DNA of 64,000 nt from an uncultured bacterium (GTDB lineage: Bacteria > Acidobacteriota > HRBIN11 > JAKEFK01). Of the stretch, positions 1-64,000 are shown piece by piece; the stretch's first letter is position 1; the number at the start of each line of letters is the position of its first letter. The notes under the pieces were generated by a model. It was not told the DNA's origin. It worked only from the letters and a program-made list of their open reading frames with translations, and ran no database searches. The stretch covers positions 576,001 through 640,000 of the forward strand of contig CAVZQN010000003.1 of the NCBI GenBank assembly GCA_963777505.1, in the 5' to 3' direction. Made by a program: the position numbers and the translations under genes.

Positions 1-147
1 GCGCTGCTGACTTTCCTTTACAGCAGTATCCGGCAAACCAACCGTGAACCACTTTGAATCGACTCCGGTATAGCGTAATGCTACTTCCACATCCACACGA
101 TGCGCATCCAGGCCATCCACACAACCACTAATCAACTTCGCTACCAT
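1..147 (-). CDS. comM: ComM/YifB family Mg-chelatase-like ATPase, N-terminal part (runs off window)
   Basis: Manual translation MVAKLISGCVDGLDAHRVDVEV...TVGLPDTAVKESQQR contains the family signature VGLPDxAVKES; SD AGGAGG at ~152-157 on minus strand. Confidence 0.85.
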   Translation of the reverse strand, partial: MVAKLISGCVDGLDAHRVDVEVALRYTGVDSKWFTVGLPDTAVKESQQR

Positions 148-158
148 AAATCCTCCTT

Positions 159-593
159 TTAAGGGGCTTTTTTAACGCCGAGTACGCCGAGTAATTTTTT
201 ATCCGGAAAGCCATTAACGATTCGGCTAATTCCCTGACGAAGTGACACAACATTGAAATTAATGAGCAGACCAACCTTACAATTCGAAAGTCTTAAATAA
301 GAAAGAAGCTGTGCCTTATGAACAGGTAGGATTGACTCAATTGCTTTAACTTCAACAATGATTCTTTTTTGCACAAGCAAATCGATTCTGTATCCACAAT
401 CAAGTCTTAGTTGATCAAATACAACAGGCAGTTGTTTTTGTTTCTCGACACACAATCCTTTTTTGATAAGCACATGAGCAAGACAGGCTTCATAAGCTGA
501 TTCGAGTAACCCTGGACCAAGCTTGGTATGCACGTAAATCGCTCCCCCTATTATTTTTTCCGTGAGCTGATCTAGCTCTTCACTTTCATTCAT
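159..593 (-). CDS. GxxExxY protein (PD-(D/E)XK nuclease-like)
   Basis: LGPGLLESAYE signature; RIDLLV...IVEVK nuclease-like motif; QLLSYL...GLLINF C-terminal motif. Confidence 0.92.
   Translation of the reverse strand: MNESEELDQLTEKIIGGAIYVHTKLGPGLLESAYEACLAHVLIKKGLCVEKQKQLPVVFDQLRLDCGYRIDLLVQKRIIVEVKAIESILPVHKAQLLSYLRLSNCKVGLLINFNVVSLRQGISRIVNGFPDKKLLGVLGVKKAP
168..191 (+). repeat. Left arm of 24-bp perfect inverted repeat enclosing the GxxExxY gene
   Basis: TTTTTTAACGCCGAGTACGCCGAG is the exact reverse complement of 601-624. Confidence 0.9.
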
Positions 594-600
594 CTAATAC

Positions 601-624
601 CTCGGCGTACTCGGCGTTAAAAAA
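601..624 (-). repeat. Right arm of 24-bp perfect inverted repeat enclosing the GxxExxY gene
   Basis: CTCGGCGTACTCGGCGTTAAAAAA. Confidence 0.9.
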
Positions 625-652
625 TAAGAAGAACCGCAAAGACGCAGAAAAT

Positions 653-699
653 AAAAAAGGCGGGTGGGCCGGATAAACCGGCCACAACCCGCCTAAAAA
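653..699 (-). terminator. Probable intrinsic terminator after mltD
   Basis: GC-rich hairpin GGCGGGT-GGCCGG...CCGGCC-ACCCGCC followed by a T-run on the minus strand. Confidence 0.6.
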
Positions 700-716
700 T
701 TTTTAGTGCGACTTAC

Positions 717-2549
717 TTATTTCGTGTAGATCGTCAGACTATCACCAGGATGGATAGAATTCTTTGCAAGACCATTCCAGCGCTTAATGCTGCCTACATC
801 GGTCTTAAAATTGTTGGCAATTCCAAATAATGTATCTCCTCGTTTAACCTGATAAACAATCTTTTTGTTTCCTGATTTGGACGAGGAGGTGGAGGCGATT
901 TTTTTGGTGGAAGATGACTTTGATGATGTTTTGGACGAACTTGTACGTACTGCGAGACGTTCGCCGACTTTTAATGTGTGACGGCTTGAGAATCCGTTTA
1001 ATTCACAGATCCGCTCAACAGAGGTTCCAGTTTTAGCTGCAATGCGGAATAATGTGTCGCCGTGCCGGACCCTGTAATATTGGCTAACCGTTCCTGAACT
1101 GCTTTCAGATGGTGGATAAGAAACCGAGGAACGTCCAATAGGAATAACAACCTTTTGACCCGGAGTAATGATTCCGCCATCGAATGAATTAGCGGCAGAG
1201 ATTGATGTTTCCGAAGTGCGATAAATAGCGGCAATAGAACTCAGGGTTTCTCCTGGTTTTACTTCGTGCTTTCTCCATGTAATCCGCTTTTCTTCTGGAA
1301 TGCTGGCTATCTCAGCAAGGAACACATCTTTCTTGCCTTCGGGAACGCGGATCTCATAACTTGATACGCGCGGCGGAGTTGTCATTCGGACTAGTTCTGG
1401 ATTTAAGAGCTTAATCTCTTCGACAGAAGTACCTGCGCATTCCGCAATGAGTCGCAAGTCAATTGTATAATCGACTGGAATTGCATCATATTTTAACGGA
1501 GATTCAAGCGTTTCTGTAAATCCATACTTCTCAGGATCTTTTGCAATGATCATCCCTGCTAGAATTGCAGGGACATAATTTTTGGTTTCCAGGCGAATAT
1601 ATCGAGTACGAGCCAGATCCCAGAAGTTGGTTACTCCGGTATTTCTCAATCCATATGCGATCTTGTTTTCGCCAGCGTTATAGCCAGCCATAGCAAGATA
1701 CCAATCACCAAACATTCCGTACAGGAACTTCAGATAACGGGCTGCTGCGCGGGTGGATCTTTCAAAGTCAGAACGTTCATCAACCCACCAATCCATTTTC
1801 AGGTCATAATTTTTCGCAGTTGAGGAAATGAACTGCCAAAAGCCCTTGGCTCTTGCTCGAGAATACGCATTAGATTTGAAGGAACTTTCAATAAGCGCCA
1901 TGTATACAAGATCTTCAGGCATCCCTTCTTCTTTGAAAATTTCTTTCATTCGATCGATGTAGCGACCTGAACGAACTAATCCTCCCAAAAACTCTTTCCG
2001 GCGAGAGTTTTGCCAGACCCGGATAAACGATAAAACTGCATCGTTTACCTCAATCGGTAAATCATAGGTAACCGTCTTTAGTTCTTGTTCTACTTCCTTT
2101 TTCGTTTCTTGATCCGGAGGTGGGAAGGTATTAATTTCTTTGAGCTCATCGATTAAGGCAGGTTCAAGCGGCCTTTCTGTAAAACCATCACCTTCTTTGA
2201 GAGCCGCCATTTCGTGTTGGAAAATTTTGTTTTCCAATTCGTCTATGACAGCTTCAATTTTTGGATCAGGATCATGTTGTGATTGATAACTCATTAGAAT
2301 GTCCAATGACTTATCAAATTCATCTTTCGCTTTTTCAAGATGTCCAAGATTCAGCTCACGCTCTCCTATAAAGAAGTGTTCTCGAGCTTGAGCGATCACG
2401 TCATCTGTTGGAGATGTTTTGGCTGGTACGGTAGACTGAGCCGGTGACTTTTCCGGGGTTACTATTGCTGTAATTTTACGTACGCTGCCGCAAGCCCAAA
2501 GACCTCCAAAAAGCAAGCATATGACCACGATAGCGATTGATCGGTTCAT
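717..2549 (-). CDS. mltD: MltD-like membrane-bound lytic transglycosylase with three LysM domains (lipoprotein)
   Basis: SLT motifs ALIESSF, AKGFWQF, AMAGYNAGE, ETKNYVP; LysM repeats (VKPGETL, VRHGDTL, VKRGDTL); lipobox LWAC; start moved to MNRSIA (2549). Confidence 0.88.
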   Translation of the reverse strand: MNRSIAIVVICLLFGGLWACGSVRKITAIVTPEKSPAQSTVPAKTSPTDDVIAQAREHFFIGERELNLGHLEKAKDEFDKSLDILMSYQSQHDPDPKIEAVIDELENKIFQHEMAALKEGDGFTERPLEPALIDELKEINTFPPPDQETKKEVEQELKTVTYDLPIEVNDAVLSFIRVWQNSRRKEFLGGLVRSGRYIDRMKEIFKEEGMPEDLVYMALIESSFKSNAYSRARAKGFWQFISSTAKNYDLKMDWWVDERSDFERSTRAAARYLKFLYGMFGDWYLAMAGYNAGENKIAYGLRNTGVTNFWDLARTRYIRLETKNYVPAILAGMIIAKDPEKYGFTETLESPLKYDAIPVDYTIDLRLIAECAGTSVEEIKLLNPELVRMTTPPRVSSYEIRVPEGKKDVFLAEIASIPEEKRITWRKHEVKPGETLSSIAAIYRTSETSISAANSFDGGIITPGQKVVIPIGRSSVSYPPSESSSGTVSQYYRVRHGDTLFRIAAKTGTSVERICELNGFSSRHTLKVGERLAVRTSSSKTSSKSSSTKKIASTSSSKSGNKKIVYQVKRGDTLFGIANNFKTDVGSIKRWNGLAKNSIHPGDSLTIYTK

Positions 2550-2761
2550 TGTCTTGTTAAATCCTCCAGTACATAAAAAAAGCCCAATACCTCCGGACTC
2601 CCATTTTCCTATTGTATTTCTAAATACTCGCACATCATACTACGTGCCTGTAGTCCTTTTCAATCCCCTAGCCTGTTTTTAGGGCACCAGGGGCTATAGC
2701 GAACTCAATTCCGTTTCTTTTGCGTTCATTCTCTCGTTTTTACTACCGCATTTGCTGGCGC

Positions 2762-4588
2762 TCAATCAACCTTCTTGAAAACGTTGTTCGTACCAGCTAA
2801 ATCGCGCGCTGAAGGCGTAATGATTGTCTTTGAATGGATCCCGATGATTTTGTTTTTTTCGAGGGCTTTTCGGACATCATCTTCACAGACGAAATCAAAG
2901 GTGCCTATCAAGTTGTTTGTCGGCCCAGGATTATGAGTTTGCGGCACAAATGGTACTGCCGGATTCGGAATGACTGTCGTTTTTGGCTCGTGAGGATGGA
3001 TCGGAAAGATTTTGTGTTGTCCTACTGAAACGGCAGGACCCTCAACAGGAAGTTGTGGAGTTTGTTGAACTGACGCTACCGTAGGTGTTGATCGTTTTGG
3101 CATTCTTTCCTCAAGAAAGAGGGCAATACGATCTTCAATTCCTTCCCGGGTTTTTACGGGGGATTTGATCGAATGTAATGACGGCGATGACGTTGCGTTT
3201 TCCGATTTAGAAACCAGGGCCTGTGCAGCCTTGTCGGCTTCACGGATTTCAAAAGCGACCCTTTTAATATTGATCAAGTGCATCGGTCCTATATTGTCTG
3301 AAGTTATGTTCCCACCGACAGCTCCGCAACCCAGGGTCATTGCCGGGTCTAAACCTGTCGTTAAACCAACCGACCCATGAGTCGAAGGGGAATTGATGAT
3401 CATCCGGAAAACAGGGATTCTAATTCCAGTTTCCACAATGAGATCCCGGCTGGTGGAATGGAACGACATCGTATGTCCCATCCCGCCAAAACGGATCAAT
3501 TTCTGGCAAATTTCAATGCCCGCATTGTAATCAGGCACCTCATACAAGGCTAAAACAGGGGACAGCTTTTCGATAGAAAGCGGATATTCCTTTCCAACTC
3601 CTTTAAGCGGTGCGATTAGAACCGGCGTATCCTGCGGCACTTGAATTCCGGCTTGAGCTGCAATGTAAGCCGCAGTTTTTCCAACAATGCGAGGATTGAT
3701 GTTAAAAGTCGGCGTAACCATGATCTTACCGAGCGCATCTATTTCCTGTTCGCTGAGGAAGTAACATTTGCGTTTCTTTAACTCGCTCAGGATCTGGTCA
3801 CGGATCGCAATTTCATAAACGATTGATTGTTCTGAAGAACAAAGGACTCCGTTGTCAAAAGTTTTACCGGTTAACGTGTCCACAACTGCCTTAGGAATGT
3901 TGGCGCTTCGTTCTATAAATGAAGGAACATTGCCTGGCCCTACTCCGAATGCAGGTTTACCGCAGCTATAAGCGAGTCGAACAATACCCATTCCGCCTGT
4001 CGCAAGAATCACGTTCACATTACGGTCCAACATTAACTCATGCGTTCCTTCCTGGCTGACATCGGTCATACAACATATGGATCCGTCAGGTGCGCCTGCA
4101 GACTTGGCAGCCTCCGACATAACTTCAGCAACGCGGCAAATACATCGTTTAGCAGACGGATGCGGACTTAAAACAACCGCATTTCGGCCTTTCAATGAAA
4201 TCAGGATCTTATATATAGCGGTAGAAGTCGGATTGGTTGAAGGAAGGATCGCGGCGACGACTCCAACAGGTTCGGCGATCATCAAAATTTTTCGGTCATT
4301 GTCTTCGCCGATCACTCCAACGGTTTTGATCGGGCGGATGAACTTGTAGACCATCCGGCTCGAAAAGCGATTCTTGATGATTTTGTCTTCTACTTTTCCG
4401 TAGGTAGTTTCTTCAACGGCGAGTCTTGCAAAGTTTTCTGCTTCACGATCTGCAGCTTGAGCAATTGCATCAATAACTTTATCGATTTGCTCCTGAGTGA
4501 ATCGCGCAAGCGCATTGGATGCATCTTTCGCTTTTTGTGCGAGCTGGCGGGCCTGTTGACGGGAAAGTAAATCTTTGTCCGAGATCAT
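2762..4588 (-). CDS. CoA-acylating aldehyde dehydrogenase (EutE/PduP family), BMC-associated, with long C-terminal extension
   Basis: PSTNPTST, ATGG, GVGPGN, catalytic FDNGVLCSSEQ, EKLSPVL, LTLGCG-like motif; adjacent BMC-H gene. Confidence 0.9.
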   Translation of the reverse strand: MISDKDLLSRQQARQLAQKAKDASNALARFTQEQIDKVIDAIAQAADREAENFARLAVEETTYGKVEDKIIKNRFSSRMVYKFIRPIKTVGVIGEDNDRKILMIAEPVGVVAAILPSTNPTSTAIYKILISLKGRNAVVLSPHPSAKRCICRVAEVMSEAAKSAGAPDGSICCMTDVSQEGTHELMLDRNVNVILATGGMGIVRLAYSCGKPAFGVGPGNVPSFIERSANIPKAVVDTLTGKTFDNGVLCSSEQSIVYEIAIRDQILSELKKRKCYFLSEQEIDALGKIMVTPTFNINPRIVGKTAAYIAAQAGIQVPQDTPVLIAPLKGVGKEYPLSIEKLSPVLALYEVPDYNAGIEICQKLIRFGGMGHTMSFHSTSRDLIVETGIRIPVFRMIINSPSTHGSVGLTTGLDPAMTLGCGAVGGNITSDNIGPMHLINIKRVAFEIREADKAAQALVSKSENATSSPSLHSIKSPVKTREGIEDRIALFLEERMPKRSTPTVASVQQTPQLPVEGPAVSVGQHKIFPIHPHEPKTTVIPNPAVPFVPQTHNPGPTNNLIGTFDFVCEDDVRKALEKNKIIGIHSKTIITPSARDLAGTNNVFKKVD

Positions 4589-4646
4589 GCTTCGCAATTG
4601 ATCCGGCTCTAAGGCCAGATTGCGGGATTAACCCGGGCAGACAATT

Positions 4647-4952
4647 TTAGCCCAGATCCTTTTTGGCGTTTTTGTTTGCTTCCTTTAATTGTGGAAGAAT
4701 TTTTTCAACTTCACTATGCGGACGAGGTATAACATGAACCGATATTAATTCTCCAACTCTTCTCGCTGCCGCAGCCCCCGCATCAGTAGCTGCTTTGACA
4801 GCGCCTACATCACCACGGACAAAAATGGTGACATACCCGGAACCAATATATTCGCGGCCGACCATTACAACTTTTGCAGTTTTAACCATCGCATCGGCGG
4901 CTTCTACAGCTCCAACGAGACCTTTGGTCTCCACCATTCCGAGAGCGTCCAT
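4647..4952 (-). CDS. Bacterial microcompartment hexameric shell protein (EutM/PduA/CcmK family)
   Basis: ALGMVETKG...AADAMVK...[10 protein letters not shown]...HVIPRPH; SD GGAGGA before M at 4952. Confidence 0.95.
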
Positions 4953-5046
4953 CGATTCCTCCATAAGCGATGTAAATTAACACAGAAATCGAGAATTGAA
5001 AAGCGTATCAAAACAAACTTAACCGCAAAGGCACAAAGAGTAGCTC

Positions 5047-5469
5047 TTAAGCCAGTTTCGCGTTCATCGTGATTTTGGCGTTCAAAACCCGCGAAATTGG
5101 ACAGTTTGCTTTTGCAGTATTCGCTGCTTCTTGAAATGCTTTTTCATCCCCACCAGGAATTTTTGCAGTTACATCCAGATTCGATTCTGTAATTGTCCAT
5201 CCGCTTTCAAGCTTATCGAAAGTAACAGTCGCCGTTGTATCAATCGATTCCGGCGTAATTCCTGCCTTTCCTAATTCAGCGGACAATGCCATTGAAAAAC
5301 AACCTGCATGCGCTGCAGCAATCAATTCTTCCGGATTAGTACCTACACCATTTTCAAATCTGGTGCCGAATGAATATTGAGTTTTGTTCAAAACAGTACT
5401 ATCCGTGGAAATATTTCCTTTGCCGTCTTTTAGACCGCCTTGCCAATTTGCCGATGCTTTACGTTTCAT
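5047..5469 (-). CDS. osmC: OsmC family peroxiredoxin
   Basis: GTNPEELIAAAHAGCFSMAL and NCPIS motifs. Confidence 0.93.
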   Translation of the reverse strand: MKRKASANWQGGLKDGKGNISTDSTVLNKTQYSFGTRFENGVGTNPEELIAAAHAGCFSMALSAELGKAGITPESIDTTATVTFDKLESGWTITESNLDVTAKIPGGDEKAFQEAANTAKANCPISRVLNAKITMNAKLA

Positions 5470-5509
5470 GATTTCTCCTTTATCACCATTAATATATACA
5501 TAAGCTGCC

Positions 5510-6694
5510 TTACTTCATCTTTGCTTCAAAGTATGAAGGAGCTACCTGTCGCATTAAGAATTTTGGAATGAGCCCCTGTCTGTAGAAATTAATTCCGGTA
5601 CGAACAAATTTCCCTTTCCATCCAGATTCTTCCGCCTCTTCTTTGATTTTTGAAAAACGATTTAACGCTTCGCGTTCAGCCATATCAAGAATCGGGGAGC
5701 CTTGATCCCATGTTTGTTGCAGTAATCGGGTCAGCCGTGGAGTTAGCATTTTTTCGATTAGACTTCGGATTTCGATCGGCTTCATACCGGCATAAAACAT
5801 AGTTCCACCTAAAACTCCTCCGCAGTTGCTGATGAAATCAGGAACACTCAAAATGCCTGCACGTTGAAGAGCCGTCTCCGATTCCGGCATAATCGGACAG
5901 TTTGCTCCAGATGAAATTATGGCAGCCTTGATGGCTCCAACATTTTCATTATTAATGCTTTCGCCGGCTCCGCACGGACATAGCAATTCCACAGGCAAGG
6001 TTAACAATTCTTCAATCGGGATTTTTTCGGCTCCCTGAAAGTCCTTAACAAAAGCGCTACCGTGTTTTTCGCTGAGGGCAATTAAGTCCGGAACATTAAA
6101 CCCTTTGTCACAAAAGATTGCTCCTTGAGATGTTGAAACGGCAACGATTTTCGCTCCCAGTTCAGAAAGAAATAATGCGACTGCAGAGCCTACTTTTCCA
6201 AATCCTTCGATCGCTGTAGTTATACCCTGGATTTTTTTTCCAATGTGATTTGCAGCAACGAGTGCGCAGACTACAACTGAGCTGGCTGTAAAAAAGCCGG
6301 ACTGTTCGCGCGTTGGCTCTTGGACGTTGTATTCCGATGTTCTAAATGTTTGATCAATTTCCGCGCGCGTTGTGCCCATATCTGAATGAGGATAAAATCT
6401 GCCATCTTTCACAACAGGTTCAATTGCCGCACAAAACTTTCGAAGCAGGGCCAACTTTTCTTGTGGCGAACCTTCCGGATTTCCTATGACTCCGGCTTTT
6501 GCACCGCCATTTGCAATTCCAACAAAACCAAACTTCAGCGTCATTTTGTACGCAAGCGTTTGGAGTTCAGAAAGCGTAACATGCGGGCTAATCCGCAGAC
6601 CGCCGTGTGAATGATTGTTAATCATCGAATCGATGACTACCCAGCCGAAAGGTTTTCGGTCATCATCCAACGCTTCATAACAAACCTTATCCAT
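5510..6694 (-). CDS. Glu/Leu/Phe/Val dehydrogenase family protein
   Basis: GGLR, MTLK, GGAK (catalytic Lys), DMGT, GFGKVG, GANCP, PDFISNCGG; start moved to MDKVCY. Confidence 0.85.
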   Translation of the reverse strand: MDKVCYEALDDDRKPFGWVVIDSMINNHSHGGLRISPHVTLSELQTLAYKMTLKFGFVGIANGGAKAGVIGNPEGSPQEKLALLRKFCAAIEPVVKDGRFYPHSDMGTTRAEIDQTFRTSEYNVQEPTREQSGFFTASSVVVCALVAANHIGKKIQGITTAIEGFGKVGSAVALFLSELGAKIVAVSTSQGAIFCDKGFNVPDLIALSEKHGSAFVKDFQGAEKIPIEELLTLPVELLCPCGAGESINNENVGAIKAAIISSGANCPIMPESETALQRAGILSVPDFISNCGGVLGGTMFYAGMKPIEIRSLIEKMLTPRLTRLLQQTWDQGSPILDMAEREALNRFSKIKEEAEESGWKGKFVRTGINFYRQGLIPKFLMRQVAPSYFEAKMK

Positions 6695-6803
6695 TAACAA
6701 TCCAATGTTTGTAGTTAGGCACGCAGCCGAGCGAACGCGAGGCAGTGCCGTAAAATGCAGAGAACGTGCCTTACTACAATCTGATGACGTCCGCGCTCCC
6801 TTT

Positions 6804-7604
6804 TCACTTCGGTTTAACAACGCGGAAAGCAATGTAGTATCCGGTCAAATATTTTGTAGGCCATCGTTGCAGTACTTCAAAGCGACTCATTATTTTCCCG
6901 GTAAATCGATTCAAAAAATCCCACTTCAAACTTTCGCCAATCCAAGTCAACAAAATTGCAGGAGCGCGAGGTGCATGCGCAACAGCTGTCACATCAGTTA
7001 CTTCCAAACCAAATTGTTCAAGTTGTCGTTTTCCATCTTTTACGCCGCATGTTGAACCAACAAAATATGGAACAAGGCCCAGACGATTTAACCAGTGAAA
7101 TGGCAAATGATTCCGCAGCCAGACAACAGGATTCGATGGATTATCAAGCGTTAACACCATAACACCACCTGGAGCTAGAACGCGTGCCAGCTCCGAAAAT
7201 GCTTTGGAAAGTTCACCTTTTTTTTCGAAGTGATCCAGCGATGAACCGGAAAGAATTCTGCCGATGCAATCGTTCCGTAACGCGACATTCCGCAAATCAC
7301 ATACAAGCATTCCCGAATTATGACCGTTCTGATTAAATCGATTCCTTGCAGCCTGAACCACGGACAGCGATCGATCTATTCCAATTGTTCTACCGCCTAA
7401 ATCCTTCAGCGGCCCTTGCGTGCTGACCGCTTCTTCAAACAAATCCGTTTTCAACGTAAATGAATTTCGTTCCGGAAGCCATGCAACAATTAATTTCCCG
7501 TACACATAACGCATGTAAGAACGCCAGACATCTATCGGAGCGCCCTGCCGAGTCTTTTCAGCAACTTTATCCCAGTACTTAGGATCCATTAATTCGGGGC
7601 TCAT
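6804..7604 (-). CDS. Class I SAM-dependent methyltransferase (divergent motif I)
   Basis: LKTDLFEE, IGID, SSLDHF, ELARVLAPGG. Confidence 0.75.
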   Translation of the reverse strand: MSPELMDPKYWDKVAEKTRQGAPIDVWRSYMRYVYGKLIVAWLPERNSFTLKTDLFEEAVSTQGPLKDLGGRTIGIDRSLSVVQAARNRFNQNGHNSGMLVCDLRNVALRNDCIGRILSGSSLDHFEKKGELSKAFSELARVLAPGGVMVLTLDNPSNPVVWLRNHLPFHWLNRLGLVPYFVGSTCGVKDGKRQLEQFGLEVTDVTAVAHAPRAPAILLTWIGESLKWDFLNRFTGKIMSRFEVLQRWPTKYLTGYYIAFRVVKPK

Positions 7605-9043
7605 TATGAAAGAGCCTTTTTTTTACGAAGTTTTGGTTTGTGTCTGGTATCCGGATGCAGAATCAAAGAATGAAGTGAAGGATATTGACCGGATCCAATC
7701 GAACGATACCAGAAGGTTAACGGATTCGATGCTGAAACATCACTTTGATAACCTGCTATTGCAGCCTGAATAAACTTAATCGGTGTTACGCTGCGCGGAT
7801 CTCCAAGAACTTTTCTGCTAATTTGTGACGGAAAAATAATGTAATAAACATTAAAGAGTAAGAAGGTCCAGAGTACCAGCGCCGTGCTAACTGCGAAAGC
7901 GGGCTTGCGCCAATACAGAATGATTTCGTAAAGCCCTATCACCCAGAATATATATAGATGGGTCAGGAATCGATTTCCGAAACTTGCGCCTGGCCATATC
8001 ACGCGAAAAAAACAAATACTGCCAACAACGCTCAAAATACAAAGCGCTGCCAGAATGGCATAAGGCTTTCGTTTAATGATTCCAACGATCAGACCGCAAA
8101 TCGACAGAATTGTCACTGGTGACCATACAAAAATTCCAATTGAAGGGTGAAATCCGATGCTTCTCAGCACCTTAAACATCCGAAAATAGTCATGAACATC
8201 ATCTGTATTCGGAACTGCATAACCAGTCGTAACAAGCCCGCCATATTGCGTTGTATTGAAACATAACTGAAGTATCAGTAGAGGAATACCCCCTGCAACA
8301 ATTTCGGAAAGTGTAATCAACATGCGTTTTTTGCCGTGTTGTCGTTCGAAATAAAGAAGCCACAAAACGATCGGCGGAATTAGAAAGACATTGATGTTTC
8401 TTAGAAGAACCGATAGTCCCAAAACAAATCCAAGCAAAACATTTCGTAGATGAGATTTTTCGACCTGAGCAGGATCTTTGCGAACGGTAATGTAAAAAAT
8501 CATAGAAACGATAAAAGTATCCGAAGCGTGAATGAATGATGGCGTTGTAAAAGTATAAAAAATGAGTGGAGTGCCACAAAAAATTGCGAAACTAATTAGA
8601 TATGCTGTGGTCTTTTCTGTGCCTACATTCAGTAGCGTTTTGTACGCAACGAAAATTGACAGAAATCCAAACAACAGCGTACCGATGAAAATAGCAAGCG
8701 TATCAGTAAAGGGAAATGTCGCGTTTTGTGCGTAGGGTCTAACTGAATTGAGCGAAGGAAAGAGGGTGCTTAACGCCAGTAGCGGAGCATAGAGGAGGGA
8801 ATAGCCGCAAGAATATTGAGATGCAATGCGATTTGTTATTGGAGATTGGAATGTTCGAAGGTCGCGATACAAATGAGATTCATTTGTAAGATCAAAATTA
8901 CCATCATGAATTAAGCTCTTTGTAAGAGCGTAATAGGTAATTCCATCATTCTGGATTACTGCTCTTCCGTAAAAAAGAGCCATCCCAAAAAAGACAAAGA
9001 GAAACACTGCCGTTGCAGGCACACGACGACTCAACGCACTCAC
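7604..9043 (-). CDS. Integral membrane GT-C type glycosyltransferase (PMT/ArnT-like)
   Basis: Multiple TM helices; DGITYY acidic motif after TM1; LRxIN, GIFVWSP, SFGNRFL motifs. Confidence 0.65.
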   Translation of the reverse strand: MSALSRRVPATAVFLFVFFGMALFYGRAVIQNDGITYYALTKSLIHDGNFDLTNESHLYRDLRTFQSPITNRIASQYSCGYSLLYAPLLALSTLFPSLNSVRPYAQNATFPFTDTLAIFIGTLLFGFLSIFVAYKTLLNVGTEKTTAYLISFAIFCGTPLIFYTFTTPSFIHASDTFIVSMIFYITVRKDPAQVEKSHLRNVLLGFVLGLSVLLRNINVFLIPPIVLWLLYFERQHGKKRMLITLSEIVAGGIPLLILQLCFNTTQYGGLVTTGYAVPNTDDVHDYFRMFKVLRSIGFHPSIGIFVWSPVTILSICGLIVGIIKRKPYAILAALCILSVVGSICFFRVIWPGASFGNRFLTHLYIFWVIGLYEIILYWRKPAFAVSTALVLWTFLLFNVYYIIFPSQISRKVLGDPRSVTPIKFIQAAIAGYQSDVSASNPLTFWYRSIGSGQYPSLHSLILHPDTRHKPKLRKKKALS

Positions 9044-10506
9044 ACTCCGGGTTCTATTCTGCGTCTATTTAAAACGAAAGAGCGCACGATTTCAATTTCT
9101 TTAGTTGTAAATTCGCCCAGTAATAGATACGCAATGATAACCACGAGTCCAAGACTGCAGAGTTTAAGAATCAAAAGTAGGCCTTCGGCATGCCAGTATG
9201 AACACGCGAAGTACATCGGTATACCGATCGCGAAGGTTCGAAGGAACGTTCCTATTGCAGGCAATGTTTTCCACATATGGTAAACAACAATCATCGAAAT
9301 AATCGCCAACAAAATTGAAAGGCATGTTGTCACGATTGCTGCTCCAAGTGCGCCAAATTTTGGAATAAATAAAAAGTGGCCAACAATTGCGAAAGGAACA
9401 CATGGACCTACAATACGAAATGTCCAATGTGGTTTTTCTGAAGCTGTAATGATTGCACTCGTTGCAGAAGAAATTGAAACGCAGAGAGCGGAAAAGATTA
9501 ACAGTGAAAGCAAAGGCGCTGTTGATGCAAAGCGATGTCCGAAGAAAAACTGAACAATTTCCAATGATGATCCCGCGACGATAGCTCCAAATGGGAGTAA
9601 AAGGACTGTAATGCGGATTGAATCCTTAATGAGTGCTTTGGCTGATGAGTGATCGCCAATTCTTAACAACCGGCTGAGGGTTGCCAGCAGTACTGGTGAA
9701 AATGATAATGCAAATATTCCTGGAAGAATCGATAGATTTTGTGCAGCTCCATAAAAACCAGCAATCGCTGTGCTGCCTCCAAGAAGTTTCAACATCAAGA
9801 TATCGAGCTTATCGAATGTTCTCATACTTAAACCAGATAAAGAAAGTGATGCAGCAATATTCCAGAAGCGGCGTGAATCAAAATCAGATTTAGCGAAAAG
9901 TGGAACTTGAATGAAGTAGCGGCCAACAATTACTTCAATACAGGATGCGGCAATACATCCCAGAATCGCGCCGTAAATCGACAGCCCCAATTGGACCAGG
10001 ATGACGATGAGAATGAATCTTCCTATCCAGCGAGCGACACTCAGATAAGCTCTTTGAGTGAAAGCGCCGATTCCAATAAGAAGCTGACGATGAGCTTGAG
10101 CTAAGCCAAAAATAGGAATGTCCAAACTGAACAGACGCAGGTAACCTGCCAGGGCTGGTTCATTCATTGCGTGTGCGATTGGGCCTGCAAGCAGAAGTAG
10201 CAAAACCATGATGAATAGGCTGAAGATCAGATAGAAGCGAGTCGTGACTCCCGCCACCGGTTTCCAGTCTTTCGTTTCGCCAACGAGCTTGATCGTAGCG
10301 CGTCCGAAAATTGTGCTAAGACTCCATTCGATCCATGCAACGATCGTGCTTGTAAGAATGAAAAGTCCAAACTCATGGGGACCAAGCCGTCGCGTAAGAA
10401 ATGAAACAATCAAAATTCCGGTAGGTAAAATCAAGAGTTCACTTGAAAGAACTCGAACGGTTCCTTTGAAGGTATGATGCCCGGTTGGCTGATCAGTCTT
10501 TTCCAT
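9040..10506 (-). CDS. Wzx-like oligosaccharide flippase (MOP superfamily)
   Basis: LTRRLGPHEFG, KLDILML...AGFYGAA, IPKFGALGAAI; ~13-14 TM segments. Confidence 0.88.
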   Translation of the reverse strand: MEKTDQPTGHHTFKGTVRVLSSELLILPTGILIVSFLTRRLGPHEFGLFILTSTIVAWIEWSLSTIFGRATIKLVGETKDWKPVAGVTTRFYLIFSLFIMVLLLLLAGPIAHAMNEPALAGYLRLFSLDIPIFGLAQAHRQLLIGIGAFTQRAYLSVARWIGRFILIVILVQLGLSIYGAILGCIAASCIEVIVGRYFIQVPLFAKSDFDSRRFWNIAASLSLSGLSMRTFDKLDILMLKLLGGSTAIAGFYGAAQNLSILPGIFALSFSPVLLATLSRLLRIGDHSSAKALIKDSIRITVLLLPFGAIVAGSSLEIVQFFFGHRFASTAPLLSLLIFSALCVSISSATSAIITASEKPHWTFRIVGPCVPFAIVGHFLFIPKFGALGAAIVTTCLSILLAIISMIVVYHMWKTLPAIGTFLRTFAIGIPMYFACSYWHAEGLLLILKLCSLGLVVIIAYLLLGEFTTKEIEIVRSFVLNRRRIEPGV

Positions 10507-10551
10507 CGAAAATAAATTATACTGGCGCTTTGTGCCGATTCGGAGTCAGCA

Positions 10552-11049
10552 ATGTTAAAGGGTTACGCCAGGGTATTTGGGGATAATATCGATACAGATG
10601 CAATCATTCCTGCTCGCTATTGTACGTCTTTCAATGAAGATCTGGGGCTCCATTTGTTTGAGGGAGAAGATCCAACTTTTTTGAAGCGATTGAAAAAAGG
10701 GGACATGATCGTTGCTGGTTCAAACTTTGGATGTGGCAGCGCAAGAGAGCACGCACCTGTTGCAATAAAGTCCGCAGGCATTTCGGCAGTCATTGCGAAA
10801 TCATTCAGCCGCACTTTTTTCCGGAATGCAATCAACATCGCGCTTCCAGTATTGGAATTGAGTGATGCGAATGAAATTCGCGAAAATGATCTGATTGAAA
10901 TTGATACCGATCAAAATGTGATTCGTAACCTGACGAATTCAAAGGAATACATTGCGGCGCCTTTTCCTGAATACATAAAGCAGGTCATTGATGCAGGCGG
11001 CATCATCGAATTTGCCCGAAGACGGTTGGCGGAAAAAAAGAGTTCATAG
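10552..11049 (+). CDS. leuD: 3-isopropylmalate dehydratase/homoaconitase small subunit (LeuD/HacB type)
   Basis: DNIDTDAIIP, NFGCGSAREHA, SFSRTFFRNAIN. Confidence 0.88.
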   Translation: MLKGYARVFGDNIDTDAIIPARYCTSFNEDLGLHLFEGEDPTFLKRLKKGDMIVAGSNFGCGSAREHAPVAIKSAGISAVIAKSFSRTFFRNAINIALPVLELSDANEIRENDLIEIDTDQNVIRNLTNSKEYIAAPFPEYIKQVIDAGGIIEFARRRLAEKKSS

Positions 11050-11056
11050 GAAGTTA

Positions 11057-12397
11057 ATGGCTGCTAATCTCTTCAAAAAGTTGTACGGCAGTTCAGTCAT
11101 AGCAAGAAATCTTCCGCATCAAACAAACGTTCCATTCCTGCCGCGTGAAGAATTACATCGACTGCGCGACAAGCGTCTTCGGGAAATGATTGACTATGCC
11201 GCAAATACGGTTCCATATTACAGAACCTTTTTCAAAGAACACAAAATTGATCCATCCGAAATCAAGACCGTTGATGATCTGATCCGGCTCCCACTCATTG
11301 ATAAACAAACAGTTCGTAACGCGCCTCGCACTTTTGTCTCTGAATCAAAGGAAGGCAAGGAATCGATTCAATTTGTTACAAGTGGTACGACAGGTAAGCC
11401 GCTTGAAATTTATCATGATGTGAAATCACTACTTGCGAATATTGCTTTTGGAGAAAGAGAGAAAGATGTTGTCAAAAAGCTTCTTACAGGTTTCAGCTAC
11501 AAGGAGCTTTATTTTGGCTACACATCATCCACAATACAAAAGGTAAGAGACATTTATAATGAATGGACTTTTTCCGCCTCTCAAGAACAAAAACTATTTC
11601 TTTCCGTTCTTCAGCCTTTGGACGAGATTCTGGATGGGATCAATCGTTTTAAGCCTACTTTAATTGTGGGCTATGGCTCGTTTTTGGAAATATTATTCCG
11701 CACAATCCATCAAAGAGAAATTCAAATTCATTTGCCGAAACTATTGATCTATGTAGCAGAAGCAATGACACCTGAAGGAAGAAGGTTGATTGAGGACTCT
11801 TTTACGATTCCGGTGCTTTCAAGATACAACGCCGTAGAAATTTTCAAAATTGGATATTTTTGCGAAGCGCGTAAAGGGTTCCACGTTCATGAAGATCTTT
11901 GTCACCTAAGGATTGTTGATTCGGCGAAAAAGACGGCAAAAACAGGTGAGAAGGGAGAAGTTGTTATTTCGAATTTCGTAAATAAAGGTACGGTTTTGCT
12001 GAATTATCGTTTAGGAGATATTGCTGCAATAATGGATGAAGAATGTCCTTGTGGTAGAACCTTCCGGATTCTATCTGAATTAGAAGGGCGAACAGAAGAT
12101 ATTGTTTTTCTTCCTGATGGAAGTTTTGTCCATCCACGCGCAATTTGGAGTGTATTTAAAGACAGTCACGGAGTCCTTCAGTATCAGCTTATTCAATATG
12201 AACCACAGCGTTTTGAATTGAAACTCGTCACCGTTGATAAGAAATCATATGACGCTGTGATTGAAAAGATTTTAAGAGAGTTGAAAGCTCTATTCGGAAT
12301 TTCTTGCTCTATAGAAAGTGACTTTTATACCGAAATTAATAGAGAAGGAAAATTCCGGCCGGTTATCTCTCATTGCAGGCCTAGCGAATACAAATAA
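11057..12397 (+). CDS. Phenylacetate-CoA ligase/CapK-like adenylate-forming enzyme
   Basis: TSGTTGKP P-loop, YNAVE, LLNYRLGD, CPCGR, EGRTED; start moved to ATG 11057. Confidence 0.85.
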   Translation: MAANLFKKLYGSSVIARNLPHQTNVPFLPREELHRLRDKRLREMIDYAANTVPYYRTFFKEHKIDPSEIKTVDDLIRLPLIDKQTVRNAPRTFVSESKEGKESIQFVTSGTTGKPLEIYHDVKSLLANIAFGEREKDVVKKLLTGFSYKELYFGYTSSTIQKVRDIYNEWTFSASQEQKLFLSVLQPLDEILDGINRFKPTLIVGYGSFLEILFRTIHQREIQIHLPKLLIYVAEAMTPEGRRLIEDSFTIPVLSRYNAVEIFKIGYFCEARKGFHVHEDLCHLRIVDSAKKTAKTGEKGEVVISNFVNKGTVLLNYRLGDIAAIMDEECPCGRTFRILSELEGRTEDIVFLPDGSFVHPRAIWSVFKDSHGVLQYQLIQYEPQRFELKLVTVDKKSYDAVIEKILRELKALFGISCSIESDFYTEINREGKFRPVISHCRPSEYK

Positions 12398-12431
12398 GAG
12401 TTCATAAGTTCCTTCCTCAGGGTTCAGCTAG

Positions 12432-13139
12432 TTACATACGTTTTGCGACAACAAAAAAATTTCGTCCAGCAAACTGTACGCCTGGAAGGTTGCTGAAACG
12501 CTCTAGGGATTTTGAAATACGAAGAGAAGGGATTGGATTTCTACCGGGATTCAGAAAAAAATTGTAGAAGCCATAGTCTACGATTTCAAAGCCGTTGCTT
12601 CTTAAATCTTTTTTTAGTTCTGCAAGAGTGTAAAGATGAAATGACTCTTTCGATCTTGGTTTTAGTCTCGCGTTCATTTTAAGCAGGAGACTCGACTTGT
12701 TTGTGCACGTAAAAACTAAAAATCCATCGGGTTTTAATATGCGGAAAGCTTCTTTATAAAATTTTTCTGGTGATTCGAAACATCCCATGACTGATACTGC
12801 GATGACTCCGTGAAAGCCTTTCGCATGAAAAGGAAATTGTTCAGCGGTGCCCTGTAACAAGTTCAAATGTTCGAAGCGTTTCTTTGCTGACGCGATCATG
12901 CTTCGATCATGATCGAGGCAAATTAACTTGAGTCCTTGAGCGGATAGATCGTTAGCGAGATGTCCGGTTCCACAGCCAACATCAAGCCAATATTGTCCTT
13001 TACTGCTACGGGACAAACTTATTTCTTGAGCGATTTTTGTGCCGCGATGAAAAATCCATTGTGCGGGATCAAGTTTGGCTGAATCATAGATTTGAGCCCA
13101 CTCTTCTGGATCGAATTTATCGCTAAATTTTCCGTGCAT
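12432..13139 (-). CDS. Class I SAM-dependent methyltransferase
   Basis: WLDVGCGTG motif I, RILKPDG. Confidence 0.9.
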   Translation of the reverse strand: MHGKFSDKFDPEEWAQIYDSAKLDPAQWIFHRGTKIAQEISLSRSSKGQYWLDVGCGTGHLANDLSAQGLKLICLDHDRSMIASAKKRFEHLNLLQGTAEQFPFHAKGFHGVIAVSVMGCFESPEKFYKEAFRILKPDGFLVFTCTNKSSLLLKMNARLKPRSKESFHLYTLAELKKDLRSNGFEIVDYGFYNFFLNPGRNPIPSLRISKSLERFSNLPGVQFAGRNFFVVAKRM

Positions 13140-13170
13140 CCATCCATCAATCCGTTAATCCACTCATTTA

Positions 13171-13247
13171 GCAGGCAAGGATGCCTGCGGCCCGAAATGC
13201 GGACAAGATGTCCGCGCTCCGTAATGCGGACGAGACGCTTGCGCTCC
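13171..13247. repeat. Three tandem REP-like palindromes (GCGGxCAAGATGxCCGCGCTCC family)
   Basis: Units at 13171-13194, 13198-13220, 13225-13247; relatives at 47655-47710 and 54687-54709. Confidence 0.75.
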
Positions 13248-13259
13248 GAAAGCGGTCTC

Positions 13260-14823
13260 TTATTGCTTAATCAGAGTTTGCATTTTAAAGCCGCTTGATA
13301 CTTGTGGCTTTTCGCGAATGATTTGTAGCGTATCCGCTTGCTTCCAAAAATGGGACGCGATGTTCGCTCCAGGACCTTTGCTGCGTAAGTTATTCAAAAT
13401 TGCATTAGCAAAATATTTTTCATCCCGGGATCTTCACATGCGGACTGATTTTAATCATTAATTTTACCAATCCGTCTTCATTTTGACTTTCTATATACTG
13501 ATAATCATCCGGCGCCCCACCGACACTTTGTATCAATTCTGCTATAACTTCATCCAGCACTGACCCAGGCAGAGTCATTCCTTCATATGTGAACTTATCA
13601 AAACTTCGAACTTGTGAAACAAGCAAGTTCATTCCTGTATTTCCAAACAAACAAGCGCAAGTTCTTTCACGAAGTGTTCCATGATCCCCAAGTTCTGTAT
13701 TGAGTAAAACCTTGGGAGTATTTTCGGATAGCGTTGTAAACAATAAGGCCTTCACATACTTATTGTCGGAAGCGGCATGCCGTTCGCGCTGAATCAACGC
13801 CATACGATCCGTGTAAACGTGCATCGAGTCGGCTTCGTCAGCATGATTGCATCCTCCTGCGATCAATCCAGATTCTGTTGCAACAAAACGTGCAAATGCT
13901 TTTACACCAGCCGATTGAAGATATTTGAATCTTCGATCCGTTAATGCCTCACCGCCTGTGAACATGGTACAACCACTGATGTCTATTCCTTTTTCAATTG
14001 CCGCTTGTACAATTCGAATCGCGGAGCTTGCAAAAGTTTTTACAATACAAAGTCCTTTTTCCTTGAGTTGTTTTTCGATCCAAATTGCAATTCGATCTGC
14101 CGAAGACATTTCAATGAATTCAGGTGGTGAAACTGGTGTCCCAAGAATTTGGCTGCATCGAATAACGTATTGCATCTTTGCGCGGCTTTTGAAATCAGGC
14201 TGTAGTTGAGAAAACCATTTGTCGGGAGGCTTTCGAAATCGCAAATGCATCAACAGATTGTGGATTCCTGAAATGCTTGGAAGAGAAGGAAGCCAGAAAG
14301 CTGAGGGGGCATTGGATAATCCATGAGTCTCATAAAGCAACATTTCATTTGCAGATTCTTCGGATATAAAGGCCCAATCGTAAAGCATTCTGGTTGGTGT
14401 AGAGGTTGTGCCGCTTGTCGAAGCACGAATGCCTTCCGGTAAGAGACGAGGATTATCGAAATCTGATTCTCTAGTCTCAATAGTCAGTCCATTCCTGCAA
14501 ATTGGAATCTGTGATTTGAATTCTTCCCGCGTTAGATAAACACCATCATCCCTCAATGTTTCAAGGCTAGCTTGTAACCCAATGGAACGAATGCTTTTTT
14601 CTAAATCACTGTAGTGACAATCAACACTGGACAAAAGTTTGCTGTATGGACTCTGAGGGTTGTCATAGATTAATTTTTTACAAGCTTCCAGGAATCTTTT
14701 TTCTTTGTTTTCAATTCGAAGCTTAATTTCCTGAATCGCTTGATCACGGAGAAGGGGCCTGCGTAAATAGGGTAAGAATCCTAAAGCAACTTTCAATTCG
14801 CGATGGATCTGGCTGATGCGCAT
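13260..14823 (-). pseudogene. Divergent PaaK/CapK-like ligase with an apparent 1-nt frameshift near the 3' end
   Basis: STSGTT, FTGGE, FVATESG, LLNTELGD, CACLF motifs. ORF stops at 13420, but removing one base at ~13423-13427 continues it as KIPDEKYFANAILNNLRSKGPGANIASHFWKQADTLQIIREKP...IKQ* to 13260. Confidence 0.7.
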
Positions 14824-14825
14824 TG

Positions 14826-15683
14826 TTACGATTCAGCCATCACTTTATCCAGAAAATTCAAATCAACATAATCCGTTGGTATTTTCTTTATGTACCCTAA
14901 CTCTTTCATTAAAAACAGTACTTTCTCTCTCGCTTGTGTATTTCGCACTGCTCCAACATCAGGCTGGTTCCGTAAGAGCGCTTGGTGGATGAAGCGTGGA
15001 TTAATTCCAATATGACGGTATGAAATTTCGGCAGTTTCTTCAGGGTTTTGTTTAACAAACTTCCATCCGTGAACGAAACCTCGAACGACCCGTTCAACAA
15101 TCTCAGGATTATTGTTTTTAAAGGGAACCGTTGTTGAAAGTGAGCATCCTGGTGCTCCCGGCCAGACATCACCGGTCCGTTTTACAATCCTTCCAATTCC
15201 AAGTAGCTCAAGCATGGTTGCATACGGTTCAACCATTGAAGCCGCATCCACACCTTCTCCGAAAAACGAGATGATTGCGCCATCTCCCGAAGGTTGACGG
15301 ATTAGATCAACATTTTTCCATCCGAGGCTTTCCATCAAACCCATTGCTGTGAGATCTTTCATTCCGCCGCGAAGCGGAACCGCAACTTTCTTAACTTCAG
15401 TAATATCCAGATTCTTACGTACAACAATCGCAGCTTCTTCAAATCCCGAACCAGCGACTACGACAAGTGGAATGTCATTTACTTCAGCCGCAGCAACACG
15501 TGTCCATGGAATTACTGCAAATTGGCTCTCGCCACTCATTAACTTAACAGGAACCATCCACGCAGTTGGCTCAATATTGATTTCTGAATCGATGTCTTCT
15601 TCTTGAAAATATCCTTTTGCATGAGCTACATAAGCCGGTGTTTGACATACACCACGTAATAATGAGAAACGAACTTTCGTCAT
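14826..15683 (-). CDS. SsuA/TauA/THI5 (NMT1)-fold substrate-binding-like protein lacking a signal peptide
   Basis: PAYVAHAKGYF, VDAASMVEPY, NPEIVERVVRG...NPEE pattern; no hydrophobic N-terminus; only 27 bp upstream to the previous stop. Confidence 0.75.
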   Translation of the reverse strand: MTKVRFSLLRGVCQTPAYVAHAKGYFQEEDIDSEINIEPTAWMVPVKLMSGESQFAVIPWTRVAAAEVNDIPLVVVAGSGFEEAAIVVRKNLDITEVKKVAVPLRGGMKDLTAMGLMESLGWKNVDLIRQPSGDGAIISFFGEGVDAASMVEPYATMLELLGIGRIVKRTGDVWPGAPGCSLSTTVPFKNNNPEIVERVVRGFVHGWKFVKQNPEETAEISYRHIGINPRFIHQALLRNQPDVGAVRNTQAREKVLFLMKELGYIKKIPTDYVDLNFLDKVMAES

Positions 15684-15710
15684 TTGCGTTTTCTCCCCAG
15701 GTGATTCGGG

Positions 15711-17168
15711 TTAATTGCTTTTTAAAGTCTCAGCAATTCCATCTTGTGTTAATTTAAGCAAGCCGGGAGCTATATCAAGCAATGAAATGTTTTGCCTTTC
15801 AAATTTTTGCACGATGCTAGGCCCGGCACAAGCAAAAAATCCAGTTTCTGTATGATTATTCGTTCGGTAAAGTTTCGGTTTTTGCTGTGTCAATTCCGTT
15901 TCAGGATGTTGAACTCGCTCCAAAAAGTACGAAGTTGGCCTCCACTTTATGAATATGTCAGGCAGGTCATTAGGAGGTCCTGTATGGAAAATATCTGCAG
16001 TTCGAATTACTTTTTCCACCGCAGGGAGATTCGATACCGGATCTATCAGTTGTTTAAGATTGGTTTCTAATTCATTCAACAACTGCGTGTATTCATTTCC
16101 TTGTTTCACAATTCCTTGAGGTTCGCGTCCTTCCAGGTTGACGCGAAGCAGTCCGGTGTAGTTTGAAGGAAGAGCAAAGGCTCTTGTCTTTCCCCAGTTC
16201 GTGTTCCTGCCAAACAAATCCGAAAGAAAGCGTTGTCGAAGTTTCGGTGGCAAAACGGAACCAGCAGCGCTGCGCAATGTTTCTGGAATGACCTTTTGCG
16301 CAAACGCGCCTGGTTTGAATGAAGGCACATGATTTTTATGTTTGATCTGGTATCCCAGTTTCAAACAGAACGCTTGTGTCAGCCCACCTGTTGGATTCTG
16401 ATCTGATATTCCCATCGGGCTAACGATAAAAATGTTTGCATTCTGAGGCAATTGTTGAAGCATGTGATTGAACTGAAGATCAATCTCTTGATAAACATTG
16501 CGGAGTGGATTTGGGATACTTCCGCTATTATTGCGATATTTCCAAAATTGATGTCCTGCAATATGGGATTCTGAAAACACAATCACGATCAAATCGAATT
16601 GCTCTTGCTGCAAAAACTGGCAGGCGAATGCTCCTTTCTTTTGTATCCTTTTTATTAGCAGTTGATAAATCCGGTTATCGTCTTCCTCTGAGGCGCTGAA
16701 CTTTTCTCCTGCGTTTATCTGCGGCCCGGCAGTCTTGAGGAATTCGGAAGGGTTGCTGGATGGAGAATCCATCGCATTGTGTATCGCCCAATTTGACAAT
16801 TGATATCCCGTTAGTCCTTTGATGGGATAAACCTCAGGCGCATCAATGATCAATATCTTCGATTGCAAGGATTGCCAAAACGGATAAGCTTTCGAATTAG
16901 CGAGGTTGACAGGCCTGACATCATAGGTTCCTGGGACGAGTTGGCGGAAGTAGTAGTAGCCATGATCTGATCGTGACATTCCGCTGAAAAGAGAAAGCCA
17001 TAAACCATGCGCAGAAATCATTTCATGATCAGAAATTTCGCCGCAGTTCCCATTCCGGATAATTGAAGCTACATTCGGAAGATAGCCTTCATTGCTCCAA
17101 CGTTTTAAGAATTCGGGAACACCAGCATCGATGCCAAAAACCACAAGAGGAATGTTTTTGATTTTCAA
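15711..17168 (-). CDS. Alkaline phosphatase superfamily / type I phosphodiesterase-like protein
   Basis: VFGIDAG, LPN, WLSLFSG...HG, HIAGHQFW, VNLEGREPQG, PDI, H..GFF..GP. Confidence 0.8.
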   Translation of the reverse strand: MKIKNIPLVVFGIDAGVPEFLKRWSNEGYLPNVASIIRNGNCGEISDHEMISAHGLWLSLFSGMSRSDHGYYYFRQLVPGTYDVRPVNLANSKAYPFWQSLQSKILIIDAPEVYPIKGLTGYQLSNWAIHNAMDSPSSNPSEFLKTAGPQINAGEKFSASEEDDNRIYQLLIKRIQKKGAFACQFLQQEQFDLIVIVFSESHIAGHQFWKYRNNSGSIPNPLRNVYQEIDLQFNHMLQQLPQNANIFIVSPMGISDQNPTGGLTQAFCLKLGYQIKHKNHVPSFKPGAFAQKVIPETLRSAAGSVLPPKLRQRFLSDLFGRNTNWGKTRAFALPSNYTGLLRVNLEGREPQGIVKQGNEYTQLLNELETNLKQLIDPVSNLPAVEKVIRTADIFHTGPPNDLPDIFIKWRPTSYFLERVQHPETELTQQKPKLYRTNNHTETGFFACAGPSIVQKFERQNISLLDIAPGLLKLTQDGIAETLKSN

Positions 17169-18640
17169 TCCTGACGCGCAAAAAGGCCAAGCGCTTTTAC
17201 AAGCCTTGATTCAACGGGAAATCTTACATCCATATTTCTGACGCGATACCGCGCCAACGGTGAATAAAGCTTTGCAAGTCCAACCACAATTGGATTGGTT
17301 TTTCTATAAGGATTGACAAAGTTCTCACCGAGAAACATTAACGGGAAATCAAGATTCTCAATCAGGTTTTTTGTACTGGGCGTAATCCATGTTGATTCTT
17401 TTGGAATATTGCGGAAATTAAACTTTGCCCATTCTTCAAGGCGATCCGGTTCTTTCAATCCGCATTGAAGCGCGACGGAATACAATTCAGTGCCGGGATA
17501 GGGTGTATATATATTGAAAGTTTTCGCAGACTTCGGATTTTCTCTGACTAGTTGGTCAGCTAGTTGAATGCTTTGTTGAAATTCATCGGGTGTTTCTGTC
17601 GGCATTCCCATCATGAATAAATAAAGCGGGATGATGGGATAAGGCGCGATCTTACGGTTGGCTTCAACTACTTCTTCGACACTGACATCTTTCTTAATTA
17701 GGTCCAGCACCCGTTGGCTTCCCGATTCAATTCCAACCGTTAATCTCTTCACTCCGGCTTTGACCAAAAGATCCAAGAACTCTTTATCCATCTTGCAGAT
17801 CGTATCGGCACGGATTTGCAGCTTACTGATTGTGATATTTAGATTCGCCTGAACGATTCCCTCCAGAATTCCATACGCTCTTTTCATATCAATGAAGAAA
17901 TGATCGTCCGTAAATAAGAATCCGTGAATGTTGTAATCTCGAATGATTTGTTTCAATTGATCCAAAACAGTTTCAGGCTGCATGGCGCGCCATTTCCTTT
18001 GGTGCATTACCGGATCCCAGCAAAAACTGCAACGAAACGTGCATCCGCGGCTTGAATTAAATGTGATGTGATCAACACCAAACAAAGTCCGCCTGTATTT
18101 ATCCATGTCCACAAGATGATAAGAAAGAGATGGTTCTGAATTAATATTTACAAACGGACGGCTTCCTGTGAATTGAATTTTGCCATCCTGTTTATATCCA
18201 ATCCCATTCACTGTGCTCAGTGGTGTTCCTGATTGAAATGCTTTCACCAGTTCTTCAAAAGTTTCTTCACCTTCACCGACAACAACAACATCTATATACG
18301 GATTTTTTAAGGTCTGTTCCGGAAGTAAACTTGCATGAATTCCACCCCAAACAACTGGTGTGTCAGGGTATTTTTCTTTAAATGTTTTCGATGCTTCAAG
18401 AGCGCGCAATATTTGTGGACCAGTCATCGAGGTAACGCCAAGACAGATCGGTTTAGTAGACATCGCCTGCCGAAATTCCACTTCCCAATTGGGATCCGCA
18501 AATTGATCAACGATTTTGATTTTGTATCCCTGTCGATCAAGACGAGTTGCAGGACAAAGCACACTTAACGGCAATTCAACGCGTCGATGTGCTTGAAAGC
18601 CGGCACGCGGAGCGGGATTAAACAGGACAACATCAATCAC
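17165..18640 (-). CDS. Cobalamin-binding radical SAM enzyme (class B methyltransferase-like)
   Basis: B12 domain VVWGGIHAS...VVGEGE; SRGCTFRCSFC (CxxxCxxC); GIESGSQ; PYPGTEL. Confidence 0.92.
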   Translation of the reverse strand: MIDVVLFNPAPRAGFQAHRRVELPLSVLCPATRLDRQGYKIKIVDQFADPNWEVEFRQAMSTKPICLGVTSMTGPQILRALEASKTFKEKYPDTPVVWGGIHASLLPEQTLKNPYIDVVVVGEGEETFEELVKAFQSGTPLSTVNGIGYKQDGKIQFTGSRPFVNINSEPSLSYHLVDMDKYRRTLFGVDHITFNSSRGCTFRCSFCWDPVMHQRKWRAMQPETVLDQLKQIIRDYNIHGFLFTDDHFFIDMKRAYGILEGIVQANLNITISKLQIRADTICKMDKEFLDLLVKAGVKRLTVGIESGSQRVLDLIKKDVSVEEVVEANRKIAPYPIIPLYLFMMGMPTETPDEFQQSIQLADQLVRENPKSAKTFNIYTPYPGTELYSVALQCGLKEPDRLEEWAKFNFRNIPKESTWITPSTKNLIENLDFPLMFLGENFVNPYRKTNPIVVGLAKLYSPLARYRVRNMDVRFPVESRLVKALGLFARQD

Positions 18641-19239
18641 TAAACACCTCTTCTTGGCAGATTGAAAATTTTTCCTATATGCCCATACTGTTCGTCTGCT
18701 AAACGGGCAAGCGGACGTAACAAATTCTCTTGAATCTCTCCATCCATATATAGAGCATCATCAATATGGAATAACAATACTTTTGCAATAACTAAAGAAT
18801 GATTCGATTCACCGAGGGTTAATATGTATTCCATTCGGCACTCCATTTGAATTGGAGATTCAGAAATTCGCGGTGCCTTTACAATTTCAGCAGGGATCGC
18901 AGTGATGCCAGCTTTTTCAAATTCGCTGACCGTGGGCGGATAGTCAGACGATGTTGTATTTACAGCCAGAGCGTGACTTTCCGTGACAATGTTGACAACA
19001 AACTCACCGCAGAATTCAATATTTTTTAACGTATCTTTCTTTTCGCCATCACGCCTTGCAATCGAAACTGCGATCATCGGAGGTTTTGTTGCAACAAACG
19101 TGAAACAACTGAATGGCGCAACATTGTTGATCCCGTTTTCTCCAACAGTTGAAATCCAGGCAATAGGACGCGGGACTACACATCCTTTCAAGAGGCGGTG
19201 AGCGTTATCGTCATCTAATCGACTGGGATCAATCCGCAT
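18640..19239 (-). CDS. Flavin reductase-like FMN-binding protein
   Basis: VVPRPIAWIST, NVAPFS, KDTLKNI..GEFVVN, ESPIQMEC. Confidence 0.9.
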   Translation of the reverse strand: MRIDPSRLDDDNAHRLLKGCVVPRPIAWISTVGENGINNVAPFSCFTFVATKPPMIAVSIARRDGEKKDTLKNIEFCGEFVVNIVTESHALAVNTTSSDYPPTVSEFEKAGITAIPAEIVKAPRISESPIQMECRMEYILTLGESNHSLVIAKVLLFHIDDALYMDGEIQENLLRPLARLADEQYGHIGKIFNLPRRGV

Positions 19240-20420
19240 TTTTCTTCAACATATTTACGAAGCTCTGTTGTTAATGAACATTCTGCCGGAATCACAAATT
19301 CAGGTACCGCGGCACTTTCGGGTAAGGGACCTGCTCCGCCAGTTAAACAGCAAAGGACAGACTCACCGCGGCAGATCAAACCGTCGTTGATCGCTTTCAA
19401 TATTCCAGTACCCGCAAGAAGCCCGGCCTTTTCAATGTAATCTGCTTTGCCATTCACGCGGATGACGGTCGGTTGTATGCCTGCCTTTGTAAGAAGTTCG
19501 AGATAATCATCAAGATATTTTTCAAAATCTGCGACACGAACCGCCATCATATGTCCGCCTACAACTTGCAATATCTCATTGAGTAGGGGATAGGTTTGTG
19601 CCGGATTTGCGTTATAAAGCGCGGGTTCTATGAAAGGCTCACCAGTGCCATCAAAATTTGTGGATGCTAAATTATCCCGTTTGTTATTCCATGCTTCAAC
19701 AATTGGTGAAACTCTTGCTTGTTGTATTCCCAAAAATTTTGGAATCCATTGCGGATCAATTTCTCCTGATTGCGAAAGTTCTCGCAAGGTTGTAAAAACT
19801 CCAATCGGACCGAACCCTGCACATACTGCCTGACCGAGCCAATGAAATCCGTGCTTCATTTGTCTCATCGATTCAGCAATGAACAAACTACGGAAACGGG
19901 CTGAAAGGAGCCTCCATTCCATTTTTGGGATTACAGGTATATTGCAGAATGAAGCAAAAAGAGTTGCTGCTTCTTTTACCCTTTGATCCTGTCCTTGAAT
20001 CGCAATGAGATGTGCGCCAGGACGTTCAAAGAGTCTTCCATCCAGTTTGAATAGAGTATTTGTTGGGCAGAAAAAGAAAGTTTCCAGGCCAATTTTGCCG
20101 GCGTAATCTGTTAATGCGACACCAGTATTTGCACCGGATGAAAATGCAACTTGTTTGTATCCTGAATTTTTGCAAATCGCTGTTGTAAGACAACCATCAA
20201 GCGACTTATATGTTCCCGTTTTCATTCCACTCGATTCATCCAGTAAGAAAAGCTGAACGCCATGATATTCACCAAGTTCCAGGATCCGTGAACCCTCTTG
20301 CTGTGTAGTGAGTTGAATCGCATCAATCAATCCATCGGAAAGCAAAGCAGAGGCATAGCGCAAAATTAGTCTGCTGCCTGAACTATATGAAGGATCAATC
20401 TCAAATCGAAGCTGATTCAT
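19215..20420 (-). CDS. Fold-type II PLP enzyme, threonine synthase/cysteate synthase-like
   Basis: MKTGTYKSLDG (PLP Lys), SSGANTG, QAVCAGFG, C-terminal LTGG; start moved to MNQLRF. Confidence 0.72.
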   Translation of the reverse strand: MNQLRFEIDPSYSSGSRLILRYASALLSDGLIDAIQLTTQQEGSRILELGEYHGVQLFLLDESSGMKTGTYKSLDGCLTTAICKNSGYKQVAFSSGANTGVALTDYAGKIGLETFFFCPTNTLFKLDGRLFERPGAHLIAIQGQDQRVKEAATLFASFCNIPVIPKMEWRLLSARFRSLFIAESMRQMKHGFHWLGQAVCAGFGPIGVFTTLRELSQSGEIDPQWIPKFLGIQQARVSPIVEAWNNKRDNLASTNFDGTGEPFIEPALYNANPAQTYPLLNEILQVVGGHMMAVRVADFEKYLDDYLELLTKAGIQPTVIRVNGKADYIEKAGLLAGTGILKAINDGLICRGESVLCCLTGGAGPLPESAAVPEFVIPAECSLTTELRKYVEEKCGLIPVD

Positions 20421-21543
20421 GTTCTTGCACAGTTCTAATAATGTCGATGATTTCTTCTTCCGTACATCCTTCTCGTTCTTTAAGAATCGCCAGAAGTTTC
20501 GGAATTTCTTCGGGTGTGACATCTTTACCGCTCTTTTGCAAAAAGGGCTGAAGTGCGGCAGTGTAATCGACCGGCAAATTGAAATGGTACGTGCGATGCG
20601 TACCAATCTGTTCCGGTGGAAATGGTTCAAAGGCACTCGGATTACCGCCCGCAATACAACGGATGTGCATCACAGGGAGATGAGCAAAGCAGTAATCACC
20701 TACGATTGGTTTAGTAGGCGAATTTTTCAAACCTGTAATTCGTTCGGTAAGCTCTGCTAATTCGCGAAGCCGATGCGTATCAAGGCCTGTTGAGTATTCA
20801 AATAAATTTTCAAGAGCAAGTGCTACTTCTTCAAGCGCAGCATTTCCAGCTCTTCCACCGATTCCATTAACAGCAACATCCACCGCTGTTGCGCCGCCTT
20901 CAATGGAAGCCAGTGAGTTCGCTGTAGCCATGCCGTAATCATTATGACAGTGCACAAGAATGGGCAATTGCGAAGTGTTCAGAATGTCAGAAACAAGAGA
21001 CCGCATCTTGGAAGGAATCATGATTCCGACAGAATCGTAAACGACTAAACGCGTTACGCCGAGATCTTTCAGCGGCTTTACGATTTTAAGCAAGCGTTCA
21101 ATTGGTGCGCGTGTAGAATCAATAAGTCCTACTCCAATTTGCAAGGATGTTTTCCGCGCGTATTCAAGCACAGTTTCCAAACGGTCTTGAATTTCTTCAA
21201 CGCGCATTCCGTACAAAGCTGGATCGGACAACAAATAATCAGACGTTGGACCAAGAACATCGATCCGGTGGATGTCATGTTCCGCTGCAAGGTCGATATG
21301 TTTCTTCCAGCGCTGCGTATAAAAAGGAATCAGAGCAGTCGCACGGATAGCAAAGCCATTCTCTTTTATGAGATCGGCAACTTCTAGGCATGCGGCAACC
21401 CCGTCAGGCAGGCCGATTTCAATTTCTGGAACACCAATATCATTCAGAAGTCTAATAAATTCGCGCTTCTGTTCTAATGTGATATTGGAACCAGGCATTT
21501 GAATGCCTTCACGCAGAGTCGTGTCACGGAGTAGAACTCTCAC
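20401..21543 (-). CDS. LeuA/homocitrate synthase-like DRE-TIM acetyl-CoA condensing enzyme, no regulatory domain
   Basis: DTTLREGIQ, HCHNDYGMATAN, GIGGRAGNA, PIVG; GTG start 21543 after GGGGA. Confidence 0.85.
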   Translation of the reverse strand: MRVLLRDTTLREGIQMPGSNITLEQKREFIRLLNDIGVPEIEIGLPDGVAACLEVADLIKENGFAIRATALIPFYTQRWKKHIDLAAEHDIHRIDVLGPTSDYLLSDPALYGMRVEEIQDRLETVLEYARKTSLQIGVGLIDSTRAPIERLLKIVKPLKDLGVTRLVVYDSVGIMIPSKMRSLVSDILNTSQLPILVHCHNDYGMATANSLASIEGGATAVDVAVNGIGGRAGNAALEEVALALENLFEYSTGLDTHRLRELAELTERITGLKNSPTKPIVGDYCFAHLPVMHIRCIAGGNPSAFEPFPPEQIGTHRTYHFNLPVDYTAALQPFLQKSGKDVTPEEIPKLLAILKEREGCTEEEIIDIIRTVQEHESASI

Positions 21544-21633
21544 AGTCTTCCCCTGAGCCGCTATTATATTCGTTTTTGAGCTAATGAGCCCCACACCAGT
21601 CTAGAGCCGTGGACAACTCAAAGCAGATCCGCC

Positions 21634-23025
21634 TTATTTTTTTTGAATTCCGAGGCGACTCATCATTTTGCGCAGACCAAATGGTGTTATTTTCAAATGA
21701 GCGGCCGCCTTTTTAACGTTTCCCTGATAAAGTTTTAAAGCCTGAAAAATCAATTCGGTCCTGACGCTATTTAACGTTTCGTTAATATCATGGGGAGTCT
21801 CGCCAAACGCTTTTGGTGCTAGTAAGACAGAATCTGATCGCCGTTCTGTTGCCGACATCTTTTCTGGTAATAGATGAACATCCAGAATCTCACCGGGATG
21901 CGCGAGAGCTACCATTGATCGAAGGATGTTAATCAGCTCCCTGGTATTTCCCGGGTAAGGATACTGTTTGAGTGAGTTCATTAATTTATTGCTGATGCCG
22001 GAAAGCCGCTTATTTTCCTTCTTTGATATTTGATACAGCAGAGCAGGGATCAAGACTTCAACATCCTCACTTCTTTCGCGTAACGGTGGTAAATCAATCT
22101 CCACAGTTGCGAGCCGGTGGTATAAATCTTCACGAAGTTTTTGATCGCGGATCAATTCGGATGGTTCCTGATTCGTTGCCGAGATTAACCGAAAATCAAC
22201 TGGGATCGATCGATTCTCACCAACCGGTGTGATGCACTTATCTTGAACTGCTCTGAGTACTTTTGCCTGCAATGGATAGGGAAAGGCGCTTAATTCATCA
22301 AGAAAAAGTGTGCCTTGATCCGCTAACATCATTTTTCCTTTTCTTTGATTTACATTGGTGGCAACTTTTTCACCGATTCCAAAAAGCTCAGTTTCAGCCA
22401 AATCCTGAGGGATCGCTGCACAATTAATTGCAACAAAAGGCTTGTTGGCTCTGTTGCTTGAATGATGAATCATTGTAGCCATCATTTCTTTTCCTGTGCC
22501 GGTTTCACCTACAAGCATAACGTTCGTATCGCTTTTGCAGATTGAGTGAATTTTTTGATAAATCTCCAACATTGATGATGACTTGCATGGAATTAAGCCT
22601 TCAGGGAACACTAAATTCGAAAAAGAATAAATTGGCTCTGCGTCTCTTACCGGAATTACAGTGACTCGATCTGTTGATTGAGATTGATCCGGGATTGTCA
22701 TTTCGATGATTGGCTGAATTGATTGAATCTCATCATCCGATGATTCAACCTTGATTCTTAGGGTTCCTGCTTGTATGAAGTCACCGTGGCGAATTGGAGA
22801 CTCAATGATGGTTTTGCCATTTAGTGCCGTGCCATTTGTGCTTCCTAAATCGCGAACCCACCACGAATCATTTTTCTTGAACAATGAAAAATGCTGCCGG
22901 GAAATTCCCTTAAACGGCAAATAAATCGCATTTTCGGGTAAAGATCCGGCGGTCATTTCGTTGGAAGTGTCCATCAAGGGCAGCGCAATTGGTCTTGAAC
23001 TGCAGTCTACTACCAGAGTAATCAT
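21634..23025 (-). CDS. FHA-domain sigma54-type enhancer-binding protein (AAA+ and Fis HTH), paralog 1
   Basis: FHA ISRQH...DLGSTNGT; GETGTGKE, INCAAIP, LFLDE, LREDLYHRL, YPGNTREL; C-terminal HTH. Confidence 0.9.
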   Translation of the reverse strand: MITLVVDCSSRPIALPLMDTSNEMTAGSLPENAIYLPFKGISRQHFSLFKKNDSWWVRDLGSTNGTALNGKTIIESPIRHGDFIQAGTLRIKVESSDDEIQSIQPIIEMTIPDQSQSTDRVTVIPVRDAEPIYSFSNLVFPEGLIPCKSSSMLEIYQKIHSICKSDTNVMLVGETGTGKEMMATMIHHSSNRANKPFVAINCAAIPQDLAETELFGIGEKVATNVNQRKGKMMLADQGTLFLDELSAFPYPLQAKVLRAVQDKCITPVGENRSIPVDFRLISATNQEPSELIRDQKLREDLYHRLATVEIDLPPLRERSEDVEVLIPALLYQISKKENKRLSGISNKLMNSLKQYPYPGNTRELINILRSMVALAHPGEILDVHLLPEKMSATERRSDSVLLAPKAFGETPHDINETLNSVRTELIFQALKLYQGNVKKAAAHLKITPFGLRKMMSRLGIQKK

Positions 23026-23079
23026 TTCGTTCTCCTTCCTACCGTTTCCCAAGTTAATTCCTGTTTCAATTCTTCCCAG

Positions 23080-23095
23080 AGCAACCGTTGTGCCA
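23080..23095 (-). promoter_or_regulatory. Sigma54 (-24/-12) promoter
   Basis: Minus strand TGGCAC-AACGG-TTGCT, a perfect consensus match, 55 bp upstream of the FHA-bEBP1 start. Confidence 0.75.
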
Positions 23096-23198
23096 ATTGT
23101 TCTAAAAGAAAGTTATTGACGTGGAAGATGGAGTTGTTGAGTTACGCAAGAGACAAAGATTGCCTGGTCAAGCAACATTTGTCCCAGCGTTGTTATTT

Positions 23199-25499
23199 CT
23201 ATTGAGTGGGCTTTTTCGACTTGAATTCCTGAATTCTTTTTGCGGCCAATTGAGTTTCGGGATTACTTTCCCCGTTTAAAGCCAGCAATTCAGCGTGACC
23301 TTCATTCAGCATTTTCTCTGCTTCTTGAAAACGATTCATACTCATCAAACATTCACCGAGATTGCTTTTGACACTGGCGCGATAGGAAGGATCAAAATCG
23401 GACTTTATTAAAATTGCTAACGATTCACGGAAGAAAGTTTCCGCTTTCACAGGCTCACTTTTTTGTTGTAGAGTTTGCGCAAGATTATTCATAGTGAGTG
23501 CTAAATGAGGATGATTCGCAGGCAAAATTTTTTGCCTGATGGAAAGACTGGTTCGAAAAGTGCTTTCTGCCTCTTCCAAATTTCCCTTTGCAAGTAGAAC
23601 TCTGCCAAGATTATTCAAGCTATTCGCTGTAAGTGGATGTTCCTTGCCAAGGAGTCTTTCGTTCATCGCTAGAGTTTTTCGAATCAAGGATTCCGCTTCA
23701 TCAAGCTGGCCGCCGCGTTGAAGCACAATTGCGAGATTATTCAGGCTTAACGCCACATTGGGATGATCTTCTCCATATCTTTTTTGATCCAGACGTAGTA
23801 CTTCACGGAAGATAGATTCCGCCCCCGCATAATCATTCTTACTAACAAGAATTCCCCCGAGATTATTTAAGCTTGTTGCAACTTCTTCGTGTTCCGGACC
23901 AAATATTCTTTTGCGCATTTCCAAGGCTTCGCGATGCAGCCGCTCAGCTTCATCAATTTGTCCTTTGTCACGAAGCAACACAGCAAGATTATTCAAACTC
24001 TGCGCGACTTGGGCATTATCTTTTTTGAATAAATTTTTCCGTAATGCTAATGATTGACGAAACGCTTTTTCAGAATCGTTCATCATTCCTTTTTCCTGAT
24101 AAAGCGTTCCCAGGTGGTCAAGCGTTGACGCATAATACTGATTATTGGTCGCCTTTAACCGCGTCCAAATTTCAAGTGCTTTCTTGAGTTGCTGCTCAGC
24201 TTCATCATGGCGGCCGAGATCAAGAAAGGTGACACCAATTGTGTTGCGAACTTCGGCTTCAATTTCCGGCTGGTTTTTTAGCTTTTCCTCAATACGTTTG
24301 GATGCAGCCTGTACAGCTTCAACAAGTGTGATATCGCGTCCCTGATCTCCAAAAGGATCAGCCGAAGTTAATGTCGTTTGCAAAAATTCTTTAACTGCAT
24401 TGGCGCGAGCGGCTTCATGTTCGGCAACACGTCTTGCTTCTTCAGCCCGGTTGCGCTGATTCATCACTTCTACAACAAAAATGATTGTAGAGAGAACAAT
24501 CGCTGCCAGGGCTGTTGCGACAACGGCTACGATGACTTTATGCTTCTTTGCTTTACGTCCTAATTTGTAAAGCAAATCAGGCGGACGAGCCAGGATCGGA
24601 TCGCCATCCAAATATCGTTTTATTTCTTCCGCGACAGCACGCGCGGAATCGTAACGCCGATCCGGCTCTCTCTCAAGGCATTTCATAACAATCGTTTCAA
24701 CATCGGGTGGAACTTGTGGCGTAATTTTTCGGAGAGGCATCGGATCTTTGTTCGCTAAATCAAAAACAACTTCAATCGTCTTTCCATCAAAAGGTGGACG
24801 GCCTGCGAAAATTCGGTACATTGTCGCTCCCAGGCTGTACACATCCGATCTTCGATCTAATGATTCCGAATTTCCCCACGCTTGCTCAGGAGACATATAC
24901 GATGGGGTTCCTACGACCAATCCATTCATCGTTGTACCTGGAAGTGCAATTTGCCGGGCTAATCCAAAATCCAAAACATACGGACGCCAACCGGATTCTG
25001 ATCGTTCTACCATAATGTTTCCCGGCTTGAGATCGCGGTGGATAATGCCAAGACGGTGCGCCGCATGAACTGCTTCACTCACTTGTTGAATCATCCGGCA
25101 TCTTTCTTCAACAGTCATTTTTGTCGCAGCCTTCTCCAAACTTTCACCATCGATAAACTGCATCGCAATATACTGTTTGCCGGAAAAAGTTCCTATTTCA
25201 TAGATCTTACAAATGTGATCATGCTCAATTTGTGCTTGTGCACGCGCTTCCTGCAGGAGACGCTTCTCTTCAACAGCATCGTCGCCTAGAAGAAACTTCA
25301 GCGCGACGTGCCGATTCAAGACAGCATCAAAGGCTTTGTAAACGACTGCTGTCCCTCCAGACCCAAGAGTGTCCAGAACTTTGTAGCGGTCCCATTGATC
25401 AAAGGACAGATTGGCGAATTCATATTTGACAGGAGCCCTGTCGACATCAGGGCCTAGAACGACGGTAGTTCGGTCAGAAGGATGACCTTTCTTGTCCAT
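23199..25499 (-). CDS. Hanks-type Ser/Thr kinase with TM segment and TPR repeats
   Basis: LGSGG, VALK, IIHRDLKPGN, LDFGLA, GTPSYMSPEQ; TM; repeated SLNNL TPRs; start moved to MDKKG. Confidence 0.93.
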   Translation of the reverse strand: MDKKGHPSDRTTVVLGPDVDRAPVKYEFANLSFDQWDRYKVLDTLGSGGTAVVYKAFDAVLNRHVALKFLLGDDAVEEKRLLQEARAQAQIEHDHICKIYEIGTFSGKQYIAMQFIDGESLEKAATKMTVEERCRMIQQVSEAVHAAHRLGIIHRDLKPGNIMVERSESGWRPYVLDFGLARQIALPGTTMNGLVVGTPSYMSPEQAWGNSESLDRRSDVYSLGATMYRIFAGRPPFDGKTIEVVFDLANKDPMPLRKITPQVPPDVETIVMKCLEREPDRRYDSARAVAEEIKRYLDGDPILARPPDLLYKLGRKAKKHKVIVAVVATALAAIVLSTIIFVVEVMNQRNRAEEARRVAEHEAARANAVKEFLQTTLTSADPFGDQGRDITLVEAVQAASKRIEEKLKNQPEIEAEVRNTIGVTFLDLGRHDEAEQQLKKALEIWTRLKATNNQYYASTLDHLGTLYQEKGMMNDSEKAFRQSLALRKNLFKKDNAQVAQSLNNLAVLLRDKGQIDEAERLHREALEMRKRIFGPEHEEVATSLNNLGGILVSKNDYAGAESIFREVLRLDQKRYGEDHPNVALSLNNLAIVLQRGGQLDEAESLIRKTLAMNERLLGKEHPLTANSLNNLGRVLLAKGNLEEAESTFRTSLSIRQKILPANHPHLALTMNNLAQTLQQKSEPVKAETFFRESLAILIKSDFDPSYRASVKSNLGECLMSMNRFQEAEKMLNEGHAELLALNGESNPETQLAAKRIQEFKSKKPTQ

Positions 25500-25551
25500 A
25501 TCCCGCTTAGACTGTTTACTTTTTATCACAAAAAAGTGGTAAAAACATTGT

Positions 25552-26937
25552 GTGATCAAACTGGTAACAGGCTCTACCGAAAGACCGATCGCATTTCCAT
25601 TACCTGAAACTTCAAACGAACTTATCGCGGGATCTCTTCCTGAGAATGCTATTTATCTTCCATATAAAGGAATTTCCAGACAGCATTTTTCTCTTAAACG
25701 GAAAAAAGGTGAGTGGTATGTCCGTGATTTGGAGAGTACGAATGGAACGCTTTTAAATGGACAGAAAATCACAGAATCAATCATTCGTCCGAAAGACACG
25801 ATTCAAGCTGGAAACGTAGTGATTCACGTTGAAGCTTCTGAACAAGAGTTCCGGCCTATTGAGACAACTTCATCAGGTCAATCTGCTGAAGACCGAAGGA
25901 AAACAGAAAAGGTAGGAATGGTTCCTTTAGAAGGTTACCAGCCAGTTTACTCTTTTACCCGATTAGTAATACCTGACGGAATGGTAATGTGCAAGTCGTC
26001 TGAAATGGTTGATATCTATAGAAAAATAGATTCGATTTGTGAAAGTGACGCAAACGTACTGCTGGTTGGCGAAACAGGAACGGGAAAAGAAATGCTGGCG
26101 AAAATGCTGCATCTATCAAGCAAAAGAGCTACGGAACCATTTGTGGCTATTAATTGCGCAGCGATTCCAGCAGATCTAGCAGAATCTGAACTTTTCGGAA
26201 TCGGCGAAAAAGTTGCAACCAATGTTAATCAGAGAAAAGGAAAGATGGCGCTGGCTGACAAAGGAACTCTATTTCTGGATGAGTTAAGTTCATTTCCTTA
26301 TGACCTTCAGGCAAAAATCTTGAGAGTGGTTGAAGAGAAATCAGTAACTCCATTAGGTGAAAACCGCCCCCTAAATGTTAACTTCCGGATCATCTCGGCC
26401 ACAAATCTATCTCCGGAAGAACTAATTCGAACGCATCAATTGCGTGAAGATTTATATCACCGGCTGGGAACTGTTGAGATTTACATACCACCTTTGCGAG
26501 AACGGAGGGAAGATTTAGAAGTGATCATCCCCACTCTGCTTCACCAAATTGCCAGTAATGAAAACAAGCGATTTCCAGGAATCAGTTCGCGATTGATGTC
26601 TCTGCTGTTTCATTATTCTTTTCCAGGCAATACCCGGGAACTTATTAATATTCTGAGATCGATGGTCGTTTTGGCTCATCCTGGAGAGTTATTGGACATC
26701 CATTTAATTCCTGAAAAAATTCTTCAATCTAAAGAACCATCAGATGTCGATTCATTCGATAACGCGTTCGGTAACAACCCATTTGATTTAAGAGAGACGC
26801 TTCACAACATCACCAGGAAAATGATTTCACATACACTGACGCTCCATGATGGAAATATTAAGAAGGCTGCAGCTCATTTAAAGCTCACCACTTTTGGTTT
26901 GAGAAAGATGATGAAACGCCTTGAGATCAAAAAGTAA
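25552..26937 (+). CDS. FHA-domain sigma54-type enhancer-binding protein, paralog 2
   Basis: Same architecture and motifs as 21634-23025, visibly similar along its whole length. Confidence 0.9.
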   Translation: MIKLVTGSTERPIAFPLPETSNELIAGSLPENAIYLPYKGISRQHFSLKRKKGEWYVRDLESTNGTLLNGQKITESIIRPKDTIQAGNVVIHVEASEQEFRPIETTSSGQSAEDRRKTEKVGMVPLEGYQPVYSFTRLVIPDGMVMCKSSEMVDIYRKIDSICESDANVLLVGETGTGKEMLAKMLHLSSKRATEPFVAINCAAIPADLAESELFGIGEKVATNVNQRKGKMALADKGTLFLDELSSFPYDLQAKILRVVEEKSVTPLGENRPLNVNFRIISATNLSPEELIRTHQLREDLYHRLGTVEIYIPPLRERREDLEVIIPTLLHQIASNENKRFPGISSRLMSLLFHYSFPGNTRELINILRSMVVLAHPGELLDIHLIPEKILQSKEPSDVDSFDNAFGNNPFDLRETLHNITRKMISHTLTLHDGNIKKAAAHLKLTTFGLRKMMKRLEIKK

Positions 26938-26957
26938 CCGCAGAGACACTGAGTCCG

Positions 26958-26988
26958 TTTACCCCCGGCTTACGCCGGGGGCTAGCGA
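26958..26988. repeat. REP-like palindrome (ACCCCCGGCTYACGCCGGGGGCTA family)
   Basis: Reverse complement of 37457-37487 with 1 mismatch in 31. Confidence 0.8.
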
Positions 26989-27068
26989 TTTTCAAAGCAG
27001 GACACGAACAACACGAAAAAAAACTTCGTGTTTCATCGTGATTTTCGTGGTCTCATTTTCAGATCGTT

Positions 27069-28268
27069 TCACGCTGACTTCTTTAAACTGCCATGCGGAT
27101 CAATAACAAATTTCTTGGCTGCTCCTTTGTCAAAATCTTGATACCCTTTCGGAGCATCGTCCAGTGGTACAACCGTAACATTGACAGCTTTAGCGATCTG
27201 AATCTTGTCATAGAGAATAGCTTGCATCAGTTGCCTGTTGTACTTCATTACGGGAGTTTGTCCTGTGATGAAGTAATGCGATTTGGCCCAACCCAAACCG
27301 AGACGTAAACTGAGATTTCCAGTCTGAGCATTTTTATCAACACCACCAGGATCTTCGGTTACATACAGACCAGGTATCCCGACGCCTCCTCCTGCCCGTG
27401 TAATGCTCATGAGAGAATTTAATACTGTTGCAGGCGCTTCTTTGATGGCTTCTGCGCCATGACCACGTGCTTCAAAACCGACACAATCAACAGCACAATC
27501 CACTTCGGGTTGTCCGACGATGGCTTCGATTTGTTCTGGTATGGTCGCGCTTTTGGAAACATCAATTGTTTCGCAGCCGAAGCTTTTCGCCTGAGCGAGA
27601 CGTTCCGAATTTAGATCACCCACAATCACACACGCGGCTCCCAACAGATGGCAGGACGCTGCGCAAGCAAGACCAACTGGACCAGCTCCCGCGATATACA
27701 CGATCGAGCCGGTGCCAACACCTGCACTAACGGCGCCATGATAACCTGTAGGCAGAATGTCTGATAAACAAGTTAAATCACGAATCTTCTCCATCGCCTG
27801 ATCTTTGTTGGGAAATTTCAGCAGATTGAAATCTGCATACGGTACCATCACGTACTCTGCTTGACCTCCAATCCATCCGCCCATATCTACATAGCCATAG
27901 GCGCCGCCTGGACGCGACGGATTTATGCTCAAACAAATTCCGGTGGCCCGCTCCTTACAGTTGCGGCACCGTCCGCAGGCGATATTAAACGGAACCGAGA
28001 CCAGGTCTCCTTTCTTAATGAATTCCACATCGTTCCCTGTCTCAATCACTTCGCCTGTGATCTCGTGTCCTAAAATCAATCCTTTGGGAGCAGTCGTGCG
28101 ACCTCTTACCATATGCTGATCGCTTCCACAAATATTTGTCGCAACAATCTTAAGCAGAACTCCATGTTCTGCCTTCTTACCATTCGGGCTGACTAATTTT
28201 GGATAGTCGATGTTTTGAACCTCGACCTCCCCCGTGCCCATGTATGCAACACCACGATTACTTGGCAT
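27069..28268 (-). CDS. fdhA: Glutathione-independent formaldehyde dehydrogenase
   Basis: TNICGSDQHMVRGRT, GHE, CGRCRNC, SDILPTGYHG, IPGLYVTEDPG, GLGWAKSH. Confidence 0.93.
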   Translation of the reverse strand: MPSNRGVAYMGTGEVEVQNIDYPKLVSPNGKKAEHGVLLKIVATNICGSDQHMVRGRTTAPKGLILGHEITGEVIETGNDVEFIKKGDLVSVPFNIACGRCRNCKERATGICLSINPSRPGGAYGYVDMGGWIGGQAEYVMVPYADFNLLKFPNKDQAMEKIRDLTCLSDILPTGYHGAVSAGVGTGSIVYIAGAGPVGLACAASCHLLGAACVIVGDLNSERLAQAKSFGCETIDVSKSATIPEQIEAIVGQPEVDCAVDCVGFEARGHGAEAIKEAPATVLNSLMSITRAGGGVGIPGLYVTEDPGGVDKNAQTGNLSLRLGLGWAKSHYFITGQTPVMKYNRQLMQAILYDKIQIAKAVNVTVVPLDDAPKGYQDFDKGAAKKFVIDPHGSLKKSA

Positions 28269-28294
28269 ACTTTCATTCCTCCTGTTCTAAAAAT

Positions 28295-28690
28295 CTAAAA
28301 GGCTGCTGCTCCCGCTTCCGCGACCGCATGGTCTTGTGCACCGGAACCACCACTGACGCCAATCGCGCCAATCACCTTACCTTCTCGTTTGAGCGGAATC
28401 CCGCCTGCGAAGATCATGATTCGGCCATTGTTAGACGCATGAATTCCAAAAAATTGACCACCGGATTGAGAATGTTCCGCCAGATCTTTAGTGGCAATAT
28501 CGAAGGCACGGGAAGTGAATGCTTTCTTCATCGAAATATCAATACTGCCAATCCAGGCTCCATCCATGCGAACGTGAGCAACTAAATTTCCTCCTGCATC
28601 GGCAACAGCTATGTTCATGGGCTGACCGATTTCGGCAGCCTTCTTTTCGGCGGCAGCAATAACTCTCCTTGCATCGTTGAGTGTAACCAT
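28295..28690 (-). CDS. GlcG/HbpS family heme-binding protein
   Basis: AVADAGG, RMDGA, KAFTS, GGIPL...GAIGVSGG...D. Confidence 0.9.
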   Translation of the reverse strand: MVTLNDARRVIAAAEKKAAEIGQPMNIAVADAGGNLVAHVRMDGAWIGSIDISMKKAFTSRAFDIATKDLAEHSQSGGQFFGIHASNNGRIMIFAGGIPLKREGKVIGAIGVSGGSGAQDHAVAEAGAAAF

Positions 28691-28915
28691 GGAACCTCCA
28701 TAGAGATGAAAGTTGGCAGCAAAGCTGACTTTCTTGGTAACGGCCGGCCGACGAACCTCCGAAACTTTCCATCACAGTTCCTGGAGTCAGCCCGGCCTCA
28801 GTTTAGTTGATTCCGTCCGGCTAAATCGATTGATGTATACCAAAATAGTGAACGGGGATAAAAAAGAAGCCTACAAACTGAATATATATCAAAAAGCTGT
28901 TAACAATTCTCTATG

Positions 28916-30184
28916 CTAAGTGATTTCGCGAGGGTCAGCAACTCGTCCCAGAATTGCAGTAGCGGCTGCTACAGCAGGATTTGCAAGATAAGATCTGCTT
29001 GTTTGTGCGCCCATACGGCCTGCAAAGTTTCGGCTAGTCGTTGCAAGAGATACTTCATCATTCCCCAACACTCCCATGTGACCGCCAAGACACGGCCCGC
29101 AGGTTGAAGTACTCACTACGGCGCCTGCTGTGACAAAGTCATCTAGAATTCCTTCACGCAAAGCCTGCAAATACACAATTTGTGTGGCAGGAATCACAAT
29201 CAATCGAACATCCGGATGAACAGTATGTCCTTTCAAAATCTGATGAGCCATTCGCATGTCATCGATTGAGCCGTTTGTGCATGATCCGATCATTACCTGG
29301 TTGATTCGAATATTTTCTTTTGCGAGATCCTGCGCAGTTTTTACGTTTGATGGCAGATAAGGACACGCAACAAGTGGACTCATCTTGGAAACATCGTACT
29401 CAATGACTCTTTTATAAGTCGCATCAGAATCCGCTTTCACAATTTTGTATTCTCTCTTTGCGCGACTGGCAACGTATTCCTCAGTAATCTCATCAGCAGG
29501 GACGATACCGCTTTTGCATCCGGCTTCCACTGCCATATTGCAGAGTGTCATTCGATCTGACATTTTCAAATATGGCATTGCAGTTCCACCAAATTCCAGA
29601 GCTGTGTAGTTTCCTCCATCGACGCCGAGATCTTGAATCAACTTCAGAATTAGATCTTTTCCTACAATCCAATCCGGAGGCCTGCCGTTATACAAAACTT
29701 TGATTGACTCCGGAACTCTTAGCCATGTTTCGCCAAGAGCCCAAACGACTCCAATACTGGTTGCACCCATACCTGTTGCGAATGCTCCGACAGCACCAGC
29801 GGTACATGTATGTGAATCAGCTCCAAGCAAAAGATCACCAGGAAGAACGAGCCCTAATTCTGGCAACAATGAATGCGAAATTCCGGATCTTCCCACTTCA
29901 AAATAATTCGAAATTCCAAACTGCTTCGCAAACTCACGCATTGTTTTGGAAAGTCCTGCTGATTGAATATCTTTTGCGGGAACAAAATGGTCATTAACAA
30001 GGATGAGCCGTTCGCGGTTGAAAACATCTTCAGCCCCAATCTTTTTGAAGGCATCAATGCACATGGCAGCCGAGACGTCTGTTGCAAGCGCGAGATCAAC
30101 GGTGGCAACAATCCAATCACCGGCTGAAACATCTTGAGCAGGCGAATGCATTCCAAGAAGCTTCTCCGTTAGTGTCTTCCCCAT
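28916..30184 (-). CDS. leuC: 3-isopropylmalate dehydratase/homoaconitase large subunit (LeuC/HacA type)
   Basis: DHFVP, GADSHTCTAG, TLCNM, GSCTNG, CGPCLG ([4Fe-4S] Cys), RNFAGRMG; start moved to MGKTLTEK. Confidence 0.9.
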   Translation of the reverse strand: MGKTLTEKLLGMHSPAQDVSAGDWIVATVDLALATDVSAAMCIDAFKKIGAEDVFNRERLILVNDHFVPAKDIQSAGLSKTMREFAKQFGISNYFEVGRSGISHSLLPELGLVLPGDLLLGADSHTCTAGAVGAFATGMGATSIGVVWALGETWLRVPESIKVLYNGRPPDWIVGKDLILKLIQDLGVDGGNYTALEFGGTAMPYLKMSDRMTLCNMAVEAGCKSGIVPADEITEEYVASRAKREYKIVKADSDATYKRVIEYDVSKMSPLVACPYLPSNVKTAQDLAKENIRINQVMIGSCTNGSIDDMRMAHQILKGHTVHPDVRLIVIPATQIVYLQALREGILDDFVTAGAVVSTSTCGPCLGGHMGVLGNDEVSLATTSRNFAGRMGAQTSRSYLANPAVAAATAILGRVADPREIT

Positions 30185-30294
30185 AGGTATCATTTCATCA
30201 TAAGTAAGTGACAGGGACAAACTTAGTCTTTCCGTAACGTTTGCTGCCGCAGAAACCTTTGAGTTCTAGATACTTTTATGGTGAGATTAAGCGC

Positions 30295-32949
30295 ATGTCA
30301 TTGGCAAAAGGGACGAAGTTAGGAGCATACGAAATTTTAAGTGCTCTCGGATCGGGAGGAATGGGGGAGGTGTATCTCGCACGCGATACAAAACTGCATC
30401 GCGACGTTGCAATCAAAGTGCTTTCAGACGTCTTTTCCAGCGATAAAGAAAGGCTGTCGCGATTTCAACGTGAAGCACGAATCCTTGCTTCCCTGAATCA
30501 TCCAAACATCGCCGCAATTTATAGTTTGGAAGATTCCGATGACGGGCAGAGTTATCTGGTTCTTGAACTTGTTCCGGGTCAGACTTTAGCCGAGATTGTA
30601 ACAGCCGGTCCTGTTTCCGTAAAAGAGGTGCTATCGATCGGATATCAGATTGCTGCAGCTCTTGAAGCAGCTCATGCAAAAGGAATCATTCACAGAGATC
30701 TAAAACCTGCAAACATAAAAATCACACCGGAAGGTAAAGTAAAGGTTCTCGATTTTGGCCTTGCGAAAATGGTTGCTTCGGATTCTTCAGATCATTCTAG
30801 CATTGCAACATTCGCGGCTGATGAAACGCGCCAGGGGATAATTATGGGAACTGTCGCGTATATGAGCCCCGAACAAGCTCGCGGAAAGAGTCTCGACAAA
30901 GAAACTGATATCTGGTCTTTCGGTTGTGTTTTGTTTGAGCTCCTCTCCGGACAAAAGCCGTTTCGGGGTGAAACCGTATCGGATGTGATCGCAACAATTC
31001 TGCAGGGCGAACCCGATTGGTCTAAGCTTCCTGATTCAACCCCGCTCAAAATTCGGGAGCTTCTAGTGCGATGTCTTCAAAAGGATTTGCATCACAGATT
31101 GAGAGACGCTGGTGATGCGAGGATCGAAATTGAAGAAGTTCGGCATCCATCCACCGTAATTATTAAAGAGCCTGCACCAAAGAAAAAAATGGGTATGTTC
31201 GCGATCCTGGCACTCATTGCGGTTGCTGCAGGTTTGTTCTTTGTAATGCGAAATAAAGGTTCGAAAATTTCTGAACAAAAATCTCCGGCGTTGGAAATTC
31301 CGAAAGTGAATCGTCCTGTTTTAGCACAGGTTACAAGTGCAACAGGATTGGAAGAGTTTCCGGCATGGTCTCCTGATGGAAAGCGATTGGCATTTAGCGG
31401 TGAGGCGCATGGTTTCAAGAAACTTTTTGTGAAAGATCTTGAAAGTGGAACTGAGACTCAATTGACAAGTGTTTCTGCTGATGACATTCAATCAGCCTGG
31501 TCTACAGATGGAGATTCAATTCTTTTTGTCCGGTCCAATCAGCCCAATGGCAAACTCGAACTCGGCGATGTTTTTGGAGAATATTCAGACGGTAACATCT
31601 GGCGATACGATTTCAAAACAAAAAAAGAACAATTGGTTTTAGAAAACGCATTTAATCCATCTTTCTCTCCTGATGGAAAATGGATTGCAATTGACGCATC
31701 CTGGGCAGGCCCGCGACGAATCTGGATCGTAAACAGCCTGGGTTTAAATCCACAGCAAATCACTTCAGATGTGTCGGAAGCTGTTAGTCATGTCATCCCG
31801 CGATGGTCGACTGATGGCAAAAAGATTGTCTTCCAATCAATCGAACGAACAACGTTTGATCTCAAGACCGTCGATATAAGTACCAAAACCGTAGAAATAA
31901 TTACCGATGATCTTTTTACTGATATTAATCCGGTTTGGTCCGGCAATTTCATTTACTTTACTTCGGACCGAAGCGGTGGATGGAATGTCTGGCGTATGGC
32001 TCCAAATGCGAAAGCTCAGCCACAACAGCTAACAACAGGTGCGGGCCAGGATGTTCAGCTTGCAGTTTCTGCGGATGGAAAACAAATCGCGTTTACGATT
32101 TTGCGCCAGAATGCTGATCTCTGTCTCTTGCCGGGTTCATTGATAAATGGAGTGGCTGAAGGAAAAACGGTTGATGTGATTTCTTCAACTCGTGAAGATA
32201 GCCGCGGCTCCTGGTCGCCGGATGGGAAAAAGATTGCATTCAATTCCGACCGCGATACAAATATGAATATCTGGATCTATTCAATGGATGATTCTTCAAT
32301 TCGACAATTGACGAAAGGTCCAGGAGGCGACTATCAAGCGACGTGGTCTCCTGATGGCAACGCAATCACCTTTTTTTCATCACGCAGCGGGAATTCCGAT
32401 ATCTGGAAAATGGACTCCAATGGAAAGGGGTTAACACAACTTACAAAAAGCGACTCCATTGAAATCAATCCGTTCTTTTCACCCGACGGGAGCAAAATCG
32501 CATTCCAATCCGATTTGGGTGGTCGATTCGAATTGTGGGTGATGAATGCAGACGGTAGTGATCCACGCCGTATTACAAACACAGGAAGTCGTGGTCATTT
32601 CATGCGATGGTCACATGACGGTGAATTTATCTTTTTCAGATCATCCTCTGGTAAAAATTCCGTGGTTAAAGTTTCGGTGAAAGGTGGGTCACCTGTTGAT
32701 ATCGGAGAAATATCCGGCGGTTCACATATTTCTTTTTCGCCAGATCAATCGATGATCCTGGATGTGATCGGACATAAACGGATGTGGATTTCCAATGTAA
32801 ACGAAGGAAAGCCGCGAATGGTTTTTGAGTTTGATGATCCGGAGATCCGAATCGATTATCCAGTTTGGTCGCCTGACGGCAAATGGATCCTGTTTGATAA
32901 GTTCCAGCCACAAGGAGGGGACATCTGGGTCATGAAGGACTTCGAATAG
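30295..32949 (+). CDS. Ser/Thr kinase with TM segment and TolB/PD40 beta-propeller sensor domain
   Basis: LGSGGMGEVY, HRDLKPAN, DFGLAK, YMSPEQ; repeated WSPDG motifs; start moved to MSLAKG. Confidence 0.93.
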   Translation: MSLAKGTKLGAYEILSALGSGGMGEVYLARDTKLHRDVAIKVLSDVFSSDKERLSRFQREARILASLNHPNIAAIYSLEDSDDGQSYLVLELVPGQTLAEIVTAGPVSVKEVLSIGYQIAAALEAAHAKGIIHRDLKPANIKITPEGKVKVLDFGLAKMVASDSSDHSSIATFAADETRQGIIMGTVAYMSPEQARGKSLDKETDIWSFGCVLFELLSGQKPFRGETVSDVIATILQGEPDWSKLPDSTPLKIRELLVRCLQKDLHHRLRDAGDARIEIEEVRHPSTVIIKEPAPKKKMGMFAILALIAVAAGLFFVMRNKGSKISEQKSPALEIPKVNRPVLAQVTSATGLEEFPAWSPDGKRLAFSGEAHGFKKLFVKDLESGTETQLTSVSADDIQSAWSTDGDSILFVRSNQPNGKLELGDVFGEYSDGNIWRYDFKTKKEQLVLENAFNPSFSPDGKWIAIDASWAGPRRIWIVNSLGLNPQQITSDVSEAVSHVIPRWSTDGKKIVFQSIERTTFDLKTVDISTKTVEIITDDLFTDINPVWSGNFIYFTSDRSGGWNVWRMAPNAKAQPQQLTTGAGQDVQLAVSADGKQIAFTILRQNADLCLLPGSLINGVAEGKTVDVISSTREDSRGSWSPDGKKIAFNSDRDTNMNIWIYSMDDSSIRQLTKGPGGDYQATWSPDGNAITFFSSRSGNSDIWKMDSNGKGLTQLTKSDSIEINPFFSPDGSKIAFQSDLGGRFELWVMNADGSDPRRITNTGSRGHFMRWSHDGEFIFFRSSSGKNSVVKVSVKGGSPVDIGEISGGSHISFSPDQSMILDVIGHKRMWISNVNEGKPRMVFEFDDPEIRIDYPVWSPDGKWILFDKFQPQGGDIWVMKDFE

Positions 32950-33023
32950 CAACCTAACTCAACCGCCATGTCGCCAAGACGCCAAGTTAGTTTTGCAGAA
33001 TGAAGCGACTAGTCCCTAACATT

Positions 33024-34417
33024 TCACTGTAGACGAAGCAGGGACCATGAAAGCTCTGCAAAAATAACTTCACATCGCGCCACGTTTTGAACTTCGTGAA
33101 CGTGTTGTGAATCAGCAATCAAATATCCAGATCCCGTCCGTGCTTGCGCAACTGCATCCGAAGAGTTTGCTGGAATTGCCAGCTGTCTTTCAGCGTAATA
33201 CATCAACGGATTTGCAATAGACCAATAGCGTGCTCCGACATATGGAGCCGGTTCCAATTCGGGTATAGCCTTGCGGACAAATTGATGGTTCGTTTTCAAC
33301 AACTTGTTTTCATCTTTCAATATTGTTTCTGGCGAAACCCAAATGAGTGTAGCCAGCGCAATCAAGAAGATCGGAACGGCGACCTTATATAGAACTGAGC
33401 ACGCCCGCGGAAATTGTGATTCCAACCAGTAAGCGCCAGCAATCGCAAGCGCTGGAAGGATTGGAAAAATATAACGGCTCGAACGTGCACTCGAAAAGCT
33501 GTAACCAATCAATGGAAGTAGAATCCAGACGAAAATCAAAATAGCATTCGGACTCCGCGTTCTCGAAATATTTTGATGAGTCCCGGAATCGCAAGAAGAG
33601 CAACTGGGAGAAAAACACTAAAAAGAATGAGTGGATATCCAAGAATTAACTTATAGAAAGGTATTTCACGGACCGACCGGGAAAAAATCTCTCCAAGGTA
33701 ATGTTCGCGCAAAGCTTCGAAGCCAAATCGACTGAACTCATGAATTGGCCATATTGCGCCAATCAAAATTCCTCCAACAATTCCGATCCAAAACCAGCTT
33801 TGAGTTAGTGCTCGTTTGATATCCGCATTGAATATGGCAGCAATCAAAAACACCGGAATTGGCAGCAATCCAAGAAGGCTTTTTGTGAGCAGAGCCGCGC
33901 CTATAGGCAAGGCAAGCAATGCATAGAGTTTAGGGCGTTGAAGAGCTTTAAGAAAAATAAAGAAGGATATTGAAATCCAAAACGTAAGCGGAATTTCGAG
34001 CATGCAGCGTCTGCCATTGCTCAAAAAATGAGGTGTGATCAACAATAAAGCAACAGCTGTCAACGCCACATTCGGTGAAGTTAGATGCCGAGCCGTTTTA
34101 TATGTGAAAAACAAAATCCCCAGCGCCATTAAAATCGAGGGAAGACGTGCAGCAAAATCGTTTTCTCCAAAGAGTTGAAATGACTTTCCCAAAATCCAGA
34201 ATTGCAATGGCGGGTTTTGGAAAGTTGCTTTGTAATTCCAGGTAACGGTGAAGAATCTTCCACTGCGTCCCATTTCAACGCCTTTTCTAGCGTAAAAACA
34301 GTCATCCAGAGATAGAAGCGATAGCTTTCCTGCATTTGCGCTGAGAACAAGAAAGGTAAGAAGAAGTAAAACAATCAGGGTTCTCTCCGTGCCTTTGTGG
34401 TTAAAGATTGTGTACAT
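33024..34417 (-). pseudogene. ArnT/GT83-like glycosyltransferase split by an apparent 1-nt frameshift at ~33538
   Basis: DDCFY, NPPLQFW, ARLPS, LTK motifs in 33536-34417; RYIFPILPALA in 33024-33539; adding one T to the T4 run (cta ttt t ga) joins the two frames. Confidence 0.7.
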
Positions 34418-34455
34418 GTTTATATTTATGATCGCACAGGAAAAGGAGACTTTAT

Positions 34456-35481
34456 ATGAGTAAAGTGCTTCGCTTTGTTAAACATGAAAAAGCAGAATTT
34501 GAAGAAGGCACATATCAAGGTGTGTCTGGGAATCCTGATGCTAATCTCCTTGATGCCTATTCGCGGGCTGTTATTGGAGCCGCCGAAAAAGTGAGTCCTG
34601 CTGTTGCTAAAATTGATGTGCAGCAGCGGTCGAATTCGCGAAGAGGACCTCGGGATGCCCAGGGAAGCGGGTCAGGTTTTTTGTTTACACCCGATGGATT
34701 TATTTTGACTAATAGCCATGTAGTTCATGATGCAACCAGGATGAATGTTCTGTTGCCTGATGGAAGACGCTTTAATGCAGAACCTGTTGGTGATGATCCC
34801 CATACAGATCTTGCTGTGATTCGGATTCTGGGTTCAGGACTGGTTTCAGCCGACCTTGGAGATTCTCATACCGTTAAAGTTGGACAGCTTGCGATTGCGA
34901 TCGGTAATCCTTATGGATTTCAATGTACAGTTACGGCAGGTGTTATCAGTGCTTTGGGACGCTCCTTGCGTTCTCAATCCGGCAGGTTGATCGATAGCGT
35001 TTTGCAAACGGATGCAGCATTGAACCCCGGAAATTCGGGTGGACCTCTGGTAAATTCAAATGGTGAAGTAATCGGAGTCAATACTGCAGTCATTTTGCCT
35101 GCACAGGGAATCTGTTTTGCAATCGCAATTAACACAGCAAAATATGTTGCAGGACAGTTGATCAAGGATGGACGGATCCGCCGAAGTTTTATTGGAGTTG
35201 CCGGTCAAGATGTTCCGCTCCACAGGCAGATTATGCGTTTTCATCACCTAACCCAGGAAAGTGGAATCCTTGTGGTTTCAATCGACCAAAATAGCCCCGC
35301 GCAAAAATCTGGTTTGCGGGAAGGGGATGTCATTCTCAGTTTCAATGACATTGCGGTGGCCGGAATTGATGAACTTCATCGCCGGCTCACAATCGATCAT
35401 GCCGGCAGAAAATCGGATCTCTGCGTATTGCGGGGCACAGAAAAGATAAATCTACAGATCGAACCAGAAGAACGGGATTAA
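34456..35481 (+). CDS. HtrA/DegP-like trypsin serine protease with one PDZ domain
   Basis: GSGSGF, LTNSHVV, DLAVI, QTDAALNPGNSGGPL. Confidence 0.93.
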   Translation: MSKVLRFVKHEKAEFEEGTYQGVSGNPDANLLDAYSRAVIGAAEKVSPAVAKIDVQQRSNSRRGPRDAQGSGSGFLFTPDGFILTNSHVVHDATRMNVLLPDGRRFNAEPVGDDPHTDLAVIRILGSGLVSADLGDSHTVKVGQLAIAIGNPYGFQCTVTAGVISALGRSLRSQSGRLIDSVLQTDAALNPGNSGGPLVNSNGEVIGVNTAVILPAQGICFAIAINTAKYVAGQLIKDGRIRRSFIGVAGQDVPLHRQIMRFHHLTQESGILVVSIDQNSPAQKSGLREGDVILSFNDIAVAGIDELHRRLTIDHAGRKSDLCVLRGTEKINLQIEPEERD

Positions 35482-35496
35482 AAAAGCAATTTCATC

Positions 35497-35518
35497 GGGC
35501 GGGTCTTAGACCCGTCCC
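35497..35518. repeat. Single REP-like palindrome (GGGCGGGTCTnAGACCCGCCC family)
   Basis: GGGCGGGTCTTAGACCCGTCCC, related to 37348-37420. Confidence 0.65.
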
Positions 35519-35598
35519 ACTTGTCATGCGTTGACAGTTGATGCCGGGTTGCTATAGCATATGCTGTTTCATTTTGGGGTTCCCGAGGAGGAAGTAAA

Positions 35599-36477
35599 GT
35601 GCGTCGTCCCCTGATTCCATTATTTGCTCTAATACTGGCAACAGTTTTTGTGTTGCCATCTTGTAACAGACCGCAAGCTACCATCGTTCCAAAACTTCAG
35701 ATCAACAAAAAATCTGCAGAAATGGGAACACCGATTGAGGTCACATACGCCTTTTCGACAAAAAAAGACTACATTGCGCTGAATAAAGATCTCTGGGTAT
35801 TTTGCCACTTCCTGGATCCAAAAAAGGTGATCCGTTTCCAGGATGATCATCAGCCCTCCATTCAGACCAGTCAATGGAGACCAGGCGGCAATTATCATTA
35901 TTCGCGAACATTGTTCATTCCAAAAAACATTCCTGCAGGCGAATACACAATTTCCATGGGTTTATATGCACCTGATAAAGAAGAACGCGTGGTGCTTGAA
36001 GCAAAACCCCTGGATGATCGCGCCTACAGCATGGGGACTTTGTTAGTTGAAATTCCACCAGCTGAACCAGTGTTTCAATGGGTACGGGGTTGGTATGATC
36101 CTGAAACCGTGCCGAACGATATTAACACTCAATGGAAATGGACCAAGAAAGAAGCCGTTTTAAAAGTTCGAAATCCTAATTCGAATGCTTTACTTTACTT
36201 CAAAGCGGACGGAAACATTGATCGTTTTGCAAAGGATCCGCAAGTGGTTACTCTGAAAATCGGCGAGACAGTGATCGATAGTTTTCCGATTACAAGCAAT
36301 CAGCCATTTCTCAAAAAATATCCGATCGAGCAAAGTAAGCTGGGTAATGGAAAAATGCTTGAAGTAAAAGTGGAAGTAGATAAAACTTTCAAACCTGCTG
36401 AAGATAAAATCTCAGCTGATACTCGCGAGCTCGGAATTCGGGTTTATGAGCTCTATCTCGGCAAAGCAGCTGACTAG
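35599..36477 (+). CDS. Hypothetical lipoprotein, paralog 1 (predicted beta-rich)
   Basis: Lipobox-like LPSC; shares VFxHFLDP, DDH, IPAGEYT, GWY, DTRELG motifs with the next gene. Confidence 0.75.
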   Translation: MRRPLIPLFALILATVFVLPSCNRPQATIVPKLQINKKSAEMGTPIEVTYAFSTKKDYIALNKDLWVFCHFLDPKKVIRFQDDHQPSIQTSQWRPGGNYHYSRTLFIPKNIPAGEYTISMGLYAPDKEERVVLEAKPLDDRAYSMGTLLVEIPPAEPVFQWVRGWYDPETVPNDINTQWKWTKKEAVLKVRNPNSNALLYFKADGNIDRFAKDPQVVTLKIGETVIDSFPITSNQPFLKKYPIEQSKLGNGKMLEVKVEVDKTFKPAEDKISADTRELGIRVYELYLGKAAD

Positions 36478-37351
36478 AAACTCCTACAGGTTCTTCATTC
36501 CTGTAGTCGTACTGTTTCTGCCTCTTATTGTTTCTTGTGATGCAACGCGTCCAAAAGCGCACATCACACCTAGTGTAAGTTTCAATAGAACTTCCGCAGA
36601 AATGGGAACACCTGTCGAAGTGATTTATTCTTTCAAGACAAGTTCCGATTTTCCTGGCCTTAAAAAAGATTTAATCGTCTTCGTACATTTTTTGGATCCT
36701 TCAGGCAAAATTCGATTTGTTGATGATCACAATCCGCCTTCGCGGACAAATCAATGGGCACCTGGAAGAAGCTATTCGTACGTAAGGACTTATTTTCTTC
36801 CGGAAAATATTCCGGCAGGCGAATATACAGTCCAACTTGGGATGTACACTCCGTCCGGTAAAGGTGAACGATTTGTATTGAATGCCAGACAATTAAGCGA
36901 TCGTTCGTATGCTGTGGGCAATATCAAGATTTTGAAACCTGTGCCGGACAATAAAGTGCAGTACGTATCAGGTTGGTACAACCTTGAACGCGCTCCCAAT
37001 GATGATTGGTATCACTGGCGATGGATCGGGAAAACGGCTGTAGCGCGAATTCCAAATCCTCGAACAAACTCATTCTTGTATTTGAAAGCGGAAAGCGAAC
37101 GTCATCGTTTTCAAACACCACAACGCATCACGATTTTTCTTAAGGATAAACAAATCGATCAGTTCGAGGTCGAAAGTGCAGAGACATTTGCAAAGAAACT
37201 TGAAATTTCCGAGGCAACTTTAGGAACGGATAGCGAAATAGATGTAAAGTTGGAGGTAGATCGGACATTTTCACCGTCGACAGACGGCGAAAACGGAGAT
37301 ACTCGCGAACTAGGCTTGCGTGTGTACTGTTTATATTTGGGCAAGAAGTAG
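36446..37351 (+). CDS. Hypothetical lipoprotein, paralog 2 (start uncertain)
   Basis: Lipobox-like IVSC; tandem paralog of 35599-36477. Confidence 0.72.
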   Translation: MSSISAKQLTRNSYRFFIPVVVLFLPLIVSCDATRPKAHITPSVSFNRTSAEMGTPVEVIYSFKTSSDFPGLKKDLIVFVHFLDPSGKIRFVDDHNPPSRTNQWAPGRSYSYVRTYFLPENIPAGEYTVQLGMYTPSGKGERFVLNARQLSDRSYAVGNIKILKPVPDNKVQYVSGWYNLERAPNDDWYHWRWIGKTAVARIPNPRTNSFLYLKAESERHRFQTPQRITIFLKDKQIDQFEVESAETFAKKLEISEATLGTDSEIDVKLEVDRTFSPSTDGENGDTRELGLRVYCLYLGKK

Positions 37352-37425
37352 GGGCGGGTCTCAGACCCGCCCGTCTGTTTGCGACACTTGAACCCGGGCG
37401 GGTCTGAGACCCGCCCCTACTTCTT
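37343..37425. repeat. REPIN-like pair of inverted GTAG-type REP palindromes
   Basis: AAGAAGTAGGGGCGGGTCTCAGACCCGCCC (37343-37372) and its exact reverse complement (37396-37425). Confidence 0.85.
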
Positions 37426-37456
37426 CAAAATCTCAAGAAATAGCTGATCATTTGCT

Positions 37457-37615
37457 TCGCTAGCCCCCGGCGTGAGCCGGGGGTAAATGATTGGACAAAT
37501 GAACTAGCCCGCTTCATGCGGGCGAAAGACCATTCCAATGAATACTCTTACGCCCGCCTTTGGCGGGCTAAAATCATTGCATAAACAGTTAACCCCCGGC
37601 TCACGCCGGGGGCTA
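37457..37615. repeat. Four-hairpin composite REP element
   Basis: Outer palindromes 37461-37485 and 37591-37615; inner palindromes 37505-37529 and 37546-37570, in inverted arrangement. Confidence 0.8.
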
Positions 37616-37646
37616 TTAATTAATTCTATTTGATCGGGGCGGGTTA

Positions 37647-38891
37647 CTACTTCTTCAAAATCTCAAGATTTATTTCGAGTGTAATTTTTTTAGGATTCGT
37701 TTTGCCTTCAACATTCATGCTTAAAGCATTGCTGAACTTCTTGTGGAAATTTTCCCCGGTAAGATGAAAATCCAAAGACAGATTTTTAACAATATCAATT
37801 TCCGAAGGATCGAGACGAATTTTTAATTTCTTAGTTATCCTTCGTTCTTTGCCTTTTGAAGCTTCCAAAAGTTCATTCAAAACATCTTCGGTCGAGTCTT
37901 TTGCCTTTTTTATTTCTCTTGTGGTTGCATATGCGCCCGCCTTACCTGTATGAAGTTCTCTCAGGGCATCGAGCTGAGATGCAATGTCGGATGACCGAAC
38001 AGAAATCTTTTTGACTTCTGGCTGAGTGACTGGAACCGCCACTTGAGCAAATTCAACCGTTTCGCGGGCAATTTCAGCGGCTGTCGGAATCCCAACTTCT
38101 TCCTCAGAAATTGGCAAAGAATTTTGTTCAGCAGCATCCAATAATGCTCCTACTTCATCTGAGATTTCTTGAGAAATATCTGCTTCGGGTTCTATCGGAG
38201 GTTGTGGAGTGGGTTGACGATGTTCAGCCATCACTGGAGGCGGAGTGATTGGACGATCCATCGCGCGAACCGCAATATCGGGGATCTTCGGTTTTTCCTC
38301 GCCTAAAGCTTTCCTGCGAAGCATGATTAAAGTGGCTTTTGAAATTCCTTTTAAAGTCTCAAAAACACCATCTCCAATCAGTGCTGATGCTTCAAACCAC
38401 GGAATATTGCGCTCGTTCAAAACGCGGTTCATTTCATCAATCGATGCTACATTTTTGAGATCCCTTTTGTTGTATTGAAATACCATCGGAATATCTTCAA
38501 GTTTCAAGCCAAGTTCTGCAATATTCTCTTCAAGATTTTTGTAACTTTCCAAATTGGCTTCGAACATTGGTTCTTGCGAATCCGCGACAAATACGATTCC
38601 ATCTACACCACGTAAAACAAGTTTCCGTGTATTGTTATAAAAGACCTGACCTGGCACTGTATACAACTGAAAGCGGGTTTTGAATCCAGCAATATTTCCA
38701 ACATCAAGCGGAAGTAAATCGAAGAATAGAGTACGATCGGTTTCAGTTTCGAGGCTGACCATTTCGCCACGGGATTTCGGGGAAGTCTTTTGATAGATAT
38801 ACTGCAGATTGGTTGTTTTCCCGCAAAGGCCAGGACCGTAATATACGATCTTAGCGGCCATCTGCAGTGTCGCGTAGTTAAAGAAAACCAT
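37647..38891 (-). CDS. mglA: MglA-family small GTPase with ~200-aa C-terminal extension
   Basis: KIVYYGPGLCGKTTNL, RTLFFD, YTVPGQVFY, NKRD. Confidence 0.88.
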   Translation of the reverse strand: MVFFNYATLQMAAKIVYYGPGLCGKTTNLQYIYQKTSPKSRGEMVSLETETDRTLFFDLLPLDVGNIAGFKTRFQLYTVPGQVFYNNTRKLVLRGVDGIVFVADSQEPMFEANLESYKNLEENIAELGLKLEDIPMVFQYNKRDLKNVASIDEMNRVLNERNIPWFEASALIGDGVFETLKGISKATLIMLRRKALGEEKPKIPDIAVRAMDRPITPPPVMAEHRQPTPQPPIEPEADISQEISDEVGALLDAAEQNSLPISEEEVGIPTAAEIARETVEFAQVAVPVTQPEVKKISVRSSDIASQLDALRELHTGKAGAYATTREIKKAKDSTEDVLNELLEASKGKERRITKKLKIRLDPSEIDIVKNLSLDFHLTGENFHKKFSNALSMNVEGKTNPKKITLEINLEILKK

Positions 38892-39057
38892 GGTTGTTCG
38901 ACTACCTTTTACCTTGAGCCAGTTTGCCCAAATCGTGTCCGGCAGGCAGGAGAAACCGGTTCACATTGCAAACTGATTTTTTCTCGTAATAATATGTCTC
39001 ATGATAACAGAACCCCTTCTGGAAAATCAATTTGTTCAGGCCTATTACCTTTGAATT

Positions 39058-39519
39058 ATGACATCACTATCTGAAAAGACCATCGCTACGAATCGGAAGG
39101 CGTTTTCCGATTATGACATTCTGGAAAAGTATGAAGCCGGTATTGTGCTTTTAGGCTCAGAAGTAAAATCGATCCGCGATGGAAAAGTAAATTTGAAGGA
39201 TTCATATGCATTGATCAAAAACGAGGAAGCTACTCTACTAAACTGTCATATTTCGCCCTATAACTTTGCACATCAGTTTAATCATGAGCCTTTGCGAACC
39301 AGGAGACTATTGCTTCATCAACGTGAAATCAGCCGGCTGATGGGTAAGATAAAGGAAAAGGGTTTAACGCTTGTTCCGTTGCGCCTTTATTTTAAAGGGA
39401 AGCATATTAAAGTGGAGATTGCGCTTGCAAAGGGGCGCAAGATTTGGGGAAAACGGGACGTGAAGCGCAGGAAAGCCGTGGACAAAGAAGTGCGGAAGGC
39501 ACTAAAATACCGGCGTTGA
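39058..39519 (+). CDS. smpB: SsrA-binding protein
   Basis: NRKA, EAGIVLLGSEVKSIR, HISPY, RLLLH. Confidence 0.96.
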   Translation: MTSLSEKTIATNRKAFSDYDILEKYEAGIVLLGSEVKSIRDGKVNLKDSYALIKNEEATLLNCHISPYNFAHQFNHEPLRTRRLLLHQREISRLMGKIKEKGLTLVPLRLYFKGKHIKVEIALAKGRKIWGKRDVKRRKAVDKEVRKALKYRR

Positions 39520-39529
39520 CGCCTCCTTC

Positions 39530-41206
39530 ATGAAAGCAACCATCGTACTGCTCCTCGTTCCCTTGTTCGCATTTCTTGCGGCCGCAGCGATTTTAGATCC
39601 CGGCAGATATCTTCCTTCCTTTCCAGAAGCCGACACAACTGCCTATCATGCCGCGCGAAGTATTGCTTCCGATTGGGATCTTGCCTATTCATCCCAAGAT
39701 TCCGATCGATATTTCAAAAAATACGATCAGCGTCCAAATCGTTTCAGGCTTACTCTGAAAAAAGTACTTTCTTCGAAAGGCACCTACTTTGAATATCCAG
39801 TTTTTTGTTTGCCTGAAGTTTTTGTGTTTGCTCTCGTTCCATTTGTCTGGGCTTTCGATTTTTCAGGATGGCTCGTGCTGCACACGTTTTGTATTGGAGC
39901 CCTTTTCTGGATCGGCACATTGTTTTACAAGCCGGCGGGTGAAGATTCACGTTGGGCTGCTATCAATGCAATCTTGTACTTTACCTTGATACTCGTTCCT
40001 GTAATGTTTTTAATGCCGACACATCATCTTTTTTTGCTCACTGTAGTGACTGCGGCAATTTATTTTGGACTAAAGGGTTTTCCCATTGTGAGCGCAATAT
40101 TGATAGCAATTGCATTTTCATCTCAGCCCTGGGCGTTACTCATTGGTCTATTTCTTATTGCTTACTGGAAATTTTCGGGACTTCACGGTGAATCACCGAA
40201 GTTCGTCATTACCTTGATCGTTTCGTGTGGCGTTATTTTCGCAATTGAATGGCTGATGTATCCATTGTCAGCGATTTCGGAAACGAGATGGATTGCAACT
40301 GCTCCCGTTGTGCCTGTTAAGCAAGTTTGGAGTACTTTGCCTGTCTTTGAAAAATACCTTATCGGACCTCCGTCGCTGGAGCGCCTGTCAGAGTTCGTAT
40401 TTGGAAGAACTGCGGGATTTATGTCCTACGCAACGGCAGCGCTCTGTTTGATGCTCGCATCGATTTGGAATGTTCGCGACCGTCTTGTAAACAGGGCTCT
40501 CGCTGTTTCTGTTTTAGTTCTTGTGATTATTCCTTTTGTATCCTTCAGAGGAAGAGGGCTGGCCTACTTCACGGATGATTTTGCGATTTTTCTTTGTGCA
40601 ATTGTTTTTTTTATGAGTCCGATGGTAAGGCCGCGATGGTTTCTAATTCTCATACTGTCATTCAGTTCAATCTTTGCCGCACCTCTCGTCTTAAATCCAT
40701 TGGGTGCTCTTTCGTCAAGAATCTATTACTTACAATCGTTTCCATTTAAATACCTACCGCAGGAATTAGATTTCATCGGCATTCATGGTTTAACATCAGA
40801 TCCGGCGTACAAAATGAAAATTCCGGGGGGTACGTTTTACTTTTTGAATCAAAATTTCTATCAAGAGAAAGATTTTATCTGGGTAAGAGGCGAATCCGAA
40901 TTGGAATTTGTGATTGAATCAAACTCACCCGATGTCATTACGCATTTAAAGATTGACAATGGCGAAGTTGAAAATCGAATTTCGGCTGTTGTAACTGGAC
41001 GAGAGGAATTTTTTGCGCTAAAACCGGGTGAAACAAGCTATCTTGATCTGGCTGTTTATAAATCGCGCTTTGTTACTTACAAAGGCAAATATTACCTTCA
41101 TGGTAAAATACAACCTGGCAGCGGTTATGTTCCAAAGCTCTTAAGCCGCGAGAATCCCGATTATCGTTATCTTGGCTGCAAAATTCAGCCATTCGAAAAA
41201 AAATAG
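39530..41206 (+). CDS. Multi-pass membrane protein, possibly a GT-C-like glycosyltransferase
   Basis: ADTTAY...SIASDWDL after TM1, many TM helices, soluble C-terminal domain. Confidence 0.5.
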   Translation: MKATIVLLLVPLFAFLAAAAILDPGRYLPSFPEADTTAYHAARSIASDWDLAYSSQDSDRYFKKYDQRPNRFRLTLKKVLSSKGTYFEYPVFCLPEVFVFALVPFVWAFDFSGWLVLHTFCIGALFWIGTLFYKPAGEDSRWAAINAILYFTLILVPVMFLMPTHHLFLLTVVTAAIYFGLKGFPIVSAILIAIAFSSQPWALLIGLFLIAYWKFSGLHGESPKFVITLIVSCGVIFAIEWLMYPLSAISETRWIATAPVVPVKQVWSTLPVFEKYLIGPPSLERLSEFVFGRTAGFMSYATAALCLMLASIWNVRDRLVNRALAVSVLVLVIIPFVSFRGRGLAYFTDDFAIFLCAIVFFMSPMVRPRWFLILILSFSSIFAAPLVLNPLGALSSRIYYLQSFPFKYLPQELDFIGIHGLTSDPAYKMKIPGGTFYFLNQNFYQEKDFIWVRGESELEFVIESNSPDVITHLKIDNGEVENRISAVVTGREEFFALKPGETSYLDLAVYKSRFVTYKGKYYLHGKIQPGSGYVPKLLSRENPDYRYLGCKIQPFEKK

Positions 41207-41208
41207 AC

Positions 41209-41289
41209 GTAGGGGCCGCCCTTGTGGCGGCCCGAGTTATAAAAAGAATATCTTAGTAAGGGGCGGGCGGCCACAAGGGCCGCCCCTAC
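41209..41289. repeat. REPIN-like pair of GTAG-type REP palindromes
   Basis: GTAGGGGCCGCCCTTGTGGCGGCCC (41209-41233) and GGGCGGCCACAAGGGCCGCCCCTAC (41265-41289). Confidence 0.82.
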
Positions 41290-41311
41290 TAATAAAGGAG
41301 AAAATAGGCGA

Positions 41312-41905
41312 ATGCGAACTCAAATTCTTGCAATCGTTGTCGCGATTGCTGCGGTTTTCCTGTTAGGGAATTCCGTCTTTTCAAAAGACCTCACAGTTCC
41401 GGACTCTGAAATTGCGGTTCTGGAGACATCTATGGGAAACATAACTCTGGAATTCTTTCCGAACGCCGCCCCAAAACATGTAGAAAACTTCAAAACACTT
41501 GCCCGGAAAGGCTTCTACGATGGAGTGAAATTTCACCGTGTAATCAAAGGATTTATGATTCAGGCTGGTGATCCAAACTCAAAAGATGATGATCCAACAA
41601 ATGATGGCGCCGGAAATGCAGGATATACGTTGAAAGCCGAATTTAACAGCATTCCTCATAAGAGAGGAATCCTTTCGATGGCACGCCGCGGCGATAGTGT
41701 AGATACCGCTTCGTGTCAATTTTTTATTATGCATGCAGACCGGCCACAGCTTGATAATCAATACACCGTTTTTGGCCGCGTAGTATCCGGCATGGATGTT
41801 GTTGATAAGATTGCTGTAACACCTACCGGACCGAGGGATAATCCCACTACACCGGTTGTGATCAAAAAAGTTATCCTTGAAAAACGAACCGCCCAAGCAA
41901 AATAA
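41312..41905 (+). CDS. Cyclophilin-type peptidyl-prolyl cis-trans isomerase (exported)
   Basis: APKHVENF, FHRVIKGFMIQAGDP, LSMAR, QFFI, YTVFG; N-terminal signal peptide. Confidence 0.93.
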   Translation: MRTQILAIVVAIAAVFLLGNSVFSKDLTVPDSEIAVLETSMGNITLEFFPNAAPKHVENFKTLARKGFYDGVKFHRVIKGFMIQAGDPNSKDDDPTNDGAGNAGYTLKAEFNSIPHKRGILSMARRGDSVDTASCQFFIMHADRPQLDNQYTVFGRVVSGMDVVDKIAVTPTGPRDNPTTPVVIKKVILEKRTAQAK

Positions 41906-43745
41906 TACCGATCCAGAGGGATCCAACCGAAAGGAGGATCCCTCATCTCTTGAAGAAGTCCGCCAGCGCCTTCAAACTTTCGGATATCTGAACGGCCGCA
42001 TCGAACGCTTCTATCTCGGAAGCTTTACACGCTCAGCTTCACAATTCTTTAACAGATTGTTGTTGGGAATTCGCGTTGGGTTGTTAAGTGGGACTCTTGC
42101 GGCCCTACTAATGACCGCGGGCACCGTTTTATTCAATGTCAGCTTACTGCGTAAGTGGTTGGATATTTTTCTGCTGTTTGTTTACTTCGAGATTTTTTTT
42201 GTTGCGGTTTTTACGTTGCTCGAAGTTGTGCTGACGTATGTTGTCTCCATGTGGCTTCGCTTCGCTGGTGGGCGAAAGTTGTTTGTGGCAGGACAGGCTT
42301 TTAGCTTCCTGACAGGCCTGGCTTTTTTTGTGTACTTCCTGTACTGGGGGTGGACCCGCTCGGGTGTTTTGAGGCTGCTTCCAGATGTTGGCGTCATTAC
42401 TATAATCATAGTACTACTAATCTCCTGTGTATTCGTTGCCCGCTGTGCGTGGCTCGGCTTCGTCGTTGCATTTCATGAAGCGAATTTGCCCTCTGGATTG
42501 CCGAATTGGCGGCGGCATGGCTATGAAGTCTTATTGTGCCTTGCTGCACTTTTGATTCTTGTTCCAATTGTGCTCAAACAGTCTTCAGCGGGTGAAGCCG
42601 ATGAACCTCCCGTCACGGTTTTATCAACTGCCGATCGATGGATTGTAATCGGTGTGGATGGTGTTTCGTTAGATTTGTTGCAGCGTTTTTCCGCATCAGG
42701 AGATTTGCCGAATCTTACAAAAATGATTCCGAAATCTTTTGTTGCTCCCCTGGAGTTTCAAGGCGCTGGTGTTCCACCCGTTGCCTGGACGACTGTTGCG
42801 ACCGGTGTACCTCCGGAAGAACACGGGATCCTGATGCCTGAAGTTCGGCGTCTTGAAGGAGTCAGTTCATGGATGCAAGTCACTCCATTTGAACTTGCAG
42901 TTCATTCTGTACTTGTCAGGGCTGGACTCGGACAACGCCAACCGGTTTCTGGATATATGCGCCACACAAAAGCATTTTGGGAAATTTTGTCGGACAGTGG
43001 GATCCAAACAGGAATTGTTAATTGGTGGGGAAGCTGGCCTGCACGTAAATTGCGCGGTTGGAATGTTTCTGAACGTTACTATTACAAGATTAGTTCCGCA
43101 AGCTCTCCGCAAGATGACGCATATCCCCCTGAACTCTTTGATGCATACAAATCCCTCGCTGGCAAAACGTCAACGAAAATTGATGGACCTTCTCTCGATC
43201 GATTCTATGCTTCAGTATTTGAATCTCTGATTCTTGATAGTCCAACTCGTGTTTCTGCAGTTTATCTGCCAGGTCATGACATCTTGAATTACGAATTTGT
43301 TGACCGGAAGCAAATGGACGCCTTTGTTTATACAACGCGCTTTCGAGAACACATCAAATGGTTCGATTCAACAATCGGAAAGATTGTTGGTGACTTGGGG
43401 GATATCCGGGTGATGGTGATTTTGTCTGCAGGCCGTTCGCTGCCGGGTCATTCGAGTGGAGTGCTCGTGTATGGCGGTGACGCCTGGAAAAAGGGATGGA
43501 TGAAGGATCAATCTTTTCCAGAACGCTCAGTGACACCACTGATTCTTTATACTTGCGGAGTTCCGATTTCGCGTTCCATGAAAGAGGATCTTTTGAAAGC
43601 TGTATTACCTTCCGAATTGTTGGCCCGAATTCCTGTTCGGGCGGTTGGATCGTATATTAAAAAAGATCGTGTTGATATCGAACATGCAGGTGAATTTAAC
43701 GATTTGCTCGTCGAACAAATGAAATCCCTCGGCTACCTCCAGTAA
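41877..43745 (+). CDS. Membrane-anchored alkaline phosphatase superfamily (sulfatase/phosphodiesterase-like) protein
   Basis: N-terminal TMs; VIGVDG, PPVAWTTVATG...HGI, VNWWGSWP, C-terminal KSLGYL. Confidence 0.7.
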   Translation: MKNEPPKQNNTDPEGSNRKEDPSSLEEVRQRLQTFGYLNGRIERFYLGSFTRSASQFFNRLLLGIRVGLLSGTLAALLMTAGTVLFNVSLLRKWLDIFLLFVYFEIFFVAVFTLLEVVLTYVVSMWLRFAGGRKLFVAGQAFSFLTGLAFFVYFLYWGWTRSGVLRLLPDVGVITIIIVLLISCVFVARCAWLGFVVAFHEANLPSGLPNWRRHGYEVLLCLAALLILVPIVLKQSSAGEADEPPVTVLSTADRWIVIGVDGVSLDLLQRFSASGDLPNLTKMIPKSFVAPLEFQGAGVPPVAWTTVATGVPPEEHGILMPEVRRLEGVSSWMQVTPFELAVHSVLVRAGLGQRQPVSGYMRHTKAFWEILSDSGIQTGIVNWWGSWPARKLRGWNVSERYYYKISSASSPQDDAYPPELFDAYKSLAGKTSTKIDGPSLDRFYASVFESLILDSPTRVSAVYLPGHDILNYEFVDRKQMDAFVYTTRFREHIKWFDSTIGKIVGDLGDIRVMVILSAGRSLPGHSSGVLVYGGDAWKKGWMKDQSFPERSVTPLILYTCGVPISRSMKEDLLKAVLPSELLARIPVRAVGSYIKKDRVDIEHAGEFNDLLVEQMKSLGYLQ

Positions 43746-43957
43746 AAACTCCGCGTCTTTGCAGTAATCAGGTCTCGGCTACTTTAATAAAACTTAGCGT
43801 CTTTGCGGTAATCACCTTGCAAAAGTGATACTTTTTTGTTAATTTTTACCTCAAACATACAGCCAATAAAACTGTACTAGTTTATCTTCCTTACCGACTC
43901 ACAAATTTCTGTTCGTGAAGCACTGGTAGGTGATTACTGGAAGGAGGCATACTGACC

Positions 43958-44281
43958 TTGAACAGGAAATTGATCAGACCGAATTTGACGGAGATCAAAG
44001 AGCAGCAGTTCGGTTCAAAAACGAATCGAAAAAAACCTGCACCACCGGAACAAACGAATGCGGAGAGTTATTATTTTATCCGCCAGATGAACAATAAAAC
44101 TCCGATGGTTATCTCTTTAAACGACGGAGAAGAGATTCACGGAATTATTGAATGGTACGATAAACGTACAATTAAAGTACATCGCAATGATGGGCCGAAT
44201 TTATTGATCTATAAGGACAGAATTAAGTACATATACAAAGATCCGGCTTACGAGAACAATTCTGAAGACGAAGACAGATAA
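43958..44281 (+). CDS. hfq: Hfq-like (Sm-fold) RNA chaperone
   Basis: KTPMVISLNDGEEIHGIIEWYD...LLIYKDRI resembles Sm1/Sm2; SD GGAGG before TTG. Confidence 0.7.
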   Translation: MNRKLIRPNLTEIKEQQFGSKTNRKKPAPPEQTNAESYYFIRQMNNKTPMVISLNDGEEIHGIIEWYDKRTIKVHRNDGPNLLIYKDRIKYIYKDPAYENNSEDEDR

Positions 44282-45228
44282 AGTTCCTGCAATTGGTATT
44301 ACGTTAGGAGATTCTGGCAGTATTGGACCCGAAATTATACTGAAGGCCTTTAACCGGAAACTTCCTCGCGCTCGCTACATCGTTTTTGGATCTGCACGAG
44401 TTTTGCATTTCCACTCAAAAAAGCTAGGGATACCATTCCCAAAAAAACAGTTTGATATTGTTGATATAGATAACATTCCTGAGCCCTATTTCGGACCACG
44501 GCCGAAGCAGTCAGGTCCGGCATCGATTGAATATCTGGAACACGCGTTTCGCGAATTCAAATCAGGCAGAATCGCTGGACTCGTGACAGGACCGATTCAA
44601 AAGATAAGCTGGCATCAAACTGGATATAAATATCCTGGCCAGACAGAATTTTGTGCTGAGAAAACAGGGACAAAAAATTTCTGCATGCTAATGGCCGGTA
44701 AGACTTTCCGTATAGCTTTGCTCAGTACACATTTGCCACTGCAAAAAGCACTTACAGGAAGTGAATTCCCAAAATATTTTGAGACTCTTGAAGTTGTTAG
44801 ATTCAGAATTTAGAAAACTTGGCTTTAAGTTACCTCGAATCGGCGTTGCTGCCCTGAATCCACATGCAGGAGAAGAAGGTGTTCTCGGTTCGCAGGAGGA
44901 GGAAATTATTATTCCAGCCTTGAACCGCGCGCGTTCGGAAGGCATTTTAGTTGATGGTCCGATCGCTCCTGAAGTTATTTTTCGGGTCGCAGCAAAAGAG
45001 AACAAGTGGGATGTAATTTTGGCAATGTACCATGATCAAGCAATGATCCCATTAAAGCTTTTAGATTTTGAAAATAGTGCAAATGTCACACTCGGGCTGC
45101 CACTGATTCGAACATCTCCCGATCATGGCACTGCCTTTGACATTGCCGGGAAAGGCAAAGCAAATCCAGGAAGTATGATTTATGCGATCAAGCTTGCGGT
45201 CGATTGGACAAACAAAAAGCAAAAATGA
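44262..45228 (+). pseudogene. pdxA: 4-hydroxythreonine-4-phosphate dehydrogenase PdxA with an apparent 1-nt frameshift at ~44752
   Basis: AIGITLGDSGSIGPE, VTGPIQK, GQTEF, STHLPL in frame 1; LNPHAGE, AMYHDQ, RTSPDHGTAFDIAG in frame 2. Confidence 0.8.
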
Positions 45229-45300
45229 AAAATAAAAAATCAAAAATAAAGAATTAAGCCGAGTTCGTTTTTGCTTTTTTATTTTTCATCTTTTATTTTG
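45215..45300. repeat. Inverted pair of AT-rich 7-nt tandem repeats
   Basis: AAAAAGC-AAAAATG-AAAAATA-AAAAATC-AAAAATA ... TTTTGCTTTTTATTTTTCATCTTTTATTTTG. Confidence 0.6.
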
Positions 45301-45304
45301 AAAC

Positions 45305-45709
45305 ATGCGTTTAATTGCGTTGGATGTTGGAAAACGAAGAATTGGGCTTGCTGTCAGTGATCCTTTACAAGTAATAGCACGTCCTCATTCGACGATTCAA
45401 CGGACTAAGGATTCTCCTGCTGAAATTGCAAAAATCGCTACTGAACTTGATGCGGGGAAAATCTTGATCGGACTTCCTTTGCATTTGAATGGAACAGAAG
45501 GGGAGCAAGCAAAAGAAACCCGATCATTTGCAACAAAACTTGCAAGACACGTATCTGAGATCCAAATTGAATTCGTGGATGAACGGCTTACAACTGTTGA
45601 AGCTAAAGAGCGGCTGGCCGATCGTCGTGGAAGCTGGCATAAAAAAAGGGATAAGATCGATGCATATGCTGCCGCCTCAATCTTACAAAATTATTTAAAC
45701 AATCGATGA
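45305..45709 (+). CDS. yqgF: Pre-16S rRNA nuclease / RuvX (YqgF)
   Basis: LDVGKRRIGLA, GLP, DERLTT, IDAYAA. Confidence 0.92.
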   Translation: MRLIALDVGKRRIGLAVSDPLQVIARPHSTIQRTKDSPAEIAKIATELDAGKILIGLPLHLNGTEGEQAKETRSFATKLARHVSEIQIEFVDERLTTVEAKERLADRRGSWHKKRDKIDAYAAASILQNYLNNR

Positions 45710-46728
45710 CCAAACGCACTAAACGCATTTTCGCTCTTTTATTCTTGCTCGTAATAATCGCTGTTGCCGCAGTTGTTTATGTTGCATGGTATGCCGTAAA
45801 TGCTCCATACCGCGCATACAGTGAGCAAAGGGTTTTTGTTTCAATCCCGCCAGGCATGTCTTTGGATTCCGCTACACGTACACTCGCGAATCGTGGAATT
45901 GTTCGGCATCCCTTGCTTCTAAAAGGCATTTTCTACTACCAGCGTACCCAGTCTCAACTGAAAGCGGGGGACTATGTATTTGACCGTCCGATGACGCCTT
46001 TTGAAGTGTATGCAAAATTGCTTCGCGGAGAACAACAATATCGTGTTTTAACAATTCCCGAAGGCATCAGTACATTTGATTTGGGCGCGATTTTTGAAAA
46101 AGAAGGACTTCCAAAAGCAGATTTTGAAAAGGCTTTAAAATCAACCTCAGTCCTTGCGGAACTTAAGAAAATCGAACCATCACTTACAAGTTCTGAAGGC
46201 TTCTTGTTTCCTGAAACGTACTATTTGAGCAAGAAAGACAATGCTGAAAGAGTTGTGATTGTCATGCTTCAAGAATTCAAAAAACGATTCAGTCCTGAAT
46301 TCAATAAACGTGCCGCGGAACTTGGAATGAATGTCGTTCAGGTTGTAACGCTTGCAAGCTTAATTGAAAAGGAAACAGGACAGGAATCGGAGCGTCCGTT
46401 AATTGGCGGTGTATTTCATAACAGGTTAAAAAAAGGAATGCTGCTTCAATGTGATCCAACTGTCATTTATGCTTTGCGGGTGGAGAACAAGTATAAAGGA
46501 ACGATTACATACGCAGATTTGAAAAAGGAGTCGCTATATAACACGTATGTGACGCCAGGTTTGCCGCCGGGTCCGATCGCAAATCCAGGTGAGGAATCGA
46601 TCCGTGCAGCCCTGTATCCGGAATCAACCGATAAGTTGTATTTTGTGTCGAAAAATGATGGAACTCATCACTTTTCTGCGACCTTAGCTGAGCATAATCG
46701 CGCCGTGCAACAATATCAGCGAAATTAG
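45706..46728 (+). CDS. mltG: Endolytic transglycosylase MltG
   Basis: EGFLFPETY, ASLIEKET, NRL..GMLLQCDPTV, YNTY..GLPPGPI. Confidence 0.95.
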   Translation: MTKRTKRIFALLFLLVIIAVAAVVYVAWYAVNAPYRAYSEQRVFVSIPPGMSLDSATRTLANRGIVRHPLLLKGIFYYQRTQSQLKAGDYVFDRPMTPFEVYAKLLRGEQQYRVLTIPEGISTFDLGAIFEKEGLPKADFEKALKSTSVLAELKKIEPSLTSSEGFLFPETYYLSKKDNAERVVIVMLQEFKKRFSPEFNKRAAELGMNVVQVVTLASLIEKETGQESERPLIGGVFHNRLKKGMLLQCDPTVIYALRVENKYKGTITYADLKKESLYNTYVTPGLPPGPIANPGEESIRAALYPESTDKLYFVSKNDGTHHFSATLAEHNRAVQQYQRN

Positions 46729-46747
46729 AGTTTTGCGTCTCTGCGGT

Positions 46748-47497
46748 TTACGCTTCTGTGGATGATTCGAATTCGGATTTTTCTGAGGCTGGAGGTTGTA
46801 CGAAGAAAAGAATTCTGTTGCAGCTCTCACAAGTAATCACGGAATCATTTCTCTTAATCTCTTGAAATAATTGTGGACGTATTCTCATATGGCATTCCAT
46901 GCAGATTTGATTTTTTGCTTCTGCCATTGCAACACCTTTTCGTCCGCGAGAAGCGCGATCATACACTTCCATAACTTCTTCCGGAACTTGAGGGATCCAT
47001 TTATCTCTTTGGGATTGAAGTGCCTGTAGTTCTGATCGAAGCTGTTCGACCTGTTGTTCAACGACGCTCTTGTCTTTTAGGATGACACTCTCTTCGCGGT
47101 CCAGTGCACCTTGAGCTTCATCAAGTGCACTTTTTATTTGTTCTGCTTCTTCCATCAGCGTTAAGATCTGATCTTCAATCTGACGGATCGCCTGTGTAAC
47201 TCCATCGATCTCATGTTGTAGGGCTGTATATTCCTTATTTGTCTTTGCACTGTCTAGTTGTTCCTTGTATTTTGTTCGTTTTGTCTCTATTAGATTGACG
47301 TCACTATCAAGTTCTCGTCTTTTCTTCGAATTTTCTGCGGTAAGTTCCTTTTTTTCCTGAACATTTCTGCGGAAGCGATCCAGTTTTCGATCGAGTTCCT
47401 GAATTTGGCCAGGCATACCGGAGATTCGAAAGTTAAGAGTTGCAATTTGAAGATCAAGAAAATGAAGTTGAATTAGGGGAGTTAGGTCAACGGCCAT
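46748..47497 (-). CDS. Coiled-coil C4-type zinc ribbon protein (DUF164/CdsZ family)
   Basis: Coiled coil with NKEYTAL..EI; CMECH and CESCNRIL. Confidence 0.85.
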   Translation of the reverse strand: MAVDLTPLIQLHFLDLQIATLNFRISGMPGQIQELDRKLDRFRRNVQEKKELTAENSKKRRELDSDVNLIETKRTKYKEQLDSAKTNKEYTALQHEIDGVTQAIRQIEDQILTLMEEAEQIKSALDEAQGALDREESVILKDKSVVEQQVEQLRSELQALQSQRDKWIPQVPEEVMEVYDRASRGRKGVAMAEAKNQICMECHMRIRPQLFQEIKRNDSVITCESCNRILFFVQPPASEKSEFESSTEA

Positions 47498-47569
47498 TTA
47501 TATATTCACCAGTAAAGAGTTCTTAGAAAATGTAGTTGGATGTGAAGAAATGAAAAGCAAGGAGTAAGG

Positions 47570-47643
47570 TGGGCCCACCTGGATTCGAACCAGGGACCAA
47601 CCGGTTATGAGCCGGTAGCTCTGACCAGCTGAGCTATGGGCCC
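47570..47643 (-). tRNA. tRNA with CAT anticodon, probably tRNA-Ile2 (lysidine)
   Basis: GGGCCCATAGCTCAGCTGGTCAGAGCTACCGGCT-CAT-AACCGGTTGGTCCCTGGTTCGAATCCAGGTGGGCCCA cloverleaf; paired 1:72, so not initiator; downstream of rpoD; genomic 3' end reads CCT, not CCA. Confidence 0.92.
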
Positions 47644-47654
47644 GAGCGCTTTCT

Positions 47655-47710
47655 GGAGCGCGGGCCTCCGTGCCCGCTGCTAGTTGGACGGGCAGAGACG
47701 CCCGCCCTCC
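47655..47710. repeat. Inverted pair of GGAGCGCG-type REP palindromes
   Basis: GGAGCGCGGGCCTCCGTGCCCGC ... ACGGGCAGAGACGCCCGCCCTCC. Confidence 0.65.
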
Positions 47711-47784
47711 TAAAAGATTGCGGGCGAAGCCAGAAAGTGGAAGGCAGACTGCAGAATCAATTCTGCGGTCTGCCTGAAGCATTA

Positions 47785-49482
47785 TTAAATCCTTCCGTTC
47801 AAGAAATTTTTGATAACTTTGCTACGTGATGGATGTCGCAATTTCCGCAACGCCTTGGCTTCAATCTGGCGTATGCGTTCGCGTGTTACTGAAAAGATTT
47901 GTCCGACTTCTTCCAAAGTTCGCTCGCTTCCGTCGCCAATCCCGAATCGTAACTTAATTACCATCTCTTCGCGCGGTGTTAACGTCTTTAATATATCTTC
48001 GATTTCTTTCTTCAAACTAGTATTGATTACAGCATCTGAAGGCGAAACCGCTTTTTGATCTTCAATAAAATCGCCAAGATGACTGTCTTCCTCTTCACCA
48101 ATCGGGGTTTCAAGAGAAATTGGTTCTTGTGCAATCTTGAGAATTTTTCTTACTTTAGAAACCGGCATTCCCATCTTTTCGGCAATTTCTTCCGATGATG
48201 GTTCACGGCCTTTGATTTGTACAAGACTTCTGGAAGTTCGGACCAGCTTGTTAATTGTTTCAATCATATGCACAGGAATACGGATCGTTCTCGCCTGATC
48301 TGCGATTGCGCGCGTAATTGATTGGCGGATCCACCATGTTGCATATGTTGAAAACTTATAGCCGCGGCGGTATTCAAATTTTTCGACAGCTTTCATCAAG
48401 CCGTTGTTCCCTTCTTGAATCAAATCCAGGAACTGGAGGCCACGATTCGTGTATTTCTTCGCAATAGAAACAACAAGACGTAAGTTGGCTTCAATTAATT
48501 CCTTCTTCGCCTGCTCGACCTGTGCTTCTTCCTCCTCAATGACATTGAGATTTTCTTTCAGTTCTTTTGTGTCTGAATAATATTCCGTCTCCATTGTACG
48601 GATATTGTCCTGATATTCCCGAATCTGATGACGGATCTCTTTCTTCCTATCATCAGTCTTGCGGCCCTGTTCAAGGCTGACCTTAAACCGTTTGATGTCG
48701 CGTTCCCAGTCTTCCAGGCGGCTCAAAAGTTCTTTAATTTTTCGAATGATCCTTCCACGCTGTTGATCATTCAGTTGAAGCGCCTGAATATATTTGGATA
48801 CCTTTCCGCGATTCTTGTAAATTTCATCAGCATATTTCTGGACTGCTGCTTTGCTGACAAGCTTTCTCTGCTTCTCTTTCAGTTTCAGATAATCCTGATC
48901 GAGATGCGAAATCTTATCCATCACATTGAGAACCTGACGATACTTCGTATCAATTGTCTTCTCTGTGATTTCTTCATCTTGAAGATGGAATAAGTTTGGA
49001 ATTAAGTTCTTATTCTTGCGGATCCGCTGTCCAAGTGCGAGTACTTCTTTAATCGCAATCGGGGCCATCGAAATCGCGCGAATCAAATTTTCTTTATGTG
49101 TTTCAATTCGCTTTGCAATTTCAATTTCACCTTCTCTGGTTAGAAGCGGAACAATTCCCATCTCGCGAAGGTACATACGGACAGGATCATAGGTCTTGGC
49201 GTAATTTTCTCCTTCGGCCTCTTGCTCCTGCTCAGGCTGTTCATCCTGTTCAAATCCTTTGGAGAAACCCCGCGAATCTGATTGATATTTTTCCTCCGAA
49301 TCGACAACTTCAATGCCGACTGAATCAAACATCGAAAATAACTCATCGATCTCATCAGATGAATTGATGATTTCCGAAGGCAACACATCATTCACTTCAT
49401 CGTAGAGCAGGTAACCTTTTTGCTTACCGCTATAGACAAGCTGTTTTATTTCATCGTACTTATCGTCAATGGACAAACGCAT
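47785..49482 (-). CDS. rpoD: RNA polymerase primary sigma factor
   Basis: [45 protein letters not shown]. Confidence 0.97.
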
Positions 49483-49729
49483 ATCCTCCTAACAACAAAT
49501 CATTCTCCCGCCCCTCTCTCATTGGGCGTCCAACAAAAGACAAAGGTTTTCAAGGCACTTATAACGTTTTGCTTGTAAGTTATTGCTAAAATAGGACTTA
49601 TGCAAAAGAGTTCGGGGTGCATAGGAATTTGCACGCTAATAATATAAGAGTTACGTTCAGAAAATCAAGGGAAATTCAATGATTAAGTTATTGTGTAAAC
49701 GGCACATAGTTTGCTTACAACAACCGTAA

Positions 49730-51490
49730 TTATGGCTCAGGCGGGGGTTTTGGACCTTTTGTTTGGAGCCCTAAATCTCGTTTCATCGTCAGTAAAGCAT
49801 CCAATTTCGCTGAATCTCCGCCTTTTATCGCTTCTTCAATCTCCATATTTAAGCTGCGTAGAATTCTGTCTATTCGGATTAACCGGATCGAACGAATTTT
49901 GTCCAGCGCATTGGGTAGGGTTGGATCCGGAGCCTCTTGATCCATTGCAAGCGAAGTCATCAAGCTTTGAAGGTCGCCCGGAAATCGATGAATTAATTCG
50001 GCAGAAGACACCTGAGGGTTCGCTTCGATGTCTTGTTGAAGCTGCGTAAAACATTCTGCAAGACTTAATTCTTCAAAATCTTCGGTATTAAGCTGTGAAA
50101 AAATTTCGGAAGCTGTGCCTGGATTCATCAACAAAATTTGCAAAAGCTCTTTCTCAGGTTTCGGAAGATTACTTTCACTTTTTATGTTTCTGGGTTCGGC
50201 GGATCTCGTTTTTTGTTTGCGCTTATACAGGTCCATCAATATCTGCGTCGAGATTCCGAAAGAAGACGCAAAGCGGTTTAACAATTGCTCGCGCTCAAAC
50301 GGGTTGCTAACGACCGAAAGCAATCCGATGAGTTCATCTGTTGCGGCAAGTTTACCTGATGGAGCTTTCAGATCGTGTTTTTTGGAAAGGTTGTTCATGA
50401 ACAATTGATCGTATCGGAGTGCACGGCTGATTTCATCTGACAAAGCCTGAGGCCCTTGTTCACGAATGAATTGATCTGGATCAAATCCTTCTGGAAGGTT
50501 TGCGATTTGAATTGCAAAACCTTCTTTCAACAAAATTGGAATCGCTCTGAGTGCGGCCGATTTTCCTGCAACATCAGGATCGTACAGTAGAACAACTTTA
50601 TCGGTATATCTATGAAGAAGGCGTGCCTGACTTTCAGTAAGACTGGTTCCGAGTGACGCAACAATATTATTTTGACCTGCTTGAAACGGGAGGATCATAT
50701 CGAAGTAACCTTCAACCAGAATTGCGAACTTCTGCTCCTGAATATTTTCTTTTGAAAAATAGAGCCCGAATAGTTGCATCGATTTGGAATAGAGGGATGT
50801 TTCTGGACTATTCAGATATTTTGCTTCTTCGCCGCTTCCTTTAAAGATGCGTCCACCGAAACCAATGATGTTTCCATGAATGTCATGAATCGGAATAATG
50901 ATTCGGCTGCGATAGCGATCGTAGTAACCTTCACTCTGGCGTGGAATTACAAGTCCGCATTGTTCCAGCCTGGCAGGGCTTACATCACGTTTTTGAAAGT
51001 GCTCCAGTAGTGCATTCCAGGAATCGGGCGCCCAGCCGAGGCGAAAACGGCGGATCGTGTCCTGAGTGATCCCTCTTTCTTCAAGATAATTCAGCCCTTC
51101 TGCGCCGGTTTCATGCGTAGTCAACAGATTGTGATAGAAGTCGGAAGTATGCCGCATTAAATCGAGCAATTCTTCTTTCTCTTTTCGTTCACCTCCTGAT
51201 GTGAATTTCAAAGGAATGTTGTAACGTGTGCTCAGCAGTTGCATGCATTCCTTGAAGTCCATTTTCTCCATCAGCATCACAAACTTGATAACATCGCCTC
51301 CAACACCGCATCCGAAACAATGGAACATTCCATTTTCTGCAGCATAAAATGACGGCGTCTTTTCTGTATGAAATGGACAAAGCGCGCGAAAACGGCTACC
51401 CGATTTTTTGAAGGTAATGTAATGGCCGAAGACCATCATTGGATCCACAACGGCTTTTAATTGCGCTAGAAAATTTTCCCCGGTAGGCAT
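49730..51490 (-). CDS. dnaG: DNA primase
   Basis: CPFHTEKTPSF...CFGC zinc finger, FGGR, KYLNSPET, VEGYFD, DPD. Confidence 0.96.
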   Translation of the reverse strand: MPTGENFLAQLKAVVDPMMVFGHYITFKKSGSRFRALCPFHTEKTPSFYAAENGMFHCFGCGVGGDVIKFVMLMEKMDFKECMQLLSTRYNIPLKFTSGGERKEKEELLDLMRHTSDFYHNLLTTHETGAEGLNYLEERGITQDTIRRFRLGWAPDSWNALLEHFQKRDVSPARLEQCGLVIPRQSEGYYDRYRSRIIIPIHDIHGNIIGFGGRIFKGSGEEAKYLNSPETSLYSKSMQLFGLYFSKENIQEQKFAILVEGYFDMILPFQAGQNNIVASLGTSLTESQARLLHRYTDKVVLLYDPDVAGKSAALRAIPILLKEGFAIQIANLPEGFDPDQFIREQGPQALSDEISRALRYDQLFMNNLSKKHDLKAPSGKLAATDELIGLLSVVSNPFEREQLLNRFASSFGISTQILMDLYKRKQKTRSAEPRNIKSESNLPKPEKELLQILLMNPGTASEIFSQLNTEDFEELSLAECFTQLQQDIEANPQVSSAELIHRFPGDLQSLMTSLAMDQEAPDPTLPNALDKIRSIRLIRIDRILRSLNMEIEEAIKGGDSAKLDALLTMKRDLGLQTKGPKPPPEP

Positions 51491-51520
51491 GATGAATGAT
51501 TATACTCTCTGACTTTGCGG

Positions 51521-53887
51521 TTAAAGAGATTTTAGTTCAACTACAGTAACGCCGGTACCGCCGCGTTGTGGAGACTCGGGATGAAAACTACGAACATGAG
51601 GATGTGTGGAAAGGAATTCTTCTAATGCACGTTTTAGTTTGCCTGTACCATGTCCATGAATCAGTCTGACCTGCGGAAGTTGTCCAAGAATTGCGTCATC
51701 CAAATATTTATCTGCTGCCGAAACAGCTTCTTCAACAGTCTGTCCGATCAAATTGAGTTCAGGCTCTACGTTCTTTTCCTCATATATAACCTGAACTCCT
51801 TTCGGCAATGTTTCCTTAACGGTCGGCTTTTTCTCTAATGTTGTCACTGGAACTGAAAAACGGATATTTCTGATTAAGACCTCGGCCTGGTTTTTTTTGA
51901 TGGAAACAACTTCACCAAAGTCTTTGTACATTTGCACCCAGACCTTCTCACCAGGCGAAAATGCTTCAGGCTGATTTTCAACAGCTGTGAGTTGTTGCAG
52001 GGATTCCATTGCAGGAAAGACTTCTTCTTTTAGCTGCTTTCGCAAACTCTGCCGTTCTTTAGCATCGCGGATGCTATCAAGTAACAATTCTACTTTTGCA
52101 TTCATAGTGCGAATTAGATCCGCATTTTGATCCCGCAACGTCTTTAATTGTTGTTCCAATTTTGTTTGAAGCTCATCCAATTTGCGTTGTTGTTCCTCTG
52201 ATCTTGCTTCCCACTCCTCTTTTTCGTGTTGCAGTTCTTCTTGTCGTTTTGTTAACTGCTGAATTTGTTCCTGGAGCCGTCGTTGAAATTCATCAATACG
52301 TCTTCGTTCGTCGCCAACAAGCGCTCGCGCATTTTGCAAGATTTCGGAAGACAGACCCAAACGTCCTGCGATCTCAAAAGCATGACTTGACCCCACCTGA
52401 TCCACATGAACTCTATATGTTGGCTGCAAATTGTCTTGATCAAATTCCATTGCTGCAGTGAGACATTGAGGATGATTAAAAGCAAATATTTTCATTTGAC
52501 TGTGATGAGATGTGATCAAAGTTTTTGTATCACGATTCAGAAATTCCTGAAGAATCGCAACGGCTAATGGAGCGCCTTCTTCAGGATCAGTTCCTGTTCC
52601 AAGCTCATCCAGCAGAACGAGTGAACGATGCGGCACGGTTGCTAAGATGTTTCGGATATTTCGGATGTGGCTTGAAAATGTGCTTAAACTTTCGGAAATG
52701 CTCTGTTGATCTCCTATATCTGCATCAATCGACCTAACGATCGGAAGGATTGTTCCTTCTGCCGCAGGAATTGGCAATGCGTGATGAGCCATCAACGAAA
52801 GCAATCCAGCTGTTTTCAGGAAAACTGTTTTTCCGCCAGTGTTGGGTCCTGTTACAACAAGCGCTTTTTTGTCTGGAGGCATGTCCACGCTTACAGGCAC
52901 TGCGGTCTGATTTTCCTTTTTTAAAGCCGCTTCGAGTAATGGATGTCTTGCTTGAATCAATTTGAGATTGAACTCGTCACTGAGTTCTGCCATTGAACAG
53001 CGATGTGTCTTGCCGAATCTTCCGCGCGCAAAAATCGTATCAAGAATTGTTAATTGTTGAAGCGAAAATAATAAGGCATGTGAATCGCCGGAAATTGCGG
53101 CCGTAAGTTGCCTTAAAATGCGCGAAGTTTCTTCAGTGATTTGATCGTTTAGTTCGGCAAGCTCATTGTTCAAATCCAAAACGTTAAATGGTTCCAGGAA
53201 AACGGAGGCACCGCTTCCGGAACTTCCGTGAACGACTCCACGAATCGATTGTTTTTGTTCGGAACGGACAAGTAAGACTGCACGGCCATGTCTGTAAGTT
53301 ACGTAATCCTCTTGAAGAAAACTCTGGTATCGACCATCCCGTAGATAACGCTCCAGTGCACGCTCAACGCGTGATCTTAAATTCAAATTCTGTCTATAAA
53401 GCCGCGCAAGTTCGGGCGTCGCATCCTCTTTGAGTTCGCCGGTTGGTTCGAGCTTAGAATTGATTTCCTTTTCAAGGCTTCTTAAATCTGGGAGATGTGT
53501 CATTCGTGAATGAAGATTCGGAAACTCACGATTCCAACCTTGACCTGAACTTCGAATTTCATTGTTAAGCGCTACAAGCCGCAGGATGTGAATTATTTGG
53601 ACACCATCCATAACCTGATTCTCTATCGCAGATTTGTGAATCAGTTCTTCACAATCTTCAAGAGTTTGGAGGGATGGGATTTGATCTTTCAATGCAATTT
53701 GGAGAGCTTCATGACTGAATCCGATTTCAGCTTGCAGATCATCAGGCGGACGCATTTGTTGAATCATGTGTTGACCTGGAACTGAAGCTGCAAATCCGGA
53801 TAAATAATTCAAAAACTCAGGCCATTCCAGCATCCGGGCTGCGGGCGGAGAAATCTTGAAATTACTTTGAGTGACTATTTCGCTCAT
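51521..53887 (-). CDS. mutS2: MutS2 endonuclease with Smr domain
   Basis: TGPNTGGKT, SLSTFSSH, LLDELGTGTDP, IHGHGTG, GGTGVT. Confidence 0.94.
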   Translation of the reverse strand: MSEIVTQSNFKISPPAARMLEWPEFLNYLSGFAASVPGQHMIQQMRPPDDLQAEIGFSHEALQIALKDQIPSLQTLEDCEELIHKSAIENQVMDGVQIIHILRLVALNNEIRSSGQGWNREFPNLHSRMTHLPDLRSLEKEINSKLEPTGELKEDATPELARLYRQNLNLRSRVERALERYLRDGRYQSFLQEDYVTYRHGRAVLLVRSEQKQSIRGVVHGSSGSGASVFLEPFNVLDLNNELAELNDQITEETSRILRQLTAAISGDSHALLFSLQQLTILDTIFARGRFGKTHRCSMAELSDEFNLKLIQARHPLLEAALKKENQTAVPVSVDMPPDKKALVVTGPNTGGKTVFLKTAGLLSLMAHHALPIPAAEGTILPIVRSIDADIGDQQSISESLSTFSSHIRNIRNILATVPHRSLVLLDELGTGTDPEEGAPLAVAILQEFLNRDTKTLITSHHSQMKIFAFNHPQCLTAAMEFDQDNLQPTYRVHVDQVGSSHAFEIAGRLGLSSEILQNARALVGDERRRIDEFQRRLQEQIQQLTKRQEELQHEKEEWEARSEEQQRKLDELQTKLEQQLKTLRDQNADLIRTMNAKVELLLDSIRDAKERQSLRKQLKEEVFPAMESLQQLTAVENQPEAFSPGEKVWVQMYKDFGEVVSIKKNQAEVLIRNIRFSVPVTTLEKKPTVKETLPKGVQVIYEEKNVEPELNLIGQTVEEAVSAADKYLDDAILGQLPQVRLIHGHGTGKLKRALEEFLSTHPHVRSFHPESPQRGGTGVTVVELKSL

Positions 53888-53914
53888 GCTGGAGTTATTT
53901 TAATGTCTTTGCGG

Positions 53915-54655
53915 TTAAAGATGATTAATCAAACTTGCGATTTGTCCTGCACCATAACCATTATCAACATTGACCACCGCAAGGCCGGCGCAGCTATTTA
54001 GCATTGCAAGTAATGGAGCAAGTCCACTGAAGTGTGTGCCGTAACCCATACTTGTAGGAATGCCAATAACAGGTACTGATACAAGACCAGCGACTACGCT
54101 TGGAAGTGCGCCTTCCATTCCAGCCGCGACAATAATCACACGCGCTGCGCGAAGTACTACCAGATCAGAAAGCAGGCGATGCAATCCCGCAACTCCTACA
54201 TCATGAATAGAACCAGTCTCATTTCCAAAAATATCAGAAGTAACGGCAGCTTCTTCAGCAACTGGAATATCGGCGGTTCCGGCCGAAACCACCAACACTT
54301 TGCCTTTTCCGGTGTAACCTTCTTTGTTACGAATCGCAATTGTTCCGCTAGCAGGATAAAATTTTGCAGCAGGAAATTCCGGCTTCAGCATTTCATACAC
54401 AGTCTGGTTCGATCGCGTGATCAACACATTACTGTTTTTGTTTGACAAGCTGCGGACAATTTCCAGAATTTGTTCCGGCGTCTTGCCCATTCCAAAAATC
54501 GCTTCTGGAATTCCTTTTCGCATTTCACGATGATGATCAATCCTGGCAAAACCCAGATTTTCAAATGGAATCTTTTTTAAAGCATCAATCGCTTCCTGAA
54601 AACCGATCTTTGCATTTTTGTAATCGTCTAGTAGTTTTGCGAGATCATCAATCAT
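53915..54655 (-). CDS. larB: Nickel-pincer cofactor biosynthesis protein LarB (PurE-like)
   Basis: ARIDHHR, GKT, AGTADIPVAEEA, DVGVAGLHRL, AGMEGALPSV, PTSMGYG, VNVDNGYGA. Confidence 0.92.
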   Translation of the reverse strand: MIDDLAKLLDDYKNAKIGFQEAIDALKKIPFENLGFARIDHHREMRKGIPEAIFGMGKTPEQILEIVRSLSNKNSNVLITRSNQTVYEMLKPEFPAAKFYPASGTIAIRNKEGYTGKGKVLVVSAGTADIPVAEEAAVTSDIFGNETGSIHDVGVAGLHRLLSDLVVLRAARVIIVAAGMEGALPSVVAGLVSVPVIGIPTSMGYGTHFSGLAPLLAMLNSCAGLAVVNVDNGYGAGQIASLINHL

Positions 54656-54752
54656 TTCCACCAATCCACCATTCCATTAATTAATTGCAGGCGAGACGCC
54701 TGCGGTCCCTTTGCGGACGGTCTGCGGCCCCTTGCCTCTGCAGTCCTTTAAT

Positions 54753-57392
54753 CTAAGCAAGAACGAGCTTTTCGGCATCAGTTTTTTCAGTAGTCCCTCT
54801 CATGATGCCTAGAGTCGCTGTTTCCCTGTTGAATGTCTGTTGGGCAATTTTTAGAATATCCTCCGCAGTTGCAGCTCGAACTAGCTGTCGATAAATAGGA
54901 GCATAGGGAAGAGGCTTTCCAAGCAGATAACAATTGATTGCATCAATCATTTTTGCGGAGGCAGACTGAGTGCTGAGTGCATAACCACCGATTAAAGCTT
55001 GCCGCGCATTTTCCAATTCTTCTTCAGTAACCGGCTGCTTTTTTAATGTTTCTAATTCTTCCCACATTCCATCCAGTGCTGATTTTTCTTTCGAAGCGTC
55101 ACCTGCGATGTAAGTAAGGAACGTGCCTGAATATAAATGACTTGCCGCACCCGCATAAACCGTGTACGCAAGGGATTTTTTGCTTCGTAAGTTGATAAAG
55201 AGTCTTCCACCCATTCCGCTAAGAACTTGTTGAAGCAGATCGTATAAATGTGCATCCGGGCTTGTCGCTGATGGAGCGGGAAAACCAAGAACGAATGCCG
55301 TTTGTTTTTTCGGTCTGTTTTCGTTCAGTTCACGTTTTGCTGGACCTGTTACAGCGGCAAGAGGTATTACTTTTTCACCGGTTGAGGGGAAATCCTCAAA
55401 GCGTTTTTCAAAACGTTCAAACATTTCATCCGGATCAAAATCTCCGGCAGCCGCTACAAGGACACGTCCTGCATGAAAAATTCGACGTTTCCACGCGCTC
55501 AAATCGGCTGGAGTTATTTTCTTAACAGTTTCTTCGAAACCATTTTCAGGCAGGCCATACGGATGCGTTCCATAATAAGCTTGCTGAAAAAGTTGAATTG
55601 GACGAATAAAGCTATCATCAAAATTTCTACGGATCGAGGAAATGACTTTTCCGCGTTCTGTTTCTACTTCGGACTCAGGAAAATGCCCATCTGTCATGCA
55701 ATGATTCAGAAGGTCCCACATTTCAGGAAAGCGGTCTGGCATCGCTTCGAAAGTAAAGCCGCTGACATCACGATTGCAGCTGAATCGCGGTGGATTTCCA
55801 AGAGCATCGAAGCGGAATGCAATCTGCTCAGCGTTCAATTTCGAAGTCCCTTTCGCAATCGAGCGGAACATCATATGTGTGATACCCGCATTTGATTCCT
55901 GTTCCTCGCTCCTTCCACCCATGAAAAAGATGGCGCCTGACACGAAAGGATAATGATGGTCTGGATAAAACAAATAGGTTACTTTTCCTTTTCGAAGATC
56001 AGGAACGCTTGCACTTTGTTGTGTAGATTTAAGCGATCCTGCCGTCAGAACAATTGGAGGAGGCAGAACAATTTCAGGTGCCATGAAAGCTGATTCGAGA
56101 TGATTCAAATACTGCTCACCGGTCCATTCCGGGATAGGCTCATTCAAAAATTCGAGCACAGTCATGTTTGATGTCTGAAGATAACGCGAAGCAGTTTCTA
56201 AAATTTGTTCAGCAGTGAGCTCTTCCATCTCTTTCATGTAGCTATCAATTCGTTCATATCCGCCATACACTTCGTTGTAACTCAATAATTCGGCAAGATT
56301 CAAAGCGTCTTCAGTTTGCATTGCTTGATGCAGCTTCAATTTGTTTTTTACTTTGGCCAGTTCACCTTCAGTGATGCCATTGTTTAATGTGTCTTGAATG
56401 ACTGACCAGATGTCGCGTCCGGCATCGCGAATTTTTGATGCTTCCGTTACAGCGCTTGTGACAAGCAGGCCAACATCTTCGTAAGCCATTTCCCCACAAG
56501 ATGCTGCGCTTGCTGAGCGTCGATTTTCAACGACATACCGATGAAGCCTTGAGCTACGTCCGGCTGACAAAAGCGACGTCAAAAAATCCAATGCCGGCTG
56601 GTCTTTGTGCATGACACCGGGAGAATGAAATGCGAAATACAAAAAACTTTGGGTTGCTTCTGCTGTATGCATCGCATAGCGAAGATTTTTTTGTTCAGGC
56701 TCTGAAGGTCCAAAATCCTTAATCAGTTCTCGATTGGGCATTGCCGAAAACAGATGATTTATTTTGTCTACCGTTTGTTGTTCGTCGAACTTCCCGGCAA
56801 CAGTGATGATCATATTTTGCGGCATGTAATAACGCCCGAAATAATCGAAGAGACTTTCTTGAGTGTAAGACCGAAGCTGTTCGGGCGTGCCTATCCTCCA
56901 GCGTTTCATGCGGTGCTTTGTATAGGCAAGCTGAATCATTTTTTCAATTGAGTAGGAAGAAGGGGAATCCAGTTTGCGATTAAATTCTTCAATGACAACT
57001 TCGCATTCTCGTTCCAGCTCATCAGCCGGAAAAAGAGGATTTACAAATGCATCCGCCATGATATCCAGGGCAGGAGTTAGATTCTCAGCAGGAACTTCGC
57101 AAAAATAATTCGTTTCATCATAGGAAGTGCTGGCATTAATAGATCCACCGAGAGCTTTCATGCCTACTCCCATCGACTCTGGAACCGGATAATTTTTCGA
57201 ACCCTTGAAATACATATGTTCCAGAAGATGGGCAAGACCGACTTCGGCATCTGTTTCGCAAAAGTAGCCCGCCTTTACGCAGAAATGTAGAGCCGCGACT
57301 TCAGAGTTAGGAAGTGGATAAGTCAGGATTGTCAGACCATTAGGGCTGATATGTCGCTTTGTATTTTGTAACCAACCAGAATGATCAGGCAT
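54753..57392 (-). CDS. M16 family zinc protease (pitrilysin-like, two-module)
   Basis: HLLEH (HxxEH), NAST..ET.Y, inactive second module, RLF..LR..LAY. Confidence 0.9.
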   Translation of the reverse strand: MPDHSGWLQNTKRHISPNGLTILTYPLPNSEVAALHFCVKAGYFCETDAEVGLAHLLEHMYFKGSKNYPVPESMGVGMKALGGSINASTSYDETNYFCEVPAENLTPALDIMADAFVNPLFPADELERECEVVIEEFNRKLDSPSSYSIEKMIQLAYTKHRMKRWRIGTPEQLRSYTQESLFDYFGRYYMPQNMIITVAGKFDEQQTVDKINHLFSAMPNRELIKDFGPSEPEQKNLRYAMHTAEATQSFLYFAFHSPGVMHKDQPALDFLTSLLSAGRSSRLHRYVVENRRSASAASCGEMAYEDVGLLVTSAVTEASKIRDAGRDIWSVIQDTLNNGITEGELAKVKNKLKLHQAMQTEDALNLAELLSYNEVYGGYERIDSYMKEMEELTAEQILETASRYLQTSNMTVLEFLNEPIPEWTGEQYLNHLESAFMAPEIVLPPPIVLTAGSLKSTQQSASVPDLRKGKVTYLFYPDHHYPFVSGAIFFMGGRSEEQESNAGITHMMFRSIAKGTSKLNAEQIAFRFDALGNPPRFSCNRDVSGFTFEAMPDRFPEMWDLLNHCMTDGHFPESEVETERGKVISSIRRNFDDSFIRPIQLFQQAYYGTHPYGLPENGFEETVKKITPADLSAWKRRIFHAGRVLVAAAGDFDPDEMFERFEKRFEDFPSTGEKVIPLAAVTGPAKRELNENRPKKQTAFVLGFPAPSATSPDAHLYDLLQQVLSGMGGRLFINLRSKKSLAYTVYAGAASHLYSGTFLTYIAGDASKEKSALDGMWEELETLKKQPVTEEELENARQALIGGYALSTQSASAKMIDAINCYLLGKPLPYAPIYRQLVRAATAEDILKIAQQTFNRETATLGIMRGTTEKTDAEKLVLA

Positions 57393-57429
57393 TTATATAT
57401 TCTCCTCTTTGCGACTTTGCGGTTAGCTT

Positions 57430-59091
57430 TTATGCTACGCGCTTTACAAAAATGATAGTGCTGTCATCAATCGGAGCAGCACCTTGAGTGAATTCCTTTA
57501 CGGTTTGTTCAAGAAGTTGTGACAAATCTTCGACGCCCATTTCTCGATTTTTAACCAGAAATTGTGTGGCGCCATTTTCACCAAATTCTTCACCGGCAGG
57601 ATCCTGGCTTTCTGTGATTCCATCGGTGCACATAAAAAGTAAATCACTTGGCTCGAGTTTGAGTGATTCACTTCGATACGATGCACCAGGAATGATTCCA
57701 ATCACAGGGCCGCATATCGCAAGGAGAACAACACCATCCCGCGTAGAATGCATCGGCGGATTATGTCCCGCATTCACGTATGTAAATAAATTCGTTTTTG
57801 TATCCAACTCTCCATAAAACGCAGTGATGTACTTATTTGGAGGCGAGTTTTCGCGCATCACTTGATTCAACTTTGCCATCATTGAAGCTGGATCTTTTTC
57901 AGTATGAATTAAAGTTCGTAACGATGCTTGAAAGGCTGCCATCAGTAATGCTGCTCCGATTCCTTTTCCAGCAACATCTGCAATTATGACTGCGAGTTTT
58001 CCATCCTCTTTTGTTATGAAGTCATAATAGTCGCCGCCAATTTCATAACAGGAATGATTGATTCCATAAATCTGATAATTTGGGAGATCCGGATTCAACT
58101 GTGGCAATAATCGGCGTTGGATCTGGGCAGCCACCAGGAGCTGTTCTTCGAACCGCTTCTTTTCAATCTGGTCTTCCAACAACAATGCATTCTCAATTTT
58201 TACTGCAGCCATATTTGCAATTAGAGCGACAAGACGCAGATCGGATTGTGCAAATGTTTTTCGCGAAACAAGATTATCGATGTAGATGAGTCCGATCACT
58301 TCACGATTATTCCAAAGTGGTACGCAAATAATTGATCGAATTCCTTGAAGCTGAATACTTTGTGAAGATTCAAAGCGGTCGTCCGTTTGCGCATCAAGAG
58401 TCAGAATAGCGCGTTGATTTTGCATGACTTCAGTTATGATTGTGCGGCTGATATTTAACGCTTGTTCCGGAATATTGTTCCGCACCACTTTGAGTTGCAG
58501 TTGACTCTTATCATTTGGATCCAACATGATCAAAGCTCCGCGTTCAGCGGGCACCGCCTGGAAGACGATATCCATAATGACTTCAACAAGCTTTTCAATT
58601 GGATAATGTGTTATTAAAGCTCCGGCTGCTTGATTCAAAGCCGGCCAAATATTTTCAGTAGGCAGTGCAACCTGACCGGAAGAGCCGCTGGAAATTGCTT
58701 CTTGAACGTAACGCTTAAGATTCAGCTCATCGGTATCGATCATGAAAGTGGCTTCAAAACCAACGGACGGAGAAGTGTCTGTAACTTGAACCTTATCCGA
58801 CATTGGTTCTAGAAAGCGCAGCGTGATTTCGCCAAGCTGAACCATGTCGCCACTTTTTAATGGAGTGGTTTGACGGATTCGCACTCCATTCAAAAATGTA
58901 CCATTCCGGCTACCGGAATCCTCGACAAACCATTTATCTTCTTTTTTCGACAAACGCGCATGATGGCGCGAAAGTGAAAGATGGTTAAAAACGAGATCAT
59001 TACTCGAGGATCGCCCAATCGAAAGAAGATCCTTGTCGAGTTCGACGTCGTATGGCTTATCGTGTTTTTGTTCTACTCGAAGTCTTGGCAT
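57430..59091 (-). CDS. FHA-GAF-PP2C (SpoIIE/RsbU-like) phosphatase
   Basis: IGRS..SRHH..GSRNGT; GAF SIICVPL; GGDYYD, ADVAGKG, NAGHNP, TDGITE, DDST. Confidence 0.92.
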   Translation of the reverse strand: MPRLRVEQKHDKPYDVELDKDLLSIGRSSSNDLVFNHLSLSRHHARLSKKEDKWFVEDSGSRNGTFLNGVRIRQTTPLKSGDMVQLGEITLRFLEPMSDKVQVTDTSPSVGFEATFMIDTDELNLKRYVQEAISSGSSGQVALPTENIWPALNQAAGALITHYPIEKLVEVIMDIVFQAVPAERGALIMLDPNDKSQLQLKVVRNNIPEQALNISRTIITEVMQNQRAILTLDAQTDDRFESSQSIQLQGIRSIICVPLWNNREVIGLIYIDNLVSRKTFAQSDLRLVALIANMAAVKIENALLLEDQIEKKRFEEQLLVAAQIQRRLLPQLNPDLPNYQIYGINHSCYEIGGDYYDFITKEDGKLAVIIADVAGKGIGAALLMAAFQASLRTLIHTEKDPASMMAKLNQVMRENSPPNKYITAFYGELDTKTNLFTYVNAGHNPPMHSTRDGVVLLAICGPVIGIIPGASYRSESLKLEPSDLLFMCTDGITESQDPAGEEFGENGATQFLVKNREMGVEDLSQLLEQTVKEFTQGAAPIDDSTIIFVKRVA

Positions 59092-59115
59092 ATACGATTC
59101 TGTATCCTAAGATTT

Positions 59116-59193
59116 ACCACTGAGTCACGGAGAACACGGAGATTATGTTTTAATTCGCTATTAATTGCTCCGTGCTCTCCGTGACTCCGTGGT
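59116..59193. repeat. Inverted pair of 9-nt-period tandem repeats (gene-less relative of the GxxExxY flanks)
   Basis: ACCACTGAGTCACGGAGAACACGGAG (59116-59141) and CTCCGTGCTCTCCGTGACTCCGTGGT (59168-59193). Confidence 0.8.
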
Positions 59194-59294
59194 GAACTCA
59201 ATTACGCCCTATCTACTGACTCGGGGGCGTCCACAAGATCCAGATTGAATTGTAGATTGTAGACTGTAGAATGAAAAATTGGAAATAGGGCTCG

Positions 59295-60293
59295 CTAGAA
59301 GGTTAACTTCATCGCTTCTTTCGTCAGACGCAAAGTTTCGCGTGCCTCCATTTGTGCCTTTGTAGATCCATCCCTCAAGATATCGTCAATGATGCCGGGA
59401 CGTGATTCTGCGGCTTTGCGGCGCTCGCGAACCGGCGTCAGGAATTTGTTGATCGCGATAGCAAGCTTTTTCTTAACTTCGACATCACCAACCTTACCCG
59501 CGGTATACCGTTCTTTGAGCTCTTCTACTTCTCCCTTTTCTTCGTTAAATGCATCATGATATTGAAAGACAGGATTCCCTTCGACGTGTCCAGGATCTGT
59601 TGCCCGCAATCGTGTTGGATCTGTATACATCTTCATGACTTTTTGATTTACAGCTTCTTCATTATCAGATAAATAAATTGCGTTGTTTAAACTCTTGCTC
59701 ATTTTTGCTTGACCATCAGTGCCTACAAGAGTGGGAACTTCACCAATCAATGTTTCCGGAATTGGAAATATAACACCATAAAGAGTGTTAAAACGCTCAG
59801 CAATTTCGCGGGTCACTTCAAGATGGGAAGCTTGATCTTTGCCAACCGGAACAAGATGGGCTCTTACCATCATGATATCAGCAGCTTGAAGAACCGGATA
59901 CGAAAGCAAACCCACAGTGGCCGTTTCGAAATTTGCAGCTTGCATTTGATCCTTTAATGTTGGAACACGTTGCAACCGTGGAACTGTGACAAGCATTGAA
60001 AAAAGCAGCATAAGTTCTGCAACTTCAGGCACAAGAGATTGTAAATAAATTGTGCTTCGTTCAGGATCAATTCCGACACTCAAGTAGTCGTAAACCAATT
60101 GCCGCGCATTTTCGCCGATATTAGGAATACGATCATAGTGAGTTGTGAGCATATGCAAATCTGCAATGATGAAGAAGCACTCATATTCATCTTGTAAGCG
60201 CACGCGATTTGCGAGTGTACCGACATAATGTCCAAGATGCAGACTGCCTGTCGGGCGGTCACCAGTTAGGATGCGCTTTTTTGTGGAATTCAT
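59295..60293 (-). CDS. trpS: Tryptophan--tRNA ligase
   Basis: [32 protein letters not shown]. Confidence 0.96.
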
Positions 60294-61273
60294 TTCAGGA
60301 AAATTGTAACAGGCACAAAAGTCAAGGCAAAGACAATCAGTGCAATGACTGCCCAGATTTTGCGCGCGAGGCCAATCGGTTCTGAATCATCAAGAGTGGG
60401 AGGATGCCTGAATCCGGCAATTTGTCTTAGTACCAGTAATACACCTGCGTAAAAAAGCCATTGAAAGCCGGCGATCGAGGATTGAGTGAATCCATAAATC
60501 GCTAATCCAATAATTGCAAAAAAGAATATCCATGTAATGACGTAAGCGCGTTTTCCAAAAACCGCATACGAAACGTGCCCTCCATCTAATTGGGCAATTG
60601 GAAGCAAGTTGAGGCTGGTTGCCAGACAAGCAAACCAAACGGCAAATCCAGTAGGATGTAAGAAAGTCACGTATCCATCCTTCAGCATGAAGTAAGCAAA
60701 AATTCTGAAGATGAGCGGTTCTCCGAAATATCCTGCATCAGCAGAAACTTCACTTACTGGAACTTGAGTGCTCCAAAGCAAACCGAAATACAAAAACGGA
60801 ATTAAAAATACAAATCCGGCAATGGGTCCTGCAAGTCCAACATCAAACAAGGCTCGACGATTCGGAAAAGGTGATTTGATTCTGATGAAGGCACCGAAAG
60901 TTCCGGTCATAACTCCAACTGGAGCTGGAATAAAAAACGGAAGTGTTGCTTGAATTCCATAGTATTGGCACGCGAGATAGTGTCCCATTTCATGGGCGAG
61001 CAGAACGAGCATAATCGTGCCTGCATATGCGATCCCTTTGTAAAGCAAACCGGGATGATCCAGAATCTGCAACAAAAATCCAAATGGATGTATTTCCGCA
61101 GGAGCCGTCGCCTCATGGATCAGCATCAAATAAGTTCCTGCAACCAGAGTCGTACCAACAGTTAAGAGAAATAGAAGGGCATTCAGTGAATAACGCTGGC
61201 GTTGAGCGATTACTGCAGGAAAGATTTTTGCTACTTCGGGAGAAGTAGGGGAATACGAATACTGATCAGACAT
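60290..61273 (-). CDS. Site-2 protease family (M50) metalloprotease
   Basis: [19 protein letters not shown]. Confidence 0.92.
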
Positions 61274-61331
61274 AAATCATTACGTAAAGTGAACTGAATA
61301 CACGTTAATGTAAGTATTCCGGCAGGAAAAG

Positions 61332-61601
61332 TCAGGGAATATTTTGAAGATTTTTCCCTGGCTTGAAGCGGATTGTTTTTCCAGGTGGAATTTCAACCTC
61401 TTCTCTCGTTCTTGGATTCCGCCCAATTCCGCGTTTGCGTGGTTTTACTTGAAAAACGCCAAAACCGCGGAGTTCAATCCTTTTTCCATCCATCAAAGCA
61501 TCTCTTAATGAATCAATTGCTGCATTTACAGCACGTTCGGCCTGTGTCTTTGTAATTCTTGTTTCTCTCGCAACAATATCCACAAGATCCGCTTTGATCA
61601 T
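61332..61601 (-). CDS. HU/IHF family DNA-binding protein
   Basis: MIKADL, ELRGFGVF, GRNPRT, FKPGK; SD GGAGG before 61601. Confidence 0.93.
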   Translation of the reverse strand: MIKADLVDIVARETRITKTQAERAVNAAIDSLRDALMDGKRIELRGFGVFQVKPRKRGIGRNPRTREEVEIPPGKTIRFKPGKNLQNIP

Positions 61602-61690
61602 TGTTTGTTTTCCCTCCGTCTTAAGGCGCACTTATTATCCCAACGAGAATGTCAAAAGTCAATATTTCGCAAGACTTTAGACGTTTTTTC

Positions 61691-61984
61691 CTATTGTTTA
61701 AAACCGACTGTCGGAAGGGGCGTTTTATCCTCTTCGATATTGCCAAAACGGGCCTCATATTTCGTGACATTCTCAAGAATTGCTTTGCCTAAACGTTTGG
61801 CATGTTGAGGAGAAACAATGATTCGGGCAAGTAATTTTGCCAGAGATGGGTTCGGTAAAACCGCAAAGAAATCAATCCAGAATTCCTCTGCCGTGTGAGT
61901 TACCTGTGCCATCGTCGAATATCGTCCCGACAACGTCGCGTCATCGGCCTGGACCTGAAGCTCCATCTGTTTCTTTTCTTCCAT
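61691..61984 (-). CDS. DUF3467 family protein
   Basis: GRYS...HT.EEF.IDF...RIIVSPQHAKRL...YEARFG. Confidence 0.85.
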   Translation of the reverse strand: MEEKKQMELQVQADDATLSGRYSTMAQVTHTAEEFWIDFFAVLPNPSLAKLLARIIVSPQHAKRLGKAILENVTKYEARFGNIEEDKTPLPTVGFKQ

Positions 61985-62010
61985 CTATAACTCCTCTAAT
62001 TTCCTGTAAC

Positions 62011-62595
62011 TTAGCGCGCTTGCTGATTCATAAATTTTTCGATTCTACGATCAGGCACAAGCCAGATTATTGCAACTACAACATACAACCCGCAAGCAAT
62101 CAACGGTTTGAAAAATGCAATAGGTATGGCTGCAGCATAAAACGCAATTGAGATCTTGGCTTTCGTGTCTTTACCAAGAGCAATTGCAATCTCTGAGTTT
62201 TTTCCATGATGTCTTATTAGGGATAGCCCAAGAATGTAAAATGCAATACCCGCACATAACAACACTACGCCATAAACTGCAACAGGCCATGCAGCAAATT
62301 TGTGTTCTCCCATCCAGCTGGTAACAAAAGGCGTTAACGATAACCAGAACAATAAGTGAAGATTGGCCCAGAGGATTTCGCCATTTACGTGGTGGGAGAG
62401 TTTAAGAAGATGATGATGGTTATTCCAGTAAATGCCTACAAATATGAAGCTAAGCACATAGCTAAGAAATATTGGAATTAAAGGACGCAATGCCTCGATC
62501 GTTGTGCCTTCCGGTGCTTTTAATTCAAGCACCATAATCGTGATAATGATGGCTATCACACCGTCGCTGAAGGCTTCAAGTCTACCCTTATCCAT
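62011..62595 (-). CDS. TMEM175-family potassium channel
   Basis: RLEAFSDGVIAIIITIMVLE signature, YWNNHH, WANL; start moved to MDKGRL. Confidence 0.92.
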   Translation of the reverse strand: MDKGRLEAFSDGVIAIIITIMVLELKAPEGTTIEALRPLIPIFLSYVLSFIFVGIYWNNHHHLLKLSHHVNGEILWANLHLLFWLSLTPFVTSWMGEHKFAAWPVAVYGVVLLCAGIAFYILGLSLIRHHGKNSEIAIALGKDTKAKISIAFYAAAIPIAFFKPLIACGLYVVVAIIWLVPDRRIEKFMNQQAR

Positions 62596-62618
62596 TTGTG
62601 CTACACTCGGACTTGCCA

Positions 62619-63881
62619 ATGCGGATCTTTTATTCTCTTATTTATACGCTGGCATTCCTGCTGATCTTACCCTATTTTCTGGTCGCCGGCCTCTTTCGAA
62701 ACAAATATTTTGAAAGCGCGTCCCAACGGTTCGGTTTTATTCCTCAGAAAAGTAAGGAACTTTCCTGCTGGGTTCATTCAGTGAGTGTCGGAGAATTCTT
62801 AGCATCAAAGCCTTTGCTTCGAAAAATTCAGGAAGTGTATCCGGATCTGCCTCTTTTTATTTCAACAACGACGATCACTGGACAGAAATTAGCGTCGGAG
62901 TTTTTGCCAGGGCATTCATTTTACTTCCCGTTTGATTGGAGTTGGTGTTTGCGCCGGGTTTTTAAAGCAATTCGTCCCAAAGTGATTTTAGTTCTTGAAA
63001 CGGAAATCTGGCCTAATTTTCTCTGGACGGCTAAGGGTCTCGGAGTGCCGATAGTTCTTATCAATGGAAGGATTTCGGACAAATCATTCCACCGTTATAA
63101 AGTTGTTCGTTCTTTGCTTCCGGAATTTTCAGAATCCTGGATGCAATCAGAAGAGGATTCAAATCGAATGAAGGATCTTGTTAAGCATCCTTCGTTTGTA
63201 AAAGTTATGGGAAATCTGAAGTTTGACTATTCCCCGCATACAATTTCGCCGGGGTTGCGCAATTTATTGGGAAATTGGAAAGAATCGTCATTGCTGCTGA
63301 TCGCAGGAAGCACGATGACTGGTGAAGAAGAAATCGTAATCAATGCATTTAAGCAACTCTCTCTAAAATCAAACCTCAGGTTATTGATTGCTCCACGCCA
63401 TCCAGACAGATTTGATGAAGTGATTCGAATGGTTTCTGCAAAGGGTTTCAAAGTTGCTCGCAGGAGCAACGACAAAACGGATCAAGAGCCAGTGATGGTT
63501 CTTGACACAATTGGCGAACTCGCTGCTGCATATGAGCTTGCAGATGTGGTTTTTATCGGTGGCACACTTAACTATGGAGGGCATAATCCAATTGAGCCCG
63601 CCTATTATGCTAAACCGATCGTTTCAGGACCTCGATTTGAGAATTTCCGCGCAATTTTTGAAGAATTTATTCGTAATGAAGCGTTGCTCATTACCGCTGA
63701 TCTGGCTGACGCATTTTCAAAATTGATCCAAGATCAAGAACTCAGAATAAAAATGGGAAAGGCTGCACAGGACTTGATACGAAAGAACCAGGGTGCGGCC
63801 GATTTTGTTTTACAAAACATAAGGAAGTATTTGGATGATAGGAGCATTTTGGAGCCGGATTCGAAATCGTTTGTACGATAA
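62619..63881 (+). CDS. waaA: Kdo transferase
   Basis: WVHSVSVGE, TTITG, ETEIWPN, NGRIS, GNLKFD, APRHPDRF, GGHNPIEPA; start moved to MRIFY. Confidence 0.93.
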   Translation: MRIFYSLIYTLAFLLILPYFLVAGLFRNKYFESASQRFGFIPQKSKELSCWVHSVSVGEFLASKPLLRKIQEVYPDLPLFISTTTITGQKLASEFLPGHSFYFPFDWSWCLRRVFKAIRPKVILVLETEIWPNFLWTAKGLGVPIVLINGRISDKSFHRYKVVRSLLPEFSESWMQSEEDSNRMKDLVKHPSFVKVMGNLKFDYSPHTISPGLRNLLGNWKESSLLLIAGSTMTGEEEIVINAFKQLSLKSNLRLLIAPRHPDRFDEVIRMVSAKGFKVARRSNDKTDQEPVMVLDTIGELAAAYELADVVFIGGTLNYGGHNPIEPAYYAKPIVSGPRFENFRAIFEEFIRNEALLITADLADAFSKLIQDQELRIKMGKAAQDLIRKNQGAADFVLQNIRKYLDDRSILEPDSKSFVR

Positions 63882-64000
63882 AGGCGTTTTTTCCGTGGTC
63901 CGGCCCGATGAATTTGTGATTAGCGTTGGAAATATTACCTGGGGCGGGACTGGTAAAACGGCTCTCACGGAATATCTGACAAAAGTCTTAATCGATAAAG
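63835..64000 (+). CDS. lpxK: Tetraacyldisaccharide 4'-kinase, N-terminal part (runs off window)
   Basis: Manual translation MIGAFWSRIRNRLYDKG...VISVGNITWGGTGKT; follows waaA. Confidence 0.9.
   Translation, partial: MIGAFWSRIRNRLYDKGVFSVVRPDEFVISVGNITWGGTGKTALTEYLTKVLIDK

Follow-up and report, generated by a model that had tools for sequence, protein, structure and literature searches.

A conserved bacterial gene cluster that probably makes a methylated amino or keto acid, here likely joined to a cell-surface sugar polymer

Fourteen open reading frames were found across positions 5510-21594 of the window (the whole 64,000-nucleotide stretch of DNA that was analysed). The cluster is a conserved system whose core of three enzymes is shared by bacteria from nine or more phylum-level groups. 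It probably makes a methylated amino or keto acid, and in this genome the product is likely joined to a cell-surface sugar polymer. We found no published description of the cluster in the literature searched. Our preferred reading is that 5510-21594 forms one dedicated pathway of separately travelling modules, in which the acid made by a core cassette would be aminated, methylated, adenylated and put on a Wzx-flipped glycan; we give this reading a probability of about 0.45, slightly short of even odds.

The core cassette consists of three minus-strand genes. These encode a LeuA/homocitrate-synthase-like enzyme of 397 aa (20401..21594; HMGL-like, 194.7 bits), a threonine-synthase/cysteate-synthase-like PLP enzyme of about 401 aa counted from Met79 of its ORF (19215..20420; PALP, 38.5 bits), and a Flavin_Reduct-type flavoprotein (18640..19239; PF01613, 91.2 bits). 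The LREG...HCHND motifs are readable in the LeuA-like protein, which scores 267.6 bits against NF002085, under the cut-off of 517. The label "PLP synthase" previously attached to 19215-20420 is wrong; the PALP match identifies a threonine-synthase-like PLP-dependent enzyme. Its residue K72 is invariant, its score against ThrC is 52.4 bits (cut-off 303), and its profile matches ThrC and cysteate synthase in the PDB. No more than 124 representative clusters among 1.84 billion proteins match it at E<=1e-30.

Homologues of the PLP enzyme in nine named phylum-level groups supplied 61 loci for comparison. Contig ends cut many of these loci short, which makes the counts lower bounds, and related loci do not count as independent observations; L087, L089 and L090 coincide with G123, G159 and G217. 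A flavoprotein gene adjoins the PLP gene in all 61 loci, being of the nitroreductase type in 59 and of the Flavin_Reduct type in two, and in 58 the PLP gene is followed by a LeuA-like homologue. The LeuA-like enzyme is constantly partnered by the PLP enzyme and the flavoprotein. In a sister branch, an ACAD (acyl-CoA-dehydrogenase) domain is fused to the PLP domain. Because the slot beside the PLP enzyme is filled by three different folds, and because these ACAD-PLP fusions exist, the flavoprotein appears to be a working partner of the PLP enzyme.

Five families (the cassette's LeuA-like and PLP enzymes, a B12-binding radical SAM enzyme, the methyltransferase MT1 and an amino-acid dehydrogenase) are neighbours in many other genomes. 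Two loci hold a nearly full set: in L052, 10 of the 14 families share a strand, and L070 has nine. Genes from the two ends of the range thus belong together, as the initial annotation had proposed. The check on co-occurrence that it suggested, run as a locus comparison, supported most families and failed for LeuD. Since the linkage of most families recurs in other phyla, it goes far beyond chance. The genes are also tightly packed, as had been claimed: the minus-strand run from the LeuA-like gene to a divergent ligase gene (13420-14823) has overlaps of 1-25 nt and gaps of 2-27 nt. The LeuA-like, PLP and B12 radical SAM genes are members of this operon. The other minus-strand operon contains the genes for Wzx, a GT-C-like protein, MT1 and the dehydrogenase, which overlap or nearly so (Wzx and GT-C-like by 4 nt, GT-C-like and MT1 by 1 nt).

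That unrelated housekeeping genes were packed together by accident is extremely improbable. In tetranucleotide distance the region sits at the 49th percentile of the genome, an ordinary composition, as such an accident would have it, and neither LeuD nor the neighbouring regulator is a conserved partner; however, the same families stand together in the nine named groups, co-occur genome by genome, and are missing from close relatives. The PLP enzyme is present in three of 400 other genomes of the same phylum, and exactly these three carry orthologues of the B12 radical SAM enzyme with 52% identity or more; matches in a further 48 genomes reach 38% at most. The distribution is patchy, the cluster being absent from the same-genus genome. 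The relatives, G001 included, have no PLP enzyme and no close B12 radical SAM homologue, the sole AlkP-like homologues among them (G002-G005, about 40% identity) are not accompanied by the cluster, and each has two HMGL-like genes compared to three in G000, the genome of the window; these observations argue that the cluster is not housekeeping. The LeuA-like enzyme is accordingly not the organism's only one of its kind. A chance neighbourhood is contradicted for the core and can be upheld just for LeuD, the regulator and, perhaps, the gene of the GT-C-like protein. The regulator is an FHA-domain sigma-54 activator (21634..23095, minus strand; Sigma54_activat 184 bits, FHA 56 bits); a stretch at 23081-23095, 29 nt ahead of the activator start, fits the sigma-54-type promoter pattern TGGCAC-N5-TTGC without a mismatch. 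It is a possible regulator and operon head; elsewhere it is not kept, with weak matches in two of the 61 loci.

Most of the families first assigned to the genes were confirmed with Pfam and NCBIfam, the AlkP, CapK-like and GT-C calls being weaker. Every NCBIfam match of a cluster member falls under its cut-off except that of LeuD, and no curated family names any member. The B12-binding radical SAM enzyme (17165..18640, minus strand; PF02310 and PF04055; BchE 175.6 bits, under the cut-off) is found at 60-75% identity in 28 of the 61 loci. Two class I SAM methyltransferases are encoded on the same strand, MT1 (6804..7604; Methyltransf_11, 41.8 bits), found in 21 loci and mostly after the B12 radical SAM gene, and MT2 (12432..13139; Methyltransf_11, 72 bits). 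The MT2 homologues in L052 and L070 adjoin genes for an NMT1/THI5/SsuA-fold protein and the divergent ligase. This NMT1 protein (14826..15683, minus strand; PF09084, 48.8 bits), which has no signal peptide at its N-terminus, is 61% identical in those two loci, the only ones of the 61 with it.

The ligase at 13420..14823 (minus strand), earlier called CapK-like, has no match in Pfam or NCBIfam; a profile of eight orthologues matches PaaK (E 1.5e-7), which favours a divergent PaaK-like adenylate-forming ligase. It is present in eight of the 61 loci, and L014 and L015 carry it in the absence of the cassette. A second ligase, of the PaaK/F390-synthetase type, lies on the plus strand (11057..12397; FlxY 134, DVU_1553 131 and PaaK 126 bits, all under cut-off). 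It is 53% identical in L052, where it adjoins the dehydrogenase gene, and cassette-free loci elsewhere link it to the dehydrogenase and MT1. In cassette-free loci, the pairing of ligase and dehydrogenase comes with an Ldh_2 enzyme.

The genes are linked; the chemistry, every step of which we infer, would run as follows. The carboxylic acid that the cassette may produce would be an unusual one, with a 2-oxo acid as the likeliest form: the PLP enzyme would act on a phospho-amino acid, the LeuA-like enzyme would form a C-C bond with an acyl-CoA or 2-oxo acid, and the FMN flavoprotein would carry out a reduction. The glutamate-dehydrogenase-like enzyme would turn the 2-oxo acid into an amino acid, and the B12 radical SAM enzyme and SAM methyltransferases would add methyl groups. 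The two PaaK-like ligases would adenylate the carboxylate or carboxylates and join the product to an acceptor. In this genome the acceptor would be a lipid-linked glycan, flipped by Wzx and handled outside the membrane by the GT-C-like protein. Three observations favour a 2-oxo or non-amino acid as the product. The Asp of the FD motif in A domains binds the alpha-amine; in the A domain of an A-T-TE enzyme from the one locus examined, Ala stands where LgrA has this Asp. Loci with the dehydrogenase are mostly without the A-T-TE enzyme, and the dehydrogenase and ligase pair up in cassette-free loci with the Ldh_2 enzyme.

The case for a glycan acceptor comes partly from the Wzx operon. The Wzx/MOP flippase (9040..10506, minus strand; Polysacc_synt_3, 62.3 bits) has homologues of 38-44% identity in five loci. 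The adjacent polytopic membrane protein (7604..9043, minus strand) is probably a GT-C-type glycosyltransferase, having nine hydrophobic segments and sub-threshold matches (TMEM260-like, 18.5 bits against 24.2; LA_3751/2, 50.4 bits against 200). This GT-C type occurs in none of the 61 loci and is not a conserved part of the cluster; other GT-C-like proteins occur in five, GT2 in nine and GT4 in five. In 24 of the 61 loci a flippase or glycosyltransferase gene can be found no more than 10 kb away (a hand union of two counts), which agrees with the idea of an unusual methylated acid on a flipped glycan. Somewhat unlikely, in our estimate, is that the same core makes a free or otherwise linked product (a solute, signal, metallophore, or lipid or peptide building block), with Wzx and GT-C as mere neighbours. 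An NRPS-like A-T-TE enzyme follows the cassette in 17 of the 61 loci and would be its partner instead, the B12 radical SAM genes of G159 adjoin ABC-2, HlyD and OEP export genes, and the cassette-free divergent ligase adjoins an isochorismatase-aldehyde dehydrogenase fusion. Attachment to a glycan is also not general, since, of the 35 loci that contain the B12 radical SAM enzyme, dehydrogenase or MT1, 16 have no glycan gene or PaaK-type ligase within 10 kb (first count). However, MT1 and the dehydrogenase share their overlapping gene run with Wzx and the GT-C-like gene, and the order is repeated in L055, where GT87, flippase and MT1 genes lie directly upstream of the cassette. MOP-like flippases appear in 14 of the 61 loci by profile search, far above the expectation for a random 20-kb stretch, this expectation being an estimate and not a computed control.

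Keto-acid chain elongation, initially taken as the organising chemistry, did not hold up as the core. LeuD (10552..11049, plus strand; TIGR02087, 178 bits, above the 109 cut-off) and LeuC (28916..30220, minus strand; NF001614, 576 bits, above cut-off) are doubtful members, LeuC lying outside the cluster; no LeuC is found in 5510-21543. Both occur in none of the 61 PLP-seeded and none of 29 ligase-seeded loci, and no LeuB-type gene is present in the cluster or nearby. An unlikely alternative for this genome is that the LeuA-like enzyme, LeuC/LeuD and a LeuB-type dehydrogenase add one carbon to a 2-oxo acid before amination and ligation. Only 7 nt separate LeuD from the likely start of the plus-strand ligase, which argues for some role here, and LeuC and LeuD are extra genes absent in the relatives, both within a stretch of about 30 kb whose equivalent in the same-genus genome measures about 10 kb. 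But LeuC, the sole unfused LeuC in the genome, lies 18 kb away on the opposite strand, beyond regulator and kinase genes. The relatives have only fused LeuD-LeuC (33-37% identity), and since the ancestral leuD-leuC fusion gene of G000 has undergone a frame change, the separate genes may simply replace it in leucine/lysine synthesis. LeuD and LeuC are most likely outside the conserved pathway.

A heteroatom pathway to a phosphonate/phosphinate, organoarsenical or sulfonate, with the radical SAM enzyme as P- or As-methylase and the AlkP-like and SsuA-like proteins handling the heteroatom group, is very improbable. The AlkP-like protein (15711..17168, minus strand) has no hydrophobic segment and appears to be a cytoplasmic alkaline-phosphatase superfamily (NPP/PhnA-like) protein. 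Pfam and NCBIfam give no match; the family is favoured by a protein-atlas feature search, in which 29 of 30 matches are clusters carrying PF01663, and by Foldseek, in which NPP and phosphonoacetate hydrolase are among the best matches (E 2e-6) for a poor model (pLDDT 52.7). Besides this phosphonoacetate hydrolase match, sub-cut-off NCBIfam matches to PhpK (96 bits), the Sden_1168 P-methylase (95), ArsL (83), cysteate synthase (39) and the SsuA family (69) speak for a heteroatom pathway. In contrast, BchE and HpnJ outscore the P- and As-methylase families, and the AlkP-like and NMT1 proteins occur in only six and two of the 61 loci. As initially noted, NRPS and PKS domains are lacking among the 14 genes (Pfam search). 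PEP mutase is lacking in the whole genome (best match 39.6 bits, cut-off 319.55; completeness 95.9%), which also counts against a heteroatom product.

The LeuA-like protein shares 59-60% of its residues with the L044 and L045 copies, whereas its identity to the approximately 315-aa form of most loci is only 30-37%; its chemistry may therefore differ. The glutamate-dehydrogenase-like amino-acid dehydrogenase (Glu/Leu/Phe/Val-type; 5510..6832, minus strand; likely start at Met47, position 6694), found in 30 of the 61 PLP-seeded loci, scores 136 bits against ELFV_dehydrog and 162 bits against GdhA (cut-off 750). Compared to the T. maritima glutamate dehydrogenase, His replaces the Lys of AKGGIR, whereas the Lys of GGxK is kept.

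Fourteen ORFs, assigned to families with Pfam and NCBIfam, occupy positions 5510-21594. A minus-strand run begins at 21594 with a LeuA/homocitrate-synthase-like enzyme (HMGL-like, 194.7 bits), followed by a threonine-synthase-like PLP-dependent enzyme, which probably starts at Met79 of its ORF (20420), a Flavin_Reduct protein, and a B12-binding radical SAM enzyme (PF02310 at 60.1 bits and PF04055 at 88.6 bits, both above cut-off). The same run continues with a 485-aa protein without a family match, an NMT1/SsuA-fold protein without a signal peptide, and a 467-aa protein (ligase 2, 13420-14823), also without a family match. The methyltransferase MT2 (12432-13139, minus strand) lies beyond a 280-nt gap (13140-13420). 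This gap contains a REP-like palindromic repeat of ~55-60 nt at 13166-13225, which has 45 other matches in the same genome and ~35 in the same-genus genome. On the plus strand, LeuD (10552-11049) is followed by a PaaK/F390-type ligase (ligase 1, 11057-12397), whose likely start, 11057, is 7 nt past the LeuD stop. A second minus-strand run consists of a Wzx flippase, a polytopic GT-C-like protein, a methyltransferase (MT1, 6804-7604), and a glutamate-dehydrogenase-like enzyme. Genes inside each run are joined by overlaps of 1-25 nt or gaps of 2-27 nt. The initial annotation was largely right about these genes; its labels for the 485-aa protein (AlkP family) and the 467-aa protein (CapK-like) fit loosely.

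The PLP enzyme is rare, being present in three of 400 other same-phylum genomes (G123, G159, and G217), and among 1.84 billion proteins only 124 representative clusters match it at E<=1e-30. Homologues of the dehydrogenase, LeuA-like enzyme, B12 radical SAM enzyme, MT1, and a PaaK-type ligase surround the PLP copies in these three genomes. Scanning with four aligned PLP enzymes yielded 61 loci, three of which are the same places as in G123, G159, and G217. By record name, 27 loci are of Acidobacteriota type, 10 are from Desulfobacterota or "delta", seven from Gemmatimonadota, five from Binatia, and three from Planctomycetota; Dadabacteria, Riflebacteria, Nitrospirales, and Thermoleophilaceae contribute one each, and five carry no phylum label.

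Genes were counted within ~10 kb of the PLP gene. Using phmmer (E<1e-3), a nitroreductase was present in 59/61 loci and a Flavin_Reduct protein in the two loci without one. Using blastp (E<1e-8), the LeuA-like enzyme was present in 58/61; among the three misses, L099 ends at a contig edge. The remaining families counted by blastp were the dehydrogenase (30/61), the B12 radical SAM enzyme (28/61, 60-75% identical), MT1 (21/61), each PaaK-type ligase (8/61), the AlkP-like protein (6/61), Wzx (5/61), and NMT1 and MT2 (2/61 each). The phmmer counts were 17/61 for an NRPS-like A-T-TE enzyme, 9/61 for GT2, 5/61 for GT4, and 0/61 for the window-type GT-C. A nearly complete arrangement can be illustrated with locus L052, in which one strand encodes MT2, NMT1, ligase 2, nitroreductase, PLP enzyme, LeuA-like enzyme, B12 radical SAM enzyme, MT1, dehydrogenase, ligase 1, a GFO-type oxidoreductase, GT4, and the AlkP-like protein; the gene set of L070 is similar.

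The region splits into parts that also travel alone, and the triad of flavoprotein, PLP enzyme, and LeuA-like enzyme is constant. At least one of the B12 radical SAM enzyme, MT1, and dehydrogenase extends the triad in 35/61 loci, and an NRPS-like A-T-TE enzyme does so in 17/61; only two loci have both. Among 29 ligase-seeded loci, 12 of them shorter than 4 kb, the dehydrogenase, MT1, and ligase 1 were also found where the triad is absent; a dehydrogenase of the Ldh_2 family then lies between them. Dehydrogenase and ligase 1 flank this enzyme without the cassette in L154 (6899-11347), L157 (6071-11389), L144 (1547-6286), and L145 (3429-7808). Single-protein locus searches likewise recovered homologues of ligase 2 and the AlkP-like protein without the cluster, the latter in relatives.

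The initial annotation proposed one unusual, uncharacterised cluster, often linked to glycan genes, and this part of its interpretation stands. It also placed LeuA/LeuCD keto-acid elongation at the centre, which is wrong: LeuC and LeuD are not co-conserved, being counted in 0/61 PLP-seeded (phmmer) and 0/29 ligase-seeded loci, and a LeuB-type gene is absent from the cluster. In the whole genome, PF00180 matches above cut-off occur only on contigs C11, C1, and C4; LeuB-type orthologues are present in all five same-family relatives (72-78% identity). In the window, LeuC (28916-30220) and LeuD are 18 kb apart. The LeuA-like enzyme retains the LREG and HCHND metal-binding motifs and scores below every NCBIfam equivalog cut-off for LeuA, CimA, and NifV. 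Two length forms of the protein occur: 397 aa in the window and roughly 315 aa in most loci.

The annotation had considered that the cluster's LeuA-like gene might be the only one in the organism. The assembly (5.2 Mb, 14 contigs, 95.9% complete) contains three HMGL-like genes: the cluster copy, a 407-aa LeuA/homocitrate-synthase-like gene on contig C6, and HMG-CoA lyase. The five relatives have two each, of the latter two kinds, and none has the cluster copy, which therefore is an extra gene. The short LeuA-like gene is found family-wide (C6:88628-91000 here; 1414-3755 in locus L005) and is followed by an ArgE/DapE/LysK-type deacylase, a hint that this family makes lysine through alpha-aminoadipate. 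The relatives' sole LeuC/LeuD homologue is a fused LeuD-LeuC in a single frame (652-712 aa), 33-37% identical to the window proteins; the window LeuD and LeuC are therefore additional genes. The window's genome also has the fused gene (C4:1672642-1674343; about position 2952 in locus L003), with 84-86% identity to the same-genus copy. Relative to that intact copy its frame changes at residue 190/191, which may reflect a pseudogene or an assembly error. The window LeuD and LeuC may have taken over from the broken fused gene, or their role may lie in the cluster.

LeuD and LeuC both fall within the stretch ~2750-33400, which spans ~30 kb here. In the same-genus genome, which has no DNA match to the cluster, only ~10 kb separates these anchors. 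The difference may reflect gain or loss. We considered recent transfer, which composition does not support (GC 0.41-0.44 against 0.446 for the genome; tetranucleotide distance at the 49th percentile). An acylating acetaldehyde dehydrogenase at 2762-4597 (EutE-like, 596 bits, extended at the C-terminus to 611 aa) adjoins a single BMC-H gene (4647-4964); no other microcompartment genes were found near 2762-4964, and this pair has no DNA match in the same-genus genome. The stretch absent from that genome also contains a glutathione-independent formaldehyde dehydrogenase at 27069-28268 (766.8 bits, above cut-off).

An FHA-domain sigma-54 activator (21634-23052, minus strand) ends 39 nt before the LeuA-like gene. 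The only exact match to TGGCAC-N5-TTGC in the window (23081-23095, minus strand) is located 29 nt upstream of this activator. Matches with up to two mismatches show no excess (61 versus 58.6 by chance), and only the single exact match is notable. A Ser/Thr kinase with TPR repeats (23199-25559) lies just upstream of the FHA activator, followed by a second sigma-54 activator (25552-26937). These three genes and the promoter match look like a phosphorylation-controlled sigma-54 switch. Activator and kinase genes are not conserved partners in the 61 loci.

Threonine synthase and cysteate synthase act on O-phospho-amino acids. In a profile search, only threonine synthases and cysteate synthase were recovered as PDB relatives of the PLP enzyme (E 4e-12 to 1e-6). 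Its NCBIfam scores are far below the respective cut-offs (52.4 bits versus 303 for ThrC; 39.2 versus 324.9 for cysteate synthase). Like these enzymes it conserves the PLP lysine, here in the motif TGTxKSxDG, with TFKD in the ThrC-like fusions; unlike them, it is always paired with a flavoprotein. Three unrelated flavoprotein folds fill the partner slot: nitroreductase, Flavin_Reduct, and, in a sister branch, an acyl-CoA-dehydrogenase-like domain fused to the N-terminus of the PLP protein (P0081, P0095, P0097, and P0115). Because three unrelated folds take the same slot, the flavoprotein is probably a catalytic partner of the PLP enzyme. Protein P0050 reads as a nitroreductase-PLP run-through. 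A complex prediction for the PLP enzyme and flavin reductase scored 0.00 against a mark of 0.32, which carries no weight either way. The pairing of a fold-type II PLP enzyme with three flavoprotein folds, or its fusion to one of them, suggests chemistry outside the known threonine-synthase relatives.

The B12 radical SAM enzyme has the domain order of class B enzymes, with the B12-binding domain ahead of the radical SAM domain. Its best NCBIfam matches are BchE (176 bits) and HpnJ (142 bits), non-methylating relatives of the class B radical SAM methylases; it is below every curated cut-off. Of the 400 genomes, G123, G159, and G217 alone have homologues at 52% identity or more, and the other 48 matching genomes reach at most 38%. 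The 48-genome tally includes G058, and that for the AlkP-like protein includes G035; no claim depends on either. The very high conservation within this group suggests a demanding reaction. In G159, the genes next to the pair of B12 radical SAM genes were inspected as a clue to the substrate; they encode transporters and are uninformative.

The dehydrogenase falls below the glutamate dehydrogenase equivalog (GdhA, 162 bits versus a cut-off of 750). It keeps the GGxK lysine and has a histidine in place of the AKGGIR lysine of Thermotoga maritima glutamate dehydrogenase, the residue that binds the side-chain carboxylate. Ligase 1 scores 126-134 bits against PaaK, FlxY, and DVU_1553, short of the equivalog cut-offs. 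A profile of eight orthologues of ligase 2 matches PaaK (E 1.5e-7), which by sequence makes ligase 2 a remote PaaK relative. Both ligases match the PaaK/F390-synthetase family by sequence, the CapK name fitting ligase 2 loosely. The AlkP-like protein has no Pfam match; PF01663-carrying clusters account for 29 of 30 matches in a protein-atlas feature search. Its profile matches PDB entries at E 0.16-0.8, and Foldseek returns E 2e-6 and TM 0.31-0.40, but from a poor model (pLDDT 52.7), so that the fold match is a lead only. Going by the atlas matches, with which the fold match agrees, it may be a member of the alkaline-phosphatase/NPP family. The earlier statement that PEP mutase, the hallmark of phosphonate clusters, is lacking holds across the whole genome (best match 39.6 bits versus 319.55).

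Wzx matches Polysacc_synt_3 (62.3 bits versus a cut-off of 23) and has 11 hydrophobic segments. The GT-C-like protein has nine, and its matches are sub-threshold (TMEM260-like, 18.5 bits versus 24.2; LA_3751/2, 50.4 versus 200). After profile iteration, MOP-like flippases were found in 14/61 loci and GT-C-like proteins in 5/61; at least one glycan gene is present in 24/61 loci (a union of two counts made by hand). In locus L055, GT2, GT87, a flippase, and MT1 are immediately upstream of the cassette. Heavily methylated glutamate and 5-oxoproline-type acyl groups occur in O-antigen chemistry; we weighed such a group as a candidate product and set it aside.

Some stand-alone NRPS-like enzymes of A-T-TE architecture activate 2-oxo acids. 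An A-T-TE enzyme follows the cassette in locus L072 (12261-15041) and in 16 more loci from Terriglobia, Gemmatimonadales, and others; the window has none. In the one examined, that of L072, the A4 motif has an alanine where LgrA has the FD-motif aspartate; because this aspartate is missing, the sequence hints that the triad product has no free alpha-amine.

Taken together, the relatives of the PLP enzyme, the flavoprotein slot, the LeuA motifs, the dehydrogenase residues, and the A-T-TE alanine are consistent with a 2-oxo acid as the triad product, which would be used directly or after amination, methylation, and adenylation; we infer every step of this route. Our broader reading, to which we give a probability of roughly one in five, is that the triad may be an undescribed route to a new non-proteinogenic building block, transferred across soil and sediment phyla. 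The B12 radical SAM enzyme would C-methylate a free small molecule at an unactivated carbon, and the product would decorate surface glycans and elsewhere feed an NRPS-like enzyme. If true, glycan decoration would gain a new class, and B12 radical SAM enzymes a new class of substrate; should the product decorate glycans, a surface chemistry would be added to those of Acidobacteriota, Desulfobacterota, Gemmatimonadota, and others. All six conserved core families score below the curated NCBIfam cut-offs, and the gene combination is not described in the literature searched. The enzyme set stays linked across at least nine phylum-level groups, many of which are soil and sediment lineages with few cultured members, and mining rules built on NRPS, PKS, or PEP mutase might overlook such a pathway. 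The six core genes, at 9436-15791 in L052 or at 5510-7604 plus 17165-21594 in the window, make a defined target.

LeuA/LeuCD/LeuB-type elongation of 2-oxo acids is known from the leucine, coenzyme B, homophenylalanine (HphA-D), and phosphonomethylmalate routes. The cluster has in common with these sets a LeuA/homocitrate-synthase-like enzyme with metal-binding motifs, and the window LeuD adjoins a ligase. However, those sets are defined by an isomerase and a dehydrogenase, whereas the LeuA-like enzyme here has a PLP enzyme of fold-type II and a flavoprotein as its fixed partners. The class B methylases PhpK, Fom3, GenK, and HpnR, together with BchE and HpnJ, share the B12-binding and radical SAM domains with the window enzyme, which, unlike them, belongs to a tight group of its own, 60-75% identical across phyla and tied to the cassette. 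Wzx-dependent surface glycan loci with CapK/F390-synthetase-type ligases exist, and the cluster likewise has a MOP flippase, a membrane glycosyltransferase-like protein, and PaaK-type ligases. In the papers searched, an acid-making cassette is not known from such loci, and by Pfam no initiating phosphoglycosyl transferase or Wzy polymerase was identified among the 14 cluster genes. The cystargolide and belactosin beta-lactone pathways are actinobacterial peptide pathways; their clusters are not known to include a ThrC-like enzyme, flavoprotein, B12 radical SAM enzyme, or flippase. They resemble the cluster in combining an isopropylmalate-synthase-related step with SAM methyltransfer and carboxylate-activating ligases, and in their product logic, in which a warhead or decoration is made from a primary-metabolism-like acid. 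These pathways are the subject of PMC10776993 and PMC11408123.
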